From the NCBI GenBank assembly GCA_046483985.1, contig JAWOCD010000021.1, forward strand, positions 1 through 64,000: DNA of 64,000 nucleotides, given 5' to 3'. The stretch is from Promethearchaeia archaeon (GTDB taxonomy: Archaea; Asgardarchaeota; Lokiarchaeia; Sigyniarchaeales; SOKP01). Each line of letters opens with the position of its first letter. Positions within the stretch are counted from its first letter, which is position 1. The notes under the pieces were generated by a model. It searched no databases and had not been told where the DNA came from. It saw only the letters and a list, made by a program, of their open reading frames with translations. This document shows positions 1 to 64,000 of the stretch, piece by piece. The position numbers were made by a program, and so were the translations under genes.

Positions 1-447
1 CAGGACTATAAAATCATGTTAGAAGATGGGAAATATGTGAGAGTTGCGTTGGTCCTAGATCAAAGGCCTTCTGATACACTTAAAGAGGGTGTATCTAACT
101 TTATCACGCGATTTGAATCGAAATACGAAAAACACTTAAAGGATTTTGACGGCGTTACGAAGTATTACCGGGATTTTATGAAATTGTCATCAGAGAAATT
201 TCGGCTTACCTTATACACGCCCCATGTCATCAATCCGAAACTCGTCAAAGCCAAATTAGAAGATTTTGAGAAAACCGTTTTAGAGATAACTCAAACCTTT
301 GAATTAATGTCCGAAAAACATTTAAACATCGCGGAACTCCGCAATTATCTCATCAGCGTGTTGCCGAATGAACCCAAGGAACGAATTACTGCGACTCTTT
401 TAGAGCTCATTGACAAAAAGTACTTGGTCCCCTTGTTTGAAGAATGA
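1..447 (+). CDS. 3' part of a protein with a longin/roadblock-like segment and a C-terminal winged-helix-like region (truncated by window start)
   Basis: The frame is open from base 1 (CAG GAC TAT AAA ATC ATG). The KIMLEDGKYVRVALVL...FITRFESKY strand-strand-helix pattern resembles Asgard longin-like domains. Confidence 0.45.
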   Translation, partial: QDYKIMLEDGKYVRVALVLDQRPSDTLKEGVSNFITRFESKYEKHLKDFDGVTKYYRDFMKLSSEKFRLTLYTPHVINPKLVKAKLEDFEKTVLEITQTFELMSEKHLNIAELRNYLISVLPNEPKERITATLLELIDKKYLVPLFEE

Positions 448-672
448 ATACCTTATAATTGAGAATACAGAAATCTTGTGGAATTCTATAACTTAAAAAC
501 GACTGATAAGAAATATAAAAATAAATAAATTAATAGATATGGTTGCATCCGCACGTATTAGAGCATTTATGGATGTGGAAAACGAAATTGTATATGAAAC
601 CGTTTTCGAAACCCTCTGCGGATTTTAAGGTTTTCAAACCGCAATTTTCCAATGGTTTAGAGAAAAATTAGA

Positions 673-948
673 TTAGGGCGGTGACAGAACCAGTTCCATA
701 CTTGAAACGTTGTTCATTTCGCCATTTTCAGACTCTAACTTTTCCGTGGTGATGATGATATCTTTATATTCTACACCTTCCATAAACCGGTGTCTTAAGA
801 TTTCACAGACATCCACCGCTTGTGAGATAGCACGACCGCGTGCCTTTACCACGCAATCTTCTTCTTTCTTTAATACCATCATCGCAGCCATTACATATTT
901 CATGGTGGGTTTCTTCCCGATGTAAACAGCGTTTTCATCTTTACTCAT
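673..948 (-). CDS. albA: DNA/RNA-binding protein Alba
   Basis: 91 aa with VYIGKKP.MKYV and KARGRAIS.AVDV.E signatures and a C-terminal VSSMELVL. Confidence 0.95.
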   Translation of the reverse strand: MSKDENAVYIGKKPTMKYVMAAMMVLKKEEDCVVKARGRAISQAVDVCEILRHRFMEGVEYKDIIITTEKLESENGEMNNVSSMELVLSPP

Positions 949-1207
949 ATTTTTTCTCTCTCCTTAATTAATTGATTTTTTTTCAGTAATTGTATTAATC
1001 ATTATCTATTTAATAATTTTTTTGGAGAAACTAGTAAAAAAGGTAGATGAACTTTACGAGAAATACCAAATAAGTTAAAAAATTGAAAAAAGTTCTTCTC
1101 AAACATTTATATTAGCATCATCCAAACTTTCTTTTAGGAAAAAAATCAAAGATCAAGACCTTTTTGAAATATTATTATGCACAGATTCATTATAACCATT
1201 AAGGGGA

Positions 1208-1714
1208 ATAACAATAATAAAAACAAGTGCTGATAATTTTCGGTATTTAATTCCAGAAACCTTATTTGAGAAGATTACTCAACAAGCTGCGGATAAATAT
1301 CCATTTATCACTCACGGATGGCTTTTTGCCGACAGAAGAGAAAACTTTGGCATCTGTACAAAGTTTACAATGAACCCAGAGATAAATATAAAGGAAGCGA
1401 AAGAGCATAAAAAACCAAGATCCTGGAAGCGTTATCAAACCTCAAAGCTGTATAATATGCGGAAGTTCAAAAAGAACCAAGATGTTGATATTGTATGGCA
1501 ATGGCATTCACATCCTTCTACCGGGAAAAAACTGCATGCGATGGATAAAAGAATTTTGAAATACATGGGACAAGGCGTTATGATAATCGTGATCCCCTCC
1601 GTTCCAAAAAAGGATCAAGATGCAACCATTGTTGGTTGGTATTACAAGAAACAGCGTCGGAAAAAACCCATAATTAAAAAAATGACGTTTGAACTTATTT
1701 TTATTTCTGAATAA
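1208..1714 (+). CDS. JAB/MPN (Mov34) domain protein; probably starts upstream of the called ATG at an ATA codon
   Basis: Contains the WHSHP...D JAMM-like motif. The frame is open from 1196 and encodes a JAB-like N-terminus (IPETLFEKITQQAADKYP..HGWLF). An AAGGGGA SD-like sequence precedes the in-frame ATA codons at 1208, 1214 and 1217. Confidence 0.7.
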   Translation: MTIIKTSADNFRYLIPETLFEKITQQAADKYPFITHGWLFADRRENFGICTKFTMNPEINIKEAKEHKKPRSWKRYQTSKLYNMRKFKKNQDVDIVWQWHSHPSTGKKLHAMDKRILKYMGQGVMIIVIPSVPKKDQDATIVGWYYKKQRRKKPIIKKMTFELIFISE

Positions 1715-1839
1715 GGTTCTAATCTACCCTATTTTTTTCTAAATATTGATTTTTTGACCTCGAATTCTAACTGCAAGACCATAAGATATAAATTCAAGAA
1801 CATATATTATTTTATAATTACCATAAAGGGTGACAACTT

Positions 1840-3477
1840 ATGTCAAAAACGATATTTTTAACAACAGATGAGACAAATTTTTTGAATCCCAAAATGGGGT
1901 TTTTCATCCCGGGGTTCATTCCAAGTCTGCCACGAGATAAAATCCCCAAACCAATACAAGATCTTTTGGAAAAATATATGTTTTATAAAATTCCTCACCG
2001 GAATGGGGAGGTATACCAGTGTATTTATGGTTTAAGGAAAATCGAAGCGATCCTATTAGAGGCAGGTTTTCAGTGTAAAATTATCTCTCCGCAAGTCATA
2101 GATCAGTACGCAGATGAAGCAGCGTTGTTCGGAGTGTATTCTATGGATCCCCTAGGAATAGGTCCAGTCACAGCCACGCTTCAAGGAGTATTCGGTGATC
2201 CCAGATATAATATGTTAGGAGATTCAAACTATTATAAGCCCCCGTATACTCATCTTAAATTCAAAGAATTGATCGAAAAACTACAAAATTTTAATAAAAC
2301 CATAGTAGTGGGCGGATCTGGGGCTTCTCAGTTCGATGTTTTTCCGCAAGCTCAAGAGAAACTGGGTATAGACCATCTTATAATTGGCGATATTGAAGAT
2401 GAAGCCGCAACTATTTTTAAAAAGCTCTTAAACGGTGAAGACCTTCCGAAAGTAATTCATTGTGAGCATTTACCTAAGGAAGCTAATATACCTGCAATCA
2501 AGGGACCGGTCTGTTATGGGTTAATTGAAATATCACGCGGATGTGACAGACATTGCAAGTTTTGTGATCCCCAGATGAAACGATTTCGGTGGATCCCTAA
2601 ATCTCAAATTATGAAAGAGGCGAAAATTAATCTCCAAACAAATTCGGAAGTTACTTTAATGAGTGAGGATGTATTCCGGTATGGCACAGACCCTCATCAA
2701 TGGACGCCAGATTGGGGGCTTTTGGATTTAATTCAAGATCTTAAAAAGATTCCCGGGTTAGAGTCAATTGGCTTATCCCATGCTTGCTTCGCCAGTGCTT
2801 TGGCGGCACCAGAACAAATTGAGGCTTTAAGTGATGAGTTAAATCTTTCTGAAGAGAACTATCTTTCAGTCCAACCAGGAGTAGAGACTGGCGCAATACA
2901 TATTTTAAAGGAATATATGCCATATAAAGCTGCTCCCTTTGATCCCGAACAGTGGCATGATGTGGTCATTGACGGATGGAAACTCCTCACAGAAAATCAT
3001 ATCTACCCCGCAGCGACCGTCATGATAGGGTTAGAGGATAAGGAGGAAGATATTCAACAGACTCTATCTCTAATGAAGGAAATCACGAAATATCCGGGAA
3101 TGTTTTGGCCGTTATATTTTTCCTCACTTGGGAATTTACGAGAGAAACATCGATTTTTTGTAGATTGGAACGAAATGAGCCCGGGCCACCAAGAATTATT
3201 CCTTCTCGCTATTAAATATATGATGAAGCAACACGACAAAATGCATTCCCACCTCTTCGGCTCATCACTCATCGGAAAAGCGATCAATCATTTTGCAGCG
3301 ATAGTGGGACGAACGGTGATTGATCGTGCTGAATCTCCTGAATATATCAAGGGTAAAAAAGACTTAATAGCATTTAGTAAATTCTTTGTAAGGAATTTTG
3401 TTCAACATTCTCGAGAACGCTTGAGTCTGGGATTAAGAGGGAAAAAAGCAACATTTCAAGGAAAAATTACAAATTAA
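1840..3477 (+). CDS. B12-binding-like radical SAM enzyme, GDGT-modifying (Grs/Gms)-like family
   Basis: CxxxCxxC motif (RGCDRHCKFC). N-terminal LTTDET, YGLRKIEA, MDPLGIGP and VVGGSGA motifs match my recollection of archaeal Grs/Gms-type enzymes. Confidence 0.7.
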   Translation: MSKTIFLTTDETNFLNPKMGFFIPGFIPSLPRDKIPKPIQDLLEKYMFYKIPHRNGEVYQCIYGLRKIEAILLEAGFQCKIISPQVIDQYADEAALFGVYSMDPLGIGPVTATLQGVFGDPRYNMLGDSNYYKPPYTHLKFKELIEKLQNFNKTIVVGGSGASQFDVFPQAQEKLGIDHLIIGDIEDEAATIFKKLLNGEDLPKVIHCEHLPKEANIPAIKGPVCYGLIEISRGCDRHCKFCDPQMKRFRWIPKSQIMKEAKINLQTNSEVTLMSEDVFRYGTDPHQWTPDWGLLDLIQDLKKIPGLESIGLSHACFASALAAPEQIEALSDELNLSEENYLSVQPGVETGAIHILKEYMPYKAAPFDPEQWHDVVIDGWKLLTENHIYPAATVMIGLEDKEEDIQQTLSLMKEITKYPGMFWPLYFSSLGNLREKHRFFVDWNEMSPGHQELFLLAIKYMMKQHDKMHSHLFGSSLIGKAINHFAAIVGRTVIDRAESPEYIKGKKDLIAFSKFFVRNFVQHSRERLSLGLRGKKATFQGKITN

Positions 3478-3517
3478 GAAATTCCTTTTGTTTCTTTTTT
3501 ATTTCTTTTTATCATAG

Positions 3518-3554
3518 ACGGCAAAAGAAAACTTTTTAGGGCGTGGTAGTTCAA
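3518..3554 (+). mobile_element. Collapsed IS200/IS605-derived mini element (left-end fragment fused to right end)
   Basis: GCAAAAGAAAA (as at 8123) is joined to TTTAGGGCGTGGTAGTTCAA, whose 3' part matches the element end at 14776-14790. Confidence 0.55.
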
Positions 3555-3659
3555 TCAATAAATCATTCTGCTTCACTATATCACTTTTTTAATTGTCCAT
3601 CTTCCATAAAAAGTTAGAGATTGTTTTGGAGTACCTCTTGATAGACTTTATGCATATAA

Positions 3660-4140
3660 TCCACGACAGGAGCAGACCAAGTTCGCGCCCTATTCAAATT
3701 TAAACTCACATGGTTAATCTTCGGCCTGCATTAGGAGTTCAAACAGAAAGAGGAGAACTGTCTTCTTTTTGATGGTATTTAAATACTTTGATTTCATCAA
3801 TCATGATGGAGAGCCATCCGAAGACTGCCGGCGGGGTGGAGTCTATCCGTCCGAGTTATAAGGTAGGACCACAATACAAGAAGGCAATGGACGACTATTA
3901 CGACGCCGAAAAGGAGAGGAGAACGTCGGTCTCGGAGGAATTCGTCGGGCACTGGGAAGGCAATGGGGATTTGAATGGCAATGGAGATGTGGATGGCAAT
4001 GCGGATGGCAATGCGAGTAGTAAGGGCAAACACCTTGGGATGAAAACTGCCCCTTCGACCGCCATTCCTGTCTCAACTATGATCAAAACGGCCAAAAGGA
4101 CCACTGACTTATCCTCGAAGATCGCGAAAAATCTGTTTTG
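3660..4140 (+). pseudogene. GC-richer, degraded foreign coding fragment with (G/N)GN(G/A)D repeats
   Basis: GC content is visibly higher than the flanks. Imperfect GGCAATG..GAT repeats at ~3958-4016. Broken frames lie upstream of 3788, and the called ORF runs into the antisense of the HEPN gene. Confidence 0.35.
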
Positions 4141-4160
4141 GCTTCTAAAATTTAAGAACC

Positions 4161-4571
4161 TTAAATTTTTTTTAATAGTTCTTTTTTTAATTGCATCATT
4201 CTCTCAACAAAATCAACAGCATCCGCATAATATTTTTGGGTATCTTTCTTATTAAACCATGTTAGAGGGTTATAATCTCCCTGTTGGCGTGCATTAGATA
4301 ACTCATTTAGTATCTTAGCATATTTTTTCTCAACCATATTAGTTTTAACGAATTTCATCCCAAAAATCATCTTTAACCCACTATGCGTTTTTGGCTCCTC
4401 ATCAATTAATAATAATACACCTTTGATAGAAAGATAGACCGCATAGTATGATCGACTAATTGAATCTGCAAATTTATTTTCTTTTAATAAAATTTCTGCG
4501 CTTTCTAATTTTTCTTTTGACTTTAATAAATAATCATTTGCAAGTTCTATCCTGTTTTCTCTTTCTCCCAT
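4161..4571 (-). CDS. HEPN domain protein (MNT-HEPN toxin-antitoxin)
   Basis: SRSYYAVY, PKTHSG and RQQGDY motifs. Overlaps the 3' end of the upstream MNT gene. Confidence 0.85.
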   Translation of the reverse strand: MGERENRIELANDYLLKSKEKLESAEILLKENKFADSISRSYYAVYLSIKGVLLLIDEEPKTHSGLKMIFGMKFVKTNMVEKKYAKILNELSNARQQGDYNPLTWFNKKDTQKYYADAVDFVERMMQLKKELLKKI

Positions 4572-4888
4572 AAAACTTTCCCTTCCTTTTTAATTGTTTT
4601 TATTATCGGAAATTTCTCCCTTTTCCACTCTCCCAAATTAAAATAAATCCAATTTATGATGAGATAATTGTCAATATAAATTGCGGCAGTTATATTATTA
4701 ATTATCTTTCGAGATTCACGGTTTAACTTATTGAGCGGCCCAACAAGACAAATATCTATATCACTGGAGGGTGTATCATCTCTTCTCGCAGTAGACCCAA
4801 ATAAATATATTTTATTCAATACTACACTATTTTTTAATTTATGTGCACATTCTTTGCTAAGATATTCTCTTTTTGGATAGGAAATCAT
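4547..4888 (-). CDS. Minimal nucleotidyltransferase (MNT) antitoxin
   Basis: LFGSTARRD...SDIDI motif and C-terminal IKKEGKVLW. Confidence 0.88.
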   Translation of the reverse strand: MISYPKREYLSKECAHKLKNSVVLNKIYLFGSTARRDDTPSSDIDICLVGPLNKLNRESRKIINNITAAIYIDNYLIINWIYFNLGEWKREKFPIIKTIKKEGKVLWEKEKTG

Positions 4889-5296
4889 TTTTATTCAGCT
4901 ATACTGCGAAAGCTACATCGCAACTTTTTTATTTTCTATATGTAATAAAGGTTTTTCAAAATAATAAATATCATCGATTTAAATTAAACAATGCTATTAA
5001 GCTATACTAAGATTCGATCATAGTTTCTAAAATTCGGGACAAATATGGACACTAGTTAAAATCTAGTTTTATAACCATAATTCCTCAGTTTCTCAAAAAC
5101 TTCGATAAATTGAAGAAAATAACTTTTTTAAAATCCAATTGACGAGATCCCTTCATTTTTGGATAAGATGAGACTCAAGGAGAAATTCGAGTTACAATTT
5201 TATAATGACTAAATTGATTGGAAAATTCCTATATAATTCTGGTTTGTCTTAAAAATTTACAAATGATTTAAGACTCGCACGATTAACTATATTAAT

Positions 5297-6784
5297 ATGT
5301 GTGCGCATTTTATTGAGAAATTCATCACCCCCGAGAGTATTGCAATTTACGGCGCAAATAATCAAGGAATGGGCATTGGTTCTATACAATTGATGAACTT
5401 AATCCGGTACGGCTTTAAAGGAAATCTTTATCCAATTCATCTGAAATTGGAAAGAATAATGGGATTAAAAGCTTATGAAACAATCGCCGATGTGCCGGAA
5501 ATTCCTGATTTGGTCATTATTGCATTACCGGCCAAAATTGTACCTCAGATTTTTCAAGAATGTGGAGAAAAAGGGGTAGAGTCTATAGTGCTTGTTTCTG
5601 GGGGATTTCGGGAAACAGAAAATCAAAAGACATCTGGCTTAAGAGCCCAAATAAAAGAGGTTGCGGAGAATTATGGGATGAGATTTATCGGTCCCAATTG
5701 CTTGGGGGTATATAATGGCTGGATATACCCAGAAGATAAAAATAATGTGTTTAATATGAATATCTGGGCAGAGATTCCACGCGGAAAGTTTTCCATTATC
5801 TCTCAAAGTGGAACGCTTTCCAGTCATATCTGGTTTGACCCTAAAAATCTTGACCTGGGTTTAGGTAAATCATTTTCCGTTGGAAATGAGGCGGATATCA
5901 ACGTAATCGATGTTTTAAAGTATCTGAAAGACGATCCCCAAACGGACGTGATTGGGTTGTATATTGAGGAGATCAAGGAGGGACGTAGATTTATGGAGTT
6001 AGCAAAAGAAATCACCCCACATAAACCAATAATTGGGATTTATGTGGGCGGAACTGAAGCGAGTAATCGCGCATTGAAAAGTCATACGGGTTCCATTGCT
6101 GGAAACTCTCGAATATATGAAGGCGTGTTTCGAGAAACTGGCATTATCAAAACCGAATTGGTGGAGGAATTTTTGGATTTAGATCGATTTGCAGTCAATG
6201 GAATATTCCCTCAAGGCAATCGAGTGGGAGTGTTAACAAATTCCGGAGGTCCGGGAGTTATGATCGCACATAATGCAGAGCAAAACGGATTAGTTGTTCC
6301 GGAATTTAGCGGGGAACTTCAAGAAAAATTGCGTGAAATGGTTATTCCCACAGCAAGTACCCGCAATCCTTTAGATACCACCTTCGATTTAGAACCCTTT
6401 AATTATTATGTGAAAATTCCAAAAATTTTAATGAAGTCCGGGGAAATAGATATCCTCATAATTTACGGTGTGTTTGGCCTACAAGATGTGTTACGGGAGT
6501 ATTTAAAAGATGAAGGAATACGATCCACCGCGGAATTTAAAAAAATGGTCGAGAAAAATAAACCACCTTTAGAAGAGATATTGATCCCACCTATCCAAAA
6601 ACTCTCACAAAAAACCTCTATCCCAGTAATATATATTAATCCAGAGAATTACAACTCAAAGTGGTCAAAGAAAATAAGACAAAAAGGAGCTCTACTTTTT
6701 AAATTATGGGATAGACCGACCAGATGCCTAAAGAAACTTGTTGACTATAAAAAGTATAAAAAGAATTCTTTTACGAAAAAGTAG
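5297..6784 (+). CDS. acdA: Acyl-CoA synthetase (ADP-forming) alpha subunit / CoA-binding protein
   Basis: P.SIAIYGA, GPNCLG, SQSG, SVGNEAD, SHTGS (phospho-His), TNSGG.G and NPLD motifs. Confidence 0.88.
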   Translation: MCAHFIEKFITPESIAIYGANNQGMGIGSIQLMNLIRYGFKGNLYPIHLKLERIMGLKAYETIADVPEIPDLVIIALPAKIVPQIFQECGEKGVESIVLVSGGFRETENQKTSGLRAQIKEVAENYGMRFIGPNCLGVYNGWIYPEDKNNVFNMNIWAEIPRGKFSIISQSGTLSSHIWFDPKNLDLGLGKSFSVGNEADINVIDVLKYLKDDPQTDVIGLYIEEIKEGRRFMELAKEITPHKPIIGIYVGGTEASNRALKSHTGSIAGNSRIYEGVFRETGIIKTELVEEFLDLDRFAVNGIFPQGNRVGVLTNSGGPGVMIAHNAEQNGLVVPEFSGELQEKLREMVIPTASTRNPLDTTFDLEPFNYYVKIPKILMKSGEIDILIIYGVFGLQDVLREYLKDEGIRSTAEFKKMVEKNKPPLEEILIPPIQKLSQKTSIPVIYINPENYNSKWSKKIRQKGALLFKLWDRPTRCLKKLVDYKKYKKNSFTKK

Positions 6785-6930
6785 AATTTCATTCTGTTAA
6801 AATGCCTAAATAAGGATGTATTTAGGCTAATAGCCATTTTTGTTAAGGGAAATGTAATTAAGTTATAAGCAATAATTTTAAAAGAAGACTTAAAGAATAA
6901 ATAATTAGAAGAAAATGATTTTAGTTAGGC

Positions 6931-8085
6931 TTGATGACAGTTCATAATTATATCACTGCGGAATCGGTTACAGAAGGACATCCGGATAAGATATGTGACC
7001 AAATCTCGGATGCAATCTTGGATGCCTTTTTGGAACAAGACCCAACAGCCCATGTTGCCTGTGAAACTTTTGTTACCACCGGACTCGTGTTACTCGGAGG
7101 GGAAATATCAGCCAAAAAAGAAGTGGATGTAAATTTCGATAAAATTGTTCGAAATACCATTAAAGAAATCGGTTATACCGATCCGAGTTTTGGTTTTGAT
7201 TATAGAAGCTGTGCGGTAATTAACATGCTTCACGAACAATCTTCAGATATAAAGCAAGGTATAAAGGGAGAGAAAGTTGAAAAGATAGGGGCGGGTGATC
7301 AAGGAATTATGGTCGGATATGCAACCAATGAAACCCCAGAGATGATCCCGCTTCCCGCCAAACTTTCGCATCAACTTGTGGAAAGCTTAGCAGAGGCGAG
7401 AAAAAAACAGATAATCCCATTTATTCGACCAGACGGAAAAAGTTTGGTTTCGTTAGAATATCATAATGGGAGGGCAACCCGAGCACAAGCAATTATTATC
7501 GCGGCCCAGCATAATGAGGACGTGAGCAACGAAACAATAGATAAAGAAATTAGGCATAAAATCATTAATCATGTTGTTCCAGCAAGATTAATCGATGAAA
7601 ACACAAAAATTTATATTAATCGGACGGGGAGATTCGTAATTGGAGGACCGCACGGAGATTCTGGTCTTACGGGAAGAAAAATCATTGTGGATTCATATGG
7701 AGTATGGAACCATGGTGGAGGAGCCTATAGTGGTAAAGACCCCACAAAGGTAGATCGATCTGGTGCCTATATGGCGCGATATGCGGCAAAGAATGTCGTT
7801 GCAGCGGGCTTAGCTGATGAATGTGAAATCAGACTTTCCTATGTAATTGGTCATCCCAACCCCTTATCGATCAATATGAATTGTCAAGGTACCGAAAAAA
7901 TTCCTTTGGAAGAACTCTATAACAGAGTCTTAGATACTTTTAGTTTTAGGCCTGGAGTGATTATACGGGAGTTGGATTTACGGAGACCTATATATGAAAA
8001 AACAGCTGCTTATGGTCATTTTGGGCGTGATGATCCAGACTTTACATGGGAAAAAACTGATAAAATGGAAGCACTCAAGGGTTAA
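6931..8085 (+). CDS. metK: S-adenosylmethionine synthetase (bacterial/eukaryotic type)
   Basis: ESVTEGHPDK, GAGDQG, RPDGK, GLTGRK, GGGAYSGKDPTKVDRS and TAAYGHFGR motifs. Confidence 0.96.
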   Translation: MMTVHNYITAESVTEGHPDKICDQISDAILDAFLEQDPTAHVACETFVTTGLVLLGGEISAKKEVDVNFDKIVRNTIKEIGYTDPSFGFDYRSCAVINMLHEQSSDIKQGIKGEKVEKIGAGDQGIMVGYATNETPEMIPLPAKLSHQLVESLAEARKKQIIPFIRPDGKSLVSLEYHNGRATRAQAIIIAAQHNEDVSNETIDKEIRHKIINHVVPARLIDENTKIYINRTGRFVIGGPHGDSGLTGRKIIVDSYGVWNHGGGAYSGKDPTKVDRSGAYMARYAAKNVVAAGLADECEIRLSYVIGHPNPLSINMNCQGTEKIPLEELYNRVLDTFSFRPGVIIRELDLRRPIYEKTAAYGHFGRDDPDFTWEKTDKMEALKG

Positions 8086-8115
8086 CGCTTAAGAAATTTC
8101 CCTCTGAGATTTTAT

Positions 8116-8164
8116 CGAAAAAGCAAAAGAAAAATTCATCCGTTAGGATGGAGATGAATTTTGC
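8116..8164 (+). mobile_element. IS200/IS605-like left-end palindrome remnant
   Basis: TTTAT|CG..GCAAAA...CATCCGTTAGGATG..GATGAATTTTGC has the same nested hairpin architecture as the left end at 14567-14614. Confidence 0.5.
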
Positions 8165-8430
8165 GTTTGAATTACTAAAGATTTTATAAATTCAATATTA
8201 AAGATAGTTCTAAATCTGTTATTTACCAAATATATTCAAAAATGTTATAAATCTTTATTTCAATTAGCTTAACAAGGATATTAATTTTTCCTCATAGGTG
8301 TTTAATAATTCCCCGTAGAAGAAGAAAATTATTTCGAGATTCGGACTCTGATATAAAAGAAATTTTTCGTGCTGTTATTTCTGATGTATTAAACCTTTCC
8401 ATACATAAAAAAGGAAAAGATACCATCTAT

Positions 8431-9396
8431 ATGATCCGGAAGGATCTTTCAAAGGATTATACTGTGGAAGTAGAAGTATCCGAAGCTCCAGTTTTAAATA
8501 AATATTTACGTGAACCCGAATCTTATGAAAGAACTCTAGCGGATTTGGAGATATTAGAGAACGAAGTGTTAATTATCAATGAAGCAATTAAAAATATTTT
8601 CGGAAAAGAAAAAGGTTTGGATCTCAAATTAGTACGCCTCGGAATTGGTGCTACTAAAAACGATTATGTTACCATCGATGAATCGGATCTCCGAAAGGTA
8701 GATATTGAATCAACGTTGGATGGATTACTGGACTTTATAGGAAAGAACCGAGAGTCAGTTGTAGGTTTTTTGGACAGAAAATATAACAAAAAGGCCGCCA
8801 ACATAGAATTTCTCAATTGTTATAAAGGCAATCTTTCCGATGAGATTTCCTCAATTAAGCTTAAAATTCTTGCATCTCTGAAGCAAAGAAGTTTTTTCTT
8901 AAAAAAAGCACACAAATATTACGGCCTCCAAATGTTTTTAACTATTACCACGAAAACTTTCGATGATGATAAATTAATTAAATTATTGCGAGAACTCGGT
9001 ATTGATTGGGAATTAGTCATATTTCGGAGGAGAATGGCAATTGATGACTGGATTGAGAAAGAAGTTGAGCGAAATTCCCGCATGCTCAAAAGATATTTCA
9101 GGTATATTTATGATGTATTTAATTCTTATGATATTGATAATATCGTTGAAATCATTGTTGAAAACCAAGTTCCCTTTAAAGTCGCAAAGAAAATGGCAAA
9201 AATGCTTAAGAATGTGAAAAAGGATCGGGTAAAGAAATCTAGAAAAAAGCCAAAGGGTCTAACCCTAAAAAAGGCAGAAATTATTGCAGCAGCTCAACTT
9301 GTTTGCTCCTACCTCGGGATCGATATCGACTGGAAATCTGATGTACCAGAAAATGAAATTTTAAAACTCCAAGAAGAATTCACAAGTATTGATTGA
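8431..9396 (+). CDS. Hypothetical protein (helical; basic C-terminal region)
   Basis: 321 aa ORF with genome-typical codon usage and no motif I can confidently assign. Its stop codon is supplied by the adjacent mini element. Confidence 0.6.
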   Translation: MIRKDLSKDYTVEVEVSEAPVLNKYLREPESYERTLADLEILENEVLIINEAIKNIFGKEKGLDLKLVRLGIGATKNDYVTIDESDLRKVDIESTLDGLLDFIGKNRESVVGFLDRKYNKKAANIEFLNCYKGNLSDEISSIKLKILASLKQRSFFLKKAHKYYGLQMFLTITTKTFDDDKLIKLLRELGIDWELVIFRRRMAIDDWIEKEVERNSRMLKRYFRYIYDVFNSYDIDNIVEIIVENQVPFKVAKKMAKMLKNVKKDRVKKSRKKPKGLTLKKAEIIAAAQLVCSYLGIDIDWKSDVPENEILKLQEEFTSID

Positions 9397-9559
9397 ACTA
9401 CCACGCCATAAATGCTGTGGATTCATAATTCATCGAGAATTCCCGATCTAATATCACTCTTATATTCTCTCCAAACGCATTAACGAGGGTCGGTATTACT
9501 TATAAATTTAAGTGCGATTCATCTTGCCCTAAAGGACGGTCCTTTCTCATACTCTAGTG
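9393..9559 (-). mobile_element. Non-autonomous IS200/IS605-derived element (PATE/MITE-like)
   Basis: The reverse complement aligns with 14567-14790 at both ends: GAGAAAGGACCGTCCTTTAGGGC..GATGAATCGCA and TCTCGATGAATTA.GAATCCA...GGCGTGGTAGTTCAA. Confidence 0.8.
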
Positions 9560-9565
9560 GTACAA

Positions 9566-9832
9566 TTATATTGTTTTTTTAAAGTTCTCATAATCCTGTG
9601 AACGAATAAAGCTTCCAGTAAAATCAAGATAATCGTATTCTCCATATTCAGTTAAAACATAATCCTCTAGGAGTTGTTCTATATTATGATCTATCCGCTC
9701 TTTCGAATATTTTGACCTCAAATTTACATGCAAGACTTCCCAGTTTGGAGTTGGCAAATTATCCGGATCTTTATAAAATCTGAGAACATACCGGATTATA
9801 TCCTTCATACATGGAGTAAAATATCTTTTCAT
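9566..9832 (-). CDS. Small hypothetical protein, possible winged helix
   Basis: 88 aa with a helix-helix-hairpin pattern (SKERIDHNIEQLLEDYVLTEYG..YLDF). Confidence 0.5.
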   Translation of the reverse strand: MKRYFTPCMKDIIRYVLRFYKDPDNLPTPNWEVLHVNLRSKYSKERIDHNIEQLLEDYVLTEYGEYDYLDFTGSFIRSQDYENFKKTI

Positions 9833-9964
9833 AGGAACTCTGTGATAAATAAATTTGGGGTTGCATAAAAAATTATATTCATTTCTCCGCTATTTCCTTT
9901 CTGTTTCTTAGGATTTACTGGGGGGAAGAGACTGAAGAACTTATCAGTTAACAATTAGGCAATA

Positions 9965-9989
9965 CCGCCTTTAGGCGTGAATAGTTCAA
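9965..9989 (+). mobile_element. IS200/IS605-like right-end remnant
   Basis: CGCCTTTAGGCG hairpin followed by AATAGTTCAA. Confidence 0.45.
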
Positions 9990-10008
9990 TCCCTAAATAT
10001 AAGAATAA

Positions 10009-10410
10009 TTAATAATTGGGTATGGGTGCTATATATTTCTCAGAGCAATAAGTTATGGTCCCAATTAATTCCTTGAAATCAAATGGTTTTTCTAGAAAGC
10101 AAGTAGCTCCCACAGAGAAGGCTAACTCCTTTATTTTATTATCGGCGCTAATAAAAATAATTTTCACCTCTTTATTATATTCTCTAATTTCTTTCGTGGT
10201 TTCGATTCCATTTTTAACTGGCATATGATAATCCACTATTATAAGGTCGGGTTGTTCCTTAATGTCTTTCAATAACTCTATGGCGGTTTGCCCGTTTAAA
10301 GCCCTACCTATTATGTGGAATCCGTGCAATGATAAAAAAGCGTTATAAATTTTCTGTAAGGTTAGATTATCATCAATAATAAATATTTTAATTTTCATTG
10401 CTAAGTTCAC
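10009..10410 (-). CDS. Single-domain response regulator (CheY-like)
   Basis: IIDD, phosphoacceptor D in DYHMP, SA and EKPF motifs. No output domain. Confidence 0.92.
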   Translation of the reverse strand: MNLAMKIKIFIIDDNLTLQKIYNAFLSLHGFHIIGRALNGQTAIELLKDIKEQPDLIIVDYHMPVKNGIETTKEIREYNKEVKIIFISADNKIKELAFSVGATCFLEKPFDFKELIGTITYCSEKYIAPIPNY

Positions 10411-10566
10411 CTGAAATCCTTCAATATATTTTTCTTCATTAATTCAATTAACTTTATGATATATAGTTATATTATTATATAATAATATTTAAATCTTTTG
10501 AATATGTTCAAAGACGGAAAGACATAATTATTGGATTATTTCTAAAAAGATTCTTATATAGTTATC

Positions 10567-10581
10567 ATGTGATTTTCACAT
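10567..10581. promoter_or_regulatory. Inverted repeat ATGTGA-N3-TCACAT in the divergent intergenic region
   Basis: Perfect 6-bp arms between the divergently transcribed receiver and kinase genes. Confidence 0.3.
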
Positions 10582-10748
10582 AGGATTTAACTTTTTAGTT
10601 TCCAATGCCAATCTTTTTATTGAAGTTCTCTTATTATTTGTAATGATAAAATATAATTTTGATAATTTAAAGTATAATTAATTAAAGATCATTTTAATCA
10701 GAAATCATCGTTTAATGCCCGATAAAAACCAGTAAAAACGGTAAGAAT

Positions 10749-12878
10749 ATGAAGAAAATAACTAACGCTAAATCAGCGGAAATTTCCTCACAGGCAAAAG
10801 GTGAGTTATCTCAAAACTATGCAAATTTGGATAGATTAAATGATCTTATTTTTGTTTTAGATAAGGATTTAAATATCCGATATATAAATACCAATGATCC
10901 CCTTGAAAAACTCAATTATGACCCTCAAGAATTAGTAGGAAAGCCAATTTCAGCGATAATTTCCCGAAATTACAAAGGAACTTTTGAACAAGCACGGACG
11001 AAGCATACTCCGATTGAATTACAGTTCAAAAAAAAGGGAGGAGGCAAGTTATGGTATGAAATTCTCTTTGGAGAACCTAACCACCAGGATGATACTTCGG
11101 AATATATCTTAAGTTGCCGGGATATTACACAACGAAAAAAAAATCAAGAAGCGATAAACTATGAAATTCAATTACAAAGTATTTTATCAGATATATCAAC
11201 TCAATTTACCGACCTTAAAAATATTGAAAAGAAAATAGGAAATACTCTTGAAAGACTTGGAACCCTAAGCGATTCAAGTAGAGTTTATATTTTCTTATAT
11301 GACTTAGAAAATGAAGTAATGAGTAATGAATTTGAATGGTGTGCTAAGGGAATCAATTCGCAAATCGACGAACTTCAAGAATTAGCTTTATCTAATTTCC
11401 CATGGTGGATCAATAAGCTGGAAAAAGATGGAATTATTAGAATTAGTAGTCTATCGGACTTACCAAATGAGGCAAAATCTACAAAGCAAACTTTAAAAGC
11501 TCAAGATATTAAATCTCTTTTAGTACTTCCCCTTCATATCAGGGGGAAAGTCTCTGGATTTATAGGGTTTGATGACGTATATGAAACTTCAAAATGGACT
11601 AATAAGGATCATATGCTATTAAAAATCTCATCCGAGATTATTAGTAATGCGATTGAAAGGAACCAAGTTCAAAAAAGAATAAGATCTTCTGAAAAAAAAT
11701 ATCGGGAAATCTTAGAAAATATAAAAGAGATCTATTTTGAGGTCGATTTAAAAGGGAACCTTAAATTTTTTAATAATGCTTTGCCCCAAATAACCGGATA
11801 TTCTAAGGATACTCTCTTAACTATGAATTTTCGAGACCTTATTGTAGATGAACATCAAGACTATGTATTTAAAAAATTTAATCAAATGTTTAGGGGAAAA
11901 AAGGGGACTTCCTCCATAGAATTTAATTTAATCGTAAACGACGGAGATGTTCTCACTTTTGAAAGCTCTACATATTTAAAGCATGATTCTCAAGGAAAAA
12001 TTATTGGTTTCTATGGATTTGGAAGAGACATTACAGAGAAAAAGAAATATTTAGAAATGCAACAAGAGTTCAACAGAAAATTAGAAAAAGAAGTAGAAAA
12101 ACGGACGGAAGAACTAAATGAAGCACTCGAACAACAGAAACTTTATATGGATGAAATTCTCAAATCTTCAAAATTTAAGTCAGAATTTTTAGCAACAATG
12201 TCTCATGAATTGCGAACACCCTTAAATGCGATCATCGGATTCACAGATCTATTATTGCAAGGAGTCTATGGAGCACTTAATGAAGAGCAAGAAGAATTTG
12301 TGGAAGATATCAAATCTTCGGCCGAACATCAATTTGATATGATAAAACAAATTCTAAATATTTCTAAAATCGAATCGGGACAATTAACGCTAAATTTAAA
12401 GAAATTTTCTCTCACTTCTGTGGTCAATCAACTTAAATCAAGCTTACGCCCCCTCTATAAGAAAAAAGGTCTTTCATTTATCGTAAAAGGACTAGGGGAA
12501 GATAAACAAATTGTGGCAGATCCAATACGTTTCAAGGAGATATTACTAAATTTACTCAGTAATGCAATAAAATTTACTATGGAAGGAAAGATAACCTTAA
12601 TTATTAAAGAAGGATATAATAGTTGGAAATTTAAGGTAAAAGATACTGGTATTGGGATTGCAAAAGAAGATTTTGATAAAATATTTAAAGAATTTGGGAG
12701 GGTTGATTCGGCATATGTTCGTTCCACATCTGGGACTGGATTAGGGTTATCTCTCACAAAACGTTTGGTGCATTTACATGAGGGAGAGATAAGTTTTAAT
12801 AGTTTATTAGGTATGGGATCCGTCTTTAAATTTACAATATCTAAGGAATTGGAACAAGAATTAGAAAATAATAATTAA
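10749..12878 (+). CDS. Soluble histidine kinase PAS-GAF-PAS-HisKA-HATPase
   Basis: H-box SHELRTPLN, N-box NLLSNAIKF, DTGIGI and GTGLGL. GAF segment (EWCA.GI...GFIGFD). PAS/PAC RDIT motifs. No TM segment. Confidence 0.95.
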   Translation: MKKITNAKSAEISSQAKGELSQNYANLDRLNDLIFVLDKDLNIRYINTNDPLEKLNYDPQELVGKPISAIISRNYKGTFEQARTKHTPIELQFKKKGGGKLWYEILFGEPNHQDDTSEYILSCRDITQRKKNQEAINYEIQLQSILSDISTQFTDLKNIEKKIGNTLERLGTLSDSSRVYIFLYDLENEVMSNEFEWCAKGINSQIDELQELALSNFPWWINKLEKDGIIRISSLSDLPNEAKSTKQTLKAQDIKSLLVLPLHIRGKVSGFIGFDDVYETSKWTNKDHMLLKISSEIISNAIERNQVQKRIRSSEKKYREILENIKEIYFEVDLKGNLKFFNNALPQITGYSKDTLLTMNFRDLIVDEHQDYVFKKFNQMFRGKKGTSSIEFNLIVNDGDVLTFESSTYLKHDSQGKIIGFYGFGRDITEKKKYLEMQQEFNRKLEKEVEKRTEELNEALEQQKLYMDEILKSSKFKSEFLATMSHELRTPLNAIIGFTDLLLQGVYGALNEEQEEFVEDIKSSAEHQFDMIKQILNISKIESGQLTLNLKKFSLTSVVNQLKSSLRPLYKKKGLSFIVKGLGEDKQIVADPIRFKEILLNLLSNAIKFTMEGKITLIIKEGYNSWKFKVKDTGIGIAKEDFDKIFKEFGRVDSAYVRSTSGTGLGLSLTKRLVHLHEGEISFNSLLGMGSVFKFTISKELEQELENNN

Positions 12879-12899
12879 TCAAAAGATAAGGAGTAGAAT

Positions 12900-13538
12900 A
12901 TGGAAGTATATGAAATCATTAAAAGTGAAATAGAAAAATACCCCTTTATTACGATAATAGGAAAATATGACCAAGTATTAGGTCCGAGAGCATTATACTC
13001 TTCGGTAGAATTCGAAGATAAGCAATTTGTTCGAAATCTTTTGCGGGATGCATTGAATACGAAAAACGAATATGTAATTTTGGACTTTGAGAAATTCTAT
13101 TCCCAAATCAGTAAAATTGAGGTCAAGGATCCAAATGCTCGTGGAGGAAAACAGCTTTATGCAATAATTCTTTTAAGACATGGAAATATGCCTCTTCTTC
13201 CAATTTTGCATTTCAAAAGAATTGAAATGATGTTTCATAAAATTGGGGAGGATAAGATTCTTGCAGATAATGCGGAGGCATTTAAGAAATTTGTTCAAGA
13301 GGTAAATGAAATTTATTTAAATAAAAACGAAATTTTACCTCTTGAATCATTAAATCTCCAAATTCGTAGTGGAGTAAATACAATTCAAGGATTTTGCCAA
13401 TTAATATTGCAAGAGAAGAAAAAGAAAGGAGAAATTTCGGAAGAAAATGTCCTGAAGTATGTAAAAATGATGTTAGATTCCTGTGATGAGATAATCAATG
13501 GATTAAAAAACCACTTGAACGGATCTCCAAATAAATAA
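12900..13538 (+). CDS. uDENN/longin-like domain fused to a His-less HisKA(DHp)-like helical hairpin
   Basis: N-terminal IIGKYDQVLGPRALYS and ARGGKQLYAIILL resemble Asgard uDENN/longin. C-terminal NLQIRSGVNTIQGFCQLIL aligns with SHELRTPLNAIIGFTDLLL of the upstream kinase. Confidence 0.6.
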   Translation: MEVYEIIKSEIEKYPFITIIGKYDQVLGPRALYSSVEFEDKQFVRNLLRDALNTKNEYVILDFEKFYSQISKIEVKDPNARGGKQLYAIILLRHGNMPLLPILHFKRIEMMFHKIGEDKILADNAEAFKKFVQEVNEIYLNKNEILPLESLNLQIRSGVNTIQGFCQLILQEKKKKGEISEENVLKYVKMMLDSCDEIINGLKNHLNGSPNK

Positions 13539-13584
13539 AGAAACAATTATTTGATTGTCTATATATTTTTAGGAGAACTAAGAA

Positions 13585-14454
13585 ATGGCTAATAAGAAAT
13601 TAATATTAACTGGCCCCCCCAATACGGGAAAGACAACTATTAAGCGTATTTTTTTTGAGGGTGCAAACCCCCTCAAATTATTAAAGCATTCTCTTAGGCC
13701 AACACGCGGAATAAATTCAAGTGTTTATTCCTTATTTAACGAAAAATTGGGAGTATTTGATCTTGCCGGTCAAGAAAATGAGAATTGGTTTGATAAAGAT
13801 AAGGAGGTATTCCAACATGCAAGCGTTGTTCTCTGTATCTTTGAAATTAAGAATTCCCTAAAACTTATCGTTGATTTTATTTTAAGATTAATTAAAATCA
13901 AAGAGCAACTTAATCTTGAGAACTCGGAAATAATAATCTTTTTACACAAAATTGATTTAGTCCAATCTTCTTATTGCTACGAGAAAATAAAAGCATTAAA
14001 ATCATTTTTTAAGCTAAAATATCCCGACTTGTTAAAAATTCAAATATTTAAGACATCTGTAGTAGAAGAACACTTCTTTGACACATATTACATTATCTTG
14101 GATGTCCTAAATCTCATATTTAAGAAGAATTTAATTGAAATTAGCCACGAGGAATTTGAGGGTTTAAAGAATGAATTATCCATTTTACTGAAATCCGATG
14201 TGCAAGTCAAATACAGTAAGCACGATTTAGCAAATAAATTCAATATGACCTTTCCACAAATTGAAGATCATCTAAAACGCCTTAAGGATTTGGGATTCAT
14301 AAAATTTTTTGAAAATGATCCTCTGTATTTTCAATTATCAAAACGAGCTCTCTACTTTAAACGGGGAATTTTTAAAGAACAGAGAAAAGTAGACCCAACT
14401 CGGAAGAATAAAGGACTCGAACTTATCTACACTTTTAGTAAATTACAAAATTAA
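13585..14454 (+). CDS. Rag/Gtr-like small GTPase with C-terminal winged helix
   Basis: G1 GPPNTGKT, G2 PTRG, G3 DLAGQ, G4 HKID, G5 TSV. C-terminal DLANKFNM..PQIEDHLKRLKDLGFI...FQLSKR is wHTH-like. Confidence 0.85.
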   Translation: MANKKLILTGPPNTGKTTIKRIFFEGANPLKLLKHSLRPTRGINSSVYSLFNEKLGVFDLAGQENENWFDKDKEVFQHASVVLCIFEIKNSLKLIVDFILRLIKIKEQLNLENSEIIIFLHKIDLVQSSYCYEKIKALKSFFKLKYPDLLKIQIFKTSVVEEHFFDTYYIILDVLNLIFKKNLIEISHEEFEGLKNELSILLKSDVQVKYSKHDLANKFNMTFPQIEDHLKRLKDLGFIKFFENDPLYFQLSKRALYFKRGIFKEQRKVDPTRKNKGLELIYTFSKLQN

Positions 14455-14566
14455 TTATTTATCGTCTTTTTCTAAAGTGATTTTTAATCAATCTATCCAG
14501 ATATCACGTTCTTTTTGGGAATTTTAAGTTATAAAACTTTTCTTGAATTTGAGTTTCTCTATTTAC

Positions 14567-14790
14567 CGTTGGAGTGCGAGAAAGAACCGTCCTTTAGGGC
14601 GGTGATGAATCGCATATATATTTATAAAGGAGCGCTACTAAAATGTAATTAATGGACGATAACCAAGTTCATCTCCCAACCGTAGGCACTACGTGGTTGC
14701 CGTTTGGAGATAATGTAAGACCGATGTTATCTGTGTCAGCGATTCTCGATGAATTACGAATCCATCGCCCGTTAAGGCGTGGTAGTTCAA
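14567..14790 (+). mobile_element. Non-autonomous IS200/IS605-derived element retaining a TnpB omegaRNA-like right end
   Basis: Preceded by TTTAC and ends in TTCAA. Subterminal hairpins ACCGTCC-TTTA-GGGCGGT and CGCC..AGGCG. The internal ACCGTAGG..CTACG...TTTGGAGA...GTAAGACC...TCGATGAA..GAATCC is typical of tnpB 3' ends. Confidence 0.8.
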
Positions 14791-14903
14791 GAGGGATTTA
14801 CAGAACTATTCAAAAGCAAAATCTTAAATATCAATAATATAACTTATTTTAGTATAGCAACCAGAAAATAATGTAGGAGAAAAAAACTCTTTAGGGTTTT
14901 ATT

Positions 14904-16211
14904 ATGGTAAAAGGATTAGTTCACTTAGGATGGGACAATAAAATTGGAGCTGTTATAGAATTTCAACATCCAAAAACATTAGAGATCAGTGAAGATATGA
15001 CCAATAGGATTTACATGGCACATACGGCTCAAGATTCCAAGAGCGAGGAAGATTATTTAACCGAGTTGGATGTAAACGATAAGGTTATTTTGAGTTATTG
15101 TGATAAATCTAGAGTTTCCGAAGTTGGGTATGAAATCCTTTTTATCATATTGGATGAACGGGAAAAAGTTAATTTATTTGGGTTAAAGAATAAAATTTTG
15201 CAATTTTCTCAAGAATTGTTTGCTTTACCGGAATCTGAAAGAAAAGGATATATCGAAGATAATCTGGACACTTTTTTCCCGAAAAAACAGGAACGAAAAA
15301 TTCTTTTTTTGGGAAGAGCAGGGATCGGGAAAACAAGTATTAAAAAACTCATTTTTGAAGGAAAAAACCCAAAAGAATTAATATATAATCCTTTGTCCCC
15401 TACACGTGGTCTCTCTCCATCAGTTCATTCTTGGTTAGATTTGGATTTAGGGGTATTTGATTCCTCTGGACAAGAATTTGATAATCTTCTCGAGAGTACA
15501 ACGGATAAGAGATTTGCTTTTCAAAATGCAAGCGCAGTTATCTATATTCTTGATTATCCCAGCTGGATTGGTCAAAAGAATCAGCTCTTAGAAGATATTG
15601 AAAGAATATCTCAAATAATGGAAAATAATGAATACGATTCTAAATTAATCATCTTTTTTCATAAAATTGATCTTATTAATAATTATAAGAAATTTAGGAA
15701 TCAAAAAATTACAGAAATTACTGATAAGATACAAAATATTGCAAATGTTCCTATATATTTCACAAGTATTTACCCTAAATATCTTTATAGCCTTTATAAT
15801 GCATTCTGCGAGATACTGGGTATGATTTCTAAGCAACACGAGTATTTAAAAAACTTACTTGATGAAAAGATTAAGGATTATTCCAAAACAATGGCTTTTA
15901 TTACAAATCCCGATCATAGCATAGTTGCTCAATCAATCTCCAAAGATTTTGATGTAAGTTTAGTAAACCATATACAGAAATTAACAGCCCAGCTTAATCA
16001 AAGTTTTGCTGATATGGTTAAACAAGATAATATTAATTATTTGCTCATGTCAAGTTATAAAAATTTGACAGTTATTATGAAACACCTTAATTTGCCGGAA
16101 TATAATATTGCAAAAATTATTTGTGTTTCAAAGACATTAAAAAATAAAAAATTAGTTCAACTGGCTCATCAATTCGGAATAAATTTAGGGAAATTAGAAA
16201 TAGAATATTAG
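14904..16211 (+). CDS. uDENN/longin-like - Rag-like GTPase - roadblock-like fusion
   Basis: N-terminal WDNKIGAVIEFQHP..IYMAH. G1 GRAGIGKT, G2 PTRG, G3 DSSGQ, G4 HKID, G5 TSI. C-terminal MAFIT.PDHSIVAQS is roadblock-like. Confidence 0.8.
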   Translation: MVKGLVHLGWDNKIGAVIEFQHPKTLEISEDMTNRIYMAHTAQDSKSEEDYLTELDVNDKVILSYCDKSRVSEVGYEILFIILDEREKVNLFGLKNKILQFSQELFALPESERKGYIEDNLDTFFPKKQERKILFLGRAGIGKTSIKKLIFEGKNPKELIYNPLSPTRGLSPSVHSWLDLDLGVFDSSGQEFDNLLESTTDKRFAFQNASAVIYILDYPSWIGQKNQLLEDIERISQIMENNEYDSKLIIFFHKIDLINNYKKFRNQKITEITDKIQNIANVPIYFTSIYPKYLYSLYNAFCEILGMISKQHEYLKNLLDEKIKDYSKTMAFITNPDHSIVAQSISKDFDVSLVNHIQKLTAQLNQSFADMVKQDNINYLLMSSYKNLTVIMKHLNLPEYNIAKIICVSKTLKNKKLVQLAHQFGINLGKLEIEY

Positions 16212-16256
16212 TTATTTAATATTAAAAAGAATTACATTTTACTTTTCAGAAAAACT

Positions 16257-17747
16257 ATGTCAGAATCTGCAGAAAAAATCATTAAATTCTTTTGTGAAAG
16301 ATTTTTAGATATTGATTATTATCCCAGTAAAATTAAGAAAGTTCGAAATCTCTCTATTGAGAAGCTTAAAGGACTTAATAAAAAAGACATTAAAAGATTA
16401 GAAGAGATAGGAATTAAAAAAATAAATGACTTTCGTAATATTCAAAGATCCGACTTTGAAGATATTACATCGAAAACTAAAATTAAAAAATCGGTATTAC
16501 AGAATGGACTAATTGCTGCGACGTTGATCGCAAACGCGTGGCAAAAAAGAAAACTTTATACAAAAAAGATGAAGAAAAAGATCACAGTTGCGGGCTTGGA
16601 TTATGCAGGAAAGACTTCAATCATAAATCGATTATTTAAAAATCAGCAATTTGAAGATGTTATAGATACGGAACCGACCAGGGGCGCGAAAATCGAAGAA
16701 TATGAATCAAACCGTCTAAATTTGGTTATATGGGATCTTGGAGGGCAAAAAAACCATATTGATGAGTATCTTTCAGAACCAGAAAAGTTTTTTCTTCAAA
16801 TAAATGTACTTATATATGTTGTAGATGTCCAAGATGACACCAGGTATGATGAATCTGTGCAATATTTAAGAGATATCATAGATATCATTGATTTCTTAAA
16901 TGAATATCCTTATGTTATTGTATTGCTGCATAAGGCGGATACTGACGTAATGAATGACCCAGATTATCAGATAAGAATCGAATATTTAACTGAAAAGATT
17001 TCGGAAGTTTTTGAAGTCAGAAAGAATCCATTACAGTATGAAATGATCCCCACAAGTATATATAATATGTATGCAAACGAGCCAGAAATAGCCAGAGACA
17101 TTAAATTTATATTTTCAAATAAGAATAAACAAGCAGAAATAGAAAAACCGAAAATCAGCGAAGAAATTAAAGAAGAGATCAAAAAGATCCCGAATATCGA
17201 AAAAAAGCTTCAGAGTATTCCAGTTATGGAAAAGAAGATTCAAAAGATTCTGGAAATCAACTTACAATCCATGAATAAAGTAAAATCTGAATTAAATGAA
17301 ATTAAACGAATAATGGGACAATTGGTCCCCTCTTCTGTGTCTCAGTCTCTATTTTCGATACCTTTTAAAAAAGTATCTTCCAGATTTTTAGCAGAACAAC
17401 AAAAAGAAGAGGAAGAGAAGAGAGAGAAAGAATTAAAAAAGAAAAGAAAAAAAGGAGAGGGCCCCCCGCAGAGATTGGATTCTCATCCAAAGGTTAAGAA
17501 AAAGCGAAAGGATGAAGAGCCAAAAGAATCAGAACAAGAAGAATTAGGGCAAGATGAAACTGGATCATTAATCCCTCCATCAACATCTGATTTAGAGCAT
17601 TTGAAACCTCCACCTAATCCTCCTAAATCAAAATCTCCGTCGACGCAAATGAAAAATCCCGCAGCAGTTAGAGGGGATATTTTATCAGAACTAAAAGAGA
17701 TGTTCGTAAAGAAAGGATTAGCCAAACGTAAAAAACGTAAAAATTAA
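16257..17747 (+). CDS. HhH-like - Arf-like GTPase - coiled coil - Pro-rich tail protein
   Basis: HhH-like IEKLKGLNKKDIKRLEEIGI. G1 GLDYAGKT, G2 PTRG, G3 WDLGGQ, YVVD, G4 HKAD, G5 TSI. PPPNPP tail. Confidence 0.85.
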   Translation: MSESAEKIIKFFCERFLDIDYYPSKIKKVRNLSIEKLKGLNKKDIKRLEEIGIKKINDFRNIQRSDFEDITSKTKIKKSVLQNGLIAATLIANAWQKRKLYTKKMKKKITVAGLDYAGKTSIINRLFKNQQFEDVIDTEPTRGAKIEEYESNRLNLVIWDLGGQKNHIDEYLSEPEKFFLQINVLIYVVDVQDDTRYDESVQYLRDIIDIIDFLNEYPYVIVLLHKADTDVMNDPDYQIRIEYLTEKISEVFEVRKNPLQYEMIPTSIYNMYANEPEIARDIKFIFSNKNKQAEIEKPKISEEIKEEIKKIPNIEKKLQSIPVMEKKIQKILEINLQSMNKVKSELNEIKRIMGQLVPSSVSQSLFSIPFKKVSSRFLAEQQKEEEEKREKELKKKRKKGEGPPQRLDSHPKVKKKRKDEEPKESEQEELGQDETGSLIPPSTSDLEHLKPPPNPPKSKSPSTQMKNPAAVRGDILSELKEMFVKKGLAKRKKRKN

Positions 17748-17780
17748 AAAATTGAAAAATTGTAGGTTTTTGAAAGATTT

Positions 17781-19316
17781 TTATAAAACTATACGATTTC
17801 GCATCTCTTGTGCCTTGTCCATAATTTTGGAAATTTCATTCAAGTCGCTTTCCAAAATCGCTTTCATCAGATTTATTTTCAATTGCTTTACTTTTTTCAA
17901 TTCTACTTGTAATTTCTGGTTAATTTCTTCATAGAGTTGATCTATGCTATTATACAATTCTTTTGAATAATCTTCATCGTAGATTTTAAGATCAATCATA
18001 CTATCATTGTAACTTTTATTTAATTCCCTTAACCATTTGTTCCCCGGTTCTTTTAAATTAACCATACCATCTAAGGACCCTTGAATTGCAATTTTTCTGA
18101 ATTCTTTTGAATATTTTTCAAATAATTCGTTAAAATAGTCGATGATTCGATACTTAAAGTATGAGAAGTTTGTTTTGGGATTCATAAAGATACAGATCAA
18201 AAATTTACCATGATTGAATACATTCATTTTTAAATTTGACCCCTTGAGATCCAAAGATGTTAAATCTTGGATATTCACTTCTCTTGCAAATTTTTGGATG
18301 GCAGAAATAAACATAGGAATTAACGAAATATCAAACTTAACCTCTTGGTTAACTTCTCCTTTACGAGGAATTTGAGAGATATATTTTGCTAGTGCTCCCT
18401 CTTCTATCTCTAATTTTAGACATATACGACCGTTATCGTCAGATACAATGCAGCCAATAAAGGGAGGGATATTTTTCACATCTTTCTTCTTTAAACGAGT
18501 GCTACTTGAATACCCTATAAAATCTTCAATCGAGAAACCTTCCATTATTTGATTATAATTGTCTTTTCCTTTATCTGTGAGACTATAGACTTTTCCCTTA
18601 TTTACCTCCATAATTTTTACTTGATCTCTCTTAAGAAGCATTTGTATGATTTTTTCTATGAGATCCTCGGGTCTATTTAATTGGAGTATTAATTCTTTTT
18701 TAGAAAGCACCAAGTTCTTGCTTAGCAGATTTAATACTTTAAAAGTTTCTTGGAGCAAATTGATGTTTAATCTCTCGTAAGGGATTGAATCAAATTGGCA
18801 AATCTTTAGTATTTCTAAAAAGAAAGACAAAGTATCTTGAAAATATTCTTGTTTAATACTTGTAAATACTACCCTTATTCCGTATTTATTTTCCAATTTC
18901 GGAGTGAATTGTTCTTTTAAGTCCATGATTCTCTGACGATCTACCAGATCGATTTTATGGAGAAGAAGATAAACCATTGCACTTGGCGATAGCTCATTTC
19001 GAAGTTGGATAATCTGTTCTAAAAAATTCTTAATAGTCTTCTTCTCAGTTGTTACCTCAATAACAATTAAAATTAATTTAGCATCGTAAAAGATCTTTTT
19101 ATCTTCAGTTTCAAACCACCGTTGGTTTTCTTGACCTGATAAGTCAAACACACCGATTGAGTCTTGCATTTCCAGTATTATTGATTCTATCCCATAAGTA
19201 GGTTCTAATCCATATTCTAAGAGACTCCTGGGATTCTCTCCTTCAAAAAAGACTTTTCGCAGAGTAGATTTTCCAGCTTTTGGGGGCCCTACAAAAATAA
19301 TTTTTTTTGAACTCAT
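17781..19316 (-). CDS. Rag-like GTPase - winged helix - longin/roadblock-like fusion
   Basis: GPPKAGKS, PTYG, DLSGQ, HKID, TSI. Wing motif YSLTDKGK. GCIVSDDNGR...LIPMFISAIQKF is longin-like. Confidence 0.85.
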   Translation of the reverse strand: MSSKKIIFVGPPKAGKSTLRKVFFEGENPRSLLEYGLEPTYGIESIILEMQDSIGVFDLSGQENQRWFETEDKKIFYDAKLILIVIEVTTEKKTIKNFLEQIIQLRNELSPSAMVYLLLHKIDLVDRQRIMDLKEQFTPKLENKYGIRVVFTSIKQEYFQDTLSFFLEILKICQFDSIPYERLNINLLQETFKVLNLLSKNLVLSKKELILQLNRPEDLIEKIIQMLLKRDQVKIMEVNKGKVYSLTDKGKDNYNQIMEGFSIEDFIGYSSSTRLKKKDVKNIPPFIGCIVSDDNGRICLKLEIEEGALAKYISQIPRKGEVNQEVKFDISLIPMFISAIQKFAREVNIQDLTSLDLKGSNLKMNVFNHGKFLICIFMNPKTNFSYFKYRIIDYFNELFEKYSKEFRKIAIQGSLDGMVNLKEPGNKWLRELNKSYNDSMIDLKIYDEDYSKELYNSIDQLYEEINQKLQVELKKVKQLKINLMKAILESDLNEISKIMDKAQEMRNRIVL

Positions 19317-19339
19317 TTCCTTGTAATTCTGTATTTTTC

Positions 19340-20872
19340 TTATTTTTCTTTAATTAATTCTTTAGTTTTTAATTTTTGAATATGATTATTAATTCTTTTT
19401 AGATCTTTTATATTTTCTTCCACTGCTGCTTTCAGTAAGTGTTTCTTTAACTTCCTAATCTTTTTATACTTTTTGTTTTTTCTTTCAGAAATCTGATTGA
19501 TTGTTTGATAAAGGGAATTAATGAGATCGAAATCAAAGTATTCCATATTTTCTTTGGTTTCTTTATATTTTTGGTTAAGATTTTTAATCCATATTCTCTC
19601 TTGATTCCGAAAATCCTCTACAAATTCTTTTTTACCTACAAGAACTTTTTTCAATTCCTCTCCGTATTTTTGGAATAATTTTTTAAAATGTTTTCTAATC
19701 TTCCCAGCTATTTTTTCAATCTTAATATTTGAATTAAAAAAGCATGTAACAGTAAATTCTCCGTAACTGAAGACTTGCATACGTAACCGATTTCCCATTA
19801 AATTCAAACCCGTTAAATCTTTGACATTGATTTCTTTAGAAAACTTTTCTAAAGCGCTTACAAACATGGGTATTAATTCGATATCGAACTTTTCAGCTTC
19901 TTTACTCTTAATCTGTTTTAAGGTATTTTCAAGCAAATTATCCTCAGATTCCAAAATACATATAGTTTTTCCATCTTTATCAGCTATTAATCCACCAGCA
20001 AAAGGAGGTATCTTCTTGTCTTGAGGTAGTATTGAAGAAAGTGTATTGGAATCTATCGTTTTGAAATCTTTTAGTGAAACTTTTTCGAGGATTTCCTGAA
20101 AATGCTTTTCTCCTTTTTCTGTAAGGCTATATTTTTTTTTATTCGCAATTTTTTTACATTTAAGATGCCTTTTCCGTAAGAGCAATTCCGAAATTTCACT
20201 AAATTGGTTTGGCGAAAGATTTTTCATTGTTTCCATCAATTCTTCTTCTGTTGGTTCTTCTTTCAAGGAAACCGAGTCAACGAAAGTCAAGGTATTTTTT
20301 AGAAATGAAAGATCAATTTGTTCTGTTTCTAAATTTTTTCTTTTCAATATGTTTTTTAAGATCTTAATAAAAATTTCGAAAGTGGAAAGAAAGTAATCTT
20401 TCTTAATACTGGTGAAATAAATCTCTAATTTCTCGGCACCCTTCAGCCCTTCTTGTATATACTCCTTTATTTCATGCAATTCATTTGAATTAATCAAATC
20501 GATTTTGTGAATCAATAAATTTATCTTTGCAGAGGGAACAATTTCATCCCTAAGATCTAATATCTTGTGGGCAAAGCTTAATATCTCTTCTTTAGGGGTA
20601 GTGACATCAATTACATTTATTATTTCAGAGGTATTATAGAAAATAGAACGATCTTCGGACTCAAACCAACGTTTATTTTCTTGTCCCGATAAATCAAAAA
20701 TACCTATTTTCTTTTGCAAATTTAATACTTGAGTATCATATCCATGGGTAGGACTAGGGGGAAAATAATTCAATAACTTTTTTGAGCTTTCTCCATTAAA
20801 AAATACTTCTATCAATGTCGTTTTACCGGCGTTTGGTTTTCCAGTAAATAGAATTTTCTCGGATTTTTTCAT
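19340..20872 (-). CDS. Rag-like GTPase - winged helix - longin/roadblock-like fusion (paralog)
   Basis: GKPNAGKT, PTHG, DLSGQ, HKID, TSI. Wing motif YSLTEKGE. GLIADKDGK...LIPMFVSALEKF. Confidence 0.85.
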   Translation of the reverse strand: MKKSEKILFTGKPNAGKTTLIEVFFNGESSKKLLNYFPPSPTHGYDTQVLNLQKKIGIFDLSGQENKRWFESEDRSIFYNTSEIINVIDVTTPKEEILSFAHKILDLRDEIVPSAKINLLIHKIDLINSNELHEIKEYIQEGLKGAEKLEIYFTSIKKDYFLSTFEIFIKILKNILKRKNLETEQIDLSFLKNTLTFVDSVSLKEEPTEEELMETMKNLSPNQFSEISELLLRKRHLKCKKIANKKKYSLTEKGEKHFQEILEKVSLKDFKTIDSNTLSSILPQDKKIPPFAGGLIADKDGKTICILESEDNLLENTLKQIKSKEAEKFDIELIPMFVSALEKFSKEINVKDLTGLNLMGNRLRMQVFSYGEFTVTCFFNSNIKIEKIAGKIRKHFKKLFQKYGEELKKVLVGKKEFVEDFRNQERIWIKNLNQKYKETKENMEYFDFDLINSLYQTINQISERKNKKYKKIRKLKKHLLKAAVEENIKDLKRINNHIQKLKTKELIKEK

Positions 20873-20997
20873 CTTCGGGAATTTATGTATCTAATGATTT
20901 AGAGTTAACTAATATAATAATTTATTAATCTAAATATACTCATTATATTTATATTCTAGTAAAAAGAGTTTAATTTAAATTTAACTGGGTCTACAAA

Positions 20998-21372
20998 ATG
21001 AAGCAAGTATTCGTGGTAGAAGATAATAAAAAGAATATGAAATTGTTCAAGGCTATATTAAACCTTATCGATAATATTGAAGTTCATGAAGCAACTAGAG
21101 GGGATGAAGGCCTTGAGGCGATTGAAAGTACCGAAACTGTGCCCGACTTAATTATTTTAGATATTCAATTGCCTGAAATTAGTGGAATCGAAATCTGTAA
21201 GAAACTTCGTGAACAAGAGGAGTATGAAGATGTTATAATGATTGCTGTAACTTCGTTTGCGATGAAGGGAGATAAGGAGCGGATCATGTCAGCGGGATTC
21301 GATGAATATATTTCAAAACCGATAAAAGTTGCAGATTTTCGTGCCCTTATTGAGTCTTATCTCTCTGACTGA
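20998..21372 (+). CDS. Single-domain response regulator, DivK-like
   Basis: VEDN..NMKLF, DIQLP.ISG and AVTSFAMKGD.ERI..AGFDEYISKP. Confidence 0.92.
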   Translation: MKQVFVVEDNKKNMKLFKAILNLIDNIEVHEATRGDEGLEAIESTETVPDLIILDIQLPEISGIEICKKLREQEEYEDVIMIAVTSFAMKGDKERIMSAGFDEYISKPIKVADFRALIESYLSD

Positions 21373-21509
21373 GATTAATTCCTTTTTTCCTTATTCTTTG
21401 TAATTGATTAGTTTTAAATAGTACTTCTTTTATTAAATATATAAATTTAATATTTTTGCAAGGGATTCCCCCTTCTCCATAAGAAAATTATTCAAGTGTT
21501 TTAGTATCA

Positions 21510-23360
21510 ATGCAAGAAGACTCAAAGATTTCAGACTGGAGGTTTAACTGTCTGCTTGACGTTTCAAGGATTATCGAAAAAAATATTCCATTAAATGGGA
21601 CTTTACAAAAAATAGTGGATCGGATACCTCTCTCGTTTCCTTATCCTGAAAATACTGCTTGTAAACTTATTTATAAACATAAGGATTTTAAATCTAAAAA
21701 TTACAGTAAAACCAATAGAAAGGTTGTTTCTAAGATAAGGGTAGAAAATGAAATTCACGGAAATCTTCAAATTAATCGATTGAATCAAAAATCGCCTTAT
21801 GAACATAATAAAATCCACAAAGAAGAGAAGGATTTAATTGACGCACTTGCTGAGATGATAGGGAGATATTTGGCATATTATTTGGCAAAAGAGAGGTTAA
21901 GCGAATCAGAAAAAAAATTTAGAGTTATTTTCCAAAATGCTGCAATCGGTATTGCCCAACTCTCTATTGAAGGGAAATTTATTAAAGTAAATAAGAGATT
22001 CTGTGATATTTTTGGATATAATAAAGAAGAGCTATTTGAATTAAATTTTCAAGATCTTGCGGATTCCGGCGATCTCGATAAGGGTTCCGATGATGTACAT
22101 GAGTTGCTTAAAGAAAAAGTAGAAAGATTTATTAGGGAAAAGCAATATTCTAATAAGACGGGGAAGACAATATGGATTTCTTTAACGTTTTCACTAATAA
22201 AGGATGAAGATGATCGTCCAAAATATTTTATTTTACTCGTAAAAGATATTACAGAAAGAAAGCATGCCAGAAAAGAATTGAAAAAAAAAGAGAAATTATA
22301 TAGATCGATTGCTGAAAACTTACCCAACGGTGTTGTCCATATTTTGGATGAGAGTTTAAATTATATCCATAACATGGGAGAGGAATTAAATAGATTAGGG
22401 ATTGACAATGAGAAATTAGTGGGGAAGAATATTTATGAAGTTTTAGATGAAGAAACGGCAAAATATGTTGCTTCTAAATATGAAACATGTCTAAATGAAG
22501 ATAAAGTGGTTACTTTTGAACGAAAATTAAAAGATTTGACATTTTTAATCAATGCAATTCCCGTAAAATTGGACCCAAGCAAACCATCTCGAATCCTAGC
22601 TTTATCTGTGAATATTACTGATCGTAAAAGAATGGAAAGCAAACTGAGACTGTTGAATAAGGAATTAAGAAGGTCAAATGAGGATTTAGAACAATTTGCC
22701 TATGTCGCCTCCCACGATCTTCAAGAGCCTTTAAGGATGGTCTCAAGTTTTACTCAATTGCTCAAAAAACGATATCAAGATAAATTAGATGAAGATGCAA
22801 ATGATTTTATAAACTATGCGGTTGATGGGGCAAAACGCATGAAAAAATTGATTAACGACCTATTAATCTTCTCGAGAGTGGGTACACGAGGAAAACCATT
22901 TAAATTAACTGATATGAATAAAGTTATAGAAGATATAAAACTAGATTTAAGACAATTAATAGAAGAAACTAATGCAAATATCTTAAGCAAACGATTGCCT
23001 ACAATAAAAGCAGATAAGGGACAAATGAGGCAAGTATTCCAGAACCTTATTTCAAATGCAATTAAATTTCGTAAAGAAAAAGAGGATCCCGTAATAAGGA
23101 TATCTTCTAAAGAAACAGAAAGCCATTGGATATTCTCTGTTGAAGATAACGGAATTGGAATAGACGAAAAGTTTTTCGATAAGATTTTTATAATTTTCCA
23201 AAGATTACAAAAGAAGTCTGATTATGGAGGCACAGGGATTGGATTAGCTGTATGCAAAAAAATTGTAAGAAGACATGGCGGGAAAATCTGGGTGGAGTCA
23301 GAAAAAGGAGAAGGATCAACATTCTCTTTTACAGTTAGTAAAAATATTAAACAAAAATAA
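21510..23360 (+). CDS. Soluble PAS histidine kinase, Cph1/phytochrome-type transmitter
   Basis: RSNEDLEQFAYVASHDLQEPLRMV, NLISNAIKF, DNGIGI, IFQRL and GTGIGL. Two PAS domains and no chromophore-binding module. Confidence 0.95.
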   Translation: MQEDSKISDWRFNCLLDVSRIIEKNIPLNGTLQKIVDRIPLSFPYPENTACKLIYKHKDFKSKNYSKTNRKVVSKIRVENEIHGNLQINRLNQKSPYEHNKIHKEEKDLIDALAEMIGRYLAYYLAKERLSESEKKFRVIFQNAAIGIAQLSIEGKFIKVNKRFCDIFGYNKEELFELNFQDLADSGDLDKGSDDVHELLKEKVERFIREKQYSNKTGKTIWISLTFSLIKDEDDRPKYFILLVKDITERKHARKELKKKEKLYRSIAENLPNGVVHILDESLNYIHNMGEELNRLGIDNEKLVGKNIYEVLDEETAKYVASKYETCLNEDKVVTFERKLKDLTFLINAIPVKLDPSKPSRILALSVNITDRKRMESKLRLLNKELRRSNEDLEQFAYVASHDLQEPLRMVSSFTQLLKKRYQDKLDEDANDFINYAVDGAKRMKKLINDLLIFSRVGTRGKPFKLTDMNKVIEDIKLDLRQLIEETNANILSKRLPTIKADKGQMRQVFQNLISNAIKFRKEKEDPVIRISSKETESHWIFSVEDNGIGIDEKFFDKIFIIFQRLQKKSDYGGTGIGLAVCKKIVRRHGGKIWVESEKGEGSTFSFTVSKNIKQK

Positions 23361-23421
23361 AGCAAAATAGAATTCTTTAAAAAATTTGAAAAAATAATAT
23401 ATTTTAAGGCGAAAATTAAAA

Positions 23422-23874
23422 ATGTTAGGAACCGAAAAAGGAAAACCCGTTGAAATCTTATTAGTCGAAGATAATCCAGGGGATGTGAGATTAACAAAGG
23501 AAGCATTGAAAGAAAGTAAAATCATTAACAATCTTCATGTGGTAGAGAATGGAATAGAAGCAATGAGTTTCCTTAAACAAGAAGGCGATTATAAGGATAT
23601 GCCAGAACCCGATCTTATCTTATTGGATTTAAATTTACCAAAAAAAGACGGAAGAGAGGTCCTTGCTGATATTAAGGAAGATGAGAGACTCAAAAGAATT
23701 CCAGTAGTTATATTGACCACCTCAAGTGCAGATGAAGATATCCTACATACATACAATTTGCATGCTAATTGTTTTATAACTAAACCGGTAGATATGAACC
23801 AATTCACAAAAGTTGTGAAAAATATTGGAGACTTTTGGTTCAGCATTGTAAAATTACCTAAGAGAGAGGATTAA
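23422..23874 (+). CDS. Single-domain response regulator, Rcp1-like
   Basis: ILLVEDNPGD, DLNLPKKDGREVL, IPVVILTTS, ANCFITKP and DFWF.IVKLP. Confidence 0.93.
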   Translation: MLGTEKGKPVEILLVEDNPGDVRLTKEALKESKIINNLHVVENGIEAMSFLKQEGDYKDMPEPDLILLDLNLPKKDGREVLADIKEDERLKRIPVVILTTSSADEDILHTYNLHANCFITKPVDMNQFTKVVKNIGDFWFSIVKLPKRED

Positions 23875-23907
23875 TGAAAAACCAATATTTCTTGTGGGTC
23901 GAAAAGT

Positions 23908-26502
23908 TTGAATAAGAAGGTAGCAGATTCAGAAATAGACATAATTTTAGTCGAAGACAATCCCGGAGATATCCGATTAGTTGAAGAGTTATTGAAACAA
24001 GCAAGAGATTTTAAATTTAGTTTTAGTTCTATTCAAACACTCGACAAGGGGCTTCAAAAAATTAAGAACTTTAATTTTGATATTATCCTTTTGGACTTAA
24101 GTTTGCCTGATAGCCGAGGTGTGACGACAATAAGAAAAACCCAAGAACACGCAAATAACACCCCGATTATTGTTTTAACTGGTTTAGCAGATGAGGAACT
24201 CGCGCGGCAAGCTATTCAATTTGGAGCTCAAGACTATTTGGTAAAAGGACAAATTAGGAGTAATCGACTTGTAAGGTCGATTTATCATGCTATTGATCGG
24301 AAAAGGATGCTGAAAAAGATCCACGATCTTGCAAGTTTTCCTTCCGACAATCCTTCTCCGGTTTTACGGGTCAATAAACATAAAATTTTATATGCTAATC
24401 CAGCTGCAAAATCACTCTTTGATATCAAAGATATCAAAAAAGGGGATAATATTCCAAATGTATTAAAAGGGTATATTAAAGAGGCATTCAATAATAACGA
24501 TATTGTCAATTGTGAAATCGAGAGAAAACAAAAAGATTTTTCTTTTATCCTTAAACCCATCAAGGAACTTGATTATATTAATATTTATGGAATGGAGATA
24601 ACGGAATTAAAAAAAGCAGAAAAAGCAAGAAGAGAAACACAAAAGCAATATAGTGAATTGTTCAATCATATAAATGATGCAGTATTTATCCATGATTTGG
24701 AGGGAAATATACTCGACTTCAATAAAAAGGCTATGGATACCCTTGGATATTCCCGAAAAGAACTAATACAATTAACTGTTATGGATTTTGATGCTCCCGA
24801 ATTTGCCAAAAATGTTCCAAGAAAAATCCAGGAAATAAAACACAAGGGCCAATCAATAGTTGAGACAGCTCATCAAACTAAAGAAGGAAAGATTATCCCA
24901 ATAGAATTGAACTCGAAGATTATTAATTATGAAGGAAAAGACGCAATCCTCAGTGTAGCCAGGGATATAACTGAAAGAAAAGATTATGAAAAAAAGATAG
25001 AGAAATCAGAAAAACGCTATAGGGATCTGTTCGATAATTCTCCCTACCCTATTATTATCGCTGATTTAGAGGGAAAAATTCTCAACTTTAGCGTCCCCCT
25101 CCTAAGAAAAAGCGGATACACGAGAAAAGATATGATTAATAAATCATTTAATGAAATAGAATTTATTCCTAAGGAATATTCAAAATATTTTAACAGAATT
25201 TTTCAAAAACTTCAAGAAGAATCAAAAGTTAAACCCTTAGAAGTGAAATGTCTCCCAAAGAAAAAAGATTCGTTGTGGCTGAGACTCAATTTCTCGTTAA
25301 TTGATATAGAAAACGAGAAAATGGTCTACATATTAGGGCAGGATATTACTGAACTAAAGAGATCCAAACGAAAATTGTATAAAACGGAGAGATCGCTGCA
25401 AGAATTAAATACATTAATAGAAGATGCCCCATTAGCAATAGTTCTATTGACTCCAGAAGGAAAAATTCTAAGAATGAATAGAGAAGCAATCGATTTATTC
25501 GAGTGTTCCCATAAAAGGGAATATGAACACAATATATTTCATTTTTTCCCGGAAAGTGAATTAGATAAAATAATTTCACATTATAAAGAAAATATATATC
25601 ATCCAAATAGAAATAAGAAATTCGAAACATATATAAAAACCCTTAAAGGCAAAAAAACAGAAGTGGAAATAACATCCACAATTTTTAAAATTTCAGATCG
25701 TATTGTTATCCAATCATTTATATCAGATATAAGCGAAAGGAAAGAACATGAAAAAAACAGGCAAAAATTATTGGACCAATTATTAACTTCACTAGAAGTT
25801 AAATCAAGATTTTTTGCAACAATATCCCATGAATTGAGAACTCCATTAAATGCAATCATTGGTTTTTCCGACATCTTATTAGAAGAATCTTATGGAGAAT
25901 TAAATGAGGATCAGAAGGAGTTTTTAGAAGATGTGTTTTCAGCTTCCAATCACTTGGAAGAATTGATAGGATCGGTCTTGGATTTTTCAAAAAGTGAAGC
26001 AGGAAAATTGAAATTAAATAATAAAAAATTCAATATTTGGGAAACAATAAAGGAAGTAAAAACCCTAGTAAAGCCAGCCTACGAAAAAAAGGGACTTGAA
26101 TTCATAGTGCAAGGTATGAAAAAAGAAGATACTATTGTTGCAGATCCACTCAGATTCAAGCAAATCCTTGATAATTTGTTAACTAATGCGATAAAATTTA
26201 CAGAGCAAGGATATGTCAAAATTAAAGCAATACAACATTCAGATCATTGGGAGTTTCGGATAAAGGATACGGGAGTAGGGATTAAAAAAGAAAACTATGA
26301 TGTGGTTTTTCGGGAATTTGGAAGGGTCGAAGATGAGATTATTAAAGAGATTTCGGGGTCTGGGATAGGTTTAGCTCTCACAAAGCGATTGGTTCAATTA
26401 CATGGAGGAGAAATTTGGTTTGAAAGTGAATATGGAAAAGGGACTACATTTATCTTTACAATCCCAAAAAGAGAGGGAAAATTTCCGAAACAAAAGAATT
26501 AA
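23908..26502 (+). CDS. Hybrid kinase REC-(PAS)x4-HisKA-HATPase
   Basis: N-terminal receiver (VEDNPGD, DLSLPDS, GAQDYLVK), PAS repeats, SHELRTPLN, NLLTNAIKF, DTGVG and GSGIGL. Confidence 0.95.
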   Translation: MNKKVADSEIDIILVEDNPGDIRLVEELLKQARDFKFSFSSIQTLDKGLQKIKNFNFDIILLDLSLPDSRGVTTIRKTQEHANNTPIIVLTGLADEELARQAIQFGAQDYLVKGQIRSNRLVRSIYHAIDRKRMLKKIHDLASFPSDNPSPVLRVNKHKILYANPAAKSLFDIKDIKKGDNIPNVLKGYIKEAFNNNDIVNCEIERKQKDFSFILKPIKELDYINIYGMEITELKKAEKARRETQKQYSELFNHINDAVFIHDLEGNILDFNKKAMDTLGYSRKELIQLTVMDFDAPEFAKNVPRKIQEIKHKGQSIVETAHQTKEGKIIPIELNSKIINYEGKDAILSVARDITERKDYEKKIEKSEKRYRDLFDNSPYPIIIADLEGKILNFSVPLLRKSGYTRKDMINKSFNEIEFIPKEYSKYFNRIFQKLQEESKVKPLEVKCLPKKKDSLWLRLNFSLIDIENEKMVYILGQDITELKRSKRKLYKTERSLQELNTLIEDAPLAIVLLTPEGKILRMNREAIDLFECSHKREYEHNIFHFFPESELDKIISHYKENIYHPNRNKKFETYIKTLKGKKTEVEITSTIFKISDRIVIQSFISDISERKEHEKNRQKLLDQLLTSLEVKSRFFATISHELRTPLNAIIGFSDILLEESYGELNEDQKEFLEDVFSASNHLEELIGSVLDFSKSEAGKLKLNNKKFNIWETIKEVKTLVKPAYEKKGLEFIVQGMKKEDTIVADPLRFKQILDNLLTNAIKFTEQGYVKIKAIQHSDHWEFRIKDTGVGIKKENYDVVFREFGRVEDEIIKEISGSGIGLALTKRLVQLHGGEIWFESEYGKGTTFIFTIPKREGKFPKQKN

Positions 26503-26555
26503 ATTGAAGATAATCTTTATAAGATAGTGCATTTAAAGGAATCCTGCTTATTTAA

Positions 26556-28982
26556 TTGAATAAAACTAAGAGAATGGCATATAATAACTTACTAAAATAT
26601 TCATCGGATATTGTATTTATCTTTGACTTACAAGGGAATTTTATTTCAGTAAATAATAATTTTCTTAAAAAGCTAAAGTACAGAAATAAAAAAAAAATTT
26701 CTGAGCTTAAAATATCCGATATCATTCATTTCTCAGAAAAAGAGTATAATGCCCCAGAATTAGTTGAAATCTTCAAGAAATCATACAAAAATAAAACCTC
26801 AGAGGATTTTCAATTAATTGGGAGAAAAAATGAGGAAATACCAGTGCGGGGGGATTCAATACCCTTTAAAAAAGAAGGAAAGGTTATTGGGATTTTAATT
26901 AGTGCTCGACATACTGCACAGAAAAAGAAACTTGAACATGAATTAAAGTTGAAAGAAACAGAAATCAAACAAATTTATCAAAAGAATCCAGAGATTAGAT
27001 TCTGGGATTTATTTCAGACAAAAGATAGTCAAGAATTATTTAGACAAAGCGAAAGACTGTATAAGAATTTATTTGACAACGCTCCGATTGGAATTTGCAC
27101 CATTGATAAAGAAGGCAAGATTTTACAAATTAACAAACGGGCGATGGAAGTCTTTCGTTCCGACGATTTTAGAATATTAACTAAGGATCTTAGTATTTTT
27201 AATTCTGATTTCTTTAATAACTCTGATTTTACTAAAACTTTAAAAAATGCTATAAAGACTGAAGAGACTACAAGTAAGACCATTAAGTTCTCACCAGATA
27301 AAGAATTCGAAAAATATCTTCATATTCGTATTGTTCCTCAATTTGACCAAAATAAGAATTTTATAAATCTTTTATGCATTATAGAGGATAGAACGAAATT
27401 AATTGAAGCTCAGCAGAGGTTAAAAGAATCTAAAGAGAGATATGAAGATATCTTTGATCAAATGGAACATATCATATATATTTCAGATCCCTCTACCTAT
27501 GAACTGTTATATGTTAATGACATAACTAAGCAAGCCTTCCCGGGGAAGATTATTGGAAGAAAATGTTACAAGGTATTTCAAGACCGGGACGAACCATGTC
27601 CCTTCTGTACAAATGATAAATTATTTGGAAAAAATCCAGAATCCCCCCATATTTGGGATTTTTATAATGAAAAGCTCGGAAAATGGTTTCATATAATCGA
27701 TCAATCAATTGATTGGGGAGGGAAAAAAGTTCGGCTAGAATTTGCAGAAGATATTACAAAAAAAAAAGAAACGGAGCAACAACTTAGAGGAGCAGAAAAA
27801 AAATATCAGGGAATTTTAGAAAATATTAAAGAAGGTTATTTTGAAGTAAATCTAAAAGGAGAATTTACACTCTGCAATAAGGCCTTTTGTAATATTCTAA
27901 AGGACTCAGCTGAAAGTATTTTGGAGAAATCCTACAAATCATTTATCGCTGAAGACTATAAGAAATATGTTTATGAAACGTTCTACGACGTTTATCAAAC
28001 GGGAATAATCAAACGGGCTTTTCAATTTCGAATAGTAAGAGGGGACGGACAGAAAAGATATGTTGAATCATCTATATATCTACGTCGTGGGAGGGATCAA
28101 AAAATAAAGGGATTTTCTGGGTTACTAAAAGATATAACTAAGAGGAAAGAGGGAGAAGCTCTGAGAAAAGAATTTAGGCAAGAGTTGGAAGAAGAAGTTA
28201 AAATACGGACTAACCAATTAAATGAGGCCTTAAAAAAACAACAGGCATATCTTGAAGAAATCTTAAAAGCGTCCGAATTTAAATCAAAATTTTTAGCAAC
28301 AATCTCCCATGAACTCCGAACTCCCTTAAACGCTATTATCGGCTTTGCAGACCTATTATTGGAAGGGTCATATGGAGGAAACCTCTCAGAAACCCAAGAG
28401 GGATTTATAGATGATATTAAATATTCCGGTAATCAGTTATTGAACTTGATTAATCAAATTCTAGAAATCTCCAAAATTGAAGAAGGTGGGATTAAATTAA
28501 ATAAAAAGGAGTTTTCTTTAAATAAAATTGTTACTCAGGTGGTTTCTTCATTTCGAAGTCTGATGGATAAAAAAGAATTAAAGATAGAAATAGAGAATTT
28601 ACAAGACAATATGAAAATAATTGCAGATCCTCTCCGAATAAAAGAAATCTTGAATAACCTCATCTCTAATGCCATCAAATTTACTGAAGAGGGGGTTATC
28701 ACTTTAAAACTCGTTGAGAGAAAAACGGAGTGGGAATTTCAGATTTCCGATACAGGAATTGGTATCGCCCAAGAAGACCATGAAATGGTTTTTAGTGAAT
28801 TTAATCAAGCAGGAGATCCAGATATATCCCCTAAAAAAGGGACGGGATTAGGATTATCAATTACAAAACGTTTGGTTGAACTACATCAGGGAAATATATG
28901 GGTTGAAAGTAAGCTTGGAGAGGGGACAACTATTTATTTTACAATTCCAAAAAGTAGTGCCTCAAGGAAACCTAGATCTTAA
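26556..28982 (+). CDS. Soluble (PAS)x4 histidine kinase
   Basis: SHELRTPLN, NLISNAIKF, DTGIG and GTGLGL. One PAS carries KCY...PCPFC. Confidence 0.95.
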   Translation: MNKTKRMAYNNLLKYSSDIVFIFDLQGNFISVNNNFLKKLKYRNKKKISELKISDIIHFSEKEYNAPELVEIFKKSYKNKTSEDFQLIGRKNEEIPVRGDSIPFKKEGKVIGILISARHTAQKKKLEHELKLKETEIKQIYQKNPEIRFWDLFQTKDSQELFRQSERLYKNLFDNAPIGICTIDKEGKILQINKRAMEVFRSDDFRILTKDLSIFNSDFFNNSDFTKTLKNAIKTEETTSKTIKFSPDKEFEKYLHIRIVPQFDQNKNFINLLCIIEDRTKLIEAQQRLKESKERYEDIFDQMEHIIYISDPSTYELLYVNDITKQAFPGKIIGRKCYKVFQDRDEPCPFCTNDKLFGKNPESPHIWDFYNEKLGKWFHIIDQSIDWGGKKVRLEFAEDITKKKETEQQLRGAEKKYQGILENIKEGYFEVNLKGEFTLCNKAFCNILKDSAESILEKSYKSFIAEDYKKYVYETFYDVYQTGIIKRAFQFRIVRGDGQKRYVESSIYLRRGRDQKIKGFSGLLKDITKRKEGEALRKEFRQELEEEVKIRTNQLNEALKKQQAYLEEILKASEFKSKFLATISHELRTPLNAIIGFADLLLEGSYGGNLSETQEGFIDDIKYSGNQLLNLINQILEISKIEEGGIKLNKKEFSLNKIVTQVVSSFRSLMDKKELKIEIENLQDNMKIIADPLRIKEILNNLISNAIKFTEEGVITLKLVERKTEWEFQISDTGIGIAQEDHEMVFSEFNQAGDPDISPKKGTGLGLSITKRLVELHQGNIWVESKLGEGTTIYFTIPKSSASRKPRS

Positions 28983-29353
28983 CAAACTAAACCCTTATCA
29001 GTTAATTTATCTATTAGGCCTTCATTATCCTCTGAAAAGCGTGAAGAAGACTCTTTCTCCCGGATTTCATAATAAATAGAAAAATTTTCCTCTGCCCTGA
29101 AAAAATCAATGGTCCAAATTAGCGTTTGAAATTTTTTAGAGGTAATAATTGAGGGTTTATGGGAAAAATTTTCTAAACACATAAAATTGGGGACTTGATC
29201 AAAAATATTAATATCAAAAAGGGAAGAGTCCGAGATATTTATAATTCTCAACTTGATAATTAATGTTTGAGCATTAGATACCTCAACTATTGTCTTTTTC
29301 CCCTTAATTTTTTTCCTAGATTGTATTCCAATCTTTAGATGAGATGTTTTCAT
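28979..29353 (-). CDS. Small DUF11/Ig-like beta-sandwich protein (start revised to 29353)
   Basis: IKLRIIN....L.DINIFDQVP..LIWTI.......I.YEI pattern. A strong SD (AAGGAGGTT) lies just upstream of the ATG at 29353. Confidence 0.55.
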   Translation of the reverse strand: MKTSHLKIGIQSRKKIKGKKTIVEVSNAQTLIIKLRIINISDSSLFDINIFDQVPNFMCLENFSHKPSIITSKKFQTLIWTIDFFRAEENFSIYYEIREKESSSRFSEDNEGLIDKLTDKGLVC

Positions 29354-29377
29354 TTTATTAAACCTCCTTTTTTTATA

Positions 29378-29399
29378 CATATCGTTATATGCCGATATG
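29378..29399. promoter_or_regulatory. Candidate ArsR operator CATATCG-N8-CGATATG
   Basis: Perfect 7-bp inverted repeat beside an AT-rich TATA-like tract, in the divergent region upstream of the ArsR gene. Confidence 0.45.
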
Positions 29400-29506
29400 C
29401 CTATATAATATTATAGTTGTAAAAGTATTTAAATCTATTCATTTTATCATAATTAGGGATCATGGGAAATAAACAATTTTTTCATAAAAGAAAAATAAAA
29501 AAATAA

Positions 29507-29890
29507 GTGATTTCTTACGTGCAAAATTTGAAATCAGATATGATTAATATCTTCAAAATGCTGGCAGATTCTACAAGACTCGACATCATCTATTTAGTGA
29601 AAAATAATAAGGAGTTATCTTCAGGAGAAATTGAAGATTCTTTAGATAAGAGTCAATCTACAATTTCCCAACATTTGAATAAACTTTGTAACGAGGGTTT
29701 GCTTGAATTCCGTATGGGAAAACGAAAGGATATTGACTCACGGCCAGTCAAGTTATATTCAATAAATGATAAGGAACTATTTACAATTCTTTCAAATTTT
29801 AAAAATCTCATTACCAAAATAAAAACAAATCGAGTAGAAGAAAATTTAGAAGTATTGACCGATTCAGATATATCAGATATTTTAGAATAA
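29507..29890 (+). CDS. ArsR/SmtB family transcriptional regulator
   Basis: FKMLADSTRLDII and SQSTISQHLNKL..EGLL. Confidence 0.9.
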   Translation: MISYVQNLKSDMINIFKMLADSTRLDIIYLVKNNKELSSGEIEDSLDKSQSTISQHLNKLCNEGLLEFRMGKRKDIDSRPVKLYSINDKELFTILSNFKNLITKIKTNRVEENLEVLTDSDISDILE

Positions 29891-29918
29891 GCATCGGATC
29901 AAAGCCGGAGCTGATAAT

Positions 29919-30458
29919 GTGACTAAAAAAGGAAATTCCAACGATATAAAAGAGAGAGCAAAAATAATCCTTCTGGGATTAGATAACAGTGGGAAAACCT
30001 CTATAGTATATTCCTTGCAGAAGAGGAAAGGTCTGCATAATTATTCAAATATTAGCCCTACCAAGAACCATAATATAGAGGAAATAAATACGAACGAAAA
30101 GGAATATATTATCTGGGATATTGGGGGTCAAACAAGGAACAGAGAGGACTTCCTTTCAGAATTTGAAATAAAAGTCGAAGGAACAAACAAAATAATTTAT
30201 GTTATTGATGTGCAAGATATCGAACGTTATGACAAAGCACTTCAATATTTATCAGAGGTTATAGAAAATCTTAAAAAATGTTCCTTGAATGTAAAGATAT
30301 CTGTATTTTTGCATAAGTTTGATCCTCATTTAACTATAAACCGACAAAAGCTTCAAGAACTTATAAGAGAAATAGAAGATCTCATTCCCAATCAGTTTGA
30401 ATATAGTATTTCAAAAACTAGTATTTTTACGGTTTTCCGGAAAAAAGATCTATTATAA
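29919..30458 (+). CDS. Stand-alone Arf-like small GTPase
   Basis: GLDNSGKT, PT, WDIGGQ, IIYVID, HKFD and KTSI. Confidence 0.9.
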   Translation: MTKKGNSNDIKERAKIILLGLDNSGKTSIVYSLQKRKGLHNYSNISPTKNHNIEEINTNEKEYIIWDIGGQTRNREDFLSEFEIKVEGTNKIIYVIDVQDIERYDKALQYLSEVIENLKKCSLNVKISVFLHKFDPHLTINRQKLQELIREIEDLIPNQFEYSISKTSIFTVFRKKDLL

Positions 30459-30507
30459 TATTATAGACATCCTCTAATATACTGGTCAAGACTCCATTTT
30501 TAGGTTT

Positions 30508-32685
30508 TTAGGCTTTCGGAAGAGTAAAATAAAAGGTGCTTCCTTTATCTACCTCACTCTCAAACCAGATATCTCCTCCGTGAAGTTCCACGAGCCGTTT
30601 TGTAAGTGAGAGTCCCAATCCCGTCCCTTGTATTTTTTGAGTCTTATAATTATGGGATCTCCCAAACTCCCGAAAGACTGCATCATAATCCTCCGGAGCA
30701 ATCCCCATCCCCGTGTCTTCAACTTGAAATTCCCAATGATCACTTCTCTCTATCCCCCGCATTACTATCTTCCCTTCAGGAGTAAACTTAATCGCATTAC
30801 TTAATAAATTATATAAAATTTGCTTAAGGCGGATAGGATCGGCAATGAGTTTTCCATTCTTGGGAATTGAAATGGAGGTCTTTAGATCCTTTTGTTCATG
30901 CAAAGGTCGGATAATCGATTGAATTTCTGAGAGGATGTCCCAGAGATCGACCTTCTCTTTTACGAGCGAAATTTTCCCCGATTGGCTTTTGGAATGTTCC
31001 AAGACCTGATTTATAAGGGAGAGAAGATGTTTAGCGGAGGTTTTAATATCTCCGAGGAAACCCTTTTGGTCAGAATTTACATGACCATATACCTCTTCTA
31101 ATAGTAGGTCGGTAAATCCAAGAATTGAATTAATAGGAGTTCGCAATTCATGGGAAGTGGATGCCAAAAACCGGCTTTTAAATTCCAAATTTTTATACAA
31201 TTCTTCTATTAAATGATTCCGGACATTCTCAAATTCTTTTTCGCTGGTAATATCTTGGAGGGCGAGGATGACCTCTGACCAATCATCTTTTTTCTCTGGG
31301 ACCAGTTGTGCATGAATAGCCAAGATTAATTTTTTTCCTTGAAGGGTCTGCATTCTAATCTCGCCCGCATATCTTGACTTATTATTTATGAAGTGCTGGA
31401 TTATCTCGGATAACTTCTGAATGGCTGGGGGCGTAAAAATTTTTAACCGATTGGAACGCAAATGGCTTTTACTTTTACCCCCAAACAACTTTATAAAGTC
31501 GGTGTTTAATTCGTCGACTTTTATCTTATTAATCCATTTCGCAAGAGACTCCTCCGAGGCAAGTTTATCTATATGTTGATGAGAAGGAAGAGGAGAAGCA
31601 TCCAGATCTTTCTTGATTTCAGAAAGGTCTAACTCTGCTAAGGGGTCTGGTGAATTATTAAAAATCATCCTATACCGTCTCATAGAAGTCTTGATTTTTT
31701 TCTCGGACGCTTTTTGGGAAGTTATATCACGAAATATACCCATGACATACCGTTCTTTATCAATCTGCATATATCTTGAATGTACTTTAATTGGAATTTT
31801 ATGCCCAGATTTATTTTTGATAGTCGATTCGAACTTAATATCTCCCTCCGTTTTGAGTCTTTTTAACCGCCTTTTCACAGTCACTTTTTTCTCTTCCAAT
31901 TCCAAGTCAAATAGCGATTTGCTTAACATTTCTTTTTTAGAATATTGGAGTTTTTGGCATGCCGTTTTATTTGCATATAAAATATTCCCTTCAGTGTCAT
32001 GCAAGAGAATGGAATCAATTGCACCGTCTAATAAATTCGCCTTAATCCGGTTGCCTTTCTTAAGTCTGTTCTGATCCATCTCCAAACGGAGATTATAGAG
32101 TGCTAAGGCAAGATTACTTGCAACTTCCTTAAATAAGGAACGTTCGAAATCGTCAATTTCATAATCTTCATGTAGATCGAGTTTCAAGATACCGTAGATG
32201 GCCTCCTTATATTCCAATTTCATTAGTAAAGATGATTTCTGTTTATAAATTTCTTGGAGAGGACAATTCTTGCAAGCTTCCTTCCCCTCTTTGAAAGTAA
32301 TTATATTTTTGTTGTTACGGGCTTTATTGAAGCAAGGAATACTCTTTTTTGCCTTTAATCTGCTTTTTAGTTTTTCCAAATGATTGGGAGGGTATCCAGC
32401 ATTTGCGAACAAATCGAGATTTCCGTTGTCATCAAAATGGGCAATACAGGCACTGTAATATATTTTCGCATCTACAAAGATCTCGCATATATTCTCTAAA
32501 AAATTATCTCGGTTGGAGGTCCTAGCAATAAACTGATTTACATTACTAATTACTTGTAGGACTTGATTTACCCTACTTATTTTCTTAAACTTATGAGCTT
32601 GGTCCTCAATTTCCTGAGATAACCGTGCCTTATTCTCTTTTAAACTATTAATCTGTTCTAATAATTGATCAATCTTTTGTCCCAT
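30508..32685 (-). CDS. Soluble histidine kinase coiled coil-GAF-PAS-PAS-HisKA-HATPase
   Basis: SHELRTPIN, NLLSNAIKF, DTGMGI and GTGLGL. The GAF contains PCF...CKNCPL. Confidence 0.95.
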   Translation of the reverse strand: MGQKIDQLLEQINSLKENKARLSQEIEDQAHKFKKISRVNQVLQVISNVNQFIARTSNRDNFLENICEIFVDAKIYYSACIAHFDDNGNLDLFANAGYPPNHLEKLKSRLKAKKSIPCFNKARNNKNIITFKEGKEACKNCPLQEIYKQKSSLLMKLEYKEAIYGILKLDLHEDYEIDDFERSLFKEVASNLALALYNLRLEMDQNRLKKGNRIKANLLDGAIDSILLHDTEGNILYANKTACQKLQYSKKEMLSKSLFDLELEEKKVTVKRRLKRLKTEGDIKFESTIKNKSGHKIPIKVHSRYMQIDKERYVMGIFRDITSQKASEKKIKTSMRRYRMIFNNSPDPLAELDLSEIKKDLDASPLPSHQHIDKLASEESLAKWINKIKVDELNTDFIKLFGGKSKSHLRSNRLKIFTPPAIQKLSEIIQHFINNKSRYAGEIRMQTLQGKKLILAIHAQLVPEKKDDWSEVILALQDITSEKEFENVRNHLIEELYKNLEFKSRFLASTSHELRTPINSILGFTDLLLEEVYGHVNSDQKGFLGDIKTSAKHLLSLINQVLEHSKSQSGKISLVKEKVDLWDILSEIQSIIRPLHEQKDLKTSISIPKNGKLIADPIRLKQILYNLLSNAIKFTPEGKIVMRGIERSDHWEFQVEDTGMGIAPEDYDAVFREFGRSHNYKTQKIQGTGLGLSLTKRLVELHGGDIWFESEVDKGSTFYFTLPKA

Positions 32686-33121
32686 ATCTCTTCTCTTTCT
32701 CCTAAAAATAATAAAATTTATTAAATTTGTTAACAGATGAAATTTAGACCATTTACCGATTTATCTTTTTTTTCAAATGAGTTAAATCTTTACTTTCTTT
32801 AATTGTTCCTCATGAATTAGGGTTATAAGGAAACGTATTTGACTTTTCCATCCCATATCACTGAACTATTATTACCCTATTAAAATATCCAAATATCGCT
32901 TAGCACAATATAAATCTAAAAACTTATATATAAATTTAATGAAATCCTCAATATTCTCCGTTAATTTTTGAAATATATTTATTAAATACCGTTTTTTGAA
33001 AAAAACCAATATTTTCAAATTTTGTTTAAGGTATTGCCTATAAATAATTTCCACTATGCCAAAATCTCTTGACAAATTTCCTTCAAAAATCAGTATGAAA
33101 AACCTAATTTATAAGATTAAG

Positions 33122-33391
33122 TTAATATGCTAATTTCCTCAAAGGTGCTTTTTTCGCCCCCAAAATTCCAAATGCTAATGTGGGTATTTGTCTTTTTATC
33201 CACAAATTCAAGTACCTTATCACCTCTCGTTGGTTCTAATAAGGTGGAATACCACGCCCTAAAGGACGGTGCTTTCTCGCACTTCAGTGGTAAAATAAGA
33301 ATGATTGTTCTTTCTTGGAAGACAAAGGGCTATTGAACTTTTTCCGTTATTTTCCAATCCAAAAATAATAATTTTTGTGGGGTTGCTCCAT
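33122..33391 (-). pseudogene. Decayed Arf-like GTPase gene interrupted by a 46-bp mini element
   Basis: The minus strand reads KIIIFGLENNGKSSIALCL (G1) before the insert and LLEPTRG...IWNFGGE (G2, degenerate G3) after it. There is a frameshift after the ATG at 33391, and the 3' half is lost. Confidence 0.8.
33244..33289 (-). mobile_element. 46-bp collapsed IS200/IS605-derived element
   Basis: TTTAC|CACTGAAGTGCGAGAAAGCACCGTCCTTTAGGGCGTGGTATTCCAC is a left end fused to a right end through the shared CCTTTAGGGCG hairpin. Removing it restores the GTPase frame. Confidence 0.8.
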
Positions 33392-33439
33392 CTCTATCGG
33401 ACCACTTGTTGTTTAGATAAAATCCCTCTTAGTTCCCAA

Positions 33440-33784
33440 TCATGATAAAGTATCTTCAATATCTATGTCTGTTAACTCTTCAATTTTATCTGTATTAAGA
33501 TTAGACATATATGAACTAAGTAAGTTTAATATTCGATATATTTGAGGATCTTTTATTTTATAATACTTTTTTCTGCTCTCTTTTCTCACTTCTAATAAAT
33601 TTGCGTTTTCTAATTTCTTCAATTGTTGAGAAATAGAAGATTGGCTCTTATTTAAAGATTTATGGATTGTAGTCACTATTCTTTCCTTACCATCTTTTAA
33701 AAGATTCAAAATATCTAAACGGGTGGTATCACCCAAGACTTTTAAGAATTCCGCAAGTTTCTCATTTAAACTCATTTTAATCAC
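33440..33784 (-). CDS. ArsR/SmtB family transcriptional regulator (paralog of 29507)
   Basis: LKVLGDTTRLDIL, SQSSISQQLKKL..ANLL and KYYKI. Confidence 0.9.
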   Translation of the reverse strand: MIKMSLNEKLAEFLKVLGDTTRLDILNLLKDGKERIVTTIHKSLNKSQSSISQQLKKLENANLLEVRKESRKKYYKIKDPQIYRILNLLSSYMSNLNTDKIEELTDIDIEDTLS

Positions 33785-33896
33785 TTTCTTAAATTTAGTT
33801 AATATATATTATAATAGTGGATTTTCTGAATTATAAATATTATTATATTATTATATAAGAATTAATTTCTCAATAATCTGAAAGGACTCCAAGTCC

Positions 33897-34049
33897 ATGA
33901 TTTTTGCCTTGCTGGTGACCGAAGAATGGGGAACTTACAGGAAAAAGTTGAACCAAATGGTGGTGGCCTTTCAAGCCCGAGATGCCGAAGAATTAGAACG
34001 CATTGAATCGCACGGGCTTGACCTGGATTTCATAAAAATTAAAAATTAA
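33897..34049 (+). CDS. Possible 50-aa small ORF or gene remnant
   Basis: MIFALLVTEEWGTYRKKL...DFIKIKN*, with AAAGGA upstream and higher GC than the flanks. Confidence 0.25.
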   Translation: MIFALLVTEEWGTYRKKLNQMVVAFQARDAEELERIESHGLDLDFIKIKN

Positions 34050-34090
34050 AAATTAAAAAAATTATTAAAAATTGCACTATTTCTAATTCT

Positions 34091-34936
34091 ATGGTTGATT
34101 TTTGGTTATTTTTTGTTGAAGCGATTCCCTTAGCAATTTTGATCGGCATTGCCGCAGCATGTATCGGATATACTGCTTGGGGCATCATGGTACCTCTGTT
34201 ATTTGTAGGATTTGGATTTGGAATTTTTGACGCAATTGTAATAAGCTTAATGGTGGATTTTGTTAATTCAATAATATTAACGGGGAAGTATTCAAAGCAG
34301 GATAAAGTTGATTTCAAGGAGGGTACAAAATGGGGGCTTCTCTCTTTAAGTGGTGCCATTATTGCAGCTTTTTTCGCAATAAGCATCTTGCCTTCAAATG
34401 AAGAGTTTTTGCGGGGGAATGTTGGATACGTGTTCTTCCTCTTGAGCGCGTTCTTTATCTATCGAGGATATAATTTGGGTAAACAACAAGAAAATAATGA
34501 CTTTATAGACAAGAAAAAAATGTCCATAGGGTTGTCAAATAAAACAAAAACAGCAGTGATGATAGTGGGCGTGTTAGGTTCTGGGATTTTATCAGGTCTA
34601 TTAGGTATTGGCAGCGGTGCAAATTATGCTCTATTATTTCTGTTCATACTAGGCGCAGAAGGCGGGTTTGATATACTACGGGCAACGGGTACGAGTTGTT
34701 ATATCATGGCAATGGTTTCTGGTACCTTGGCCATTATATTTAGCGTTGTTGGACTGGCCAATTTTGGATTGATATTGCCCTTTCTGGCGGTTGGGATAAT
34801 TTTTTCCGCGATTGGTACAATTTTCGGCTCAAGTATCGCTCTAAAAGTTTCAGAATCGAAATTAAACTATCTTGTGGGTATCGCAATCCTCATAACGGCA
34901 TTAGTAAGCTCCCTTCAAGCAATAATGCTGAATTAA
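34091..34936 (+). CDS. TauE/SafE (TSUP) family membrane transporter
   Basis: About 8 hydrophobic segments, with SGLLGIGSG and ATGTS motifs. Confidence 0.8.
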   Translation: MVDFWLFFVEAIPLAILIGIAAACIGYTAWGIMVPLLFVGFGFGIFDAIVISLMVDFVNSIILTGKYSKQDKVDFKEGTKWGLLSLSGAIIAAFFAISILPSNEEFLRGNVGYVFFLLSAFFIYRGYNLGKQQENNDFIDKKKMSIGLSNKTKTAVMIVGVLGSGILSGLLGIGSGANYALLFLFILGAEGGFDILRATGTSCYIMAMVSGTLAIIFSVVGLANFGLILPFLAVGIIFSAIGTIFGSSIALKVSESKLNYLVGIAILITALVSSLQAIMLN

Positions 34937-34958
34937 GGCTTTTATTTTTTTTCTTTAC

Positions 34959-35146
34959 CAATATTAACGGGAGAAGGTCAAGCTTCTTATGTCTACTGAC
35001 CTCTCATATAAACCCTTTTTGAGGAGGGAACCTTTCAGGATAACTGAAAAGAGGTTTCTACGACACAGACCCCTAAGAATGTGCCTATCAGCCAATATTT
35101 AGTGGACTTGTAGGAATTGCTTTCCTTTAGTGAGAGGAGGCTTCAA
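34959..35146 (+). mobile_element. Possible divergent IS200/IS605-derived structured element
   Basis: Begins after TTTAC and ends CCTTTAG..AGGAGGCTTCAA. Internal hairpin GAACCTTTCAG-GATAA-CTGAA(AAG)AGGTTT. Confidence 0.35.
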
Positions 35147-35309
35147 TTAATTGGATTATTTAGGTTAAGCTTTTCGATTTGAATCGAATTCATTCAATTT
35201 AAATAAATTTAAATAAATTAGATTAAATATTTTAAATAACCTCATATCCCAGAATTTAAAAGATGTTATACATAGTTTTAAGGCATAGTTTAGAGATCTC
35301 CTCCAAAAT

Positions 35310-36092
35310 ATGATGTCGCAAAATGATGAATCTTGTCTATTATGTTTGAAAAATGTTAGTTATAAAATCAATTCAAAAGCAATTCTATCTAACATCTCGG
35401 TAAAGATTGAAGAGTTAGGAATTACTGGAATTATAGGACCTTCCGGTTCTGGTAAAAGTACATTGTTACGGATTATTAACCGTCTAATTTCACCCTCAGC
35501 TGGGACCATTCTCTTAGAAGGAAAGGATTATATTCAATTTACTCCTCAACAACTACGAAAACGAATTGGATTAGTTCAGCAAAAACCTTTCTTATTTCCA
35601 GGAACCGTGAAGGAAAATCTATTATACGGACCTAAAATCTGGGATTTACACTATTCAGATAAGGAATTAATTAACTTACTGAAAAAAGTGGCCCTGTCTG
35701 CTACGTTTCTTGAGAGAGAGGTGGATAATCTCTCAGTTGGAGAGCAACAGCGAGTAAGTTTGGCCAGAAGTCTAGCTAACAACCCCAAAATACTTTTATT
35801 GGACGAACCTACATCTGCTTTAGATATTGTGTCGGAAGAAATTATTGAGAATTCCCTAAAAAGCCTTAGGGATGAAGGATTAAAAATTATTATTGTCACT
35901 CACAGCTTAGATCAAACCAAAAGATTAGCTGACCAACTATTATTCTTAAAGGAAGGACGATTAGAAGATCTGGTCACTGCCACTGAATTTTTCAAAAGGT
36001 ATGATGAAGCTACTATTAGGGGATTTTTCAAAAAGGATAATAAAGGCCCAACAAGCCAAAGAAAAGAATTTAAAGAAAAGAGGGAGATATAA
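35310..36092 (+). CDS. ABC transporter ATP-binding protein (FetA/YbbL-like)
   Basis: Walker A GPSGSGKST, signature LSVGEQQR, Walker B LLLDEPTSALD and H-loop VTH. Confidence 0.9.
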   Translation: MMSQNDESCLLCLKNVSYKINSKAILSNISVKIEELGITGIIGPSGSGKSTLLRIINRLISPSAGTILLEGKDYIQFTPQQLRKRIGLVQQKPFLFPGTVKENLLYGPKIWDLHYSDKELINLLKKVALSATFLEREVDNLSVGEQQRVSLARSLANNPKILLLDEPTSALDIVSEEIIENSLKSLRDEGLKIIIVTHSLDQTKRLADQLLFLKEGRLEDLVTATEFFKRYDEATIRGFFKKDNKGPTSQRKEFKEKREI

Positions 36093-36095
36093 AAA

Positions 36096-36935
36096 TTGTT
36101 ATCACAAATTAGTGATGATTTGATCTTTGGTATTATTTCTCAGAAAGCACTAACGGATATACTCATCCGGTTTTTAATTTCCCTAGTTCTATTAGCCTTT
36201 ATTATCGCTTTGAGCTATTGGAATAATATTGGCATGGAGCAAGACTTTCTTTTTAGTTTTGCCCGGGGTTTCATTCAGATCATTTTAGCAGGCGCAATCT
36301 TAACAATCATTTTTGAGATAGAAAACATATTTCTGCTTTATGGGGTTATGCTCTTCATGTGCGGGTTCGCAGCCCATACGGGCTTTTCAAGATATGATTA
36401 TGGTGACTTGAACAGTTTTAAGATTCAGTTTACGTCCATTACCATAGCAAGTATGCTCATCATGATCCTAGTGCCCCTTTTAGGGATTATACCAATGGTT
36501 GGAGAATTTTTGATTCCTATGGGAGGATCTATTATCTCCAATACTATGGTGATTTCAAATATTTCGCTAGAAAGGGTATACTCGGATGTTAAAAAGTCAC
36601 GCGGTAAAATCGAAGCTGCATTAGCTTTAGGTGATACGCCGAGTAATGCTATATCTCCTATCATACGTGATTCTTTCCGGGCAGGATTGACTCCGTCGAC
36701 AAATAGAGTGGCGGTCTTAGGTATCGTTACAATTCCTGGATATATGAGTGGGATGATTATAGGTGGTATTGAACCCGTGGTTGCTGCAATTTACCAAGTT
36801 ATCATTTTTTTGATGATTTTAGCATCTGGATTTATGGGTGAAATCATTTCTGCCTTTTTACTAAAGCAAGAACTTTTCACCGAGGCGGACCAATTATTAC
36901 CTGATATCTACATTAAGGAAACTCCGAATGAGTAA
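36096..36935 (+). CDS. ABC permease, FetB/YbbM (UPF0014) family
   Basis: RGFIQ, IPMGG.IISN, IEAALALG and GIVTIPG.MSGMIIGG..P..AA.YQ motifs. Confidence 0.88.
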   Translation: MLSQISDDLIFGIISQKALTDILIRFLISLVLLAFIIALSYWNNIGMEQDFLFSFARGFIQIILAGAILTIIFEIENIFLLYGVMLFMCGFAAHTGFSRYDYGDLNSFKIQFTSITIASMLIMILVPLLGIIPMVGEFLIPMGGSIISNTMVISNISLERVYSDVKKSRGKIEAALALGDTPSNAISPIIRDSFRAGLTPSTNRVAVLGIVTIPGYMSGMIIGGIEPVVAAIYQVIIFLMILASGFMGEIISAFLLKQELFTEADQLLPDIYIKETPNE

Positions 36936-37471
36936 AAGATTGGAACCTTTTTCTTTTTTCGGACAACCGATAATAATCTGGTACTTCAGAGATGGAGCAA
37001 AATAATTACAATATGATAATGCAGAAAATTAGAATGACTGATAATTGTTTAATCTCCAAATCAAATTCCGATATACTTTACGACACACCTATTTAGAAAA
37101 CTGAATCATTATAAAGTCTTAAAAGTCGTTATTGAAGATCTAGAGGGAGTTAGGGAATTTGACATTCCAGAGAATTTTAATAATAAAAATAAAATAAACC
37201 AAGTGATCCAAAGCTTCTGGTCGTTTGATACATTTCGAAAGAAACTCGAAAATTCTTTAAAGTCTCTTTGTTATGTGGTCATCAAATGTACACGAATATC
37301 TAAAAGCACCTTTTTTGATTTATTAGAAGGAAAAATTTTATAAATGTATTTTGAATACTAAGTAATAGTTAGTTTTCAGATTATTAATAATCTCATAATT
37401 CTTAGATCCATTCAATTTTGATTTAGGAGAATACACATTATAATAATTCAAAATAGGAGAAAGACTCTGAT

Positions 37472-39205
37472 ATGAAAAAGAAAAAATTAGATAAAGAGAA
37501 TTTTAGGAAAAAAAAAGTTTTTACCGCCAGCATTGGACAGTGTGTGCATGTTGCTGGGGTTTTCAATTTCATGAATATTGCCGAGGAGCTTGGGTACAAT
37601 TGTAAGTTTCTTGGACCAGCAATACAAATTAAGGAACTAATCAGTAGAATTAAGAAACGTGAACCCAACATTTTGGGCTTAAGTTATCGCTTAACTCCTC
37701 AAACAGTTGATCAATTGCTTCAAGAGTTTTTTGAAAAATACAAGGATCTAGAAATAAAACCGCATAAGCTATTTTTTGCAGGTACTCCCGAGGTAGTGAA
37801 AATTGCACGAAAGTTTGATCAATTTGACCATTTTTTTATTGGCGGCGAATCTAAATTTGAGATCCTTAATATCTTGAAATTTAAAGAGGATTCTTCCAAG
37901 AGTATGAAAGAAGTTCCCATGGATTTAATTTCAAGGATAAAATGGAAGAAACCTTATCCAGTAATCCGTGCCCATTTTGGACTTCAAAATTTAAAGGATA
38001 CAATAAAAGGTATACGTAAAATCGCAGAAGCAAATGTCTTGGACATAATATCTATTGCACCCGATCAAAATACTCAAGCATATTATTTCCATCCCGAAAA
38101 GAGAGATGAGACCTACTCGGGTGCGGGGGGAGTTCCTTTAAGGTCACGGGAAGATTTTATTAAATTACACCATGCAAGATTAAGAGGGAACCATCCTCTT
38201 CTGAGGATATATGCAGGAACACAAGATTTCATAAAGTTGGCAAAATTATATAGGAATACCATCCGAAATGCATGGGGTGCCATTCCAATTTTTTGGTTTA
38301 ATGAGATGGATGGACGTGGCCCCCTTCCACTGGGAGAAGCAATACGACAACATCTTGAAGCTATTCATTGGCATGGAAAAAATGAGATTCCCGTTGAAAT
38401 CAACGACTCGCACCACTGGAGCTTACGTAATGCCCCAGATGCCGTTGCTGTCGCGGATATGTACTTATCTGGAATTATTGCCAAGAAGCTGGGAGTAAAA
38501 CATTTCATAGCACAATATATGTTTAATACCCCTCCGTCCGTTTCTTTTGAAATGGATCTTGCCAAGATGTTAGCAAAGACCGAATTACTTCAAACACTAA
38601 ATGATGATTCATTTTCAATAATAAAACAAGTGAGAACGGGATTGGCAAGCTTTCCCTTAGACTTGGATCGAGCAAAGGGTCAATTAGCGGCCGCAACTAT
38701 GGTTCAAATGGCCTTAAAGCCCGATATTATTCATGTAGTAAGTTACTCAGAAGCAAGACATGCTGCCAAGGCCGAGGGGGTGATTGAAAGTTGCCGGATT
38801 GTTGATCAAGTCGTGAATCAAATGTTTAACAGTGAGATGAATTTCCTCGATGATCGGGTAAGAAAAAGGAAAAAGGAGCTAATTGAACAAGCAAAATGGA
38901 TTATTAATTTAATTCCACGATTGGCAAAATCTAAAGATGAGAGGAAACACCCCTATACGAGCCCTACGGTCTTAAACCGATTAGTTAAGTATGGGATTTT
39001 TGATGCCCCCCACTTGAAGAATAATAAATTTGCTCGTGGTAAAATTCAAACTAAGATCAGCAATGGAGCGTGTTATTCATGGGATCCTACAAAAGAAAGA
39101 ATCCTTGATGAGAGAAAACGAATAAAAAATCTCGTTAAGATAGATTCGAGTCATCTTCAAGAATTGACGGGCAAGAAGTTCGAAGGTTTGGTGATAGGAA
39201 AGTGA
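37472..39205 (+). CDS. Cobalamin-binding protein with C-terminal TIM-barrel (putative AdoCbl-dependent mutase)
   Basis: N-terminal B12-binding CVHVAG (DxHxxG-like), LG and LSY motifs. Large C-terminal domain with RAHFG, DIISIAPDQ and HHWSLR. Confidence 0.75.
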   Translation: MKKKKLDKENFRKKKVFTASIGQCVHVAGVFNFMNIAEELGYNCKFLGPAIQIKELISRIKKREPNILGLSYRLTPQTVDQLLQEFFEKYKDLEIKPHKLFFAGTPEVVKIARKFDQFDHFFIGGESKFEILNILKFKEDSSKSMKEVPMDLISRIKWKKPYPVIRAHFGLQNLKDTIKGIRKIAEANVLDIISIAPDQNTQAYYFHPEKRDETYSGAGGVPLRSREDFIKLHHARLRGNHPLLRIYAGTQDFIKLAKLYRNTIRNAWGAIPIFWFNEMDGRGPLPLGEAIRQHLEAIHWHGKNEIPVEINDSHHWSLRNAPDAVAVADMYLSGIIAKKLGVKHFIAQYMFNTPPSVSFEMDLAKMLAKTELLQTLNDDSFSIIKQVRTGLASFPLDLDRAKGQLAAATMVQMALKPDIIHVVSYSEARHAAKAEGVIESCRIVDQVVNQMFNSEMNFLDDRVRKRKKELIEQAKWIINLIPRLAKSKDERKHPYTSPTVLNRLVKYGIFDAPHLKNNKFARGKIQTKISNGACYSWDPTKERILDERKRIKNLVKIDSSHLQELTGKKFEGLVIGK

Positions 39206-40308
39206 AATTTTCGGTAATAGGTGCCGGATCTGGAGGGCGAGCTTTTGCAGCTTATTTATCTTCTAAAGGACATCATGTCTCCTTATATAATCGTTCTTTT
39301 TCACGAATCAGACACATCCAACGAAAAGGAGGGGTTACGGCATCCGGAGAGATCAACGGGTTTTACCAGATTCCTGTTGTTACTCAAGATTTAAAACGTG
39401 CTTTAACCGATGCTAAAGTTATTTTTATTGTTATTCCAGCATCTGCCCATAAGTCTATTGCGAAAAAGATGGCGCCATTTCTCGAAGATGGGCAGATCAT
39501 TATTCTAAACCCAGGAAGGACGTTTGGTTCAATAGAAGTCAAGCAAATAATCCAACAAGGGACGGGTAAATCATCGGTATTAGTTGGGGAGACACAGACT
39601 CTTCTATTTACTTCACGCGCTCTAAAGAAGAATAAAGTCAAGATATTAAAAATTAAAAATTCCGTTGGTTTTTCAACTTTCCCAGATAAGTACGTTAATC
39701 AAGTTTATAATGTTCTTAAAGAGATTTTCCCCCAATGGGTACCTCATTCTGATTATTTCGAAGTTTCTATGAATAATATAGGTATGCTATTGCATCCCAC
39801 AATTTCTCTTTTAAATTCTGGTCTGATAGATCATGGAAAAGAATTCAATTTCTATAAAAAGGGGGCTACCCCCAGAATTTGCCGTATATTAGAAGAAATA
39901 GAATTAGAAATCAACAAAATTTTTGAAATGTTTGGGCTGGAGGGATACCGTTTTTGTATATGGGCGGAAAAGACTTACGGGGTGAATGCAATGAACATTT
40001 ACGAAGGGCTCCAAAAAATCAAAGCTTATGATACAATTACTGCTCCAAAGCAGCTGGTAACTCGTTATTTCACCGAAGACGTTTCGACTGGTTTGGTCCC
40101 ATTTTCCTCTTTGGGAAAATATTTAGGGATACGGACTCCCACTATTGATTCTATTATCCATTTATCCAGTTTAATTTGCGGAATTGATTTCAGAAAAGAG
40201 GGAAGAACGGTGGAGAAATTAAATATAGGCGATTTAGTTAATAGACGAATTGAACCCGATGTAATTATGACTTCAGAAACATTTGATATGGATATACCCT
40301 TCCTTTAA
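39202..40308 (+). CDS. NAD(P)-dependent opine (octopine/nopaline) dehydrogenase family
   Basis: VIGAGSGG, ILNPGRTFG, N.G.LLHP, FY..G and RYFTEDV..GLVP motifs. The GTG start overlaps the upstream TGA. Confidence 0.9.
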   Translation: MKFSVIGAGSGGRAFAAYLSSKGHHVSLYNRSFSRIRHIQRKGGVTASGEINGFYQIPVVTQDLKRALTDAKVIFIVIPASAHKSIAKKMAPFLEDGQIIILNPGRTFGSIEVKQIIQQGTGKSSVLVGETQTLLFTSRALKKNKVKILKIKNSVGFSTFPDKYVNQVYNVLKEIFPQWVPHSDYFEVSMNNIGMLLHPTISLLNSGLIDHGKEFNFYKKGATPRICRILEEIELEINKIFEMFGLEGYRFCIWAEKTYGVNAMNIYEGLQKIKAYDTITAPKQLVTRYFTEDVSTGLVPFSSLGKYLGIRTPTIDSIIHLSSLICGIDFRKEGRTVEKLNIGDLVNRRIEPDVIMTSETFDMDIPFL

Positions 40309-40358
40309 AGTGATTATCATTAGGATTATTAGTGGAATTGGAAGTTGATTTAAAATAT

Positions 40359-41894
40359 ATGACTGGAATCTTTATGTATAAAGATTTTAATGGGGGAAAC
40401 GTTCCTGAGAGCATAAAGTCTATGGAAAAAAAGATCTCCCATCGCGGTAAGTTTCTAAAGAAAAAAATTGTGAGTCCACACGGATACCTCACGGTCTATT
40501 TTAATAAACCCCAAATCACCAATCAATTGATTGAATTCTGGGATAAGGAGAGGGATATATTGGTAAAAGTTATTATTGACGGACAAATTTTTAATGCGCA
40601 CTCTCTTGCGAATCTTCTTAAAAAGCATACCCTCCACCCTAATCGAAACATCGGAAAACTGATTTATGAGGGGTATAACAAAAAAGGGTATTCCATCTTT
40701 AAAAAATTGAGTGGCTATTATTCCATCTTAATTGTTAAGGAAGAGAAAGTAATAATTGCTAAAGATCCCATTGGACATAACCCTTTGTATTATTCAAACA
40801 ATAATGGTTGCCTTATTATCGCTTCGGAATTAAAAGCGTTTATCAATGATGAAAATCAGCCAAGATATCTTCAGCCCGGTGTTGTACATATTTTTGATGG
40901 CGAGGATTCCAGCATTAAAAAATTCCATAGTTTTGAACAGTCTCTCAATAAATGCCTCTATGAAAGGGACAAACTTTCGAACATAAGAAAAAGTCTCTTT
41001 AACCGGTTAGAAAGAGCAGTTCAGAGGGCAATTAATACCCCTGGCAAGGTGGGTTCACTTTTAAGCGGTGGAATCGATTCATCCGTTATCTGCGCTTTGC
41101 TAACCAAACATTTACGCGAGGTTAATGTTTTCACGGTCGCAGCTCAAGGCTCCAAGGATTTACAGTTTGCAAAATTATTTGCTGAAGAGTATAACGATCA
41201 GCTGAATCATAAGTTTTTTATTATGGAAAAAGAGGAAATGATTGAGATCATTCCCGATGTAATTTATCATTTGGAATCATTTGATGCAGCATTAATCCGT
41301 AGCGCCATACCCATGTATTATATTTCTTCTAAATTAGAGGGAAAGGTTGATGTATTATTGACGGGTGAAGGCGGAGATGAATTATTTGGAGGGTATCACT
41401 ATTTAAAAGAATTAAGTGAGAAGGAACTCCAAGCAGAATTAAAACAGTTGCTTGATATTGAGCACGCTTTAGGTCTCCAACGGGTCGACAGGATTCCATA
41501 TGCTTTTGGAATCGAAGCAAGGGCACCGTGGTTTGATCTTCAACTTTCTAAGTTGGCTTTTCAAATACCTATGGGGATGAAACTTCGAAATCAAGAAGGA
41601 AAGATAATGGAAAAATGGATCATCCGACACACTTTCAAGGATATTCTACCGAGGGAAATTGCTTGGCGCGAGAAAGCAAAATTTTCTAAAGGTGTAGGGT
41701 CACAATTTATGATGAGAGACCATTTCGATGATCTTATCTCAAATGAGGAATTTGAAAGAGAGAAGGAAATATATAAGAATATAAAAGTAAGATCCAAAGA
41801 GGAGCTTTATTATTGGAGAGTTTTCCGTGAAATCTTTAATCCGACGAGAGAATTCATTAAAAATCTACCTCGAACTGAAAATTTTTCTCTTTAA
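40359..41894 (+). CDS. AsnB-like ATP-dependent amide ligase lacking the N-terminal Cys (MTGI)
   Basis: KDPIG..PLYY, ASELKA, LLSGGIDSS, LTGEGGDELFGGY, LQRVDR, EKW and WREK motifs. The likely start is the ATG at 40359 (MTGI versus canonical MCGI). Confidence 0.85.
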   Translation: MTGIFMYKDFNGGNVPESIKSMEKKISHRGKFLKKKIVSPHGYLTVYFNKPQITNQLIEFWDKERDILVKVIIDGQIFNAHSLANLLKKHTLHPNRNIGKLIYEGYNKKGYSIFKKLSGYYSILIVKEEKVIIAKDPIGHNPLYYSNNNGCLIIASELKAFINDENQPRYLQPGVVHIFDGEDSSIKKFHSFEQSLNKCLYERDKLSNIRKSLFNRLERAVQRAINTPGKVGSLLSGGIDSSVICALLTKHLREVNVFTVAAQGSKDLQFAKLFAEEYNDQLNHKFFIMEKEEMIEIIPDVIYHLESFDAALIRSAIPMYYISSKLEGKVDVLLTGEGGDELFGGYHYLKELSEKELQAELKQLLDIEHALGLQRVDRIPYAFGIEARAPWFDLQLSKLAFQIPMGMKLRNQEGKIMEKWIIRHTFKDILPREIAWREKAKFSKGVGSQFMMRDHFDDLISNEEFEREKEIYKNIKVRSKEELYYWRVFREIFNPTREFIKNLPRTENFSL

Positions 41895-41924
41895 AAATAT
41901 GCATCTTCATTTAACCAAACCATT

Positions 41925-42764
41925 TTGATTATAATTCTTTCAAAAATGAATAAACCAATGCTTTCTAAAGATGAGAAGGATACTACCGATAATGTAGATC
42001 CAGAGGTAAATAAATTTTTTTTTAATACCCCCAAATTATGGGATGAATTAACTGCAAATCAAGATCGTTTTCAAAAGCAATCTAAAAAAATTTTAGATAT
42101 TGTTGGAAAAATTTTCCCAACCTATAGCATATCTTTATTAGATGTGGGATGTGGAACAGCAGGTCATTTTGATTTATATACAGATCGGGGGATAAAATGC
42201 ACCGGAGTAGACTTAAATCCGAATATGATTAAGTATGCAAGAAGAAAATATCCCGAGACTGAATTTTATATCCAAGACATGAAGGATTTGACTTTTCAAG
42301 AGGATTTCCAAGTCATAACTTGCTTAAATAGTACATTCTTGTATAATATTACGAATAAGGAGATTATTTCCACACTAAAATCATTTCAAAAAGCCTTGGT
42401 CTCAGAAGGTATTCTTATAATCGATGTATCCGAACCGGTGACCTATCTACTTCATTGTGGCCGGAAAAATTTCAAAAAAGGATATACATATGAGATTTCT
42501 ACCAACAAAATTAGCATTTCAGTCCAAATTTCACTCGAATTTTTACCCAAAAAGCAAATTTATAAAGGCACCAGAACATTTAAGAGAAAAAATGATGAGG
42601 AAATCCTAACAAAAGAACCGATAAAATACAGAATTTTAGGAGTTCGAGAATTAAAGTTTTTCTTAGAGCAATGTGGGTTTAATATTCTTAATGTTGAGTT
42701 GCCTAAAGATAAAAGGGATTTAATTCCACGAAGAATTTCTCTCGTGGCTCAAATACAAGAATGA
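41925..42764 (+). CDS. Class I SAM-dependent methyltransferase
   Basis: LLDVGCGTAG, GVDLN..MI..AR, QDM and GILIID motifs. Confidence 0.9.
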   Translation: MIIILSKMNKPMLSKDEKDTTDNVDPEVNKFFFNTPKLWDELTANQDRFQKQSKKILDIVGKIFPTYSISLLDVGCGTAGHFDLYTDRGIKCTGVDLNPNMIKYARRKYPETEFYIQDMKDLTFQEDFQVITCLNSTFLYNITNKEIISTLKSFQKALVSEGILIIDVSEPVTYLLHCGRKNFKKGYTYEISTNKISISVQISLEFLPKKQIYKGTRTFKRKNDEEILTKEPIKYRILGVRELKFFLEQCGFNILNVELPKDKRDLIPRRISLVAQIQE

Positions 42765-42954
42765 TTAGTTAAGATATTGGATCCCTTTTACCTTTATTTC
42801 TTCTGTTGGGGGATTTCATGCCATTCACGATGAGAAACCTCTTGTATTTTAGGGGATATTTCCTGTTCATGAATTAAGTATTTTTGTAAAATGACAAGAT
42901 CATTTATATTAGGATTTTAGTTAATACTAGTTAAAACAAAATTTTTGATTCGTT

Positions 42955-43653
42955 ATGAAAAAAAATACTATATCATTGAAAGGGGTTTCAAAACATTATC
43001 AAATGGGTGAAACCACGGTAAAAGCTTTGGATGATATTGACTTAGAAATAACTGCTGGAGAATTAATTGCAATTCTTGGCCCTTCTGGGGCGGGAAAGAC
43101 AACTTTGCTCAATTTACTGGGAGGGATTACAACCCCTACCAGTGGAACAATTAATATTTTTGGAAAACAAATACAAGGGTATTCTACGGCTGAATTAGCG
43201 GGATATAGGAAAAAGAATGTAAGTTTCATATTTCAATTTTTTAATCTCTTACCCACCTTGAATGCCATGGAAAATGTAGAAGTTGCCATTGAGATGTTAG
43301 GGTCTAAAGGAAAAGTGAAAAAAATCGCAAAAAGTTATCTTGAAGATGTCGACTTAGCGGATCGAATTAATCATTTTCCGTCCCAATTAAGCGGAGGGGA
43401 ACAACAAAGAGTGGCGGTAGCTCGCGCACTTGCTAAACAACCATTCACCGATTGTAATTTTATGGTATTGTGCGATGAACCCACGGGAAATTTGGACGAG
43501 AAAACAGGTGACAAGATCCTTAAATTAATTAAAAATCTAAGCGAAGAGCATAACGCTACCTTTATAATTGTGACTCATAATGAACTCATAGTTGAGAAGT
43601 TAGATGCCAATGAAATTCACATCCACGATGGGAAAATAACCGAAAATAACTAA
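42955..43653 (+). CDS. LolD/MacB-type ABC ATPase
   Basis: [29 protein letters not shown] and DEPTGNLD. Confidence 0.93.
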
Positions 43654-43669
43654 CGGGGTAAATAATTGA

Positions 43670-46114
43670 ATGAAAAAACTTTATTTAAAACCGATACGAG
43701 ACTTAAAACATATGGGCAAGCGGGGGATTGTAGTAATCCTTATCTTGGGACTTTGCATTGGATTTGTGCTCTCAATGTTTTTTATGTCCACGGATATATT
43801 ACCCGTTTTTCGGGGGTTCTATGAAGAGGCAAATGCCGCCGATTATACATACGAAACTTCTGGATTTAATTCAAGCTTTATTGAGGATGAAATTGCGCAA
43901 ATAGATGGTGTAGAGGACATCCAAGCAAGATTGATTGTTCAATACCCTTTAGAAATAGAAGGCCGAGATGAAATTTTACAGCTTCGATTAGTGGGTGTTG
44001 ATATAACTGAAGATTTTGATAATACAAAAAATTTGGATATTTATTCCTACGAAATGGAGGATGGTAGGAATTTGGAACCGGATGATGATGAGTTATCGAT
44101 TATCTTGTCCAAACGATTTGTCGAGAACAATGAGGAAATAGAGGTAAGAGATAATTTAACCGTGGGAGCGTTAGGAGATGAAGAATTTAACATTAAAGGC
44201 TCCTTTTTTTCTATGGAATTCGTTATGGTCAACACATTACCAGAAGTCTTATTTCCGGTTCATGGAACCATGGGAGTTGCCCTTCTAAATAGAACTGTAC
44301 TGCAAGATCTCATAAGTGAACATCGACCTGATCAATTCGAACCGTATCATCGTTGTGATTATAATGAATTACAAGTAACTTTTCAAGAAGGTGTAGATGC
44401 TGAAAGTGTTAATGATGAGATTGAAGATGTATTTAAAGATTCTGGGGTCATAAGAAAATCAAGTACTCCATTTGAAGAAAGTTATACGTGGAAGATGATG
44501 GAGGCAGATCTAGAAGGCTCTGCAGAGTTTATGAGCGTATTTATGGTGCTCGCATTAATTATGGCTTTTACTTCTTCCCTTTCTATCTTTATGCGATTTG
44601 CGATAAATCAAAAACAACAAATGGGAACGCTTTCTTCTCTGGGCTATACAAAAAAAGATATCTATAAATCCTTTTTGGTCTTGGTTCTTCTAATTAGCGT
44701 GATTGCGTCCATAATAGGTGCCTTATTCGGTTATCTAATGATGTTTGGAATGTTTATGGAATTTTCGTCTGAAATTTTAGGTATTACGTTTTTTTATCCG
44801 TTTGAATTTAAATTTCTCTGGGGGTCTTTTGTCTTATGCATAGTATTAGCGTTAATTTCAATTCTTCCGGCAGTTCGGAAATTATTGAAAAGAGATATGG
44901 CAGATCTATTGTATAAAAAAGAAAAGCTCTATTCAAGAGTGTCCCACATGAAACAAACATCTAATATAAAGGCATCCACAAAGATCGTGTTGCGAAATCT
45001 CTTTAGACATCCTAAAAAGTCACTTCTTAATTTGATTGGAATCGGTTTTTCGCTTTTAATCGTTGCAGCATCTTTAGTAATGGCTACCTCTGTAGATTAT
45101 ACGGTAAATGATAAAATCTATGAAACAGAATCATGGGATGCATCTATAGATTTATCATCTGCCGAGTTTAAGACAAATATCATTAATGAAATTGAAGATG
45201 TTGATGATATTGAGAAAGTCGATTACGCACTTAAATCGCCGGTTATCATGGAAAATCCCGAAAAGGATGATATTGATGAATTAAATACTCATATTTTGGG
45301 ATTATACGAAAACTTTTCCATGCATGAGTATAACTTAGTTGAGTTTAAAGGAAAAGAGAGCAGATTATTCGAAAACAGTGATGAGGTAGTGGTCTGTCTT
45401 ACCATTATGAACAGAATGGAACTCGAAATAGGGCAAGAGGTAAATTTTACAACACCGATGGGACAAGAAAAAGAATTCGAAATTGTAGGAGTTTCGGACG
45501 AAATTATGGCAATCTCTTATGTAGATTTAGATGGTTTTGGGAAATTTATGAATATGACGAATAAGATCAACAACATCTACGTTCAGTTTAAATCTGAATT
45601 ATCAAGAGAGGAGCGAAAGACTGCAATAGGAGATATTTATGACGTAGATGAGAACGTGATGCTTGTCCAAGACCTGGGGGATATTGTAGACGATATCGGT
45701 TATTATGCTGATACGCTGATCCCATTCATAGGAATTCTTATTGGATTTGCCTCAATCGTTGCATTCTTTATTTTATATAATGCAACTCTCATGTCAATAG
45801 GAGATCATGAGTCTGAATATGGCATATTACGGTCATTGGGTTATAAGAAACGAAAAATCTATAAGACAATTATATCTGAAAATCTTTTACCTCTCTTGAT
45901 CTCGATTGTCATCTCGGTGGTGTTGACCCCATTCGTAGGAACATGGCTACTATCGTTGTATGAAGAGTATTTTGCTATGTCTCTTTTCATCCCTCCATGG
46001 GTATATATTGCGACAATAATAATACCAATCTTGGTGATTCTATGGGCAGGTCGATCTGGTATGAAATACATTTATAGTAGAAACCTCTATAAACAGGTCC
46101 AAACCAATATATAG
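43670..46114 (+). CDS. FtsX/MacB-like ABC permease (two repeats)
   Basis: Two units of TM + acidic extracytoplasmic domain + 3 TM. MGTLSSLGY and YGILRSLGY motifs. Confidence 0.88.
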   Translation: MKKLYLKPIRDLKHMGKRGIVVILILGLCIGFVLSMFFMSTDILPVFRGFYEEANAADYTYETSGFNSSFIEDEIAQIDGVEDIQARLIVQYPLEIEGRDEILQLRLVGVDITEDFDNTKNLDIYSYEMEDGRNLEPDDDELSIILSKRFVENNEEIEVRDNLTVGALGDEEFNIKGSFFSMEFVMVNTLPEVLFPVHGTMGVALLNRTVLQDLISEHRPDQFEPYHRCDYNELQVTFQEGVDAESVNDEIEDVFKDSGVIRKSSTPFEESYTWKMMEADLEGSAEFMSVFMVLALIMAFTSSLSIFMRFAINQKQQMGTLSSLGYTKKDIYKSFLVLVLLISVIASIIGALFGYLMMFGMFMEFSSEILGITFFYPFEFKFLWGSFVLCIVLALISILPAVRKLLKRDMADLLYKKEKLYSRVSHMKQTSNIKASTKIVLRNLFRHPKKSLLNLIGIGFSLLIVAASLVMATSVDYTVNDKIYETESWDASIDLSSAEFKTNIINEIEDVDDIEKVDYALKSPVIMENPEKDDIDELNTHILGLYENFSMHEYNLVEFKGKESRLFENSDEVVVCLTIMNRMELEIGQEVNFTTPMGQEKEFEIVGVSDEIMAISYVDLDGFGKFMNMTNKINNIYVQFKSELSREERKTAIGDIYDVDENVMLVQDLGDIVDDIGYYADTLIPFIGILIGFASIVAFFILYNATLMSIGDHESEYGILRSLGYKKRKIYKTIISENLLPLLISIVISVVLTPFVGTWLLSLYEEYFAMSLFIPPWVYIATIIIPILVILWAGRSGMKYIYSRNLYKQVQTNI

Positions 46115-46187
46115 GATAGTATAGGTTATCTATAAAAATCAAATCTTTTTTTCTTATAGCAGATGTAATTCCTATTTTGAATCTTAA

Positions 46188-47288
46188 TTATAATAAATAG
46201 TAACTTATGAACAAGAGCACTACAGCAGCCACCAAAGACCCCCAAGCAAATTTATTCCAATCGAAAATGCGTTTGCCATTAAACGGCACGAATGGAAAAA
46301 ATACTAAGATTACATCTAAGACAAGAAGAGTTCTCCCTATAAATCCGATAAGAAATAGCAAATCAGCAATTAATAACGGTAAGCTAAACATATTCAGTAT
46401 TATGAAACTTAACCACGTTAGAATTAGCACCGATAGAGAACTAAAAAATGCACTTCGGCCGAGTTGTGGGATGAATTCTGAATACCGCCATCTTTTAACA
46501 TCAGGATAAAAAGACCCAGGCAGGATAAAGGGGAGAGAGAAGGCAGCTACACCAAAACTTAGAAAGTAACCTGAATCCCAAGGTCGATATCGCATTGGGA
46601 CGTTGCTCCCTCTGACTTCCAACCACATAATAAATAATCGAAGACCAACAATACTTAATAAAGCCAGAGGTGCTAGGAGGATAAGTTGCCAAGGAAGTAA
46701 CCTAAATCCAAATCTAGACCATATTGCAAGGAGGACAATGAGGGAATTCAGAAAAAACGTACGAGCTAATTGGGTAATTTGTTTTTCGTGTCTTTGTGGT
46801 GCAGGCCGTATCCAAACAAAATGACCGATATCCATGTAATGAAATATATTAAACCATATTTTGATCATTTGGAAAAAACTATAACGTCTGAGTTGTTCTC
46901 CCATCGATATGATCTCAAAACCACGGGTAGCGAATATCTTACTTGATGAGGTATTTAATCCTTCAACACATGCGAAGATAACATCGCACCCTTCATTTTC
47001 AAGGTACTGGAGCGCACCTTCTACCAGTTGTTGTCCTACTCCTAATCCTTGCACCTTTGGAGACGTAAATAACCAAGAGATCAACCCCCCTTTTTGATCA
47101 TCAGAGATGTTAAACATTTTTGGCAAGACACCGCCAACCAGTTCTCCCCTCAGTTCGGCAACAAAAATATCGGATGTAAAATAAAAGAAAATCCACTCAA
47201 AAAATCTGAAAGCGTCTCGAACCAGTTTTCGTACCTCTTTCTTTTCATCATCTTGCATAGGTCGAATGGTGATCTCCATAATCATCAA
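46188..47288 (-). CDS. GNAT acetyltransferase fused to a membrane domain resembling an inactive M50 (site-2) protease
   Basis: GNAT motif QGLGVGQQL..A and N.SS..IF...GF. The C-terminal TM region with RPW..G....F..PG and P...PFNGKRIFDWNK is M50-like but has no HExxH. Confidence 0.65.
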   Translation of the reverse strand: MMIMEITIRPMQDDEKKEVRKLVRDAFRFFEWIFFYFTSDIFVAELRGELVGGVLPKMFNISDDQKGGLISWLFTSPKVQGLGVGQQLVEGALQYLENEGCDVIFACVEGLNTSSSKIFATRGFEIISMGEQLRRYSFFQMIKIWFNIFHYMDIGHFVWIRPAPQRHEKQITQLARTFFLNSLIVLLAIWSRFGFRLLPWQLILLAPLALLSIVGLRLFIMWLEVRGSNVPMRYRPWDSGYFLSFGVAAFSLPFILPGSFYPDVKRWRYSEFIPQLGRSAFFSSLSVLILTWLSFIILNMFSLPLLIADLLFLIGFIGRTLLVLDVILVFFPFVPFNGKRIFDWNKFAWGSLVAAVVLLFISYYLL

Positions 47289-47504
47289 ACCTAATAGAAT
47301 AATTTTAATAATCTTAAAAATTTTGGTAAACCTTCATCACATCTGATCAACAAACAGATATCATCTATCTCTTTTCAAATAGGGAGGTTGAGGCTTTTAA
47401 TTATTTTATTGATCGGCTTAACACGCAAATCTGCGGGAACAGAAAATATTTTATCAAGAAATTTATTTTCATATTAGGTATTCTTCAATTTATGTGCATA
47501 CTTT

Positions 47505-49055
47505 TCAACTTACTCTAACTGCATCCATTTTTTTAATCTTTTCAACACTTTTATTGATCCTTCTTAATTCTTTTTCATTTTCTTCCACTGCTGCTTTCAG
47601 TAAATGTTTCTTTAACCCTCTTATTTTCTCTATTGTCCTTTTATCTCCTTTTTGAGTTAGTTCAGAAATCTTGTCTAGAGTCTTATAAAGGGAATTAATG
47701 ATATCAAAATCAAAAACTTCCAGGTTTTCTTTGAAGTTCTTATATCTTTTATTAATTTTATTAATCCAAATTTCGCCTTGACTTTGAAATTCGGGCAAAA
47801 AAGCTTTCTTACAAGTTGAGATTATTTCCTTTAGTTTTTTCCCGTATCTTCGAAGTAAGTATTCAAAATGCTTCTCTATCTTCTTAGATATTTTTTTTAC
47901 ATCTATATTTGAATTAAAAAAGCACGTAACTGTAAATTCTTCGTAACTGAATACTTGCATACGTAACCGATTTCCTTCTAAACTTAAACCTGTTATATTC
48001 TCAATATTAATTTCTTTAGAAAATGTTTCTAACGCACTTACAAACATGGGAATCAATTGGATATCAAACTTTCCATTCTTCTTGCTTCCTGTTTCTTTTA
48101 AGGTATTTTCAAGTAAATTATTCTCAGATTCCAGAATATATATTGTTTTTCCGTCTTTATCAGCAATCAATGCCCCAGCAAAAGGAGGGATCTCTTCTTT
48201 TTGGGGTAATATTGAAGAAAGAATATTTGAATCTAATGTTTTGAAGTCTTTTAATGAAACAGTTTTGAGAACCCTTTGGATATGTTTTTGCCCTTTTTCT
48301 GTTAAGGTATAGGTTGATCCATTATCCGTCTTCTTAGATTTTATGTGATTTTTCCGTAAAAGAAGATTCGTAATTTTATTACATCGCTTGAGCGAAATAT
48401 TTGCTCTCTCGCATAATTCTTTTTCATTGATCTCCTTTTTTAGAGAAATAATCTTAACTATAGTTAAAACATTCTTTAAAAACAGAAAATCCATTTGATC
48501 TTGATCTGTTTCTAAATTCCTTCTCTTCAGTAATTCTTTTAAAATCTCAATAAATGTTCTAAATGTGGAGAGAAAATAGTCTTTTTTAATACTTGTGAAA
48601 TGAATTTCTATACTATGGGAGGTCTTTAGGTTCTTTTCCATAAAATTTTTTATCTCGGCAAATTCCTTTGCATTAACCAAATCAATTTTATGAACCAATA
48701 TATGAATCATTACATTAGGAACAAATTCATTTCTGAGCTTTAACAATTTGCGGGAAAAATCCATTATTTCATTCTTAGGAGTAGTGACATCGATAACGGC
48801 TATAATTTCGGAAGCATTATAAAAAATGGAACGATCTTCAGACCTAAACCACCGCTTATTTTCTTTTCCAGATAAATCAAAGACCCCTATCTTTTTTTGC
48901 CAATCTATCTCTTGAATATCGCACCCGTAGGTAGGGTTGGGAGGTAAATAGTCTAATAATTTTTTTGTGCTTTCTCCATTCAAAATTGCTTTAATTAATG
49001 TGGTCTTACCCGCATTTGGTTTTCCAGTAAATAAAATTTTCTCGGTTTTTCTCAT
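47505..49055 (-). CDS. Rag-like GTPase - winged helix - longin/roadblock-like fusion, close paralog of 19340-20872 with G3 Gln->Lys
   Basis: GKPNAGKT, PTYG, DLSGK, HKID and TSI. Shares long identical stretches with 19340 (e.g. GNRLRMQVFSY, LKKHLLKAAVEEN). Confidence 0.88.
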   Translation of the reverse strand: MRKTEKILFTGKPNAGKTTLIKAILNGESTKKLLDYLPPNPTYGCDIQEIDWQKKIGVFDLSGKENKRWFRSEDRSIFYNASEIIAVIDVTTPKNEIMDFSRKLLKLRNEFVPNVMIHILVHKIDLVNAKEFAEIKNFMEKNLKTSHSIEIHFTSIKKDYFLSTFRTFIEILKELLKRRNLETDQDQMDFLFLKNVLTIVKIISLKKEINEKELCERANISLKRCNKITNLLLRKNHIKSKKTDNGSTYTLTEKGQKHIQRVLKTVSLKDFKTLDSNILSSILPQKEEIPPFAGALIADKDGKTIYILESENNLLENTLKETGSKKNGKFDIQLIPMFVSALETFSKEINIENITGLSLEGNRLRMQVFSYEEFTVTCFFNSNIDVKKISKKIEKHFEYLLRRYGKKLKEIISTCKKAFLPEFQSQGEIWINKINKRYKNFKENLEVFDFDIINSLYKTLDKISELTQKGDKRTIEKIRGLKKHLLKAAVEENEKELRRINKSVEKIKKMDAVRVS

Positions 49056-49242
49056 ATCTTTAAAACGTTATTTTTACATGATCCTTGCTTAATCTTTTTA
49101 GCATTTATAATTCCTTATTATCGTGTTTTTCATACCAATAACACAATCGTTTGGCTCTCCTTTCGATATTATTATAAATTTAGATACTTATCCCTTATAA
49201 ATGTGTGTCTAATTTTTTATCAACAGTCTTTTTAAGATTTAC

Positions 49243-49312
49243 CGTTAGAGTGCGAGAAAGCACCTTTAGGGCGGTGATGAATCGCACATATATTTATAAC
49301 GGAGCGCTACTA
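49243..49312 (+). mobile_element. Left-end fragment of the IS200/IS605-derived mini element
   Basis: TTTAC|CGTTAGAGTGCGAGAAAG...TTTAGGGCGGTGATGAATCGCA..TATATTTATAA.GGAGCGCTACTA is nearly identical to 14567-14640. Confidence 0.8.
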
Positions 49313-49458
49313 TGGGACTTTTTTATTTTTCTTTCAGCTTCTTAATCTCTTTTTCTAATTTTTTTGCCCTTTTTTCAGCCTCCATAGTCCTATCTCGAGC
49401 TTTTTTGACTTAATTAATTTTCGAAAATTGGAGTCACTAATTGTCTGGATATTATCCT

Positions 49459-49833
49459 TTATATTGGTAGGGAATTTGTTTTAAACCACTTCTTAATATC
49501 TTCAAAGGTCTTTTTGCCTTTCGCGGTTTGAATGGTCACCTCGTACACATCGTCATTTGAAGTTTCGAAAAAATAACCGTTCTTATTTAGACAAATTACC
49601 GCTATGATAAATCCGATTCTTTTATTCCCATCCGCAAAAAAATGTTCGCTTACTATATCTCTATATAGGATAGCCACTCGATCCCAAATAGTGGGCTGTG
49701 GATGGAACGGAATCCCCCATTCGCCCTTATCTATAGTCGCCTTTAATCCTTCTTGATTCATCAAAATCGGCTTTTTATCTAAGCACTCCTGGAATACTTC
49801 AAGTATATACGCTACTGAGGGGAGCCATACCAT
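49459..49833 (-). CDS. Doc/Fic family toxin
   Basis: Doc motif HFFADGNKRIG. Confidence 0.88.
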   Translation of the reverse strand: MVWLPSVAYILEVFQECLDKKPILMNQEGLKATIDKGEWGIPFHPQPTIWDRVAILYRDIVSEHFFADGNKRIGFIIAVICLNKNGYFFETSNDDVYEVTIQTAKGKKTFEDIKKWFKTNSLPI

Positions 49834-49834
49834 A

Positions 49835-50089
49835 TCAATCCTCTCCCAATCTCCTTATTGCATCGCCGTATTTTTTCATTATTTTGTCTATTTTATCCTT
49901 ATCTCCTTTGGGACTTTTTCCCTTCCTAATTTCTTCCTTTTCTTCGAAATTTTTGCGAAAATAGTATTGGATTAAAAATCTAATTACTTCTGCGTCATTT
50001 TGAATTCCTAAGGAAGATTTAATTATCTCAAATCGAGTTGACAAGACTCCATTCAATTGGGTGTGTATTTTCTTTGAAGACTCGGTCAT
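49835..50089 (-). CDS. Putative antitoxin (RHH-like) for Doc
   Basis: 84 aa, ending 1 bp before the doc start. LGIQNDAEVIRFLI is RHH-like; the KKYGDAIRRLG tail resembles Doc antitoxins. Confidence 0.7.
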   Translation of the reverse strand: MTESSKKIHTQLNGVLSTRFEIIKSSLGIQNDAEVIRFLIQYYFRKNFEEKEEIRKGKSPKGDKDKIDKIMKKYGDAIRRLGED

Positions 50090-50324
50090 TTCAATCCTCT
50101 TCTTATTTTACTTTTTTATTTTTTTAATGTTACTAAGAATACTCTTTTATTTAACTTTTTGCATTATTCTGCAATTTTTTCCTTCAAAAAGTATCAAATC
50201 TCAGCTTTTTCCTTTTGAATTTCATCCGACTTCCTTTTGAGTTCAAATTCATGCAGAATTAGCGTTCCCTTCTCCTTGTAGAGTATTTTGAGATATTTAC
50301 CTTCGCCATTTCTGAGCAGCTTGT

Positions 50325-50603
50325 TTAGAATGGCCATAAAAAGTGCTGGATAACAGCACTTGCTGTCTTATCATCAACTTTAAATTCCTCAAGATTTATT
50401 GCTTTTAGAATATGGGCTATAATATGAGTACAGATATCAAGGAGGATCTGTGTTAAGATTTCAAATAATCTCTCAGCTATTAATTGAAGTTCTGTATCCT
50501 TCTCTAGGGTTTTTATAGATTGTGCGGTAATGTTTTCCCAGATTTTCCAGTATTTTTTACTTGAAAGAAATTTTTGCCGGATCCAAGAAAAATCAACTTT
50601 CAT
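50325..50603 (-). pseudogene. Truncated HEPN (DUF86/HepT-like) toxin
   Basis: The N-half (AERLFEIL.QILLDICTHII) is present, but the catalytic R-x4-H region is absent and replaced by unrelated sequence. Confidence 0.65.
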
Positions 50604-50619
50604 TCTCTACACCTCTTAA

Positions 50620-51090
50620 TTATTTAATATAGTCTGCTTCTTTAAGCAACTGATCATACCAAATCTTATGATCGTAATAGAGGGGAAGTAGTTTCTCCAA
50701 AAACTCGGGAAATACTTGAGGGTTTTGCTCATAAATCAATAATCGATATTTGATTGCGTTGAACTGTACGTGTAATGGAAGATTTTGCAGGACGGAAATC
50801 TCTATTTTTTCAATCTCAGCTAATTCACTTGCTTTTACATGGAGTTTTGTTAAAATAGAAAGCTGTTGTTTACCAGGGAATTCCTTAAACTTAGGGATTG
50901 AAACGAAAATATCCACATCGCTCCACCATTGATTCCTATTTTCTGCCCACGATCCGCCAAGACAAGCAAACTCAATATCATATTGTTTGAAAAGATTCCT
51001 CAACTTTCGACCAAGATATCGAGTCATTTCTTCTTCCGTGTTGGGAAATCCCTTATTTCTTTCAAAATCTTGACTCTCTGCGCGTCTCAT
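50620..51090 (-). CDS. MNT (MntA-like) nucleotidyltransferase antitoxin
   Basis: LGGSWA.....WSDVDI and L.NLPLHVQFNAI...LLIYE. Confidence 0.8.
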   Translation of the reverse strand: MRRAESQDFERNKGFPNTEEEMTRYLGRKLRNLFKQYDIEFACLGGSWAENRNQWWSDVDIFVSIPKFKEFPGKQQLSILTKLHVKASELAEIEKIEISVLQNLPLHVQFNAIKYRLLIYEQNPQVFPEFLEKLLPLYYDHKIWYDQLLKEADYIK

Positions 51091-51152
51091 ATTAAACCAC
51101 TACATTATAATATTATTTCCAATTCTCTATGCTGTTGATTGCTTTTAGAATA

Positions 51153-51407
51153 TTATTCAAATAGATATGTAGTTTCAATTTTTGTTTCAAAAATCTTTTC
51201 TAAATAATTTGAAAGGCCAATTAGATGTATTAAATCTGCATCGGATTCAAATTCAACTACGCTATTCTCTTTTTGTTCATTATTAACGTAAGATCCAAAT
51301 AGACCAATATTTTTTACGCGGTACTTTTTGTTAAGTTTTTCTTTCAAATTACTTAATGTATTGAGAAGTGTTTCTTTAGTATTTCGCTTTTCACTCATAT
51401 CTATCAT
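51153..51407 (-). pseudogene. Degenerate MNT lacking the DxD motif
   Basis: IGLFGSYV.NEQKENS runs directly into VVEF with the DID segment deleted. The C-terminus is short. Confidence 0.65.
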
Positions 51408-51496
51408 CTATGGATATAATATTTTGAAAATTATATATATTTTAGTGGAATTAGCAAAAAATAGAGATTTATAAAAACTGAGGAAATTTAACGATC

Positions 51497-51524
51497 TGCG
51501 AAAGAAGTCCCCATCCCTTTAGGG
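51497..51524 (+). mobile_element. IS200/IS605-like end remnant
   Basis: TGCGAAAGAAGTCCCCATCCCTTTAGGG resembles the family left end. Confidence 0.35.
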
Positions 51525-51547
51525 TTTGCCTTTGTCTCTTCGTGAAT

Positions 51548-54500
51548 TCACGAAGATCTTACAATTCTTAAAATCTTTCTTTTCTCGGTTTCAGATATCT
51601 CTAATGAGTTAAGAATTACATCGATCTCATCCCTTGAAAGCGAAAATCTCTCAAACACCAGTGCATCCACCAGATTTTGGAGTTTTCTAATTTTTTGGAG
51701 AGAAAAAATAACTCCTCCAACATCAATATCAAGTTCTTTTTCCTTAATATGCTCTTTTATTTCCTTATTGATATAGCGAATGAGATTATCTGAATTTTCC
51801 CAAGGATTTGGTTTAATAATTGTAACATCGGTTTTTCTGAAAAAATCATGAAGAGATTTCACTTTTCTCCGTGAATCCAACAATTCTAATATTTCCAGAA
51901 ATATAATATCCCGATAACCCCTTTTATCCGCTTCTAGGTTAAGAAGCAAGCTTTCAACAGATTTCTTAATCCCATAAATTTTTAGAGAATTCCTATTTTC
52001 TAAATGGAGTCTAAATTGGTTAAATTCCTTTTTTAAGATTGGATCATCCTCATCGGGATAGATATTTACATCTTTGATCAAAATCTCTTCAAAATTTCCT
52101 TTTTGAATTTTTCCTTTATCACTCAATAACAATTTCTTAAGCGTTTTTTGGTCATTACCGTACTTGTTACTAACCATTTTCCAGATTTCTCTATACTTCA
52201 AAAAAATTCTTTTATGGGTTATGATTTGGTAAACTAAATTCTCTATTTTCCTTTTTTTTTCTTTCGATGCAGAAGCGATTGGCATCTTCCCCAGCGGAGT
52301 AGCAAAAAACTCCATGGTTTTTCCTTTTAATTTCCCCGCCGTTTTATACCAAAAATTTAGCACTTTTGAATTCAATATCCCCAATAAATATAAGATACTT
52401 GCGTTTGATTTTGGAACAATAGCATACATATCGGAGGTACCAAAATGGCCTTTTTCATCCAATGCAAACCGATTTTCCTTGGCTCTATAAGGACAAACTA
52501 TTTTTTCTCCAGATTCTTCGAATAAGTCCACGTTTTGTAATCTCTGATATCCATACCAAGGATATTTCTTTCCATCATAATCATACCTGGATTTAAGTTC
52601 TTGCTCAAATATTATCAAATAGCCGGATATTCCCTTATAATTTTTAATATCAAGACGTCCATCTTGGAGTGGAACAGTATAAATAAGAAAATTATTGTTT
52701 TTTACCAGTGCATATTTCTTTATTTGACTGTTTGTCACTAACGGTTTTAAAAATTCCTTTTCAATAAAGTGAACTTTTTCGGTCTTTCTATCAACGACTT
52801 TTACCGAATTTGGAGTAATATCTACCCAGTAACCCTCTCCTTTTTGAGTTGCCTTGTCAAAATCGATTCTAAATTCACTCTTTCTTCCCGGGACCACACC
52901 TTGACCTATTTCACATAAATCTCCCAAGCGATTGCAATCATTTTCTAATTTTTCTATAATCTCTAATTTATTCATTTTTGATAATTTCCATTTTTCTTTA
53001 CCCAGACTATCTTGTTCGATCTGAAAAAGATCTAGATGTTTGTCGGAATGGGAATCTTTCTCGTAATTTTCTGTTATATGTTTAACTAATTTTTCATTGC
53101 TAAATTGTTGACTTAAATTAGAAAATCCTTTCTTGCAGTAGACATACTTAAACTTATTTTCACTAAGTTCATTCCTCTCTCTCTTTTTAAAGATTAAAAT
53201 ACAGGTGTCATTATCCGCGTCCTCAAATATTTTTTTAATCTTCCCAAATCTTATTAAGGTCTTTAACTTTACATGCTCCAATATAAATTCTCTTAAATTG
53301 TCCGCATAATCATTTTCAATCCAATAATCTTCAACGATATAACCAAAAAGCCCCTCATTTTTCATTAATTTTATTGCCAGTATGATAAAATAGTAATAAA
53401 TATCACTTTGACTTCTAAAAAAATCCTTCCACACTTGGTCATTTTTAAGATATTCATAGATATAAGACTGGACCAAATTTCCCTTTCCTTTTCCTCTTAT
53501 AGTAAAATAAGGAGGATTTCCTATAATGATTTCAAAACCTCTATTATCATTAGATATTTTATTCCCATTTCCTTCAAAGAAAGTAAACCAGTATTCTAAG
53601 GGCCAATAGAAGGGTTTAATTTCATCTAATAGTTCCTCAGAAATATCATTTTTCTTAATTGAATTCTTCAATAAACCGTTTAAATCTTCTTTAATTTGGG
53701 CTTTGATTCTGGTTATATCTTCAATTATTTCGATATTCTGCGGGTTATTTAGATATTGTCCTCTCAGGTCACTAATTTTTTCTAATTCATTAGAATAGTG
53801 GACTGAAAGATGATCTATAACCGTTTCTTGAGGTAAGTTAACTAAAGAATCCCCATTTCCTAAATTTAGTTCCAAGTTTGGTAAGATATGGTTAGTATGA
53901 CTGGGAACTTTATAAAATTGAAAAGATTGGGGTGAAAGTTTTATTGCCTCAAGCCAAATATTCAGCTTCGCTACATCTATTGCATTTTCGTCTAAATCAT
54001 TCCCATATATATGTCTAAGAATTATTTTAGGAATCAATACTTGCTTATGATCAAAATCCAGTTTCTTCTTAAGATTTAATATTTTTTTAAAAATTTCTTC
54101 TTTTTCTTCAGATCTTATCACTTTTCCATTAGAATCATTATATTCTTCATAATATTGGGTTATTACTTGATTTAACTTGGCATATTTTTTCCATATCAAT
54201 TTTAGAGTTTTTATTAGAAATGCACCCGATCCGCACGAGGGATCTAGAACTTTAATCGAGAAAAAATCATTTAATTGGTGTTCACATTCAGAAAAGTTTT
54301 TTCTTTCAAGATTTTCAGAAATTTTCGATATTATAGAATTGAATTTAGTTCCCACGGTAGTTTTTACAATATAATTGGTAATATATTTTGGAGTGTAATA
54401 TCTTCCTTGCTCTTTTCGGATTTCAGCCAAATAAGTCTCATAAACCTTACCGAGAATATCCCCATCAATTCGGCGGAAATTGTATTTAACTATTCCCGGT

Positions 54501-55519
54501 ATCCACCCCTCTTTAGATATTCCATAATCGACCCCTAAGATTAACCTAAATTTCTTATAGAATAAGTCAATATTCTTCTGTTTTTGATTTAGATATTCCA
54601 ATATTAAAGCTTCTTCTTTAAATAATTCGATACCGTACAATTCAAAGAAATATTCATTAATATCTTCTAAAAACTTGCTTAAAATCCGGGTTTTATTTTT
54701 CGCCATCCATTTCTTATTTATATTTTTCCACTCTTCTGCAATGAAATTTTTTTGAATCACCCAGAATTTATCTAATGATTGAATGAAGAGGAATTTATTT
54801 ATTAAGTTTATAATTAATTTAGTTTTCTCTTTTTCTGCTACATTAAACTGAACTTCATCCAATTCCTCAACCCATTTTTTTAAACTTTTATAAAAACCTT
54901 TATCAAGCGGTTCCCTGTCCGAAAGGTCCTCCTTCTTATCAAGATAATACCAAAAATCGTCAACTTGTTTAAAATCCTCCAGAAGCTGGAAAAATTTAAC
55001 TTTTCCAAAATATTCACATTCTTTCCTTAATGAAAAACTTTTACTAAAAAGGAACCACTCGTGTAAATTTGTCAGCACCACATATTCATACTTACCATCC
55101 AAATATTTTAAAATCTGTGCCTGGTGATTTTCCGGCTTTAGTTTTAATCTTATTAATTTTTTAAAGGGTCTTCCCGACTTTTTCTTTTTAAAAATTCCCT
55201 TGTATAAAGGTTTTATCTCAAGACCGATTTTTTCCCGGTCTGCTTTTATTAGATAATCTAAAAAACCGCCTTCTCGATTCACTTTAGGGAATACATCTTG
55301 AAATAGATATTCTGCAAGTTTGGAATTATTTGAGAAAAACAATTCCCCGAGTGCTTGTTCTGGTTTTGAAGCCTTTCTTAAAGAGTCTAAATAATTTTTC
55401 ACTTCTTTACTTTGCAATTGTTCTAAAAACTCAGGTAACTCTTTTGCTGTAATCTCTTCCTTCTTAAAAAGGATTTCTAAGTCTGCTATGATTTTGTTTG
55501 GGACTCGATTTTTGTTCAT
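51548..55519 (-). CDS. Type IIG restriction-modification enzyme (Eco57I-like REase-MTase-TRD fusion)
   Basis: N-terminal DY...LEIK PD-(D/E)xK-like motif, DILGKVYE, YYTP, motif I DPSCGSGAF, motif IV GNPPY, and TRD-like YLLGILNS. Confidence 0.9.
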   Translation of the reverse strand: MNKNRVPNKIIADLEILFKKEEITAKELPEFLEQLQSKEVKNYLDSLRKASKPEQALGELFFSNNSKLAEYLFQDVFPKVNREGGFLDYLIKADREKIGLEIKPLYKGIFKKKKSGRPFKKLIRLKLKPENHQAQILKYLDGKYEYVVLTNLHEWFLFSKSFSLRKECEYFGKVKFFQLLEDFKQVDDFWYYLDKKEDLSDREPLDKGFYKSLKKWVEELDEVQFNVAEKEKTKLIINLINKFLFIQSLDKFWVIQKNFIAEEWKNINKKWMAKNKTRILSKFLEDINEYFFELYGIELFKEEALILEYLNQKQKNIDLFYKKFRLILGVDYGISKEGWIPGIVKYNFRRIDGDILGKVYETYLAEIRKEQGRYYTPKYITNYIVKTTVGTKFNSIISKISENLERKNFSECEHQLNDFFSIKVLDPSCGSGAFLIKTLKLIWKKYAKLNQVITQYYEEYNDSNGKVIRSEEKEEIFKKILNLKKKLDFDHKQVLIPKIILRHIYGNDLDENAIDVAKLNIWLEAIKLSPQSFQFYKVPSHTNHILPNLELNLGNGDSLVNLPQETVIDHLSVHYSNELEKISDLRGQYLNNPQNIEIIEDITRIKAQIKEDLNGLLKNSIKKNDISEELLDEIKPFYWPLEYWFTFFEGNGNKISNDNRGFEIIIGNPPYFTIRGKGKGNLVQSYIYEYLKNDQVWKDFFRSQSDIYYYFIILAIKLMKNEGLFGYIVEDYWIENDYADNLREFILEHVKLKTLIRFGKIKKIFEDADNDTCILIFKKRERNELSENKFKYVYCKKGFSNLSQQFSNEKLVKHITENYEKDSHSDKHLDLFQIEQDSLGKEKWKLSKMNKLEIIEKLENDCNRLGDLCEIGQGVVPGRKSEFRIDFDKATQKGEGYWVDITPNSVKVVDRKTEKVHFIEKEFLKPLVTNSQIKKYALVKNNNFLIYTVPLQDGRLDIKNYKGISGYLIIFEQELKSRYDYDGKKYPWYGYQRLQNVDLFEESGEKIVCPYRAKENRFALDEKGHFGTSDMYAIVPKSNASILYLLGILNSKVLNFWYKTAGKLKGKTMEFFATPLGKMPIASASKEKKRKIENLVYQIITHKRIFLKYREIWKMVSNKYGNDQKTLKKLLLSDKGKIQKGNFEEILIKDVNIYPDEDDPILKKEFNQFRLHLENRNSLKIYGIKKSVESLLLNLEADKRGYRDIIFLEILELLDSRRKVKSLHDFFRKTDVTIIKPNPWENSDNLIRYINKEIKEHIKEKELDIDVGGVIFSLQKIRKLQNLVDALVFERFSLSRDEIDVILNSLEISETEKRKILRIVRSS

Positions 55520-55740
55520 ATAAATTAAGCCTTTTAATGAGTTAAATTTTCAATTCCTTGAACTGTTCAAACACGAAAATTGATTTTGTTTGCTATAACC
55601 AACTTTCTTAAACTGTAATAAATTTCAAGATTGCACCTTTTTAGAAAATATAATTTTGATTAGTTTGCTATTGTTTTTATAGAAGAGATTCATTAATTTA
55701 AATTTTGAGAAAAGATCAAGCCTATATACAATTAACACAT

Positions 55741-55875
55741 TTTGAGATCTCCGGGTCATTCGTAAGAATTGCATCAGCGTCATAAGAATGATATAAGGCA
55801 ACATTTCAAAATCTCGATATTTTTGGTCTGATAGATCAGATCTGGCCGGTTAAGGGTGTGAAGATATCGGCATCA
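55741..55875 (-). pseudogene. Possible PIN/VapC toxin remnant
   Basis: The minus frame VALYHSYDADAILTNDPEISK resembles a PIN C-terminus. In-frame stops lie upstream. Confidence 0.35.
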
Positions 55876-56028
55876 TAGATTAAGGATTTGTAATTAAAGG
55901 TTTATTAGTAAGTTTTTTAACAACTAGTTTATTGTAAAAAATCTAAATAATTTTATAGGTTAAAGTTTATTTATAATATAGATTAATTACAGCATTTTAC
56001 TAAATAATCATAGAAAGGATAAATTAAA

Positions 56029-56931
56029 ATGAGTCGGGAAAATCCTTACAGCATTATAGGATTAGATAAAAGTGAGGAAATTCTATATAAATTATTAATT
56101 CAGGCAGCAAAAATCTCAAGAACTGAAACTTCAGTAAAATATAATAAGATTAAAGTAACTGATCTTAATGAATTATCCGACTATTCGAAACCAAAGGTTT
56201 ATGAGTTGGTCAGGGAATTGAAAAGAAAAAAATTGGTGCAAATTGATAATATTCGACCCATGTATGTACGGCCAATTGATCCTGAGGTCTCAATTAAACA
56301 AGTAGTAAATGAAAAGAAAAATTCTTTAGATTGGGCGAGAAAACAAATTATCAAGGAGTTAGGATCCCTCCCTAAGTTAAAATCAGGCTTTCCATTTAGC
56401 AAGGCTCCTCCCTTTAGTTTCTTAACAAATGCACAAGAATATTATAAAGCACTTAAAACGGTACTCGAAAAAGCTGAAAATGAGATTTTATTGATTTGCG
56501 GATATTTAGTCAGGCCAGAAGAAGAATTGCTCAGAGAATATCTTAGTAAAAAAATAAAAGAAGGATTAAAAATTCGAATTCTTTATGGAGGATCAATTAA
56601 AGGGGAAAAAAGATTTAGAGATCATTTTTCAGAGTATATTCTTGAACCAAATCAGTCCTTGATTGAAGAGAATACAGCCAAAGTATATATTGATGCAGTT
56701 CAGTTTTCTCCAGCATTGAGAATTACTATAATTGATAATAAGGAATTAATTATGGCCTTAAAAAGATATGAGAAGGAAGATAAGCGGATAAACATCACAA
56801 ATGTGACCGCAATCCATTCGGACAACCGAGATTTTGTGCGAACTACTCATGATACCTTTATAATCCTCAGAAAATTAGTAGATATTCGAATTGTCGATTA
56901 CTTAGAACAAAAACAATCACAGAAAAGATAG
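56029..56931 (+). CDS. TrmB family transcriptional regulator
   Basis: GLDKSE..LY..L, wHTH SKPKVYELV.EL..K.LV and P.Y..P.DP. The C-terminal PLD-like effector domain contains ITIIDNKE. Confidence 0.85.
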   Translation: MSRENPYSIIGLDKSEEILYKLLIQAAKISRTETSVKYNKIKVTDLNELSDYSKPKVYELVRELKRKKLVQIDNIRPMYVRPIDPEVSIKQVVNEKKNSLDWARKQIIKELGSLPKLKSGFPFSKAPPFSFLTNAQEYYKALKTVLEKAENEILLICGYLVRPEEELLREYLSKKIKEGLKIRILYGGSIKGEKRFRDHFSEYILEPNQSLIEENTAKVYIDAVQFSPALRITIIDNKELIMALKRYEKEDKRINITNVTAIHSDNRDFVRTTHDTFIILRKLVDIRIVDYLEQKQSQKR

Positions 56932-57100
56932 TTTGCCAAGGGAAAAATAACCCCAATTTGATTGATCATTTTTGCTAAAATTTATTATTTCCATCTCTTT
57001 TCTCCTCATTTCTTAGGATTATATTTAAAGAAAAGATTTTAAATATGAGGAAATTATAAATATCCTCTTTTTCTATAATAAAATAGTATAAAATTACGAT

Positions 57101-57121
57101 TTACCTACTTTTAAGTAGTAA
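57101..57121. promoter_or_regulatory. Candidate TrmB operator (CTACTT-TT-AAGTAG)
   Basis: Inverted repeat with a TACT..AGTA core, downstream of a TATA-like tract and about 35 bp before the GRE start. Confidence 0.45.
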
Positions 57122-57154
57122 TGTTTGATCGTTCTTTAAAGAAAGGGATATGAA

Positions 57155-59719
57155 ATGCAAGTGGAATTAAAACATAATAATTTACTCAAGAATTTTGATG
57201 GAAAATCACTCCATCCTAAAAATAAAATACTAAAAGACCAACTATTGGAAGCAGAACATTGGATATGCATGGAACGAGCGAAATTTTATACGGAAAGTTA
57301 TAAAGAAACTGAAGGGGAATATCCAACAATTCGTTCTGCCAAAGCGTTACGCCATACATTCAATAATATGACGGTAAAGATCTTTCCACATGAGCTCTTG
57401 GTGGGAAATCGATCATCAAAATTGATCGCCCCGCCTATCGCTCCTGAACGGGGAGACATGCCGTTTGTCATTGAAACCATGCTTCCAGTCCTTAAAAAGC
57501 GACAAGGTTACCATATAACCAAGGAGCACAAAACATGGCTTTCCAAGGACATTATCCCCTACTGGGAGGATAAAAGCGTCAGAAGCCAGAAAGTTAAGAG
57601 GTTTGAAGAGGCAGGGCTTGCCAGCCAGCTTTCACTAGGAAATGGCGGAATCAAGCGGTTACGGAAGGCGTTCGGATTTAAAAATATCACGAGGTTAGTC
57701 ATCGACCCGACTGCCTCTCTATGGGATAAGATCAAATTCATCTTTAAATTGCCCACATGGATTAAGGCAATTAAAAACGGGACGGCAGATAACATCCTCG
57801 GGCGCGGACGTTGTATCGACACTCAAGCCCATATCGTACCTGGACATAAAAACGTACTAAAAAAGGGATTTAAAGGAATTAAAGACGAAGCTCAACAAAG
57901 GTTAGAAACCGCAACAACGGAGGAAGAAAAGGGATTTTTACAAGGAGTAATAATTGCGTGCGAGGCCATACGGGAGTTCAGTTTACGATTCTCTGAACTG
58001 GCAAAAAATATGGCCAACACGGAGAACAATGAGGAAAGAAAGGAAGAATTAGGGAGAATTGCAGAATTATGCAAAAAAGTCCCATGGAACCCCCCAGAAT
58101 CCTTTTATGAGGCGGTTCAAACAATGTGGTTTACCCAGAATGCTATTATTATAAGTTATGGTGCAGGTAGTGGAATTACACCGGGACGCGTCGACCAACT
58201 ATTATATCCCTTCTATAAAAAGGATATCGAAAATGATAGGATAACAAATAAACGCGCGCTTCGATTAATTGAGGAATTTATTATCAAAATTAATAATAAT
58301 GTGGTGATATGGCCCAATATTCTGGGTATACGCCTTAATCATCTGGGTTCTGATATTGAAAATATTACCATCGGTGGCGTCACTCCAGAGGGAAAAGACG
58401 CGACCAATGAGCTCTCATATCTCTTTATTGAGGCGATTAAAAATACAAAACTTGCAACTTCCGCATCCTTTCGCTTTTCAGAAAAGAGCCCAAAACAATT
58501 TAAGAAAAGCGTGATCGAGATTCATAAACATACCAATAGTCCTGCCTTATTCAATGATGAGATATTAATAAAAGCGTTAGAGAGAGACGGCTACACCACA
58601 GAAGCAGCTCGAGACTATTGTTTGGTGGGCTGTGTGGAACCCAGCGGGAACGGCGATACATTCGGCGCCACGGGCGGATCAAAATTATATTTCCCCAGTA
58701 TTCTCGATTTAGTCCTTAATAGAGGAAAGACCACCTTTTTCGGGACGCAAGATACGGAGGACACCGGAGATCCTACGGAATTCGAGACCTTTGATGAATT
58801 TATGGACGTCTATTATACCCAATTAGAGCAGATAGTCGATGCTGTCGCAGAAGCAACCATTCTACGGGACGAGATTTGGGCAAACAATTACCATAAACCC
58901 CTAATTTCATGCACGATCGATGGCTGTATTGATAATGCGAAAGACGCAACACAAGGAGGGTCAATCTATAAATTCCAAGCAATTGGCGCTGGTGGATTGG
59001 GTACAGTGGTGGATTCCTTAGCCGCCATAAAAAAGTTCGTGTACGACGAAAAAAAGGTCACCATGCAAGAATTAGTGAATGCCTTACATACCAATTTCAA
59101 AGATAAAGAAGAGCTACGACAAATGCTGAAAAATGGAGCCAAATTCGGAAATGACAACGAATATGTGGATAAAATCGCGGTTGAATTAACGGATAAATTT
59201 TGTGATATGGTTAGCGCCAAACAATTGCCCAATGGAGGACATTTCAAACCGAGTTTTATTTCGTATGGGTTGAACGTCTATGAAGGCGCATTAGAGCCGG
59301 CCACTCCGAACGGCAGAAAGGCGGGAGAACCGTTATCAAATAGCATTTCTCCAAGCAATGGTGCAGAGCAAAATGGACCGACTGCCGCATTAAATTCGGT
59401 GGCAAAGATCGATCATACCAAAATTGGATATGGAGACTCCTTGAATCTGAGATTCCCCCATTTCCTGGTGAAGGATGAGAAAGGACGCGAAATATTTCAA
59501 TCTTTAATGGAAGGCTACTTTGCGAAAGGTGGGATGCATATGCAAACAATCACCTATGGCACAGAGATGCTAAAGGATGCACAGGAAAATCCCGAACAAT
59601 ATGAGGATTTAATTGTGCGGGTGAGTGGATACGCTGCCTACTTCACGAGACTTGGCAAATCCATCCAAGATGATATTATCGAACGGACTGAATTTTCGAA
59701 TTTATCATGCGGACTATAA
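57155..59719 (+). CDS. Glycyl radical enzyme (PFL2/eliminase-type), unknown substrate
   Basis: Single-Cys finger loop VGCVEP, Gly loop VRVSGY, and GRVDQLLYPF, KFGND and ATPNGRKAG motifs. Confidence 0.92.
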   Translation: MQVELKHNNLLKNFDGKSLHPKNKILKDQLLEAEHWICMERAKFYTESYKETEGEYPTIRSAKALRHTFNNMTVKIFPHELLVGNRSSKLIAPPIAPERGDMPFVIETMLPVLKKRQGYHITKEHKTWLSKDIIPYWEDKSVRSQKVKRFEEAGLASQLSLGNGGIKRLRKAFGFKNITRLVIDPTASLWDKIKFIFKLPTWIKAIKNGTADNILGRGRCIDTQAHIVPGHKNVLKKGFKGIKDEAQQRLETATTEEEKGFLQGVIIACEAIREFSLRFSELAKNMANTENNEERKEELGRIAELCKKVPWNPPESFYEAVQTMWFTQNAIIISYGAGSGITPGRVDQLLYPFYKKDIENDRITNKRALRLIEEFIIKINNNVVIWPNILGIRLNHLGSDIENITIGGVTPEGKDATNELSYLFIEAIKNTKLATSASFRFSEKSPKQFKKSVIEIHKHTNSPALFNDEILIKALERDGYTTEAARDYCLVGCVEPSGNGDTFGATGGSKLYFPSILDLVLNRGKTTFFGTQDTEDTGDPTEFETFDEFMDVYYTQLEQIVDAVAEATILRDEIWANNYHKPLISCTIDGCIDNAKDATQGGSIYKFQAIGAGGLGTVVDSLAAIKKFVYDEKKVTMQELVNALHTNFKDKEELRQMLKNGAKFGNDNEYVDKIAVELTDKFCDMVSAKQLPNGGHFKPSFISYGLNVYEGALEPATPNGRKAGEPLSNSISPSNGAEQNGPTAALNSVAKIDHTKIGYGDSLNLRFPHFLVKDEKGREIFQSLMEGYFAKGGMHMQTITYGTEMLKDAQENPEQYEDLIVRVSGYAAYFTRLGKSIQDDIIERTEFSNLSCGL

Positions 59720-59831
59720 AACAAACCACACAGAACTCAGAGGGAAAAACCATGTCCGAAATAAAGTGATTTCGAGGGCATAACATTAAAGATTAATAAA
59801 TAAAAAAAACACATTAAGAATATAAATAAAC

Positions 59832-61370
59832 ATGACTGAAATTAAACAAGTATATAAGAAAATTGAAGAGGTTGTGGGAGAGAAATACATTAGCGATCAA
59901 GATTTTATGAAAGCAGCCTATTCAAGAAATGTTGATCCCGCCTTTCCAGATCGCTGGGCAGACCTCATTGTTCGACCGAAAAACACCGAGGAAGTTTCTG
60001 AAGTTGTGCAGATTGCTAATAAGTATAAAATTCCGATCGTTCCCCGAGGTGGAGGAGCAGATTTGGTTGGAGGGTCTGTGACGGATGAGGGCATCCTTAT
60101 GGATTTGACCCGCATGAATGAAATCATTGAAATACACGAAAAAGATTTCTATGTTGAGGTGGAATGCGGAGTAACATGGGGCAAACTTTTGTCCGAACTG
60201 TATCCGAGGGAACTAACCACCGGAATTGTGGGACCGGGAAGTGGATTTTCGGCAACCATCGGGGGAGGACTTTCCAATAGTACGGCGGGATTTGGATCAA
60301 CAAAATATGGATTAATCACCGATAATTGCTTAGGCGTTGAGGCAGTATTACCCAACCCAGAAGGAACCATCGTCCGTACGGGCGCGGCAGCGAATAAGTA
60401 TGCAGATCCTTTCTGTCGGTATGGAGTTTCTCCGGATTTTACGGGATTATTTATGGGCGACGTGGGAACAATGGGCATTAAAACAAAGGCATTTTTGCGG
60501 TTGTATCCCAATCCCCCTCATAAAATTCTGCGAAGCTTTATGCTGAAAAAAAATGATTATGAAAAAGTATCCGAATTAATGCATGAATTACAGCGTAAAG
60601 TACGGGACGGAATTCAAGACTTGTATGTAAACCCCTTAGTGGTAGTACGGCTCTTATCCACAATTGCCGAAGAACGTCCCAAAAAACGTGCACGATTGAA
60701 GGGTCCCGTGTTTTTATTTATCTTAGAAGCATTTGATGAGAGGATTTTGGATGTTTACGATGAAACCGTCCATGATATTATGACTAAAAATGACGTTGCT
60801 CGTCCTTTTGAATGGACAGAGATAGATAAAGCAGAACCGCATTCAGAGGATTGGGAATTCACATTAAAGTTCCCGTACACTTATTTTAATAAATTTGTGG
60901 CATTGGCGCCCCCAAAAATTTCATGTACGACTTGCCACAAGCTCCCGCTTTCCGTTATCGAAGATAGGCAAAAAAAAAGTTCCAAATTCGATGCTGCTCA
61001 CAAGGATGAGTTTCCAGAGCAAAGCTTTTCACTTTTCGCCAGAAGTATTCATTTACTCCCGAACGGTCACTGCGTATTTTCTGGAGGGTTTAACGCCGAT
61101 AATATGAAGGACCAAAGGGAAAAAGCAATGAAGATTTGGCATAAAAAAATTCGAACCCAAGTGCAATACGGAGGGGCTCATTATTGGCTTGGAGAAGCAA
61201 TCTCCCAATCGCTCGTGGAAGCGGGAGCATATACAAAAGATTATATAAAATTTTTCAAAGATATGAAAAAAACCGTGGATCCCAATTATATATTAAGTCC
61301 CAAAAAGTTCCATTTAAACAGCTACGATGACGATATTTCTCAATATGTTAAAGGAAAGGAGGTTTATTAA
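59832..61370 (+). CDS. FAD-binding oxidoreductase (GlcD/D-lactate dehydrogenase, VAO family)
   Basis: PRGGG, ATIGG, KYG, GTMGI.T and K..VDPN.ILSP motifs. Confidence 0.9.
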   Translation: MTEIKQVYKKIEEVVGEKYISDQDFMKAAYSRNVDPAFPDRWADLIVRPKNTEEVSEVVQIANKYKIPIVPRGGGADLVGGSVTDEGILMDLTRMNEIIEIHEKDFYVEVECGVTWGKLLSELYPRELTTGIVGPGSGFSATIGGGLSNSTAGFGSTKYGLITDNCLGVEAVLPNPEGTIVRTGAAANKYADPFCRYGVSPDFTGLFMGDVGTMGIKTKAFLRLYPNPPHKILRSFMLKKNDYEKVSELMHELQRKVRDGIQDLYVNPLVVVRLLSTIAEERPKKRARLKGPVFLFILEAFDERILDVYDETVHDIMTKNDVARPFEWTEIDKAEPHSEDWEFTLKFPYTYFNKFVALAPPKISCTTCHKLPLSVIEDRQKKSSKFDAAHKDEFPEQSFSLFARSIHLLPNGHCVFSGGFNADNMKDQREKAMKIWHKKIRTQVQYGGAHYWLGEAISQSLVEAGAYTKDYIKFFKDMKKTVDPNYILSPKKFHLNSYDDDISQYVKGKEVY

Positions 61371-61372
61371 CC

Positions 61373-62593
61373 ATGACCGAAACCGAATTTAATCCGAAAG
61401 AGAAACTTTTCCATTTGGGAAAATTAGAAGGTATGGTGCTTACCTGCATTGCGTGCGGGGATTGCCGAGAAGCATTTAATATAACTGAAAAACCTCCAAA
61501 ATTAGGAGTATGCGTGGCGCGAGAACATACACCGGGTTTTGAACCCTATTTTGGTCGGGGCAAAATGCAAATAATCCGCTCGCTCTGGCAAGGAAACCTC
61601 GACCTCAGTAAAGAAATGGCGGAGGTGGTGTATCAGTGCACAACTTGTAATGCGTGCACAGAAGCGTGTTCATACGACATGGACAATACAGCACTTTATG
61701 AAGCATTGAGAGCTGATATTGTAGATGCGGGATGTGGGTTAGAGACGCATAAGCCGATGAATGAGGCAATAGTAGAACTCCTCAATCCCTACCAGAGAGA
61801 TAATAAAGAAAAGGAGGAGTGGATGCAAGAACTTGAATTTAAGATCAAAGATGCTTCCGAGAAAACCGCTGATGTGTTCTATTTCGTGGGATGCACAGCA
61901 GCCTTAACACCGCAGATTCGCAGAGTGGCTATTAACACCGCAGAAATTTTACACAAACTAGATGTTGATTTTTCCGTTTTTGGGGAAAAGGAAGTCTGCT
62001 GCGGAAGCGTTGCGATGAGAACGGGAGATAGAAAGGCATTTAACTATGTGGCGGAGAAAAATGCGGATCTATTTAAAAAGAGCGGCGTAAAAACAATTAT
62101 TACCAGCTGCGCTGGATGTTACCGGACGCTAAAATTAGATTATAAGGATATTATGGAAAATTTAGACATTGAAGTATTGCATACCGTTGAGTTTCTCATT
62201 AAACTCATAGAGGAAAACAAAATCGAACTTAAAGATTTGGGATTCTCCGTGACGTATCACGATCCTTGCCATACTGGCAAGCATATGGGAGGTAATGCCT
62301 TGTATGAAGAGCCCAGAAATCTGTTGAACAAGATCAGCAATTTCACAGAAATGAAACGGATTAAACAAAACGCTTGGTGTTGCGGAGCGGGCGGTGGGGT
62401 AAAGAAAGGATTTCCAGACTTAGCGCTAGAAATATCCAAAACCCGGATAAAAGAAGCTGAAGAAACGAGCGCAGAATACTTGGTAAGCATTTGTCCGTTT
62501 TGTTACCGTAATCTGGATGATGCAATAAAGGAGTTAAAATCCGAGATTAAAATGATAGATTTAACTAATTTACTCAATCAAGCAATTGATTAA
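61373..62593 (+). CDS. Fe-S oxidoreductase (GlcF/HdrD-like, ferredoxin plus two CCG domains)
   Basis: CIACGDC, CTTCNAC...C, EVCCG, CAGC, YHDPC, CCGAGGG and CPFC motifs. Confidence 0.92.
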   Translation: MTETEFNPKEKLFHLGKLEGMVLTCIACGDCREAFNITEKPPKLGVCVAREHTPGFEPYFGRGKMQIIRSLWQGNLDLSKEMAEVVYQCTTCNACTEACSYDMDNTALYEALRADIVDAGCGLETHKPMNEAIVELLNPYQRDNKEKEEWMQELEFKIKDASEKTADVFYFVGCTAALTPQIRRVAINTAEILHKLDVDFSVFGEKEVCCGSVAMRTGDRKAFNYVAEKNADLFKKSGVKTIITSCAGCYRTLKLDYKDIMENLDIEVLHTVEFLIKLIEENKIELKDLGFSVTYHDPCHTGKHMGGNALYEEPRNLLNKISNFTEMKRIKQNAWCCGAGGGVKKGFPDLALEISKTRIKEAEETSAEYLVSICPFCYRNLDDAIKELKSEIKMIDLTNLLNQAID

Positions 62594-62630
62594 AAATTAA
62601 GTCAAAATAACTAAAAAAAATATTAGAAGT

Positions 62631-63440
62631 GTGAAAAAAATGAGTTTTAAACGATCATTGGATGAAATTAAGCAGAAACAAAAAAAGTTGGAGCGAACCG
62701 AATTTAAAGACGCGCGGATGATCACCGTACTATGGGAAACAAAGCCCGAAATTGTCGAACGGGTCTTGCCTCCCCCATTGGAGTCCGTCTCTTTACCGGT
62801 TGCATTGGCATTTATTGTGGATTATCCCAGTACCAATCAAGGCCTCCCCTATCATGAAGGAGCCTTAATGATTCGCTGCCAATATGACGGAGTGCCCGGA
62901 AATTATTATCTCGCTATGCCGGTAACTGACGATAGAGCCATGATAGGCGGACGGGAGATCTTCGGCTTTCCGAAAAAGATTGCAAACGTCCACTTGGAAA
63001 AGAATGAAAGGCAAGTCTATGCCTATTCCGAGCGACTTGGGACGAAAAACATTGAGATTAAAGCGGATTTATCGAAGAAGTTTAACGACCCAGAAACGCC
63101 ACAAATTATTAAAGAACTCGGCTTGCTCCCCGGTCGCGGGAAGAATACGATAAATTATAACTTCAAATATTTTCCAGCACCCAACAAGGATGGATTCGAT
63201 TACGACCCATGGTTAGTGAGGCAAGAAACGTCAGTCGGTCCAAAATCCATGGACATGGGGGAAGTAGAAATTACGCTTAATTCTACAAAGCACGATCCTT
63301 GGGGCGAAATTGAAGTGGTAAAACCGCTTGGGGCATTATATATGAATACCGATAACACAATGCTCCCCGGCCAAAAAGTGGCTGAAGTAGATTCCAAAGA
63401 ATTTTTACCCTATTCCTATATCGCATGGGATTGGTATTAA
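62631..63440 (+). CDS. Acetoacetate decarboxylase family protein
   Basis: PYHE and GGREIFGFPKK (Schiff-base Lys) motifs. Confidence 0.88.
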   Translation: MKKMSFKRSLDEIKQKQKKLERTEFKDARMITVLWETKPEIVERVLPPPLESVSLPVALAFIVDYPSTNQGLPYHEGALMIRCQYDGVPGNYYLAMPVTDDRAMIGGREIFGFPKKIANVHLEKNERQVYAYSERLGTKNIEIKADLSKKFNDPETPQIIKELGLLPGRGKNTINYNFKYFPAPNKDGFDYDPWLVRQETSVGPKSMDMGEVEITLNSTKHDPWGEIEVVKPLGALYMNTDNTMLPGQKVAEVDSKEFLPYSYIAWDWY

Positions 63441-63798
63441 CCTTCATAAGACTTTTTCTATTTATTTTTTTTCTTTTCCTAGTCTAATTCCCGCTCATTA
63501 ATTTGAAAGAGCGCGAAAAAGAGCTGATAGATTCCAGGAGATTCATAAAAAACTTCTGATTAAAGAATTTAATCATCTGGAGTTATTAGCGAAGAAAATT
63601 TAGAATGGTTCAAATAAAGGGATGATTTTAATAATTGATTGAGGAGGAATCCATCGGGAAAAAAATATCCAAATCCCTCCCCTCAGCGGAAAGCAGTTTT
63701 TTTTAACTTAAAAAATTTTTAAACCATCATTCTTCTTCAAACTTTAAATATTGATAGCACTCGAAAAAGATAAATAAAATCGAGTATTATTTTTTATT

Positions 63799-64000
63799 AT
63801 GGAAGATCAATATATTCTGAAAATCGGATCTAAGGGGGAAATCTTTCCGCCAAAAGAAGTTAGAGAATATCTGGGATTTACAAAAGATCAGAAGATCCTC
63901 ATGAAAGTATATCCCAACAGGATTATCATTCAAAAAGTTGAAACTCTTGAAGAAATATTAAACCAACCCGCCGATACCAAAATCTCATACCATGTACTTA
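63799..64000 (+). CDS. AbrB/MazE/SpoVT-family protein (truncated by window end)
   Basis: MEDQYILKIGSKGEIFPPKEVREYLG matches the AbrB swapped-hairpin pattern. The ORF is open to the window end. Confidence 0.75.
   Translation, partial: MEDQYILKIGSKGEIFPPKEVREYLGFTKDQKILMKVYPNRIIIQKVETLEEILNQPADTKISYHVL

Follow-up and report, generated by a model that had tools for sequence, protein, structure and literature searches.

Gene content of the island

The window, i.e., the whole stretch of 64,000 nt that was analyzed, comes from a Promethearchaeia archaeon (GenBank assembly GCA_046483985.1, contig JAWOCD010000021.1, forward strand; GTDB lineage Archaea; Asgardarchaeota; Lokiarchaeia; Sigyniarchaeales; SOKP01). 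Positions 10009–33784 form a 24-kb island in which Pfam searches and the gene map identify five soluble HisKA kinases, three stand-alone receivers, six intact GTPases, and one GTPase relic. This is the inventory proposed earlier in a sequence-only reading of the same DNA, to which two genes encoding ArsR-type HTH proteins (29507 and 33440) have to be added. The features are the following (E-values in parentheses).

10009–10410, minus strand: REC10009, stand-alone receiver of 133 aa (Response_reg 6.1e-23), divergent from the kinase-adaptor-GTPase run
10749–12878, plus strand: HK10749, soluble PAS-GAF-PAS histidine kinase (HisKA 4.6e-20, HATPase_c 2.1e-25)
12900–13538, plus strand: ADP, the adaptor, 212 aa, NPRL2/FLCN-type longin (residues 1–140) and histidine-less DHp hairpin (145–207)
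13585–14454, plus strand: G13585, Rag-like GTPase with a C-terminal winged helix (Gtr1_RagA 1.5e-12, HTH_5 0.0014)
14904–16211, plus strand: G14904, GTPase with longin, Rag G domain, and C-terminal domain (Gtr1_RagA 1.2e-23, residues 132–339)
16257–17747, plus strand: G16257, GTPase extended by 100 aa at the N-terminus and ending in a coiled-coil/Pro-rich tail (Gtr1_RagA 8.7e-24, Arf 7.9e-21)
17781–19316, minus strand: G17781, GTPase of the 511-aa type, G domain-wHTH-longin-like-coiled coil (Gtr1_RagA 7.1e-14)
19340–20872, minus strand: G19340, paralogue of G17781 (Gtr1_RagA 1.1e-14), divergent from the 20998 receiver
20998–21372, plus strand: REC20998, stand-alone receiver of 124 aa (Response_reg 6.3e-25)
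21510–23360, plus strand: HK21510, soluble PAS histidine kinase (HisKA 7.9e-13, HATPase_c 3.9e-29; H-box SHDLQEP)
23422–23874, plus strand: REC23422, stand-alone receiver of 150 aa (Response_reg 1.4e-20)
23908–26502, plus strand: HK23908, hybrid REC-3xPAS-histidine kinase (Response_reg 4.4e-20, residues 12–122; HisKA 3.5e-21, HATPase_c 1.9e-28)
26556–28982, plus strand: HK26556, soluble PAS histidine kinase (HisKA 2.3e-21, HATPase_c 1.3e-29)
29507–29890, plus strand: ArsR-type HTH protein (HTH_5 1.4e-13), 28 bp 5' of the small GTPase gene
29919–30458, plus strand: small Arf/Rag-like GTPase of 179 aa (Arf 1e-24, Gtr1_RagA 1.2e-20; G4 motif HKFD)
30508–32685, minus strand: HK30508, soluble GAF/PAS histidine kinase (HisKA 5e-17, HATPase_c 5.6e-30)
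33135–33375, minus strand: remnant of a GTPase gene (pseudogene), with the G1 and the G3-like motifs in different frames
33440–33784, minus strand: second ArsR-type HTH protein (HTH_5 6e-12), upstream of the GTPase relic

All five kinases associate PAS/GAF sensors with HisKA (7.9e-13 to 2.3e-21) and HATPase_c (2e-25 to 6e-30) domains and display the hallmark of HisKA-type two-component proteins, namely a DHp domain with a phospho-acceptor His (H-box SHELRTP, as in HK10749, or SHDLQEP) and the HATPase_c domain. A TM-like segment is absent from all five (maximal Kyte-Doolittle 19-residue mean of 0.94–1.31), and these kinases are therefore soluble. The three stand-alone receivers show in their sequences the acidic pocket, the Asp, the Thr/Ser, and the Lys residues of the family, and Response_reg is the sole Pfam match above the curated cut-off in each of them, in line with the earlier description of receivers devoid of an output domain. 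The count of five kinase and three receiver genes is likewise correct at the gene level, but HK23908 carries a receiver at its N-terminus, which brings the number of REC domains to four.

The run from 10749 to 14454 is as compact as previously noted, with 21 bp between kinase and adaptor and 46 bp between adaptor and GTPase, and the 19340 GTPase and 20998 receiver genes diverge from a shared spacer of 125 bp. Using the 29919 GTPase as tblastn query, the P-loop stretch of the relic is found in one frame (33295–33375) and WNFGGE in another (33135–33173).

Rag-type GTPases with fused modules

Pfam Gtr1_RagA is matched above the cut-off by the six GTPases, and all of them carry a G4 motif of the HKxD type (HKID, HKAD, or HKFD), which is a Gtr1 motif (PMC3477016). 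Judged by these sequence features, the six island GTPases are Rag-type, so that of the initial "Rag/Arf-like" label the Rag part is retained and the Arf part is not. G13585, the sole island GTPase whose profile was compared with the PDB, finds Gtr1 (2.7e-15) and RagA (1e-13) as best matches.

The AF2 model of G17781 is composed, beyond the G domain, of a predicted wHTH (residues 185–246), a beta-beta-alpha-beta-beta-beta-alpha-alpha domain (286–412), and long helices (419–510), and its orthologues give weak but recurrent Pfam wHTH matches; both observations support the proposed fusion of wHTH modules to GTPases. Such wHTH domains may bind protein instead of DNA. G19340 shares 36% identity with G17781 over the full length, the two genes being tandem paralogues. 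The first 126 residues of G14904, in which W10-D11 and G15 are invariant, resemble the longins of NPR2/NPRL2, DENND10/11, and Inturned (TM 0.64–0.76 in structure comparison).

The adaptor joins a longin to a histidine-less DHp

The protein termed adaptor in the sequence-only reading proves real and, by profiles, modeling, and structure comparison, fits a definite type, an NPRL2/FLCN-type longin followed by a His-less DHp. Pfam Folliculin is matched at lenient E by 19 out of 19 adaptor orthologues (best 5.7e-5) and HisKA, weakly, by 9 out of 19. The window adaptor itself falls under the curated Folliculin cut-off (18.8 vs 23.3 bits), Pfam NPR2 does not match it, and a sequence search of the PDB with it recovers no FLCN/NPRL2 chain. 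Its AF2 model (pLDDT 84) consists of a longin and a helical hairpin. Within this model, the longin fold is closest to those of NPRL2 (VIA Z 13.1, rmsd 3.0, 133 aligned) and FLCN (Z 11.8), with a modest margin over generic longins (Z 10.6 or less), and the best Foldseek matches are GATOR1, SEAC, and FLCN. The hairpin aligns with the DHp of the island kinases (hhalign E 1.3e-4), with a Leu in place of the His. Variants with a PAS-longin-pseudoDHp architecture also occur.

Two elements of the longin are invariant: G28-P29, in the 19 orthologues, at the start of beta2 (strand 28–34 of the model), and R81, in the orthologue alignment, located in the beta4-beta5 loop of the model and within the Folliculin match (73–115). 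The signature of GAP longins (FLCN, NPRL2, SMCR8) combines a GP motif with an Arg-finger (PMC12290439); G28-P29 corresponds to the former, and R81 is a candidate for the latter, i.e., a putative counterpart of FLCN R164 and NPRL2 R78.

When the adaptor was modeled with G13585 and GTP/Mg, the complex reached a score of 0.49 against 0.09 for the best of three controls, the runs sharing 100% of their contacts with a partner pLDDT of at least 83. In calibration, the mark was reached by 58 of the 80 solved complexes, against 2 of the 110 mismatched pairs, but at scores of 0.60 or under these numbers are 7 of the 80 solved complexes and both passing mismatches. With a score in the range that the tool rates more often wrong than right, and with its own alignments and ligands unlike those of the calibration set, this run gives weak support to the predicted adaptor-G13585 contact.

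The island is conserved as a module across related genomes

The host genome (4.06 Mb) contains 41 GTPase, 21 HisKA, and 12 REC matches, and a GTPase is found at a distance of up to 5 kb for 8 of the 21 kinases where 1.75 are expected (P = 0.0004). This excess stems from the island alone: outside of it, neither kinases (3 of 16 vs 1.24 expected, P = 0.11) nor receivers (0 of 8) are enriched near GTPases in this genome, and a third paralogue of the G-wHTH type (47505–49055) has no two-component neighbor. The link between kinases and GTPases is therefore specific to the island module and not a rule for both families.

Adaptor orthologues (49–69% identity) are present in 18 of 40 relatives, which belong to three families. 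In these 18 loci, which extend over up to 20 kb around the adaptor, 118 ORFs have an island gene as best match, 2 match another gene of the window, and 44 match none; when the whole host genome is searched, 112 ORFs still have their best match among the island genes and not among the approximately 35 other GTPases and 16 other kinases. Orthologues of HK10749 occur at the majority of related loci. Those of REC10009 adjoin the adaptor or kinases, and in five loci a REC20998 orthologue (50–69% identity) diverges from the G14904-G17781 pair. REC23422 has orthologues of 70–76% identity in two loci, and in the canonical arrangement the G16257 orthologues are placed upstream of the adaptor in divergent orientation.

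A wider sample comprises 41 species-level Promethearchaeota loci around the adaptor (536 kb), in genomes that are kin, so that the counts overstate independence. In these loci, GTPases account for 104 genes, kinases for 81, receivers for 48, and DHp-REC proteins for 12, a density around the adaptor that is about 20–35 times the genome average, and a GTPase and a two-component gene are both present in 36 of them, including that of the cultured Promethearchaeum syntrophicum MK-D1. Conserved linkage in relatives, the lack of which had been set beforehand as refutation, thus extends across about 40 species from no fewer than three families within the order; the linked set consists of orthologous kinases and receivers, four types of GTPase, and the adaptor, whereas gene order and strand vary, as do the flanks, which are non-syntenic. 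The adaptor is followed, co-directionally and directly, by a Rag-wHTH GTPase of the G13585 type in 23 of the 41 loci (median gap of 27 bp), and co-directional GTPase-kinase and kinase-kinase pairs occur 13 times (48 bp) and 20 times (37 bp), which delineates a recurrent tight run on one strand: adaptor, Rag-wHTH GTPase, kinase, kinase.

Gain and loss concern the island as a whole, also between genomes of the same genus. In one family (24 genomes), orthologues of the adaptor and G14904 occur together in 13 genomes and are jointly missing from 9, with 2 discordant cases. Island presence varies inside five genera, reaching 9 of 28 and 7 of 22 genomes in two of them in a wider genome sample, and genomes without the island have about 9 HisKA matches instead of about 19, the high-scoring HisKA type being mostly missing. 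Overall, the adaptor family is restricted to two or three families of one order and to approximately 40% of their genomes, and adaptor-based coupling is therefore not common to Asgard archaea as a whole.

That two families abundant in Lokiarchaeia have clustered by chance or through local duplication of paralogues, a reading for which the numbers of GTPase and HisKA matches in the genome and the G17781/G19340 tandem could plead, is highly improbable in view of linked genes that are orthologous and not merely homologous in about 40 species, of the 112 ORFs matching best inside the island, of the density near the adaptor, and of the joint loss of the parts.

A phosphorelay probably coupled to Rag-family GTPases

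Since the same set of kinases, receivers, Rag GTPases, and adaptor recurs in about 40 species, the sensor kinases, the receivers, the Rag GTPases, and the folliculin/NPRL2-like regulator very probably act together. The explanation that we favor, with a confidence slightly above even, is a conserved accessory island of the order of Promethearchaeum (Lokiarchaeia) in which a cytoplasmic His-Asp phosphorelay and Rag-family GTPases constitute one pathway, running from kinase to receiver, to the adaptor as a GAP, and to the GTPase-wHTH proteins, a path whose direction and whose GAP step are part of what we infer. The PAS/GAF kinases would sense an intracellular cue and phosphorylate the single-domain receivers; the phosphorylated receiver, or the kinase DHp itself, would then dock onto the histidine-less DHp hairpin of the adaptor. 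Docking would control the action of the NPRL2/FLCN-type longin on the neighboring Rag-like GTPase, most likely as a GAP that uses its invariant GP motif together with Arg81. What the winged helix of the GTPase binds, and for proteins of the 511-aa type also what the longin and coiled-coil domains bind, would in turn depend on the nucleotide state, and these GTPase-fused modules would represent the output that the receivers lack. The original interpretation, i.e., phosphorelays feeding GTPase switches, is thereby partly supported.

An alternative that we regard as unlikely takes the island for an accessory "sensory" block, co-regulated or co-transferred, whose two systems are inherited together and work in parallel without direct contact. 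Its patchy distribution, polymorphic within genera, the broken GTPase gene in the window copy, and the weak support from complex prediction would suit such a block, but the linkage outlasts internal reshuffling and the loss of flank synteny, the adaptor-GTPase-kinase-kinase runs are tight (gaps of 27–48 bp), and the adaptor combines in one chain the fold of a GTPase regulator and that of a two-component protein.

Slightly less probable again is a reverse wiring, in which signals would enter through the GTPase/longin module and leave through the phosphorelay. The adaptor DHp would pair with a kinase DHp or sequester a receiver, and the nucleotide bound by the Rag-like GTPase would toggle the kinases. 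The pseudo-DHp of the adaptor is indeed most similar to the DHp of the island kinases themselves, the adaptor adjoins a kinase in 13 co-directional pairs, and His-less DHp proteins could serve as kinase inhibitors. Moreover, in conservons, kinase and GTPase affect each other's interactions (PMC4316618). However, the kinases possess their own PAS/GAF sensors, the receivers have no output, and the GTPases bear wHTH and coiled-coil modules, a distribution in keeping with an input role of the kinases and an output role of the GTPases, as in the pathway from kinase to GTPase that we favor.

Relation to known systems

The Asgard NPRL2/FLCN-like longins described by Liu et al. (2020 preprint, bioRxiv 10.1101/2020.10.19.343400) and in PMC12290439 are similar to the adaptor, with a longin and a DHp, a GP motif, and a conserved Arg. 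NPRL2-like longins fused to two-component domains were already reported by Liu et al., who surmised two-component control of such regulators, and the locus can thus be called undescribed only in part: the fusions and motifs are covered by these papers, whereas neither describes Rag-type GTPases, kinases, and receivers grouped in a conserved island or operon. The partner GTPase of Asgard longins is an open question in PMC12290439; here, the adaptor recurrently neighbors a Gtr1/RagA-like GTPase that bears a wHTH, and the DHp is histidine-less.

The analogies initially drawn with actinobacterial conservons and with MglA/RomR are valid as functional likeness and not as conservon membership. Conservons (CvnA, CvnB, CvnC, and CvnD; PMC4316618) also co-encode a kinase, a regulator of the roadblock/longin superfamily, and a small GTPase, which has been proposed as the output in place of a response regulator (PMC4316618). 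Nevertheless, they comprise HAMP kinases that reside in the membrane and carry an LPxR tail, the roadblock protein CvnB, and an MglA-type GTPase in a fixed four-gene operon without receiver, whereas the island has soluble PAS/GAF kinases, a longin-DHp fusion as regulator, multidomain Rag-type GTPases, receivers, and a shuffled gene order. In Myxococcus, where MglA/MglB act with the RomR receiver and Frz (PMC4316618), a receiver protein likewise ties a phosphorelay to a small GTPase, but the genes are unlinked to mglA, the GTPase is MglA-type, its GAP is a roadblock protein, and there is no longin-DHp adaptor.

The eukaryotic Rag/Gtr system with GATOR1 (NPRL2-NPRL3) and FLCN-FNIP has in common with the island the Rag-type G domains (HKxD; Gtr1/RagA best matches) and a longin regulator structurally nearest to NPRL2 and FLCN, with a second NPRL2-like longin in G14904. 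It differs by DEPDC5, Ragulator, and the TOR kinase context, which the island lacks, and by its input, amino-acid sensors in eukaryotes and, in the proposed pathway, a His-Asp phosphorelay. Finally, Rags end with a roadblock dimerization domain, whereas G13585 has a wHTH at this position; in G17781, the G domain is followed by a wHTH and a longin-like alpha/beta domain.

Gene content and organization of the island

At positions 10009-33784, a conserved, co-inherited, and partly operonic set of genes joins phosphorelay genes to Rag-type GTPase genes by way of a 212-aa adaptor protein. The gene content proposed for this island from the sequence-only reading was borne out by ORF listing and Pfam searches. 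All five kinases described as soluble PAS/GAF proteins carry HisKA/HATPase_c domains, and none has a hydrophobic stretch resembling a membrane helix. The three stand-alone receivers (124-150 aa) were likewise recovered, with the acidic pocket, Asp, Thr/Ser, and Lys all intact, as were the six intact GTPase genes and the pseudogene, found as a relic. By start coordinate or range, the features are:

10009, minus strand: stand-alone receiver
10749: PAS/GAF HisKA/HATPase_c kinase
12900-13538, plus strand: adaptor
13585: GTPase (G13585)
14904: GTPase (G14904)
16257: GTPase (G16257)
17781, minus strand: GTPase (G17781)
19340, minus strand: GTPase (G19340)
20998: stand-alone receiver (REC20998)
21510: PAS/GAF HisKA/HATPase_c kinase
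23422: stand-alone receiver
23908: PAS/GAF HisKA/HATPase_c kinase, a hybrid with a receiver at its N terminus (Pfam)
26556: PAS/GAF HisKA/HATPase_c kinase
29507: ArsR-type HTH gene, ahead of a small GTPase
29919: GTPase
30508, minus strand: PAS/GAF HisKA/HATPase_c kinase
~33135-33375, minus strand: GTPase relic, P-loop and G3-like motif in different frames
33440, minus strand: ArsR-type HTH gene, ahead of the GTPase relic

The kinase-adaptor-GTPase run does have the short gaps ascribed to it (21 and 46 bp), and the 19340 GTPase gene indeed diverges from the 20998 receiver gene, across a spacer of 125 bp. The otherwise tight run is broken by a 449-bp non-coding gap between G13585 and G14904 (14455-14903), which we regard as a rearrangement point because kinases, not G14904, come after G13585 in relatives. 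The pair formed by an ArsR-type HTH gene and a small GTPase gene is present twice, inverted around the 30508 kinase (29507-30458 and 33135-33784), and the second GTPase is frame-broken.

Clustering and conserved linkage

The 4.06-Mb assembly that contains the window has 41 matches to Gtr1/RagA models, 21 to HisKA, and 12 to Response_reg. Eight of the 21 kinases lie within 5 kb of a GTPase, where 1.75 are expected under random placement (P=0.0004). Once the island is set aside, no significant excess is left in this genome (3/16 kinases versus 1.24 expected, P=0.11), and none of the 8 receivers outside it is near a GTPase; a genome-wide rule of kinase-GTPase proximity was consequently rejected. 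Outside the island, the window also encodes a third GTPase-wHTH paralogue of the G17781 type (47505-49055, minus strand; 516 aa; HTH_45, 3e-4), whose neighbours are GNAT, Fic, nucleotidyltransferase, and 1323-aa Eco57I/MmeI-like type IIG restriction-modification genes, with no two-component gene. Given this context and the lack of an outside excess, the association is a property of the island module and not of both families at large. Elsewhere in the genome (C85:116570-121646), a second grouping of this kind has a HisKA kinase of 1102 aa with small GTPase genes on either side, both within 4 kb.

The adaptor served as a single-copy marker to trace the island in other genomes. Orthologues with 49-69% identity were found in 18 of 40 relatives, which belong to three families of the order, and all ORFs in up to 20 kb around them were searched for their best matches, both in the window and in the complete genome that contains it. 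The best window match was an island gene for 118 ORFs and a window gene outside the island for 2, while 44 had none. Against the complete genome, 112 ORFs have an island gene as their best match in preference to any of the ~35 GTPases, ~16 kinases, and 8 receivers encoded elsewhere, so that the linked genes in relatives are orthologues of island genes. The flanks of these 18 loci show no synteny.

A scan of one genome per species yielded 44 distinct adaptor loci, 42 of them clear orthologues (at least 50% identity), nearly all labelled Promethearchaeota or Promethearchaeia. Promethearchaeum syntrophicum MK-D1 (NZ_CP042905.2) has the island at 2,079,002-2,099,610. HMMs built from the G domains, kinase cores, and receivers of the window were run on 536 kb of sequence from the 41 loci whose adaptor is full-length. 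They detected 104 GTPase, 81 kinase, 48 receiver, and 12 DHp-REC genes, at densities about 20-35 times the averages of the genome of the window. A GTPase and a two-component gene occur together in 36 of these 41 species-level loci, the others being short contigs; linkage in related genomes, whose absence had been named beforehand as refuting, is thus present. Chance clustering, for its part, was rejected in view of the orthologous membership of relatives' loci and the high densities around the adaptor.

A canonical arrangement is found in four loci (L041, L045, L065, and L067) and in partial or pair-inverted form in four more (L035, L043, L052, and L059). It begins with G16257 on the opposite strand, with a kinase and a DHp-REC protein ahead of it in some loci; it continues with adaptor, G13585, kinase, and kinase, then G14904 and G17781 on the opposite strand, and ends with a REC20998-type receiver followed by a small GTPase. 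In many genomes, that of the window included, order and strand are reshuffled with membership retained. Co-directional neighbours in the 41 loci are closely spaced, with median gaps of 27 bp for adaptor to GTPase (n=23), 48 bp for GTPase to kinase (n=13), 37 bp for kinase to kinase (n=20), and 5 bp for GTPase to GTPase (n=19).

Co-inheritance and distribution

Among 24 sampled genomes of the family to which the window belongs, 13 have strong orthologues of both the adaptor and G14904, 9 have neither, and 2 are discordant, counts that carry no P value because the genomes are kin and not independent. Most of the nine genomes devoid of both are 91-100% complete. Presence varies inside five genera of this sample (g2, g3, g5, g8, and g11), and in a wider sample amounts to 9/28 in g2 and 7/22 in g11. 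The recurrence of such contrasts within genera suggests that the block is gained or lost as a whole. Furthermore, genomes without the island have ~9 HisKA matches versus ~19 in those with it, and the high-scoring HisKA type to which the island kinases belong is missing from 7 of the 9. Across 301 genomes of the phylum, the adaptor occurs in two families only (26/68 and 2/7), and a profile search of 1.84 billion representative proteins retrieved 31 relatives. A search for RNA datasets containing the sequence listed none, and a single DNA run, from a freshwater sediment metagenome, contains a fifth of the sequence words. The island is confined to one Lokiarchaeial order and is accessory there.

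The adaptor combines a longin domain and a histidine-less DHp

The adaptor unites one fold from two-component systems with one from GTPase regulators. In its AF2 model (pLDDT 84), a longin domain (residues 1-140) is followed by a helical hairpin (145-207), and the top Foldseek matches are GATOR1 NPRL2/NPRL3, SEAC Npr2, and FLCN. VIA-align Z values are 13.1 for NPRL2, 12.4 for a Lokiarchaeal longin (8yqg), and 11.8 for FLCN, versus at most 10.6 for generic longins. Pfam Folliculin is matched by 19/19 orthologues (best 5.7e-5), the window adaptor itself scoring 18.8 bits, under the 23.3 cut-off; by sequence, the adaptor profile found no FLCN/NPRL2 match in the PDB, and its CheY-like receiver matches there (E 0.018-0.02, 32 residues only) were rejected as noise. 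The hairpin resembles the DHp of the island kinases (hhalign, E 1.3e-4), and HisKA is weakly matched by 9/19 orthologues. It retains the H-box Arg, Asn, and Gly-Phe with Leu153 at the position of the phospho-acceptor His, and the protein is without a catalytic domain.

G28-P29, where the second strand begins, and R81, in the beta4-beta5 loop (ARGG), are invariant. The GAP longins FLCN, NPRL2, and SMCR8 are marked by a GP motif before beta2 and an arginine finger, and Asgard longins with both have been reported, their partner GTPase being unknown (PMC12290439). The adaptor carries the GP motif, and R81 is a candidate equivalent of the finger.

A search for longer, fused homologues of the adaptor found none, and the only larger forms with the entire adaptor among the 31 relatives are two proteins of 388-391 aa (P0016 and P0019) in which a PAS domain is N-terminal to the longin-pseudoDHp unit. 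Because PAS precedes it, this unit is tied to sensor-kinase architecture. Another protein found through the DHp hairpin (P0027, 556 aa) consists of six tandem HisKA (DHp) stretches, with no other recognisable part.

Rag-type GTPases with fused modules

All six island GTPases have an intact P-loop, DxxGQ, and HKxD G4 motif, the replacement of Asn by His in G4 being a Gtr1/Rag feature (PMC3477016). Against the PDB, the G13585 orthologue profile ranks Gtr1 (2.7e-15) and RagA (1e-13) on top, with Gtr2/RagC (1e-7) behind; its C terminus is a winged helix (HTH_5, 0.0014), several wHTH families being matched across orthologues. The G17781/G19340 type has four parts in the AF2 model of G17781 (pLDDT 72): the G domain, a winged helix of three helices and two strands (185-246), a longin-like domain (286-412, beta-beta-alpha-beta-beta-beta-alpha-alpha), and long helices. 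G17781 orthologues match HTH_45, HTH_34, and MCM_WH, and a structure-atlas search with the wHTH-longin part returned no usable match. The N-terminal longin of G14904 (ESM Atlas model) is near those of NPR2/NPRL2, DENND10/11, and Inturned (TM 0.64-0.76), with Trp10-Asp11 and Gly15 invariant, and its longin-G domain layout matches the longin-Rag fusions mentioned by Liu et al. (10.1101/2020.10.19.343400).

Proposed mechanism

There is good support for the island being a functional unit, and the following mechanism is plausible. The PAS/GAF kinases would act as sensors and the receivers devoid of an output domain as their substrates. A receiver or a kinase DHp may dock on the His-less DHp of the adaptor; the conserved positions common to this hairpin and to the kinases include those that contact the receiver in kinase-regulator complexes. 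The longin domain would act, in the simplest case as a GAP, on the neighbouring RagA-like GTPase, and output would come from the wHTH, longin, and coiled-coil modules of the GTPases.

Complex prediction had been suggested for all pairs of island proteins; one was run, with weakly supportive outcome. Adaptor plus G13585 with GTP/Mg scored 0.49, and the best of three controls scored 0.09. In the calibration, from which the present job differs, 58/80 solved complexes and 2/110 mismatched pairs reached the mark; in the range of 0.60 or less, where the present score lies, just 7 of the 80 did so, along with both of the mismatched pairs. Contact agreement between runs was 100% with partner pLDDT of at least 83, and the prediction gives a slight nudge toward an adaptor-G13585 contact. 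Two alternatives to this direction of signalling are live, namely that the GTPase state controls the kinases through the pseudo-DHp, or that the two-component and GTPase systems are parallel and without contact.

A bolder version of the adaptor-to-GTPase mechanism, which we hold to be improbable, sees in the island a prokaryotic forerunner of the Rag-GATOR1/FLCN axis. As a longin with GP motif and Arg finger, the adaptor would be a bona fide GAP of a RagA-like GTPase, switched by a phosphorylated receiver on its His-less DHp and perhaps paired with the NPRL2-like, WD-motif longin of G14904, as NPRL2 is with NPRL3; in that case, Rag switches would have been under the direct control of bacterial-type His-Asp signalling before nutrient sensors arose in eukaryotes.

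Relation to known systems

Asgard genomes encode numerous longin/roadblock proteins and Rag-, Arf-, and Rab-like GTPases, for which hardly any partners or inputs are known. Bacterial couplings of small GTPases to two-component systems include conservons, MglA with RomR/Frz, and Rup1 neighbourhoods (PMC4316618). The island differs from these in its soluble kinases, Rag-type GTPases, receivers, and longin-DHp fusion as regulator, and membership of the conservon or MglA/RomR type was rejected on the domain types tested. In MK-D1, GTPase genes generally do not share operons with roadblock or longin genes, and a GTPase is seldom paired with its own regulator by genome layout (Tran et al., PMC10933270). 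The island supplies concrete groupings that recur across species, namely the longin-DHp adaptor with the RagA-like GTPase-wHTH, a receiver with the G14904/G17781 pair, and kinases within the same run. Liu et al. describe fusions of NPRL2-like longins to two-component domains and surmise that Asgard growth regulation is still centred on two-component systems (10.1101/2020.10.19.343400). Our literature search, which covered journals outside subscription, found no paper on the island, on the adaptor-Rag-wHTH pairing, or on its co-inheritance with kinases. Since the cultured P. syntrophicum MK-D1 has the island, the coupling is testable with a few soluble proteins. If it is direct, it would reveal past wiring of prokaryotic phosphorelays to eukaryote-type GTPase switches.

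Additional genes at adaptor loci

The DHp-REC proteins (220-290 aa; L015:6991-7836 and L041:7170-8015, both minus strand) have a weak HisKA stretch followed by a receiver, without a catalytic domain, and are regular island members in relatives, where they adjoin the G16257 orthologue. The island of the window has lost these genes, as its genome's two copies sit on another contig (C101:23445-25790). Furthermore, two to three adjacent genes for ~515-620-aa proteins flank the adaptor in four relatives (L015:966-4208, L020:638-5656, L023:867-4215, and L029:1262-6473). They are without a confident Pfam family, with weak matches to GCS2 and Amidohydro_2. Their counterparts in the genome of the window (C24:47340-52891) have another Rag-like GTPase gene (C24:60179) at a distance of ~8 kb.

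Follow-up and report, generated by a model that had tools for sequence, protein, structure and literature searches.

A longin protein carrying a histidine-less HisKA hairpin as a candidate regulator of Rag-like GTPases in Asgard archaea

P0001 is a small protein in which a longin domain (residues about 12-141) is followed by a helical hairpin (residues 142-208) that sequence comparison traces to the DHp (HisKA) domain of a histidine kinase. We lean towards P0001 acting as a dimer that regulates, in the manner of a GAP, the Rag-like GTPases encoded beside it, with a hairpin that possibly docks a kinase or the receiver. A role as a link between Rag-type GTPase and two-component signalling is plausible, because the gene travels with Rag-like GTPases and sensor kinases. 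The earlier note on this DNA had proposed an adaptor between a kinase and a GTPase; its domain calls and gene neighbourhood hold across many genomes, and its functional inference is plausible at most.

The window analyzed was a stretch of 64,000 nucleotides of contig JAWOCD010000021.1 (GCA_046483985.1) from a Promethearchaeia archaeon, and one freshwater-sediment DNA sequencing run contains a quarter of its words, whereas no RNA run was listed as containing it. The reading frame of P0001 is open and its translation is exactly the one quoted in the earlier note. A total of 290 homologues with identity of 55-89% were found, indicating that P0001 is a real gene. The sequence AGGAG lies 8-10 nt before its ATG. 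Signs of an operon include the short gaps from the upstream kinase (21 nt) and to the downstream GTPase (46 nt), with AGGAG preceding each start.

Table 1. Features of the P0001 gene and its neighbourhood, with positions in the window.
Feature	Position	Strand	Basis
PAS-GAF-PAS-HisKA-HATPase histidine kinase, 21 nt upstream of the P0001 gene	10749..12878	+	Pfam
Whole P0001 gene	12900..13538	+	open ORF, 212 aa; translation as quoted in the earlier note
Longin domain, FLCN/NPRL2 type, residues about 12-141	12933..13322	+	model topology and structure matches
GP motif Gly28-Pro29, start of strand 2	12981..12986	+	family conservation; codons checked
Arg81, candidate arginine finger, strand 4-5 loop (D..ARGG)	13140..13142	+	family conservation
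HisKA-derived helical hairpin (pseudo-DHp), residues 142-208	13323..13523	+	model and profile comparison
Leu153 at the phospho-acceptor His position	13356..13358	+	register from BLASTP and profile alignments
Rag-like GTPase, 289 aa, G domain and winged-helix-like tail, 46 nt downstream	13585..14454	+	Pfam Gtr1_RagA 1.5e-12
Longin/Rag-like G domain/roadblock GTPase, 435 aa	14904..16211	+	AF2 model, Foldseek
Rag/Arf-like GTPase, 496 aa, basic tail	16257..17747	+	Pfam
Two tandem Rag-like GTPases, 511 and 510 aa, long C-terminal regions	17781..20872	-	Pfam
Single-domain receiver	20998..21372	+	Pfam Response_reg 6e-25
PAS-HisKA-HATPase histidine kinase	21510..23360	+	Pfam

The longin domain, its GP motif and Arg81

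The N-terminal region had been described as uDENN/longin-like, and both the predicted fold and the structure searches returned a longin domain. The AF2 model of P0001 (pLDDT 84) showed the topology strand-strand-helix-strand-strand-strand-helix-helix by DSSP. The VIA structure comparison gave Z scores of 12.7 to NPRL2 (8fw5_B), 12.6 to the Loki longin 8yqg_B and 11.7 to FLCN (6nzd_H), and among the matches listed the best were NPRL2, Loki longin 8yqg, Npr2/3, FLCN and Lst4 (Z 9.6-12.7). GATOR1/FLCN chains were also on top when the model was searched with Foldseek (probability 1.00), and the atlas neighbours of P0001 were NPR2, SMCR8 and Asgard longin-GTPase fusions. Each of the non-longin rows among the 50 structural matches listed covered the C-terminal hairpin alone. 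A PAS or GAF identity was rejected, as no PAS or GAF chain occurred among these 50. P0001 lacks the core DENN and dDENN modules of a DENN-domain protein (uDENN-DENN-dDENN); DENND10 and FLCN/FNIP chains matched the longin part only, and the remainder is hairpin.

At the sequence level, Pfam Folliculin (PF11704) weakly matched all 27 members tested (best E 7.2e-5); P0001 itself scored 18.8 bits, below the cut-off of 23.3, over residues 73-115, a stretch that includes Arg81. No match to Pfam NPR2 (PF06218) was found in P0001 and family members. A sequence search of solved structures with the family profile and the longin part returned only chance matches to CheY and IleRS (E 0.08-0.9).

In the AF2 model, strand 2 spans residues 28-34 and Gly28-Pro29 lies at the turn between strands 1 and 2. 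Both residues are nearly or fully invariant among 128 family members (G, 128/128; P, 127/128), as is Arg81 (R, 126/128), whose strand 4-5 loop is predicted to neighbour the strand 1-2 loop in the longin sheet. The D..ARGG loop is common to all Loki GP-longin paralogues, including longin-GTPase fusions. According to the accessible text of PMC12290439, the GP motif sits where the strand 1-2 loop ends or where strand 2 begins, beside the arginine finger, and among longins it is confined to FLCN, NPRL2 and SMCR8 and absent from non-GAP longins. The structural alignment with NPRL2 (14..153 to 6..163) is compatible with Arg78 at the level of ranges. Judged by topology, alignment ranges and the sub-threshold Pfam match, Arg81 is a candidate equivalent of FLCN Arg164 and NPRL2 Arg78. 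As no more than a lead, LGPRALY and NARGGKQLYAIIL of P0001 closely resemble strings that we take to be those of FLCN (HGPRTLF, SLARGFQRWYSII) and NPRL2 (TLGPKITY, YSRNALLF).

The earlier note did not choose between GEF and GAP; with its GP motif and invariant Arg81, the domain looks more like the GAP class (FLCN/NPRL2/SMCR8). Arg81 would then insert as an arginine finger into the nucleotide pocket of a Rag-like GTPase with the GP hairpin alongside, and GTP hydrolysis would be sped up so that the GTPase is switched off.

The histidine-less HisKA hairpin

The C-terminus had been claimed to align with the DHp of the neighbouring kinase, to keep R, N and GF, to have Leu in place of the phospho-acceptor His and to lack an HATPase domain, and all of this was confirmed. 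BLASTP of residues 140-212 against the upstream kinase paired LESLNLQIRSGVNTIQGFCQLILQ with LATMSHELRTPLNAIIGFTDLLLQ, identical at 9/24 positions with an E of 0.001 that refers to this single comparison, and R156, N160 and G164-F165 of the H-box are kept. When a hairpin profile built from 27 sequences was compared by hhalign with a profile of 13 DHp domains from this genome, the score was 28.3 (P 3.9e-5). The controls scored 13.8 (reversed query), 14.1 (N-terminal domain) and at most 14.9 (30 column shuffles), indicating that the likeness exceeds chance. By phmmer the hairpin matched a protein with six HisKA domains (E 5.5e-8), and the broader family profile A5 matched the DHp of a neighbouring kinase at 1e-8. 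Pfam HisKA (PF00512) was weak, with matches in 7 of 27 members and a best E of 0.031. No significant match was found when the hairpin HMM was run against all ORFs of its own genome, and profile-profile comparison was required to reveal the HisKA signal. Several top sub-threshold rows of that search were kinases, matched at an H-box-like position.

The C-terminus was modelled as a helical hairpin, as had been expected, with helices at residues 142-176 and 181-208 (67 residues in all). Its match to the DHp of HK853 (5uht; Z 8.6, rmsd 2.1 Å over 68 residues) is equalled by de novo designed hairpins, helical hairpins being structurally generic. By its sequence relationships, the hairpin is a descendant of a histidine-kinase DHp (HisKA).

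P0001 is not a histidine kinase, as both HATPase_c and the phospho-acceptor His are absent. Pfam found no HATPase domain before the protein stops at residue 212, and no ATPase-bearing relative occurred among 28 matches of a search covering proteins of all lengths. Across the family, the phospho-acceptor column holds L in 100 members, M in 20, I in 3, H in 4 and K in 1, with His in the distant members P0129, P0130 and P0147; distant members keep SH..R. The analogy to DivL drawn previously is loose, as DivL retains an ATPase domain and carries Tyr in place of the His.

The hairpin, no longer phosphorylatable, would most likely pair two P0001 copies into a four-helix bundle. The paired hairpins would supply a platform of two longins, for which longin GAPs of eukaryotes use DENN domains and a partner subunit; P0001 is without a DENN domain or an obvious second subunit of the longin type, and the 435-aa GTPase carries a candidate partner longin. 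In what is the weakest step, the H-box surface may dock the receiver or a kinase of the island, because R156, S157, N160, T161 and G164-F165 are invariant despite the lost His, and two-component signals might thereby set GAP activity or location.

It is also conceivable, if rather unlikely, that the hairpin was recycled from a kinase as a dimerisation module only. P0001 would still be a GTPase regulator, and the island kinases and receiver would work independently of it, perhaps on transcription or through a different route to the GTPases. The lost His and the absent ATPase domain agree with this, as does the need of eukaryotic longin GAPs for two longins side by side, an arrangement that a DHp-type bundle could provide; moreover, the rare PAS-longin variants P0132 and P0134, with PAS in front, retain the hairpin though the H-box residues are gone. 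However, a hydrophobic core would suffice for dimerisation, yet about 120 sequences at 55-89% identity all keep the exposed residues R156, S157, N160, T161 and G164, and the kinases and receiver still adjoin the gene in relatives at 25-45% identity.

A conserved island of Rag-like GTPases, kinases and a receiver

The longin-hairpin family is confined to one Asgard order and is patchy within it. Around the gene lies a conserved island of four or five Rag-like GTPases, PAS histidine kinases and a single-domain receiver, and in the taxonomic family sampled the island and the longin protein follow one presence-absence pattern. Of the genomes with the gene, 21 of 23 had Rag-like GTPases of this kind, vs 3 of 27 genomes lacking it. 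In 20 of 23 genomes the gene immediately adjoins that of a Rag-like GTPase, and which GTPase this is differs from genome to genome. The same immediate neighbourhood was found for a relative at 25% identity, and for one at 35% identity Rag-like GTPase genes lie within 3-7 kb.

The placement of the gene between a kinase and a GTPase, here of the Gtr1/RagA family, and the presence of a receiver at 20998 were both as the earlier note had described. Orthologues of the upstream kinase, and of the receiver at 56-69% identity, occur in the island of most genomes. Human RagA is the best solved relative of the 289-aa GTPase, and in 12 of 23 other loci an orthologue of this GTPase follows the longin gene directly on the same strand. 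The 435-aa GTPase matched RagA/RagC/Gtr1/Gtr2 by Foldseek (E 2e-14 over about 320 columns) and has its own N-terminal longin with a WD...G motif (W10-D11...G15, kept in 15 orthologues). The neighbour that most steadily accompanies the longin gene, in most cases divergently, is the orthologue of the 496-aa GTPase, whose best solved relatives are the Loki Rag-like GTPases 8yl2 and 8zla. The tandem GTPases carry the G motifs GxxxxGK[ST], PT.G, DxxGQ and HKxD, and DxxGQ and the Rag-type HKxD are retained in 5/5 neighbouring GTPases. A complex prediction with alignments for two P0001 copies and the 289-aa GTPase scored 0.11 against a mark of 0.32, which speaks neither for nor against binding.

Kinase genes flank the longin-hairpin gene in nearly all loci, as would also be seen if P0001 were an accessory of the two-component system. 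Its dead DHp would in that case heterodimerise with a neighbouring kinase, in the fashion of the DHp heterodimerisers RetS and GacS, or hold or dephosphorylate the receiver, and its longin would be an input binding a protein or ligand, unrelated to GTPase catalysis. The HisKA phosphatase motif includes Ser/Thr at H+4, which by extension would be kept as S157. The distant relatives P0129 and P0130, located among kinases and receivers, keep the His and lack an equivalent of Arg81, and archaeal sensor-HisKA proteins without an ATPase domain are known, for which a phosphatase role has been suggested (PMC5847659). Such an accessory role is nevertheless improbable: the GP motif and Arg81 are conserved as strongly as the H-box remnants, in the nearest paralogues a single chain joins the same GP/ARGG longin directly to an Arf-like GTPase, and the presence or absence of the gene tracks that of Rag-like GTPases.

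Many longin proteins act as GEFs or scaffolds rather than GAPs. Although most longin platforms are GEFs (PMC10933270) and Mon1-Ccz1, CPLANE, BLOC-3 and TRAPP subunits were matched structurally (Z 8.4-10.7), P0001 is very unlikely to be an exchange factor or nucleotide-state scaffold like the Mon1-Ccz1/TRAPP/DENN longins, as GAP longins gave the best structural matches, the GP motif is reported absent from non-GAP longins in the accessible text of PMC12290439, and an invariant Arg occupies the loop neighbouring that motif.

A GAP-type P0001 could also be part of a larger scheme, unlikely as a whole, in which the island is a two-component-controlled proto-Rag switch. The Arg-finger longin of P0001 would pair with the arginine-less WD...G longin of the 435-aa GTPase, forming an asymmetric GAP of the FLCN-FNIP or SMCR8-C9orf72 kind. 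Docking of a PAS kinase or of the phosphorylated receiver would fall to the dead DHp, and the nucleotide state of Rag-like GTPases would thereby be set by a signal from the environment. If true, a prokaryote-style sensor would be wired to a eukaryote-style nutrient switch, in agreement with the suggestion, in the accessible text of Liu et al., that Asgard growth control uses two-component systems and 'eukaryotic' regulators. The spacing of W33-D34...G38-P39 in C9orf72 equals that of WD...G in the longin of the 435-aa GTPase.

Comparison with known systems

Rag GTPases and longin GAPs (folliculin, GATOR1) form the core of eukaryotic nutrient sensing. P0001 shares the longin fold with FLCN (with FNIP2; RagC/D), NPRL2 (with NPRL3 in GATOR1; RagA/B) and SMCR8 (with C9orf72; Arf), and in these eukaryotic GAPs a GP motif precedes strand 2 and the loop beside it holds a conserved Arg (PMC12290439, PMC9473554), for which Gly28-Pro29 and, as a candidate, Arg81 are the counterparts in P0001. 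Their Rag partners are resembled by the genomic partners of P0001, which are of the Rag family with HKxD, some with a roadblock C-terminal domain. Unlike the eukaryotic GAPs, P0001 has only 212 aa, and the kinase-derived hairpin replaces the DENN or NPRL2-specific C-terminal domain.

Rag-like GTPases and longins are numerous in Asgard archaea, where regulatory pairings between them are hard to assign because their genes usually lie apart (Tran et al. 2024, PMC10933270). The family described here offers a concrete conserved pairing of one small soluble protein with four or five candidate GTPases, one receiver and two kinases; were the dead DHp to dock a kinase or the receiver, this would reveal the way in which prokaryotic phospho-signalling became linked to a eukaryote-type GTPase switch.

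In its accessible text, Liu et al. 2020 (bioRxiv 10.1101/2020.10.19.343400) describes NPRL2-like Asgard longins that are fused to two-component domains. GP-motif longins in Asgard archaea are also reported in the accessible text of a Traffic 2025 paper (PMC12290439), which covers 15 Asgard longins. As far as these texts go, the published class most likely includes P0001, which shares with it the Asgard origin, a GP motif with an Arg and the fusion to a two-component domain. The fusion idea being already published in outline, the gain is a well-defined test case and no new principle. Compared with the accessible outline text, what is new is the His-less HisKA without an ATPase domain, the deeper relatives with His, and the island that is present or missing whole; the accessible text of earlier papers on Asgard longin fusions gives no family-level account.

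The lokiarchaeal Roadblock-Longin (8yqg), a longin dimer, is of the same phylum and fold (Z 12.6 over 128 residues, 12% identity) and is fused to a roadblock domain instead of a DHp hairpin. The HisKA (DHp) of HK853 (5uht) has a hairpin of equal length with the H-box R, S/T, N and GF in register; unlike HisKA kinases, P0001 lacks the phospho-acceptor His, the acidic residue after it and the ATPase domain. Archaeal PAS/GAF sensors with a HisKA that has a conserved His and no HATPase have been described (Galperin et al. 2018, PMC5847659), and P0001 is not of this type, since it begins with a longin domain and lacks the His.

A literature search on Asgard histidine kinases with small GTPase and longin, and on 'LokiRag', returned nothing. 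Two-component signalling is coupled to a small GTPase in the Frz, RomR and MglA/MglB system of Myxococcus (PMC3441718), and the Streptomyces conservon comprises the kinase CvnA, the roadblock protein CvnB, CvnC and the GTPase CvnD (PMC4316618). As in the P0001 island, these systems encode together, or have acting together, a Ras-superfamily GTPase, a regulator of the roadblock/longin superfamily and a sensor kinase or receiver. In the conservon and Frz-MglA, however, kinase-type and roadblock-type domains reside on separate proteins and the GTPases are of the MglA type, whereas in the P0001 system the longin and the kinase remnant share one chain and the GTPases are of the Rag type.

A longin domain with a GP motif and a candidate arginine finger

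In the AF2 model of the longin-hairpin protein (pLDDT 84), the N-terminal domain runs through helix 2-11, strands 17-24 and 28-34, helix 41-52 and strands 58-63, 66-76 and 84-94, and ends in helices 102-114, 117-121 and 125-140; as modelled, this succession is the longin order. Foldseek against the PDB placed GATOR1 (NPRL2/NPRL3), FLCN-FNIP2, the yeast SEA complex, the solved Lokiarchaeal longin 8yqg and DENND10 at the top with probability 1.00, as expected from the longin/uDENN-like N-terminus proposed in the earlier note. An independent all-against-all structure aligner gave Z-scores of 12.7 for NPRL2, 12.6 for 8yqg, 11.8 for Npr2/3 and 11.7 for FLCN, with other longins scoring lower (VAMP7, Lst4, adaptin sigma and mu, Mon1-Ccz1 and TRAPP; Z 8.4-10.7) and no PAS or GAF chain among the 50 structural matches listed for the model. 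The closest predicted-structure clusters were Asgard longins, a Heimdall cluster with Pfam Folliculin, Loki longin-GTPase fusions, and eukaryotic NPR2 and SMCR8. Pfam Folliculin itself matched all 27 aligned members weakly at residues ~73-115 (best E 7e-5, under the gathering score).

Strand 2 opens with Gly28-Pro29 (Gly in 128/128 and Pro in 127/128 sequences), and Arg81, present in 126/128, is located in a D..ARGG turn from strand 4 to strand 5. Judged from the topology of the longin sheet (order 2-1-5-4-3), this turn would lie beside the 1-2 turn. Arg81 is the putative counterpart of NPRL2 Arg78, which fits the range covered by the structure aligner (model 14..153, chain 6..163). A 2025 survey (PMC12290439) places the GP motif directly ahead of strand 2 or at its beginning, next to the arginine finger in space; it is present in FLCN, NPRL2, SMCR8, C9orf72 and one class of Asgard longins, described there with GP and Arg, and is reported absent from FNIP2, NPRL3 and non-GAP longins. 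In the FLCN-RagC structure, catalytic contacts are made by Arg164 and by a loop spanning residues 10-16 (PMC9473554).

The GP and D..ARGG marks are shared by the nearest Loki paralogues, which are of two kinds: longins of ~165 aa that stand alone (one genome, G210, has a free-standing longin only), and 345-aa proteins that join such a longin to an Arf-like GTPase. Since longin and GTPase form one chain in these fusions, the candidate arginine finger and a possible substrate are joined in cis, which argues that this longin type acts directly on small GTPases.

A C-terminal hairpin of HisKA descent

The modelled helical hairpin (residues 142-176 and 181-208) matched the HK853 DHp with Z 8.6 and rmsd 2.1 Å over 68 residues; structure by itself is not diagnostic of a DHp, because designed hairpins reach equal scores. 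In BLASTP, the first helix aligned with the upstream kinase's H-box, and Pfam HisKA matched 7/27 members weakly. Profile-profile comparison of the hairpin with 13 DHp domains of its own genome scored 28.3 (P 3.9e-5), and reversed, shuffled and N-terminal controls scored at most 14.9. A phmmer search run exhaustively over 1.84 billion representatives matched the hairpin to P0141 (E 5.5e-8), a 556-aa protein with six HisKA repeats by Pfam (E 1.6e-37), and a wider family profile matched the DHp region of adjoining 971-976-aa kinases in two other genomes (1e-8 and 3e-7). P0141 is a multi-repeat His-less DHp protein; it has a hydrophobic N-terminus, and all six tandem repeats read SF[KN][LI]R[TS], with Phe replacing the phospho-His.

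The phospho-His position is occupied by Leu153 (column of 128: L 100, M 20, I 3, H 4, K 1), followed directly by Gln at the acid position, while R156 (H+3), S157, N160, T161, G164 and F165 show little or no variation across the 128 sequences. An ATPase domain was found in no family member, the sole longer forms carrying an extra N-terminal PAS. The similarity to the neighbouring DHp, the His-to-Leu replacement with R, N and GF kept, and the lack of a HATPase, all noticed in the earlier note, are confirmed. Three distant relatives (P0129, P0130 and P0147; 25-35% identity) retain SH..R or EH..R at the Leu153 position, indicating that the main family has lost the histidine from what is a HisKA domain. 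Rare variants of 388-391 aa (P0132 and P0134) carry a PAS ahead of the longin and a hairpin without the H-box residues; at the one locus read, the variant gene is divergent and adjoins a 475-aa Rag-like GTPase.

The Rag-like GTPase island

The gene is an open ORF, translating to the same 212 residues as quoted in the earlier note, in a window of ~31% G+C; the kinase and GTPase described on either side and the receiver further along are likewise present (Table). Because AGGAG precedes the start codons of both the longin-hairpin gene and the GTPase after it, these two and the kinase are probably a single transcript. All five window GTPases keep the P-loop, PT.G, DxxGQ and the Rag-type HKxD. The closest solved relative of the 289-aa GTPase is human RagA; the 435-aa GTPase models as longin, Rag-like G domain and roadblock, and matches RagA, RagC, Gtr1 and Gtr2 over ~320 columns (E 2e-14). 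Beyond the island lie three more large histidine kinases, which bring the signalling cluster to at least 10.7-32.7 kb in the window.

Table. Genes of the window and of related loci.
Feature	Position	Strand	Remark
PAS-GAF-PAS-HisKA-HATPase kinase			ends 21 nt upstream of longin-hairpin gene
Longin-hairpin gene	12900-13538	+	open ORF, 212 residues
Gtr1/RagA-family GTPase			289 aa; starts 46 nt downstream of longin-hairpin gene
Gtr1/RagA-family GTPase	14904-16211	+	435 aa
Gtr1/RagA-family GTPase	16257
Gtr1/RagA-family GTPase	17781-19316	-	one of two tandem 510-aa paralogues
Gtr1/RagA-family GTPase	19340-20872	-	one of two tandem 510-aa paralogues
Receiver	20998		single-domain
Second PAS kinase	21510
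Three large histidine kinases	23908-32685		864, 808, 725 aa; past island
GP/ARGG longin + Arf-like GTPase	L021:1485-2522	+	one chain, 345-362 aa
GP/ARGG longin + Arf-like GTPase	L022:1461-2501	+	one chain, 345-362 aa
GP/ARGG longin + Arf-like GTPase	L023:956-2044	-	one chain, 345-362 aa
PAS-longin variant	L025/L042:683-1849	-	adjoins 475-aa Rag-like GTPase

A word-indexed search returned 290 homologues (200-260 aa, 55-89% identity), those with a name all being Loki-type 'hypothetical proteins' in which Pfam has no domain; their source names assign the window to the Loki-type Asgard archaea (Promethearchaeota). In an alignment of 27 members, 45 columns are invariant. Its own genome carries one copy of the gene. 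In a sample of 301 Asgard genomes, every full-length copy came from a single order and there from two taxonomic families (26 and 2 genomes, and in addition one variant fused to a PAS), with 0/226 in genomes of the other 28 families; even inside genera the gene is patchy.

About 20 kb around the gene was compared in 20 further genomes, together with three contigs found by protein look-up (one of these, L001, is a duplicate of genome G207, L026), with ORFs assigned by BLASTP against the window's proteins. The usual order is a divergent 490-aa GTPase, the longin-hairpin gene, a 290-aa GTPase, two kinases, a 435-aa and 510-aa GTPase pair, and a receiver. The 290-aa GTPase follows the longin-hairpin gene immediately on the same strand in 12/23 loci and in the window, a Rag-like GTPase is its direct neighbour in 20/23 genomes, and kinases lie at most 1-2 genes away nearly everywhere. 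Relatives of 45%, 35% and 25% identity are still found among kinases, receivers and Gtr1/RagA GTPases; for one of 33%, the 6.4-kb contig contains just kinases and receivers. The 435-aa and 510-aa genes are adjacent and co-directional in most genomes (pairs in loci L026-L043); the window differs in its tandem 510-aa paralogues.

Within the taxonomic family, Rag-like GTPases (E <=1e-40 to the 290-aa profile) were present in 21/23 genomes with the longin-hairpin gene versus 3/27 without it, and most of these 27 had no match even at 1e-20. Although related genomes are not independent, the pattern recurs inside single genera. The whole island is present or missing as a unit, even among congeneric species, which suggests that it is an accessory signalling island subject to frequent loss or transfer.

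Proposed function and known counterparts

The balance tips slightly towards a GTPase regulator, probably a GAP. Arg81 and the GP hairpin would act as an arginine finger on at least one island Rag-like GTPase, and the C-terminal hairpin would pair protein copies into a two-longin platform. More tentatively, as the weakest step, the conserved H-box surface might dock a receiver or kinase and place the GAP under two-component control. The main alternative differs at this step, in that the hairpin would be purely dimerising. A role chiefly in two-component signalling, which the kinases and receivers around the gene would suit, and a GEF or scaffold role of the longin are less probable alternatives.

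Liu et al. (10.1101/2020.10.19.343400) described an NPRL2-like longin fused to two-component domains and proposed that two-component systems with 'eukaryotic' regulators serve Asgard growth control. In the cultured strain MK-D1, pairing GTPases with longins is hard because small GTPase genes generally lie outside operons of longin/roadblock genes (Tran et al., PMC10933270). New here are the hairpin's descent from a His-bearing form, with control comparisons for the HisKA similarity; the gene order of the island and its presence or absence as a whole; the D..ARGG loop common to the fused paralogues; and, in the 435-aa GTPase, the WD...G longin.

That longin has W10-D11...G15 followed by A/S/P/T, kept in 15 orthologues, and no Arg is fixed in its strand 4-5 turn. 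W33-D34...G38-P39 in C9orf72, the non-catalytic partner of SMCR8, is spaced identically (PMC12290439). The longin is thus a candidate for the second longin that the Arg81 protein lacks, as a partner without catalytic function. Side by side in most genomes, the 435-aa and 510-aa GTPases recall the obligate RagA/RagC pair.

Follow-up and report, generated by a model that had tools for sequence, protein, structure and literature searches.

Four genes in a 64,000-nt stretch of the genome of a Promethearchaeia archaeon (GCA_046483985.1, contig JAWOCD010000021.1, forward strand; hereafter the window) had been read as small GTPases fused to winged helix-turn-helix (wHTH) domains, raising the question of whether a GTPase switch is coupled here to DNA binding within a single polypeptide. 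The four ORFs are real and lie at the coordinates first assigned to them (Table 1). P0002, P0003 and P0004 consist of a Rag-type GTPase domain, a wHTH, a longin domain and a helical tail, and P0001, as had been proposed on the basis of its sequence, of a Rag-type GTPase domain and a wHTH. The window encodes, in these proteins, two Lokiarchaeial Rag-family classes, GXLX and G-wHTH, respectively. The latter is a conserved family of about 290 aa that accompanies the gene cluster described below, and the former is already known: Tran et al. 2024 (PMC10933270) catalogued it in Promethearchaeum syntrophicum MK-D1 and labelled each of its X regions as one of the "domains of unknown function".

Table 1. 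Genes and domains of the GTPase cluster and its surroundings in the window.
Feature	Position (nt)	Strand	Length and remarks
P0002, GXLX Rag-like GTPase	17781..19316	-	511 aa
P0002 G domain	18792-19316	-	aa 1-175
P0002 wHTH	18531-18770	-	aa 183-262
P0002 longin	18081-18461	-	aa 286-412
P0002 helical tail	17787-18062	-	aa 419-510
P0003, GXLX paralog	19340..20872	-	510 aa; ends 23 nt upstream of P0002, same strand
P0003 wHTH	20075-20317	-	aa 186-266; basic wing KCKKIANKKK
P0004, GXLX paralog	47505..49055	-	516 aa; 64% identity to P0003; outside the cluster
P0004 wHTH	48255-48494	-	aa 188-267; net charge +11
P0004 Lys64 for switch-II Gln	48864-48866	-
P0001, G-wHTH protein	13585..14454	+	289 aa; Rag-type G domain aa 5-175, wHTH about aa 190-258, short C-terminal tail
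P0103, LGR protein	14904..16211	+	435 aa; longin aa 1-119, Rag-type G domain aa 131-308, roadblock aa 310-434
P0104, Arf/Rag-like GTPase	16257..17747	+	496 aa; conserved cluster member
P0105, folliculin-like longin protein	12900..13538	+	212 aa; GP motif VLGPRALY; conserved cluster member
PAS/GAF histidine kinase at cluster flank	10749..12878	+
Stand-alone REC response regulator	20998..21372	+	divergently oriented from P0003
Three PAS histidine kinases and REC-only protein	21510..28982	+
PAS histidine kinase	21510-23360	+
REC-only protein	23422-23874	+
PAS histidine kinase	23908-26502	+	N-terminal REC
PAS histidine kinase	26556-28982	+
ArsR and Arf/Rag-like small GTPase	29507-30458		unfused two-gene operon; 9 kb away

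Rag-type GTPases with an inserted domain

All four ORFs begin with a G domain of the Gtr1_RagA type (Pfam PF04670, E 1e-11 to 1e-15). The window proteins and nearly all of 56 relatives carry the G1 (GxxxxGK[ST]), G3 (DLxGQE), G4 (HKID) and G5 (FTSI) motifs, the exception being the switch-II substitution of P0004, and these motifs confirm the initial assignment of HKID and TS[IV] to the Rag/Gtr type. When compared with the PDB, the full-length GXLX profile retrieves RagA first (3.4e-15) and Gtr1 next; the top Foldseek matches, spanning about 400 alignment columns, are Rag/Gtr chains (1e-13 to 1e-12), and VIA-align matches the P0002 model to RagD with Z 21 and, over model residues 3-403, to the Asgard LokiRagO (8yl2) with Z 20.4 and to RagC with Z 17. 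In both sequence and fold, the best matches are the eukaryotic Rag/Gtr GTPases (RagA/B-RagC/D, Gtr1-Gtr2) and the Asgard LokiRagO/LokiRagM structures (PDB 8yl2, 8zla, 9m28). Their G domain is of the same family as that of GXLX, with the same HKxD and TSI motifs, and is likewise followed by an alpha/beta platform. Unlike them, GXLX proteins carry a wHTH of ~80 residues between G domain and platform, a platform with longin rather than roadblock strand order and an added helical tail of ~95 residues. The VIA-align alignments to Rag structures cover G domain and platform (about 250 aligned residues), and the location of the wHTH between the two fits alignments that span both of its flanks. No evidence for a split into A-type and C-type subunits was found among GXLX proteins.

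The AF2 model of P0002, whose pTM of 0.40 makes it uninformative on how the domains pack together, places the expected alpha/beta platform after the wHTH, with the element order bb-a-bbb-aa in residues 286-412 and helices in residues 419-510. The platform is predicted on these grounds to be of the longin and not the roadblock type, so that, of the architecture originally predicted for P0002, P0003 and P0004, the order of GTPase, wHTH, longin and tail stands and the roadblock is discarded. The MK-D1 GXLX proteins (WP_162306644, WP_147663498 and WP_162306755; PMC10933270, Suppl. Figs 4 and 6) belong to the same family and share its domain order; two MK-D1 loci in our set (L052 and L055) match the GXLX family profile from end to end and have the very G5 strings that the paper prints for the MK-D1 GXLX accessions (PMC10933270).

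Fold, conservation and charge of the winged helix

In the P0002 model, the middle domain (pLDDT 85-91) is composed of helices at 185-200, 206-213 and 217-229, with a short strand after the first, and of strands at 233-238 and 241-246. Among 177,635 PDB sequences, the middle-region profile matches the wHTHs of RbkR, MarR proteins, F93 and AspA (E 2.6e-5 to 1e-3), and its seven top matches (E <= 0.001) are all DNA-binding wHTHs. Model and profile together uphold the original reading: the middle domain is a genuine wHTH of MarR/PadR-like sequence type. Pfam HTH_45 matches 16 of 40 family members, and HTH_34 and related families are also matched, all of them under gathering thresholds. The domain shares with the MarR family, AspA, SSV F93 and RbkR the element order a1-b1-a2-a3-b2-b3 and an LT.KG after the wing, but it has neither the Arg-rich wing nor the polar/basic recognition helix that MarR proteins have, and it sits inside a GTPase, whereas MarR-type wHTHs occur in small dimeric regulators. 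The Y.LT.KG motif attributed to these proteins is found in P0002, P0003 and P0004 and not in P0001, which reads YFQLSKRA.

P0002 is the ortholog of the GXLX proteins that are coupled to a longin-GTPase-roadblock (LGR) protein in other Lokiarchaeia. Among these orthologs, mean pairwise identity is 0.53 in the wHTH and 0.61 in its helix 3, compared to 0.65 in the G domain, 0.60 in the longin domain and 0.23 in the linker, a pattern that places the wHTH under selection. Its net charge averages about 0 across the family (range -6 to +11), 45-55% of exposed helix-3 positions are Asp/Glu, the wing tip of LGR-coupled orthologs is acidic (ENKE), and no conserved wing Arg is seen in the family wHTH alignment. 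Basic surfaces, in helix 3 or the wing, are confined to P0003 and P0004. As an argument against DNA binding, however, charge counts for little, given that the DNA binder AspA has a comparably acidic wing.

A recurrent cluster with kinases and receivers

The GTPase genes of the window form a row of five consecutive Rag-like members, two of which (P0103 and P0104) were absent from the original prediction. The AF2 model of P0103 (pLDDT 82) shows a C-terminal domain with the order a-bb-a-bbb-a, RagA is matched at 2e-20 over the G domain and into the roadblock, and Foldseek aligns it to whole Rag chains with TMt 0.6. P0104 has an N-terminal head of ~100 aa, which weakly matches HhH (E 0.059), and ends in a long tail rich in Lys, Glu and Pro. 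Longins with a GP motif act as GAPs for Rag/Arf and are present in Asgard archaea (PMC12290439), and P0105, a folliculin-like counterpart of the longin GAPs (FLCN-FNIP, C9orf72-SMCR8) in the same cluster as GXLX, is a candidate GAP or adaptor; the GXLX longin itself, unlike those of the longin GAPs, has no GP motif.

These genes belong to a Lokiarchaeial supercluster, conserved within this archaeal order, of CheY-like REC proteins, LGR, GXLX, PAS kinases, G-wHTH, folliculin-like longin and a further GTPase; across 74 related loci, its recurrent order is REC, LGR > GXLX, HK HK, G-wHTH, P0105-like, P0104-like. For the 37 high-scoring GXLX genes of the LGR-coupled type (at least 600 bits), 30 have LGR as the next gene upstream in the same orientation, 33 have a kinase no more than 3 kb away and 29 a REC gene at up to that distance; LGR and GXLX also share many protein-database contigs, some of merely 3.6-6 kb. 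Most loci, drawn from two families of the archaeal order, show the kinase/REC link, which is therefore not incidental. Both the window cluster and that of MK-D1 are rearranged. In the window, the LGR and P0002 genes have lost both their adjacency and their shared orientation, so that their coupling there rests on orthology. The regulators of the conserved cluster are REC-only, and it contains no other HTH or DNA-binding output. In related loci, an inverted repeat, GATAT-N8-ATATC, flanks the TATA box of the divergent REC/LGR-GXLX promoter; its 16 copies with at most two mismatches in 1.08 Mb all lie at that promoter, and it is absent from the 64-kb window.

Readings of the winged helix

The proposal that GXLX and G-wHTH proteins act as transcription factors under the control of their nucleotide state, forming the DNA-binding output of a phosphorelay of PAS kinases and REC-only proteins, is possible but doubtful. 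A dimer built on longin and tail would offer two wHTHs to DNA, and GTP or GDP would decide binding. A DNA-linked role is favoured by the lack of any other DNA-binding output in the cluster and by the unfused ArsR-GTPase operon 9 kb away. The DNA-binding nature of the top profile matches and the Pfam HTH families are consistent with it, as are the layout of a DNA-binding-type followed by a dimerisation-type domain, typical of regulators, the basic P0003 wing and P0004 wHTH, the promoter repeat, and the REC-wHTH partner that suggests a transcriptional output for Group 3 MglA systems (PMC4316618). Against it stand the sub-threshold Pfam scores and the neutral wHTH with its acidic helix 3, ENKE wing tip and lack of conserved wing Arg, and the eukaryotic NPRL2/3, which join a longin to wHTHs (PMC3747258), are an evident precedent for a role other than DNA binding. 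Moreover, the repeat may be a conserved core promoter with no tie to GXLX or G-wHTH proteins, and wHTH-longin-tail proteins devoid of a G domain exist as stand-alone genes, so this module needs no fused GTPase.

It is unlikely that these proteins are membrane-domain or trafficking-type switches, the role usually proposed for Asgard Rab/Rag-like GTPases, with a wHTH that acts only as a scaffold or structural spacer, as it does in NPRL2/3 or ESCRT-II, and with incidental kinases. Asgard Rab/Rag-like proteins may, on the hypothesis of Tran et al., specify membrane areas (PMC10933270), the GATOR1 subunits NPRL2/3 also join longin and wHTH (PMC3747258), and the wHTH surface is neutral to acidic, but the kinase/REC link is recurrent, reading the translations by eye revealed no membrane anchor, transmembrane segment or lipidation motif, and helix 3 is conserved as strongly as the longin domain, beyond what a spacer needs.

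P0003 and P0002 were originally suggested to heterodimerise like RagA/RagC; that they form an obligate heterodimer of this kind through their longin domains is improbable. They are neighbours on one strand, both carry the kind of platform through which Rag, MglB and longin proteins dimerise (PMC3747258), and a different, G-roadblock pair of MK-D1 was predicted to form an operon-encoded Rag-like heterodimer (PMC10933270), but P0003 and P0004 form a long-branch pair (SH-aLRT 100, length 1.06) within the P0002-ortholog clade, which identifies them as lineage-specific, fast-evolving duplicates rather than an ancient second subunit type; most genomes have one to three GXLX copies, the tandem arrangement is rare in other loci, and P0004 lies 27 kb off among unrelated genes. 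Since LGR is the gene found directly upstream in 30 of 37 loci, it, and not the tandem paralog, is the conserved candidate partner of GXLX.

We consider it reasonably probable, instead, that GXLX and G-wHTH proteins work within a single conserved signalling supercluster in which the wHTH relays or reads the GTPase switch. GXLX would pair with the co-transcribed LGR through its longin/tail platform, like Rag dimers and other longin/roadblock platforms; nucleotide states would be set by the cluster longin protein and the kinase/receiver phosphorelay; and the wHTH, between G domain and platform, would read out or transmit the switch state. For the P0002 type, we lean modestly away from sequence-specific DNA binding and in favour of a protein ligand or a relay between domains, the protein-interaction module first offered as an alternative being at least as likely, while in P0003 and P0004 nucleic-acid binding by the basic helix 3 or wing seems more plausible.

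Known systems provide parts of this arrangement. NPRL2/3, in a Rag-regulating system, combine a longin with wHTHs (PMC3747258), but with the longin first, C-terminal wHTH repeats and no G domain, and in Asgard archaea NPRL2-like longins occur as fusions with two-component domains (bioRxiv 10.1101/2020.10.19.343400). In prokaryotes, GTPases of the MglA type are linked with kinases, receivers and roadblock proteins (PMC4316618): like the present cluster, MglA-MglB-RomR, the Streptomyces conservon and Group 3 MglA connect a Ras-superfamily GTPase and a roadblock/longin platform to kinase/receiver signalling, but MglA is not of the Rag-like family, the components are separate proteins and none has a wHTH inside the GTPase polypeptide. 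The context of GXLX is two-component signalling, whereas that of Rag/Gtr is Ragulator/TOR. Tran et al. (PMC10933270) do not discuss the winged helix, the kinase/REC neighbourhood or the LGR coupling; the present analysis adds the row of five GTPases, the kinase/REC supercluster, the coupling to LGR and the lineage-specific P0003/P0004 pair.

Gene content and domain architecture

The proteins analyzed here are Rag-family GTPases with an inserted MarR-like winged helix (wHTH), encoded in a conserved supercluster tied to two-component signalling. Judging from the best homologs of the window's proteins, which bear names such as Promethearchaeia or Promethearchaeota archaeon, the genome is that of a Loki-type Asgard archaeon. 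In the window (G+C content of ~31%, from a genome of 4.06 Mb in 128 contigs that is 97% complete), the four ORFs of the original prediction, named by start coordinate (13585, 17781, 19340 and 47505), are present, and its list of Rag-like GTPase genes stands for those it named but left out two lying between them, at 14904-16211 and 16257-17747. Five consecutive GTPase genes thus span 13585-20872, and both flanks of this row carry PAS histidine kinases and single-domain receiver (REC) proteins. The GP motif seen in P0105 is a mark of GAP-type longins, which occur in Asgard archaea too (PMC12290439). A helix-hairpin-helix (HhH) assignment for the head of P0104 was discarded, the match (E 0.059) being too weak for use.

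Several related genes lie apart from this row. P0004 is located away from the cluster, among genes for GNAT, Fic and HEPN/MNT proteins and a type IIG restriction-modification gene. A second paralog of the G-wHTH type (G domain and winged helix, no longin) is encoded outside the window in the same genome (contig C24:60182-60988; family-profile positions 2-265, E 7e-35). Finally, positions 29507-30458 of the window contain an ArsR-family wHTH gene (HTH_5, 1.4e-13) followed, 29 nt on, by the gene of an Arf/Rag-like small GTPase (Arf 1e-24, Gtr1_RagA 1e-20), an unfused wHTH/GTPase pair within the same window as the fused ones.

Proteins of the window and domains of P0002 (coordinates are nucleotide positions in the window unless given as residues)
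Feature	Position	Description	Basis
P0105, folliculin-like longin	12900-13538 (+)	212 aa; weak Folliculin (PF11704) match; GP motif VLGPRALY; orthologs accompany the cluster	
P0001, G-wHTH (13585)	13585-14454 (+)	289 aa	
P0103, LGR protein	14904-16211 (+)	longin - Rag-type G domain - roadblock; ~435 residues	
P0104, Arf/Rag-like GTPase	16257-17747 (+)	496 aa; ~100-aa head and ~200-aa Lys/Glu/Pro-rich tail; conserved cluster member	
P0002, GXLX (17781)	17781-19316 (-)	Rag-type G domain, wHTH, longin, helical tail	
P0002 G domain	residues 1-175		AF2 model
P0002 winged helix	H185-200, short strand, H206-213, H217-229, hairpin E233-238/E241-246, H248-260		AF2 and DSSP, pLDDT 85-91 over aa 190-260
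P0002 alpha/beta domain	residues 286-412, after disordered linker	bb-a-bbb-aa, the longin order, not roadblock	
P0002 helical tail	residues 419-510	three long helices	AF2 model
P0003, GXLX (19340)	19340-20872 (-)	as P0002	
P0004, GXLX (47505)	47505-49055 (-)	as P0002	

The Rag/Gtr-type G domain that had been proposed is borne out in all four ORFs by matches to PF04670 (Gtr1_RagA) at E values of 1e-11 to 1e-15, over the 22-bit cut-off; Gtr1_RagA is also the best Pfam family, except in 47505, for which Arf scores marginally higher, and the profile search against PDB retrieves RagA at 3.4e-15. HKxD at G4 and TSI at G5, in place of NKxD and SAK, are likewise confirmed as predicted, with H120, K121 and D123 invariant and T152/S153 nearly so across 40 sequences. 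Motifs G1, G3, G4 (HKID/HKIDL) and G5 (FTSI) are shared by the window proteins and 56 full-length relatives, and RagA/RagC carry TSI in a published alignment (PMC10933270). The one departure is at residue 64 of P0004 (window 48864-48866), where Lys replaces the switch-II catalytic Gln (DLSGKE vs DLSGQE in 55 relatives); judging from this substitution, P0004 may be a hydrolysis-deficient copy.

Foldseek comparison of the whole P0002 model places Rag/Gtr chains on top, at 1e-13 to 1e-12 across ~400 columns. The VIA-align matches include RagD (Z 21.0, rmsd 2.4, 167 residues aligned), RagC (Z 17) and LokiRagO, a solved Asgard protein (8yl2; Z 20.4), with ranges on P0002 that run from residue 3 to ~403, into the platform; the match list for this 511-residue model is filled by G domains. 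P0002 is, in effect, a Rag-like G domain and platform with a wHTH between them. In Rag/Gtr proteins, and equally in the LGR protein (longin-GTPase-roadblock), the roadblock directly follows the G domain, whereas in GXLX proteins the G domain is followed by the wHTH (aa 183-262), and the platform shows the longin-like order bb-a-bbb-aa. Membership of the ROCO (Roc-COR) proteins was rejected: Pfam Roc reaches 22-27 bits (cut-off 27), under Gtr1_RagA, COR is unmatched and the LRRK/Roco matches in Foldseek rank below the Rag chains (TM 0.2-0.27), leaving an analogy of layout only.

The proposal that the middle domain is a wHTH is upheld by the canonical fold in the AF2 model of the 17781 protein (40 homologs, mean pLDDT 78) and by profile matches to solved wHTHs. 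Searched against 177,635 PDB sequences, the middle-region profile retrieves RbkR (3cta) at 2.6e-5, two MarR-family proteins, SSV F93 and AspA, all at E <= 1e-3. Pfam HTH_45 matches 16 of the 40 family members under its gathering score, and the best individual matches also fall under the curated cut-offs (HTH_45 at 21.4 bits vs 25.5 in P0002; HTH_5 at 20.8 vs 22 in P0001). Positions 2-249 of the family profile are matched by the 13585 protein, which belongs to a conserved family of ~290-residue G-wHTH proteins. The Y.LT.KG motif is absent from its wing region. Run against PDB, the profile of the wHTH-longin-tail module yields wHTH matches only, with the longin and tail parts unmatched, and residues 183-415, when submitted to the ESM Atlas feature search, gave no usable match; the putative longin of GXLX proteins is assigned from AF2 topology and from whole-chain fold alignments to Rag proteins.

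Class membership, gene order and candidate partner

Three Rag-like GTPases termed 'GXLX', in which X stands for unknown domains, have been described in strain MK-D1 (Tran et al. 2024; PMC10933270). Of the 507 positions of the family HMM, the MK-D1 loci in our collection cover 2-500 (L052) and 1-502 (L055), and their G5 stretches are identical to strings printed in the PMC10933270 alignment. Given this identity and the same domain order, 17781, 19340 and 47505 belong to the already known GXLX class. The wHTH fills an unassigned 'X' of the published catalogue, and the identity of the first X as a wHTH is absent from PMC10933270. In a literature search of incomplete coverage, we found no description of a GTPase-wHTH fusion in Asgard archaea or of the cluster.

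The wHTH-longin-tail module is narrow in range, being present in 57/68 and 6/7 genomes of two families of the order to which the window belongs and absent from all 226 genomes sampled in 28 further families of the phylum. It has 210 matches among 1.84 billion cluster representatives, some of them stand-alone and devoid of a G domain. Stand-alone wHTH-longin-tail proteins of ~330-380 aa are found at four related loci (L053:1622-2716, L054:9914-11008, L060:9887-11026 and L061:3563-4609; proteins P0226, P0229, P0239 and P0244), with no GTPase gene detected nearby.

ORFs from 74 related loci were classed by means of HMMs built from our own alignments and of single-sequence searches. The recurring order is REC / LGR > GXLX / two histidine kinases / G-wHTH / P0105-like / P0104-like (e.g. 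in L035, L041, L044, L047, L021 and L022). Among the 37 GXLX genes scoring at least 600 bits, 30 are immediately preceded by a co-oriented LGR gene; a kinase gene lies within 3 kb of 33 of them and a REC gene within 3 kb of 29. In the window this order is shuffled, LGR and 17781 being on opposite strands. The architecture of the LGR protein was read from its AF2 model (pLDDT 82, pTM 0.63); its sequence profile retrieves RagA at 2e-20, a match that covers the G domain and reaches partway into the roadblock, and Foldseek aligns it to whole Rag chains with a TMt of ~0.6.

Beyond its domain calls, which proved right, the original prediction held that the tandem 17781/19340 products might pair like RagA and RagC. 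Maximum-likelihood phylogeny of 50 GXLX proteins puts all three window copies within the LGR-coupled clade and groups 19340 with 47505 as a long-branched, lineage-specific pair, with no A/C-like split among the copies. Since 19340/47505 are, on this tree, not an ancient second subunit type, the RagA/RagC analogy lacks comparative support. A complex prediction for P0002 (aa 183-511) and P0003 (aa 186-510) scored 0.01 vs a mark of 0.32, which counts neither for nor against binding. Adjacency in 30/37 loci suggests instead, on genomic grounds, that LGR is the conserved candidate partner of GXLX.

DNA or protein as the ligand of the winged helix

Pairwise identity amounts to 0.53 in the wHTH and 0.61 in its helix 3, compared with 0.23 in the linker, indicating that the wHTH is under selection and has a ligand. 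That the wHTH of GXLX and G-wHTH proteins is a GTP-gated DNA binder appears doubtful, though it draws on several lines of evidence. The proteins nearest to the wHTH in sequence bind DNA, a dimerisation-type domain comes after it, the conserved cluster contains no other DNA-binding output, and a separate operon at 29507-30458 combines ArsR with an Arf/Rag-like GTPase. By sequence proxy, moreover, P0003 and P0004 present basic wing or helix-3 surfaces (wing +5 in P0003, domain +11 in P0004). Against this, the mean net charge of the wHTH is ~0 (0.15, by the same proxy), exposed helix-3 positions are 45-55% acidic, the wing tip is acidic in most members and in the LGR-coupled orthologs, and the wing contains no conserved Arg. 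The charge argument is a soft one, because AspA binds DNA with an acidic wing. In GATOR1, the wHTHs of NPRL2/3 serve as protein scaffolds. A further point against DNA binding is that the combination of longin and wHTH is already known from these eukaryotic Rag regulators (PMC3747258).

An inverted repeat at the TATA box, restricted in relatives to the divergent REC/LGR promoter, also favors DNA binding. This 18-nt element, GATATGTTTATATATATC, is an inverted repeat GATAT-N8-ATATC around the TATA box, located at L006:8561-8578, L012:8593-8610, L015:4465-4482, L021:4352-4369 and L043:1818-1835, with 11 near-copies. Across the 1.08 Mb of related loci, every one of the 16 copies at up to 2 mismatches falls between the divergently transcribed REC and LGR-GXLX genes. 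No copy of GATATGTTTATATATATC was found in the window, and the promoter element of the relatives is absent from positions 14455-14903, upstream of the LGR gene. The element may be an operator or merely a conserved core promoter. In its full form, the proposal states that GXLX and G-wHTH proteins would bind promoter DNA through the inserted wHTH in one nucleotide state only, as the missing DNA-binding output of a phosphorelay of PAS kinases and REC-only proteins in Lokiarchaeia, so that a Ras-superfamily GTPase would act directly as a transcription factor and a Rag-type nutrient switch would feed straight into gene expression; we regard this as unlikely.

Implications for Rag-type signalling

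Asgard archaea are close relatives of eukaryotes, and they encode dozens of eukaryote-like small GTPases. Even though the GXLX class has already been catalogued, the system described here is unusually well defined for experiments, with testable handles in the wHTH as a defined insert, LGR as a candidate partner, the GP-motif longin as a candidate GAP and the PAS kinases and receivers as inputs, and these handles are present in the cultured strain MK-D1 and, at least partly, in L. ossiferum. DNA binding by the wHTH would mean that a Ras-superfamily GTPase is, for the first time, a transcription factor in its own right, whereas protein binding would point to an archaeal equivalent of GATOR1's longin/winged-helix scaffolds. 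Both outcomes have a bearing on the form that Rag-type nutrient signalling took before TOR existed.

Follow-up and report, generated by a model that had tools for sequence, protein, structure and literature searches.

Does the run of six genes at positions 37472–46114 of a 64,000-nucleotide stretch of Promethearchaeia archaeon DNA (the window) encode one small-molecule pathway, and what might such a pathway make? The initial annotation had read all six as a single biosynthetic cluster: a B12 mutase, an opine dehydrogenase, an AsnB homolog lacking its N-terminal Cys, a methyltransferase, and an ABC exporter. We put at about an even chance the reading in which genes 37472–42764 are one four-gene operon making an amidated, methylated opine-type solute, and the ABC genes are a separate unit. 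This operon is predicted to be an extended form of a widespread pair formed by a B12 mutase and an opine dehydrogenase. ORF calling on the window identified the following features:

37472–39205, + strand: gene 1, predicted single-chain B12 mutase (577 aa; Pfam B12-binding and Met_asp_mut_E, both weak)
39202–40308, + strand: gene 2, predicted opine dehydrogenase (368 aa; Octopine_DH, 120 bits)
40332 (GTG) or 40359 (ATG)–41894, + strand: gene 3, AsnB homolog (Asn_synthase, 198 bits; GATase_7)
41925 (TTG) or 41946 (ATG)–42764, + strand: gene 4, predicted class I SAM methyltransferase (Methyltransf_25/11/31/23)
42765–42954, + strand: 190-nt spacer between the methyltransferase and ABC genes
42955–43653, + strand: gene 5, predicted ABC ATPase of the LolD/MacB/FtsE type (ABC_tran, 109 bits)
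43670–46114, + strand: gene 6, predicted duplicated FtsX/MacB-type permease (814 aa; FtsX twice, MacB_PCD)

The genes are co-directional, and the GTG start of the dehydrogenase overlaps the TGA stop of the mutase (aGTGA at 39201–39205), so that the two are predicted to be translationally coupled; the gaps that follow gene 2 measure, in order, 50, 51, 190, and 16 nt. These readings of the initial annotation, i.e., the co-directional run, the GTGA overlap at 39202–39205, and the MTGI start and SGGIDS/GEGGDE motifs of gene 3, were all borne out by the sequence. The window locus was compared with sets of loci (numbered L0xx/L1xx) and genomes (G0xx). Because their arrangement is conserved in other genomes, the order of the first three or four genes exceeds chance, but that of the ABC pair does not. 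Thus, the proposed six-gene cluster holds for the linkage of the mutase, dehydrogenase, AsnB homolog, and methyltransferase, which recurs elsewhere, and fails for the exporter, which is not conserved and lies beyond the 190-nt spacer.

The product of gene 1 is predicted to be a single-chain adenosylcobalamin-type mutase, built by an N-terminal cobalamin-binding domain (QCVHVAG, SYRL) and a glutamate-mutase-E-like TIM barrel. PF02310 (B12-binding) matches residues 15–78, the N-terminal domain has a profile match to the corrinoid protein 4jgi (E 7e-9), and the xVHVAG and SYRL motifs are invariant among homologs. The Met_asp_mut_E Pfam score is borderline (27.3 vs. 26.6), and the best Foldseek matches of the AlphaFold model (pLDDT 81) are the glutamate mutase E chains 6h9e_B/1cb7_B (E 6e-17, target TM 0.65–0.67). 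Glutamate mutase GlmS/GlmE of Clostridium cochlearium (EC 5.4.99.1; 1cb7, 6h9e) is thus the best structural match for the barrel and likewise carries a His-on type cobalamin motif, a colinear GT.D, and a barrel Trp; unlike it, the window mutase fuses S and E in one chain, S first, with 16% identity. Opposite R66, R100, R149, E171, and Y181 of GlmE (1cb7), confirmed as present in its sequence and which we take to be the glutamate-binding residues, the window mutase has H168, Q202, Y247, P272, and D280, a provisional hhalign correspondence that is colinear and has a probability of only 1.8%. A PLP-dependent aminomutase (lysine 5,6- or ornithine 4,5-) was considered and rejected: the PLP lysine (Lys144, 1xrs beta chain) aligns to a near-invariant Ala37, and no invariant Lys was found within residues 1–140 of the homolog alignment. 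The family counts more than 6000 homologs and was detected in 56 of 151 Asgard genomes; in two bacterial genomes, a true GlmE occurs alongside the orphan B12 enzyme.

The product of gene 2 is predicted to be an opine dehydrogenase of the acidic-amino-acid type, joining L-Asp or L-Glu to pyruvate. It matches PDB 1bg6 over residues 3–346 (E 2e-75), carries the Rossmann GxGxxG motif as GAGSGG at its N terminus, and aligns H198 with the catalytic His202 of 1bg6, while R106 and G194 correspond to positions 111 and 198 of ArODH. None of these three residues (R106, G194, H198) varies across the 66 mutase-linked dehydrogenase homologs. In ArODH, A111R/N198G mutagenesis makes L-Asp/L-Glu the preferred amino acids, with pyruvate and NADPH (Telek 2024, PMC10787698). 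The window enzyme has the same fold, catalytic His, and Arg/Gly pair as mODH-45, -49, and -582 of that study and Arthrobacter CENDH/ArODH (1bg6); that study neither examined what the mODHs do physiologically nor mentioned B12 neighbors (PMC10787698).

The mutase and dehydrogenase genes adjoin in nearly all of ~100 loci from Asgard archaea, Firmicutes, and Chloroflexota. Adjacency was seen, in either gene order, at 16/16 genome loci and 5/5 contig loci, and of the 79 fetched loci with a full mutase ORF, 69 had a labelled dehydrogenase ORF, usually adjacent. [quoted passage not shown] That survey, of 11 bacteria and without archaea, neither assigned the GlmE fold nor reported a function (PMC2667541). 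The window shares the N-terminal B12 domain, the adjacent pfam02317 dehydrogenase, and a nearby AsnB, and its mutase is predicted to belong to this orphan family.

What surrounds the pair varies. AsnB-like genes lie beside it in 10 of 80 blind-fetched loci and Ddl-like genes in another count of 10/80, and about three quarters of the loci carry neither ligase, which is why AsnB and the methyltransferase are regarded as accessories; a Ddl-like ligase was not found in the window’s genome. In Firmicutes, a c-di-AMP riboswitch sits immediately upstream of the operon at all six loci tested; six Chloroflexota loci and the window yielded no such riboswitch. Asgard pair loci frequently contain 2-hydroxyacyl-CoA dehydratase subunits with their activator, Lrp/AsnC regulators, and an MFS transporter; the MFS transporter that elsewhere follows the pair is absent from the window’s genome. 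Tissierellia loci have a 2-oxoacid:ferredoxin oxidoreductase and an acetate-kinase-family gene upstream, and a ClC channel, Na/Ca exchangers, and a mannosylglycerate-hydrolase-like gene occur nearby in Chloroflexota.

Gene 3 is predicted to encode an AsnB-like enzyme that forms amides at the expense of ATP, its adenylation site being intact and its glutaminase domain dead. Read from ATG 40359, a start favored because the closest relative also begins MTGIF, the protein begins MTGIF and contains LLSGGIDSS and LTGEGGDELFGGY, keeping the SGGIDS and GEGGDE motifs. In its glutaminase site, Thr replaces Cys1, and R49, N74, E76, and D98 are changed to F, D, Q, and N, while the synthetase residues are kept (the PP-loop SGGxDS, E348/D351/E352, K429, and K449). 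The enzyme thus shares the synthetase motifs of E. coli AsnB (1ct9) and differs from it by the replaced glutaminase residues. Like beta-lactam synthetase and CarA, it has no N-terminal Cys, yet it is much nearer AsnB (1ct9, E 9e-44) than CarA (1q15, 2e-18) or beta-lactam synthetase (1jgt, 5e-15), and it has no family-level sequence match to these two or to the lasso-peptide cyclases (lasso cyclase model, 75 bits vs. a 525 cut-off). It also falls below the cut-offs of PRK09431 (333 bits vs. 499), TIGR01536 (224 vs. 267), and the AsnO-type TIGR03104 (139 vs. 570).

The initial annotation had suggested a neighborhood check of the pair with the AsnB homolog, and this linkage does recur in archaea and bacteria. 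At E < 1e-56, 12 of 151 Asgard genomes have a homolog of the window AsnB; the mutase is present in 11 of these 12, as against 56/151 overall, and in 7 of them the two genes share a contig within a few kb. G030, the only genome with this AsnB clade but without the mutase, has a decayed copy. Among bacteria, operons in which an AsnB-like gene comes after the pair occur in Caldanaerobacter (L073), Thermoanaerobacter (L096), and Anaerolineae (L085, L094, L105). The linked AsnB genes form at least three groups that branch, together with E. coli AsnB, from a polytomy, which does not show a single clade. Together, these data support a functional unit of mutase, opine dehydrogenase, and Cys-less AsnB homolog that recurs in both archaea and bacteria. 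Two of the bacterial AsnB genes that are placed likewise in the operon (L094 and L096) retain a complete glutaminase site, an indication of amidation with ammonia; the lactam half of the earlier proposal of lactam or amide formation is weakened thereby.

The product of gene 4, with LLDVGCGTA as motif I, is a predicted partner of the AsnB-like gene. No ortholog was found in 150 Asgard genomes, and a single homolog (73% identity) was recovered among 5.8 billion proteins, at locus L108. There it directly follows an MTGIF AsnB that is divergent from the pair, suggesting that the methyltransferase–AsnB adjacency survived a rearrangement. At L105, the stop of AsnB overlaps a class I methyltransferase gene that is unrelated, and in six Loki-type AsnB relatives a methyltransferase-like gene precedes AsnB; profile comparison found no link between the window methyltransferase and this Loki-type partner. 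As first proposed, a methyltransferase thus appears to travel with the AsnB homolog (L108, L105, and the Loki-type loci).

Genes 5 and 6 have MacB-type family features (an ABC ATPase, an FtsX permease, and a MacB periplasmic core domain); the LolD model scores 221 bits against gene 5, below its cut-off. The spacer at 42765–42954 shows T-rich runs downstream of the stop of the methyltransferase gene, a terminator-like hairpin at 42838–42855 (consensus scan), and a TATA-like box, TTTATATT, ~55 nt before the ABC start, from which we infer a putative terminator and promoter dividing the operon from the ABC genes. Generic ABC ATPase matches occur in 7 of 80 loci, scattered and never adjacent to the pair, and the permease query gave two matches only (L063, L098). 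The ABC genes are missing from the closest relative’s locus, L108, and conservation of the exporter with the pair was not found in ~100 loci apart from such scattered generic matches. The ABC genes are therefore probably neighbors outside the pathway, and the suggestion that they export its product finds no echo in the compared loci.

The operon would probably turn an acidic amino acid into a small molecule, by steps whose order is inferred and with an amino acid whose identity is a guess. (i) Condensation: the NADPH-type opine dehydrogenase would join a glutamate- or aspartate-like L-amino acid reductively to pyruvate, giving an N-(1-carboxyethyl) amino acid. (ii) Rearrangement: the mutase, glutamate-mutase-like with a rebuilt pocket, would carry out a radical 1,2 carbon-skeleton rearrangement, acting either beforehand on the free amino acid or on the opine itself, to give a branched, methylaspartate-like moiety. 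(iii) Amidation: the AsnB-like enzyme would adenylate a side-chain carboxylate and convert it to a carboxamide, drawing on free ammonia, since the glutaminase half is dead. The AsnO-type enzymes of N-acetylglutaminylglutamine amide synthesis, in which an AsnB-family member amidates an osmolyte carboxylate, offer a functional precedent for this step, although the window has no Ngg-type partner gene and a different operon. (iv) Methylation: the SAM methyltransferase would add a methyl group. The downstream MacB-type transporter would form a separate transcription unit outside this pathway. The product would most likely be a small charge-reduced cytoplasmic solute for osmotic or potassium balance. 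We favor synthesis over breakdown, since ATP-dependent ligases and the c-di-AMP riboswitch recur with the pair; the channel, exchanger, and mannosylglycerate-hydrolase-like neighbors in Chloroflexota also speak for this reading. Against this reading, the dehydratase, Lrp/AsnC, and MFS neighbors in Asgard archaea also suit amino-acid breakdown, and the riboswitch evidence is limited to Firmicutes.

An unlikely alternative is that the pair serves fermentation by degrading an amino acid or opine taken up by the cell, in which case the AsnB homolog and methyltransferase would be side activities or unrelated. The opine dehydrogenase reaction is reversible, and the dehydratase subunits and activator, regulators, and MFS transporter beside Asgard pairs would fit such a catabolic module, as would the oxidoreductase and acetate-kinase-family genes upstream in Tissierellia. 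However, the Asgard dehydratase neighbors come from related genomes and may be inherited synteny, and in Firmicutes the riboswitch lies between the oxidoreductase genes and the pair, which argues that they are separate units. Breakdown also sits poorly with the recurrence of ATP-consuming amide ligases inside the operon and with the window’s 97%-complete genome, where methylaspartate ammonia-lyase (PF07476) had no match. That the AsnB homolog joined the pair by chance, as an ammonia-dependent asparagine synthetase next to an unrelated methyltransferase, seems very improbable. Gene 3 is the sole full-length AsnB homolog found in the window’s genome, its synthetase residues are intact, and E. 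coli AsnB is its nearest solved structure. Yet its closest homologs occur almost only in mutase genomes, adjoining the mutase in archaea and bacteria, its PRK09431 score is well short of the cut-off, and any AsnB homolog at E ≤ 1e-20 is absent from 19 of 25 family genomes. The window’s genome has GatB and GatE and a single AspRS/AsnRS-type match, with no second such gene and no AsnA; because GatB/GatE are present, a housekeeping asparagine synthetase is unlikely. Of the objection originally raised, that gene 3 might be an ordinary ammonia-dependent synthetase with unconserved partners, one half stands: the enzyme is probably ammonia-dependent but not ordinary, and linkage is conserved for the methyltransferase and not for the exporter.

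Quite doubtful, too, is the version in which genes 1–4 make a metallophore, an antibiotic-like lactam, or an envelope decoration that the MacB-type ABC unit exports. In its favor, all six genes are co-directional, a different transporter could replace the MFS protein missing from this genome, Cys-less AsnB relatives such as beta-lactam synthetase (1jgt) and CarA (1q15) form lactams, and a penicillin-binding-protein gene adjoins the operon in L073. Against it stand the T-runs and TATA-like box of the spacer, the lack of ABC genes at L108 and at ~100 loci bar generic matches, the far closer kinship of gene 3 to AsnB, and the ammonia transfer implied by L094 and L096. MacB-type pumps, moreover, usually handle extracytoplasmic substrates. 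A staphylopine-type metallophore, raised initially as a precedent, receives no backing: unlike CntKLM, the window’s genome has no match to PF03059 (nicotianamine-synthase-like CntL), and the dehydrogenase, with no match to PF10100 (Staph_opine_DH) at E ≤ 0.001, is of the predicted L-Asp/L-Glu and pyruvate type.

The orphan B12-dependent family first predicted in bacteria thus extends to Asgard archaea, where it occurs together with a glutaminase-dead AsnB homolog and a methyltransferase partner.

The window, from a Loki-type Asgard archaeon, carries in our reading a four-gene variant, with amidation and methylation added, of a previously predicted pathway based on an adjacent B12 mutase and opine dehydrogenase. 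With the window at ~33% GC, ORF calling placed six plus-strand genes within 37472-46114, assigned with Pfam and NCBIfam as follows:

37472-39205, plus strand, mutase: B12-binding domain fused to a weak Met_asp_mut_E match
39202-40308, plus strand, opine dehydrogenase: Octopine_DH enzyme
40359-41894, plus strand, AsnB homolog: starts at ATG 40359, scores below the equivalog cut-off
41946-42764, plus strand, class I SAM methyltransferase
42955-43653, plus strand, LolD/MacB-type ABC ATPase
43670-46114, plus strand, duplicated FtsX/MacB_PCD permease

Read directly from the sequence, aGTGA at 39201-39205 overlaps the mutase stop codon with the GTG start of the dehydrogenase, and the later intergenic gaps measure, in gene order, 50, 51, 190, and 16 nt. 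The AsnB homolog begins MTGIF and retains SGGIDS and GEGGDE. The raw sequence observations of the initial annotation (a co-directional run, the GTGA overlap, a Cys-less AsnB, and its synthetase motifs) were all found again. An Rfam search of the window returned no riboswitch and no other RNA family. Upstream, 536 nt from the operon, lies a FetA/FetB-type (UPF0014) ABC pair (35310-36935, plus strand), absent beside the mutase and dehydrogenase in the examined loci, bar scattered generic ATPase matches labeled FetA. On the minus strand, a gene (46188-47288) for a 366-aa protein, of which only the N-terminal GNAT acetyltransferase domain is assigned, is convergent with the ABC permease, while a short Fic/DOC-family gene (49459-49833) and a Pol-beta-type nucleotidyltransferase gene (50620-51090), both among small ORFs, look like toxin-antitoxin-type modules.

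The pairing of the first two genes dates to Zhang et al. (2009; PMC2667541), who predicted a novel B12-dependent family “always adjacent” to pfam02317 and noted that several organisms also encode asparagine synthase and D-Ala-D-Ala ligase close by. Our literature search found no published assay of the pair since that description, and no characterization of an opine dehydrogenase in Asgard, glutamate-mutase, compatible-solute, or ydaO settings. The mutase (577 aa) has more than 6000 homologs, the closest in Promethearchaeota MAGs; the best 120 share 63–76% identity with it, and the source-named ones among these all come from Asgard lineages. The dehydrogenase is its immediate neighbor in every one of 5 contig and 16 genome loci, in the order mutase–dehydrogenase in close kin and dehydrogenase–mutase in distant kin. 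A species-genome scan yielded 80 fetched loci, 29 from Asgard archaea and the others, at 45–50% identity, from Thermoanaerobacterales, Tissierellia, Anaerolineae, and others; a dehydrogenase ORF was labeled in 69 of the 79 with a full mutase ORF. Overall, the mutase occurs in 56 of 151 Asgard genomes, and the pair is found in about one-third of sampled Asgard genomes and in many anaerobic Firmicutes and Chloroflexota. Six Asgard loci (L004, L016, L034, L036, L041, and L043) carry, after the pair and its MFS gene, an opposite-strand block in which genes for gamma-glutamyl-amine type enzymes (Peptidase_C26/GATase, GGACT, and GCS2) lead into those for 2-hydroxyacyl-CoA dehydratase.

An AlphaFold model of the mutase (pLDDT 81) has glutamate mutase E (GlmE) as its best structural match (E 6e-17), followed by PLP/B12 aminomutases and methylmalonyl-CoA mutases. 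In PDB sequence searches with a single sequence or a profile, the B12 domain alone matched, and the barrel gave no match. The cobalamin loop, QCVHVAG, is a DxHxxG motif with Cys replacing Asp, and is followed by SYRL. A PLP aminomutase is unlikely, since the PLP-binding lysine of lysine 5,6-aminomutase aligns to Ala37. In GlmE, R66, R100, R149, E171, and Y181 were confirmed in two bacterial genomes and in 6h9e; they provisionally lie opposite H168, Q202, Y247, P272, and D280 of our mutase in a profile alignment that is colinear and statistically weak. A methylaspartate ammonia-lyase was not found in the window’s genome, and on that ground the classical methylaspartate pathway is rejected. We interpret the enzyme as a carbon-skeleton mutase that resembles GlmE and acts on a different substrate. 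A Tissierellaceae and a Halanaerobiales genome each contain both a true GlmE (~745 bits, PF06368) and the orphan mutase (loci L124, G153:C12, and L125, G155:C38, set against L129 and L128), so the two enzymes are not redundant. At another locus (L120, G134:C72, 1303-3116), a 153-aa ORF overlaps the start of a short AsnB-like gene; it has no Pfam match, weakly resembles the mutase’s cobalamin-binding head (33% over 55 aa), and may represent a B12-domain partner encoded on its own.

The dehydrogenase matches Arthrobacter CENDH (1bg6) at E 2e-75. In the double mutagenesis of Telek et al. (2024; PMC10787698), Arg111 and Gly198 directed ArODH to L-Asp/L-Glu with pyruvate, and the Arg/Gly-switched enzyme preferred NADPH. 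The window’s enzyme has R106 and G194 at these two positions together with the catalytic His198, and the equivalents of all three are common to 66 of 66 aligned mutase-linked dehydrogenases.

The AsnB homolog belongs to this module. Its homologs (E<1e-56) occur in only 12 of 151 Asgard genomes, 11 of which also carry the mutase, and in seven the two genes share a contig, a few kb apart; the genomes are kin, so these counts overstate independence. Outside Asgard archaea, the order dehydrogenase–mutase–AsnB is found in Caldanaerobacter subterraneus and Thermoanaerobacter thermocopriae, and mutase–dehydrogenase–AsnB in three Chloroflexota. The sole genome with the AsnB clade and no mutase (G030) holds a decayed copy, with a broken PP-loop (TGGDS), GEG.DE lost, and an in-frame TAA; there, two methyltransferase-like genes precede the AsnB-like gene (L118, G030:C39, 3451-7887) in what looks like a remnant after loss of the pair. 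The window’s homolog is unlikely to be a housekeeping enzyme: within its family, 19 of 25 genomes lack any AsnB homolog at E<=1e-20, and its own genome has GatB, GatE, and one AspRS/AsnRS-type gene, with a search for AsnA finding none. Compared to E. coli AsnB, it replaces Cys1, R49, N74, E76, and D98 with T, F, D, Q, and N, respectively, and retains the PP-loop, E348, D351, E352, K429, and K449 (E. coli numbering). The glutaminase residues are lost likewise in most linked AsnB genes and are all kept in an Anaerolineae locus (L094) and in Thermoanaerobacter (L096), whose AsnB groups closely in our tree, as sister, with the Caldanaerobacter gene that lacks the Cys. Such a mixture of intact and dead glutaminase sites fits amidation with glutamine-derived or free ammonia, and argues against the intramolecular lactam suggested by the initial annotation. 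A single origin is not recovered in the tree, where E. coli AsnB and at least three linked groups form a polytomy. What the window adds here is an AsnB-like accessory whose glutaminase site has been lost repeatedly.

It also adds a methyltransferase-fold partner that travels with the AsnB-like gene in Asgard archaea. The window’s methyltransferase has no ortholog among 150 Asgard genomes and a single homolog (73% identity) among 5.8 billion proteins, located directly 3′ of an MTGIF AsnB, both divergent from a mutase–dehydrogenase pair; the adjacency has thus outlasted a rearrangement. In one Anaerolineales locus, the end of the AsnB-like gene is shared with the start of no ortholog but with an overlapping, unrelated methyltransferase gene, also of class I. 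In a sister Asgard clade, a ~200-aa gene precedes every AsnB-like gene; a longer relative scores above the Methyltransf_31 and Methyltransf_12 cut-offs and has the GxGxG loop, which most family members have lost. Profile comparison found no significant relation between this family (A2/A3) and the window’s methyltransferase, tblastn found no homolog of it in the window, and we claim no homology beyond a fold hint. The methyltransferase-fold partner is therefore recurrent, on thinner evidence than the AsnB linkage.

The ABC exporter, previously taken as part of the pathway, is treated here as a neighbor of the operon. Neither of its genes recurs next to the pair in the 16 genome loci or the closest relative; among the 80 fetched loci, generic ABC ATPase matches occur in seven, none adjoining the pair, and permease matches in two (L063 and L098). 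T-runs and a TTTATATT box lie in the 190-nt spacer before the ABC genes. In many Asgard loci an MFS transporter follows the pair; it was not found in the window’s genome with the query used, and nothing supports the ABC genes as its stand-in; a 502-aa gene near the pair in the closest relative’s locus (L108) was rejected as MFS. Removing the exporter from the pathway alters the choice of genes for cloning.

Regarding physiological role, ATP-using ligases recur in the operon (AsnB-like and Ddl-like at 10 loci each), the Ddl-like ligase not being found in the window’s genome with the query used. In six of six Firmicute loci tested, two of them dehydrogenase–mutase–AsnB operons, the dehydrogenase gene is immediately preceded by a c-di-AMP riboswitch (100–118 bits). 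Potassium and osmolyte transport is under the control of riboswitches of this class, as are some cell-wall genes. Rfam found none in six Chloroflexota loci. In Chloroflexota, the genes flanking the pair, which encode a ClC chloride channel (with CBS and TrkA-C domains), Na/Ca exchangers, and a mannosylglycerate-hydrolase-like protein, hint at a setting of ion and osmotic balance:

L085 (Anaerolineae), 7698-9746, flanking ion/osmotic genes
L085 (Anaerolineae), 16489-17466, flanking ion/osmotic genes
L094 (Anaerolineae), 6269-9862, flanking ion/osmotic genes

Together, the ligases, the riboswitch, and the Chloroflexota ion and osmolyte genes favor synthesis of a stress solute. We keep alive a catabolic reading of the pair, to which its Asgard neighbors (2-hydroxyacyl-CoA dehydratase, Lrp/AsnC, and MFS genes) lend support. 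The staphylopine-type metallophore proposed earlier is rejected, as the genome has no nicotianamine-synthase-type gene. In four Tissierellia loci (L078, L097, L089, and L061), three 2-oxoacid:ferredoxin oxidoreductase subunits, an acetate-kinase-family gene, and a CbiA-like gene lie upstream of the riboswitch, a block that may be synteny only.

Our analysis demonstrates the gene links, the folds, and the residue signatures; the substrates, the order of steps, and the solute role are inferred. With the dead-glutaminase AsnB and the methyltransferase partner, the variant becomes one of four enzymes that can be tested, and the chemistry narrows to amidation of an aspartyl-type side-chain carboxylate. 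Taken jointly, a bolder proposal strikes us as improbable: that this is the first adenosylcobalamin mutase to rearrange an opine (an N-carboxyethyl acidic amino acid) rather than a free amino acid, and that, with glutaminase-dead AsnB amidation and methylation in the Asgard lineage, it yields a new class of branched, charge-neutralized opine osmolytes in Asgard archaea and anaerobic bacteria. A substrate class new to the coenzyme-B12 carbon-skeleton mutases would be a genuine gain for an enzyme family with very few members, and a new solute would be relevant to the handling of salt by Asgard archaea and thermophilic anaerobes.
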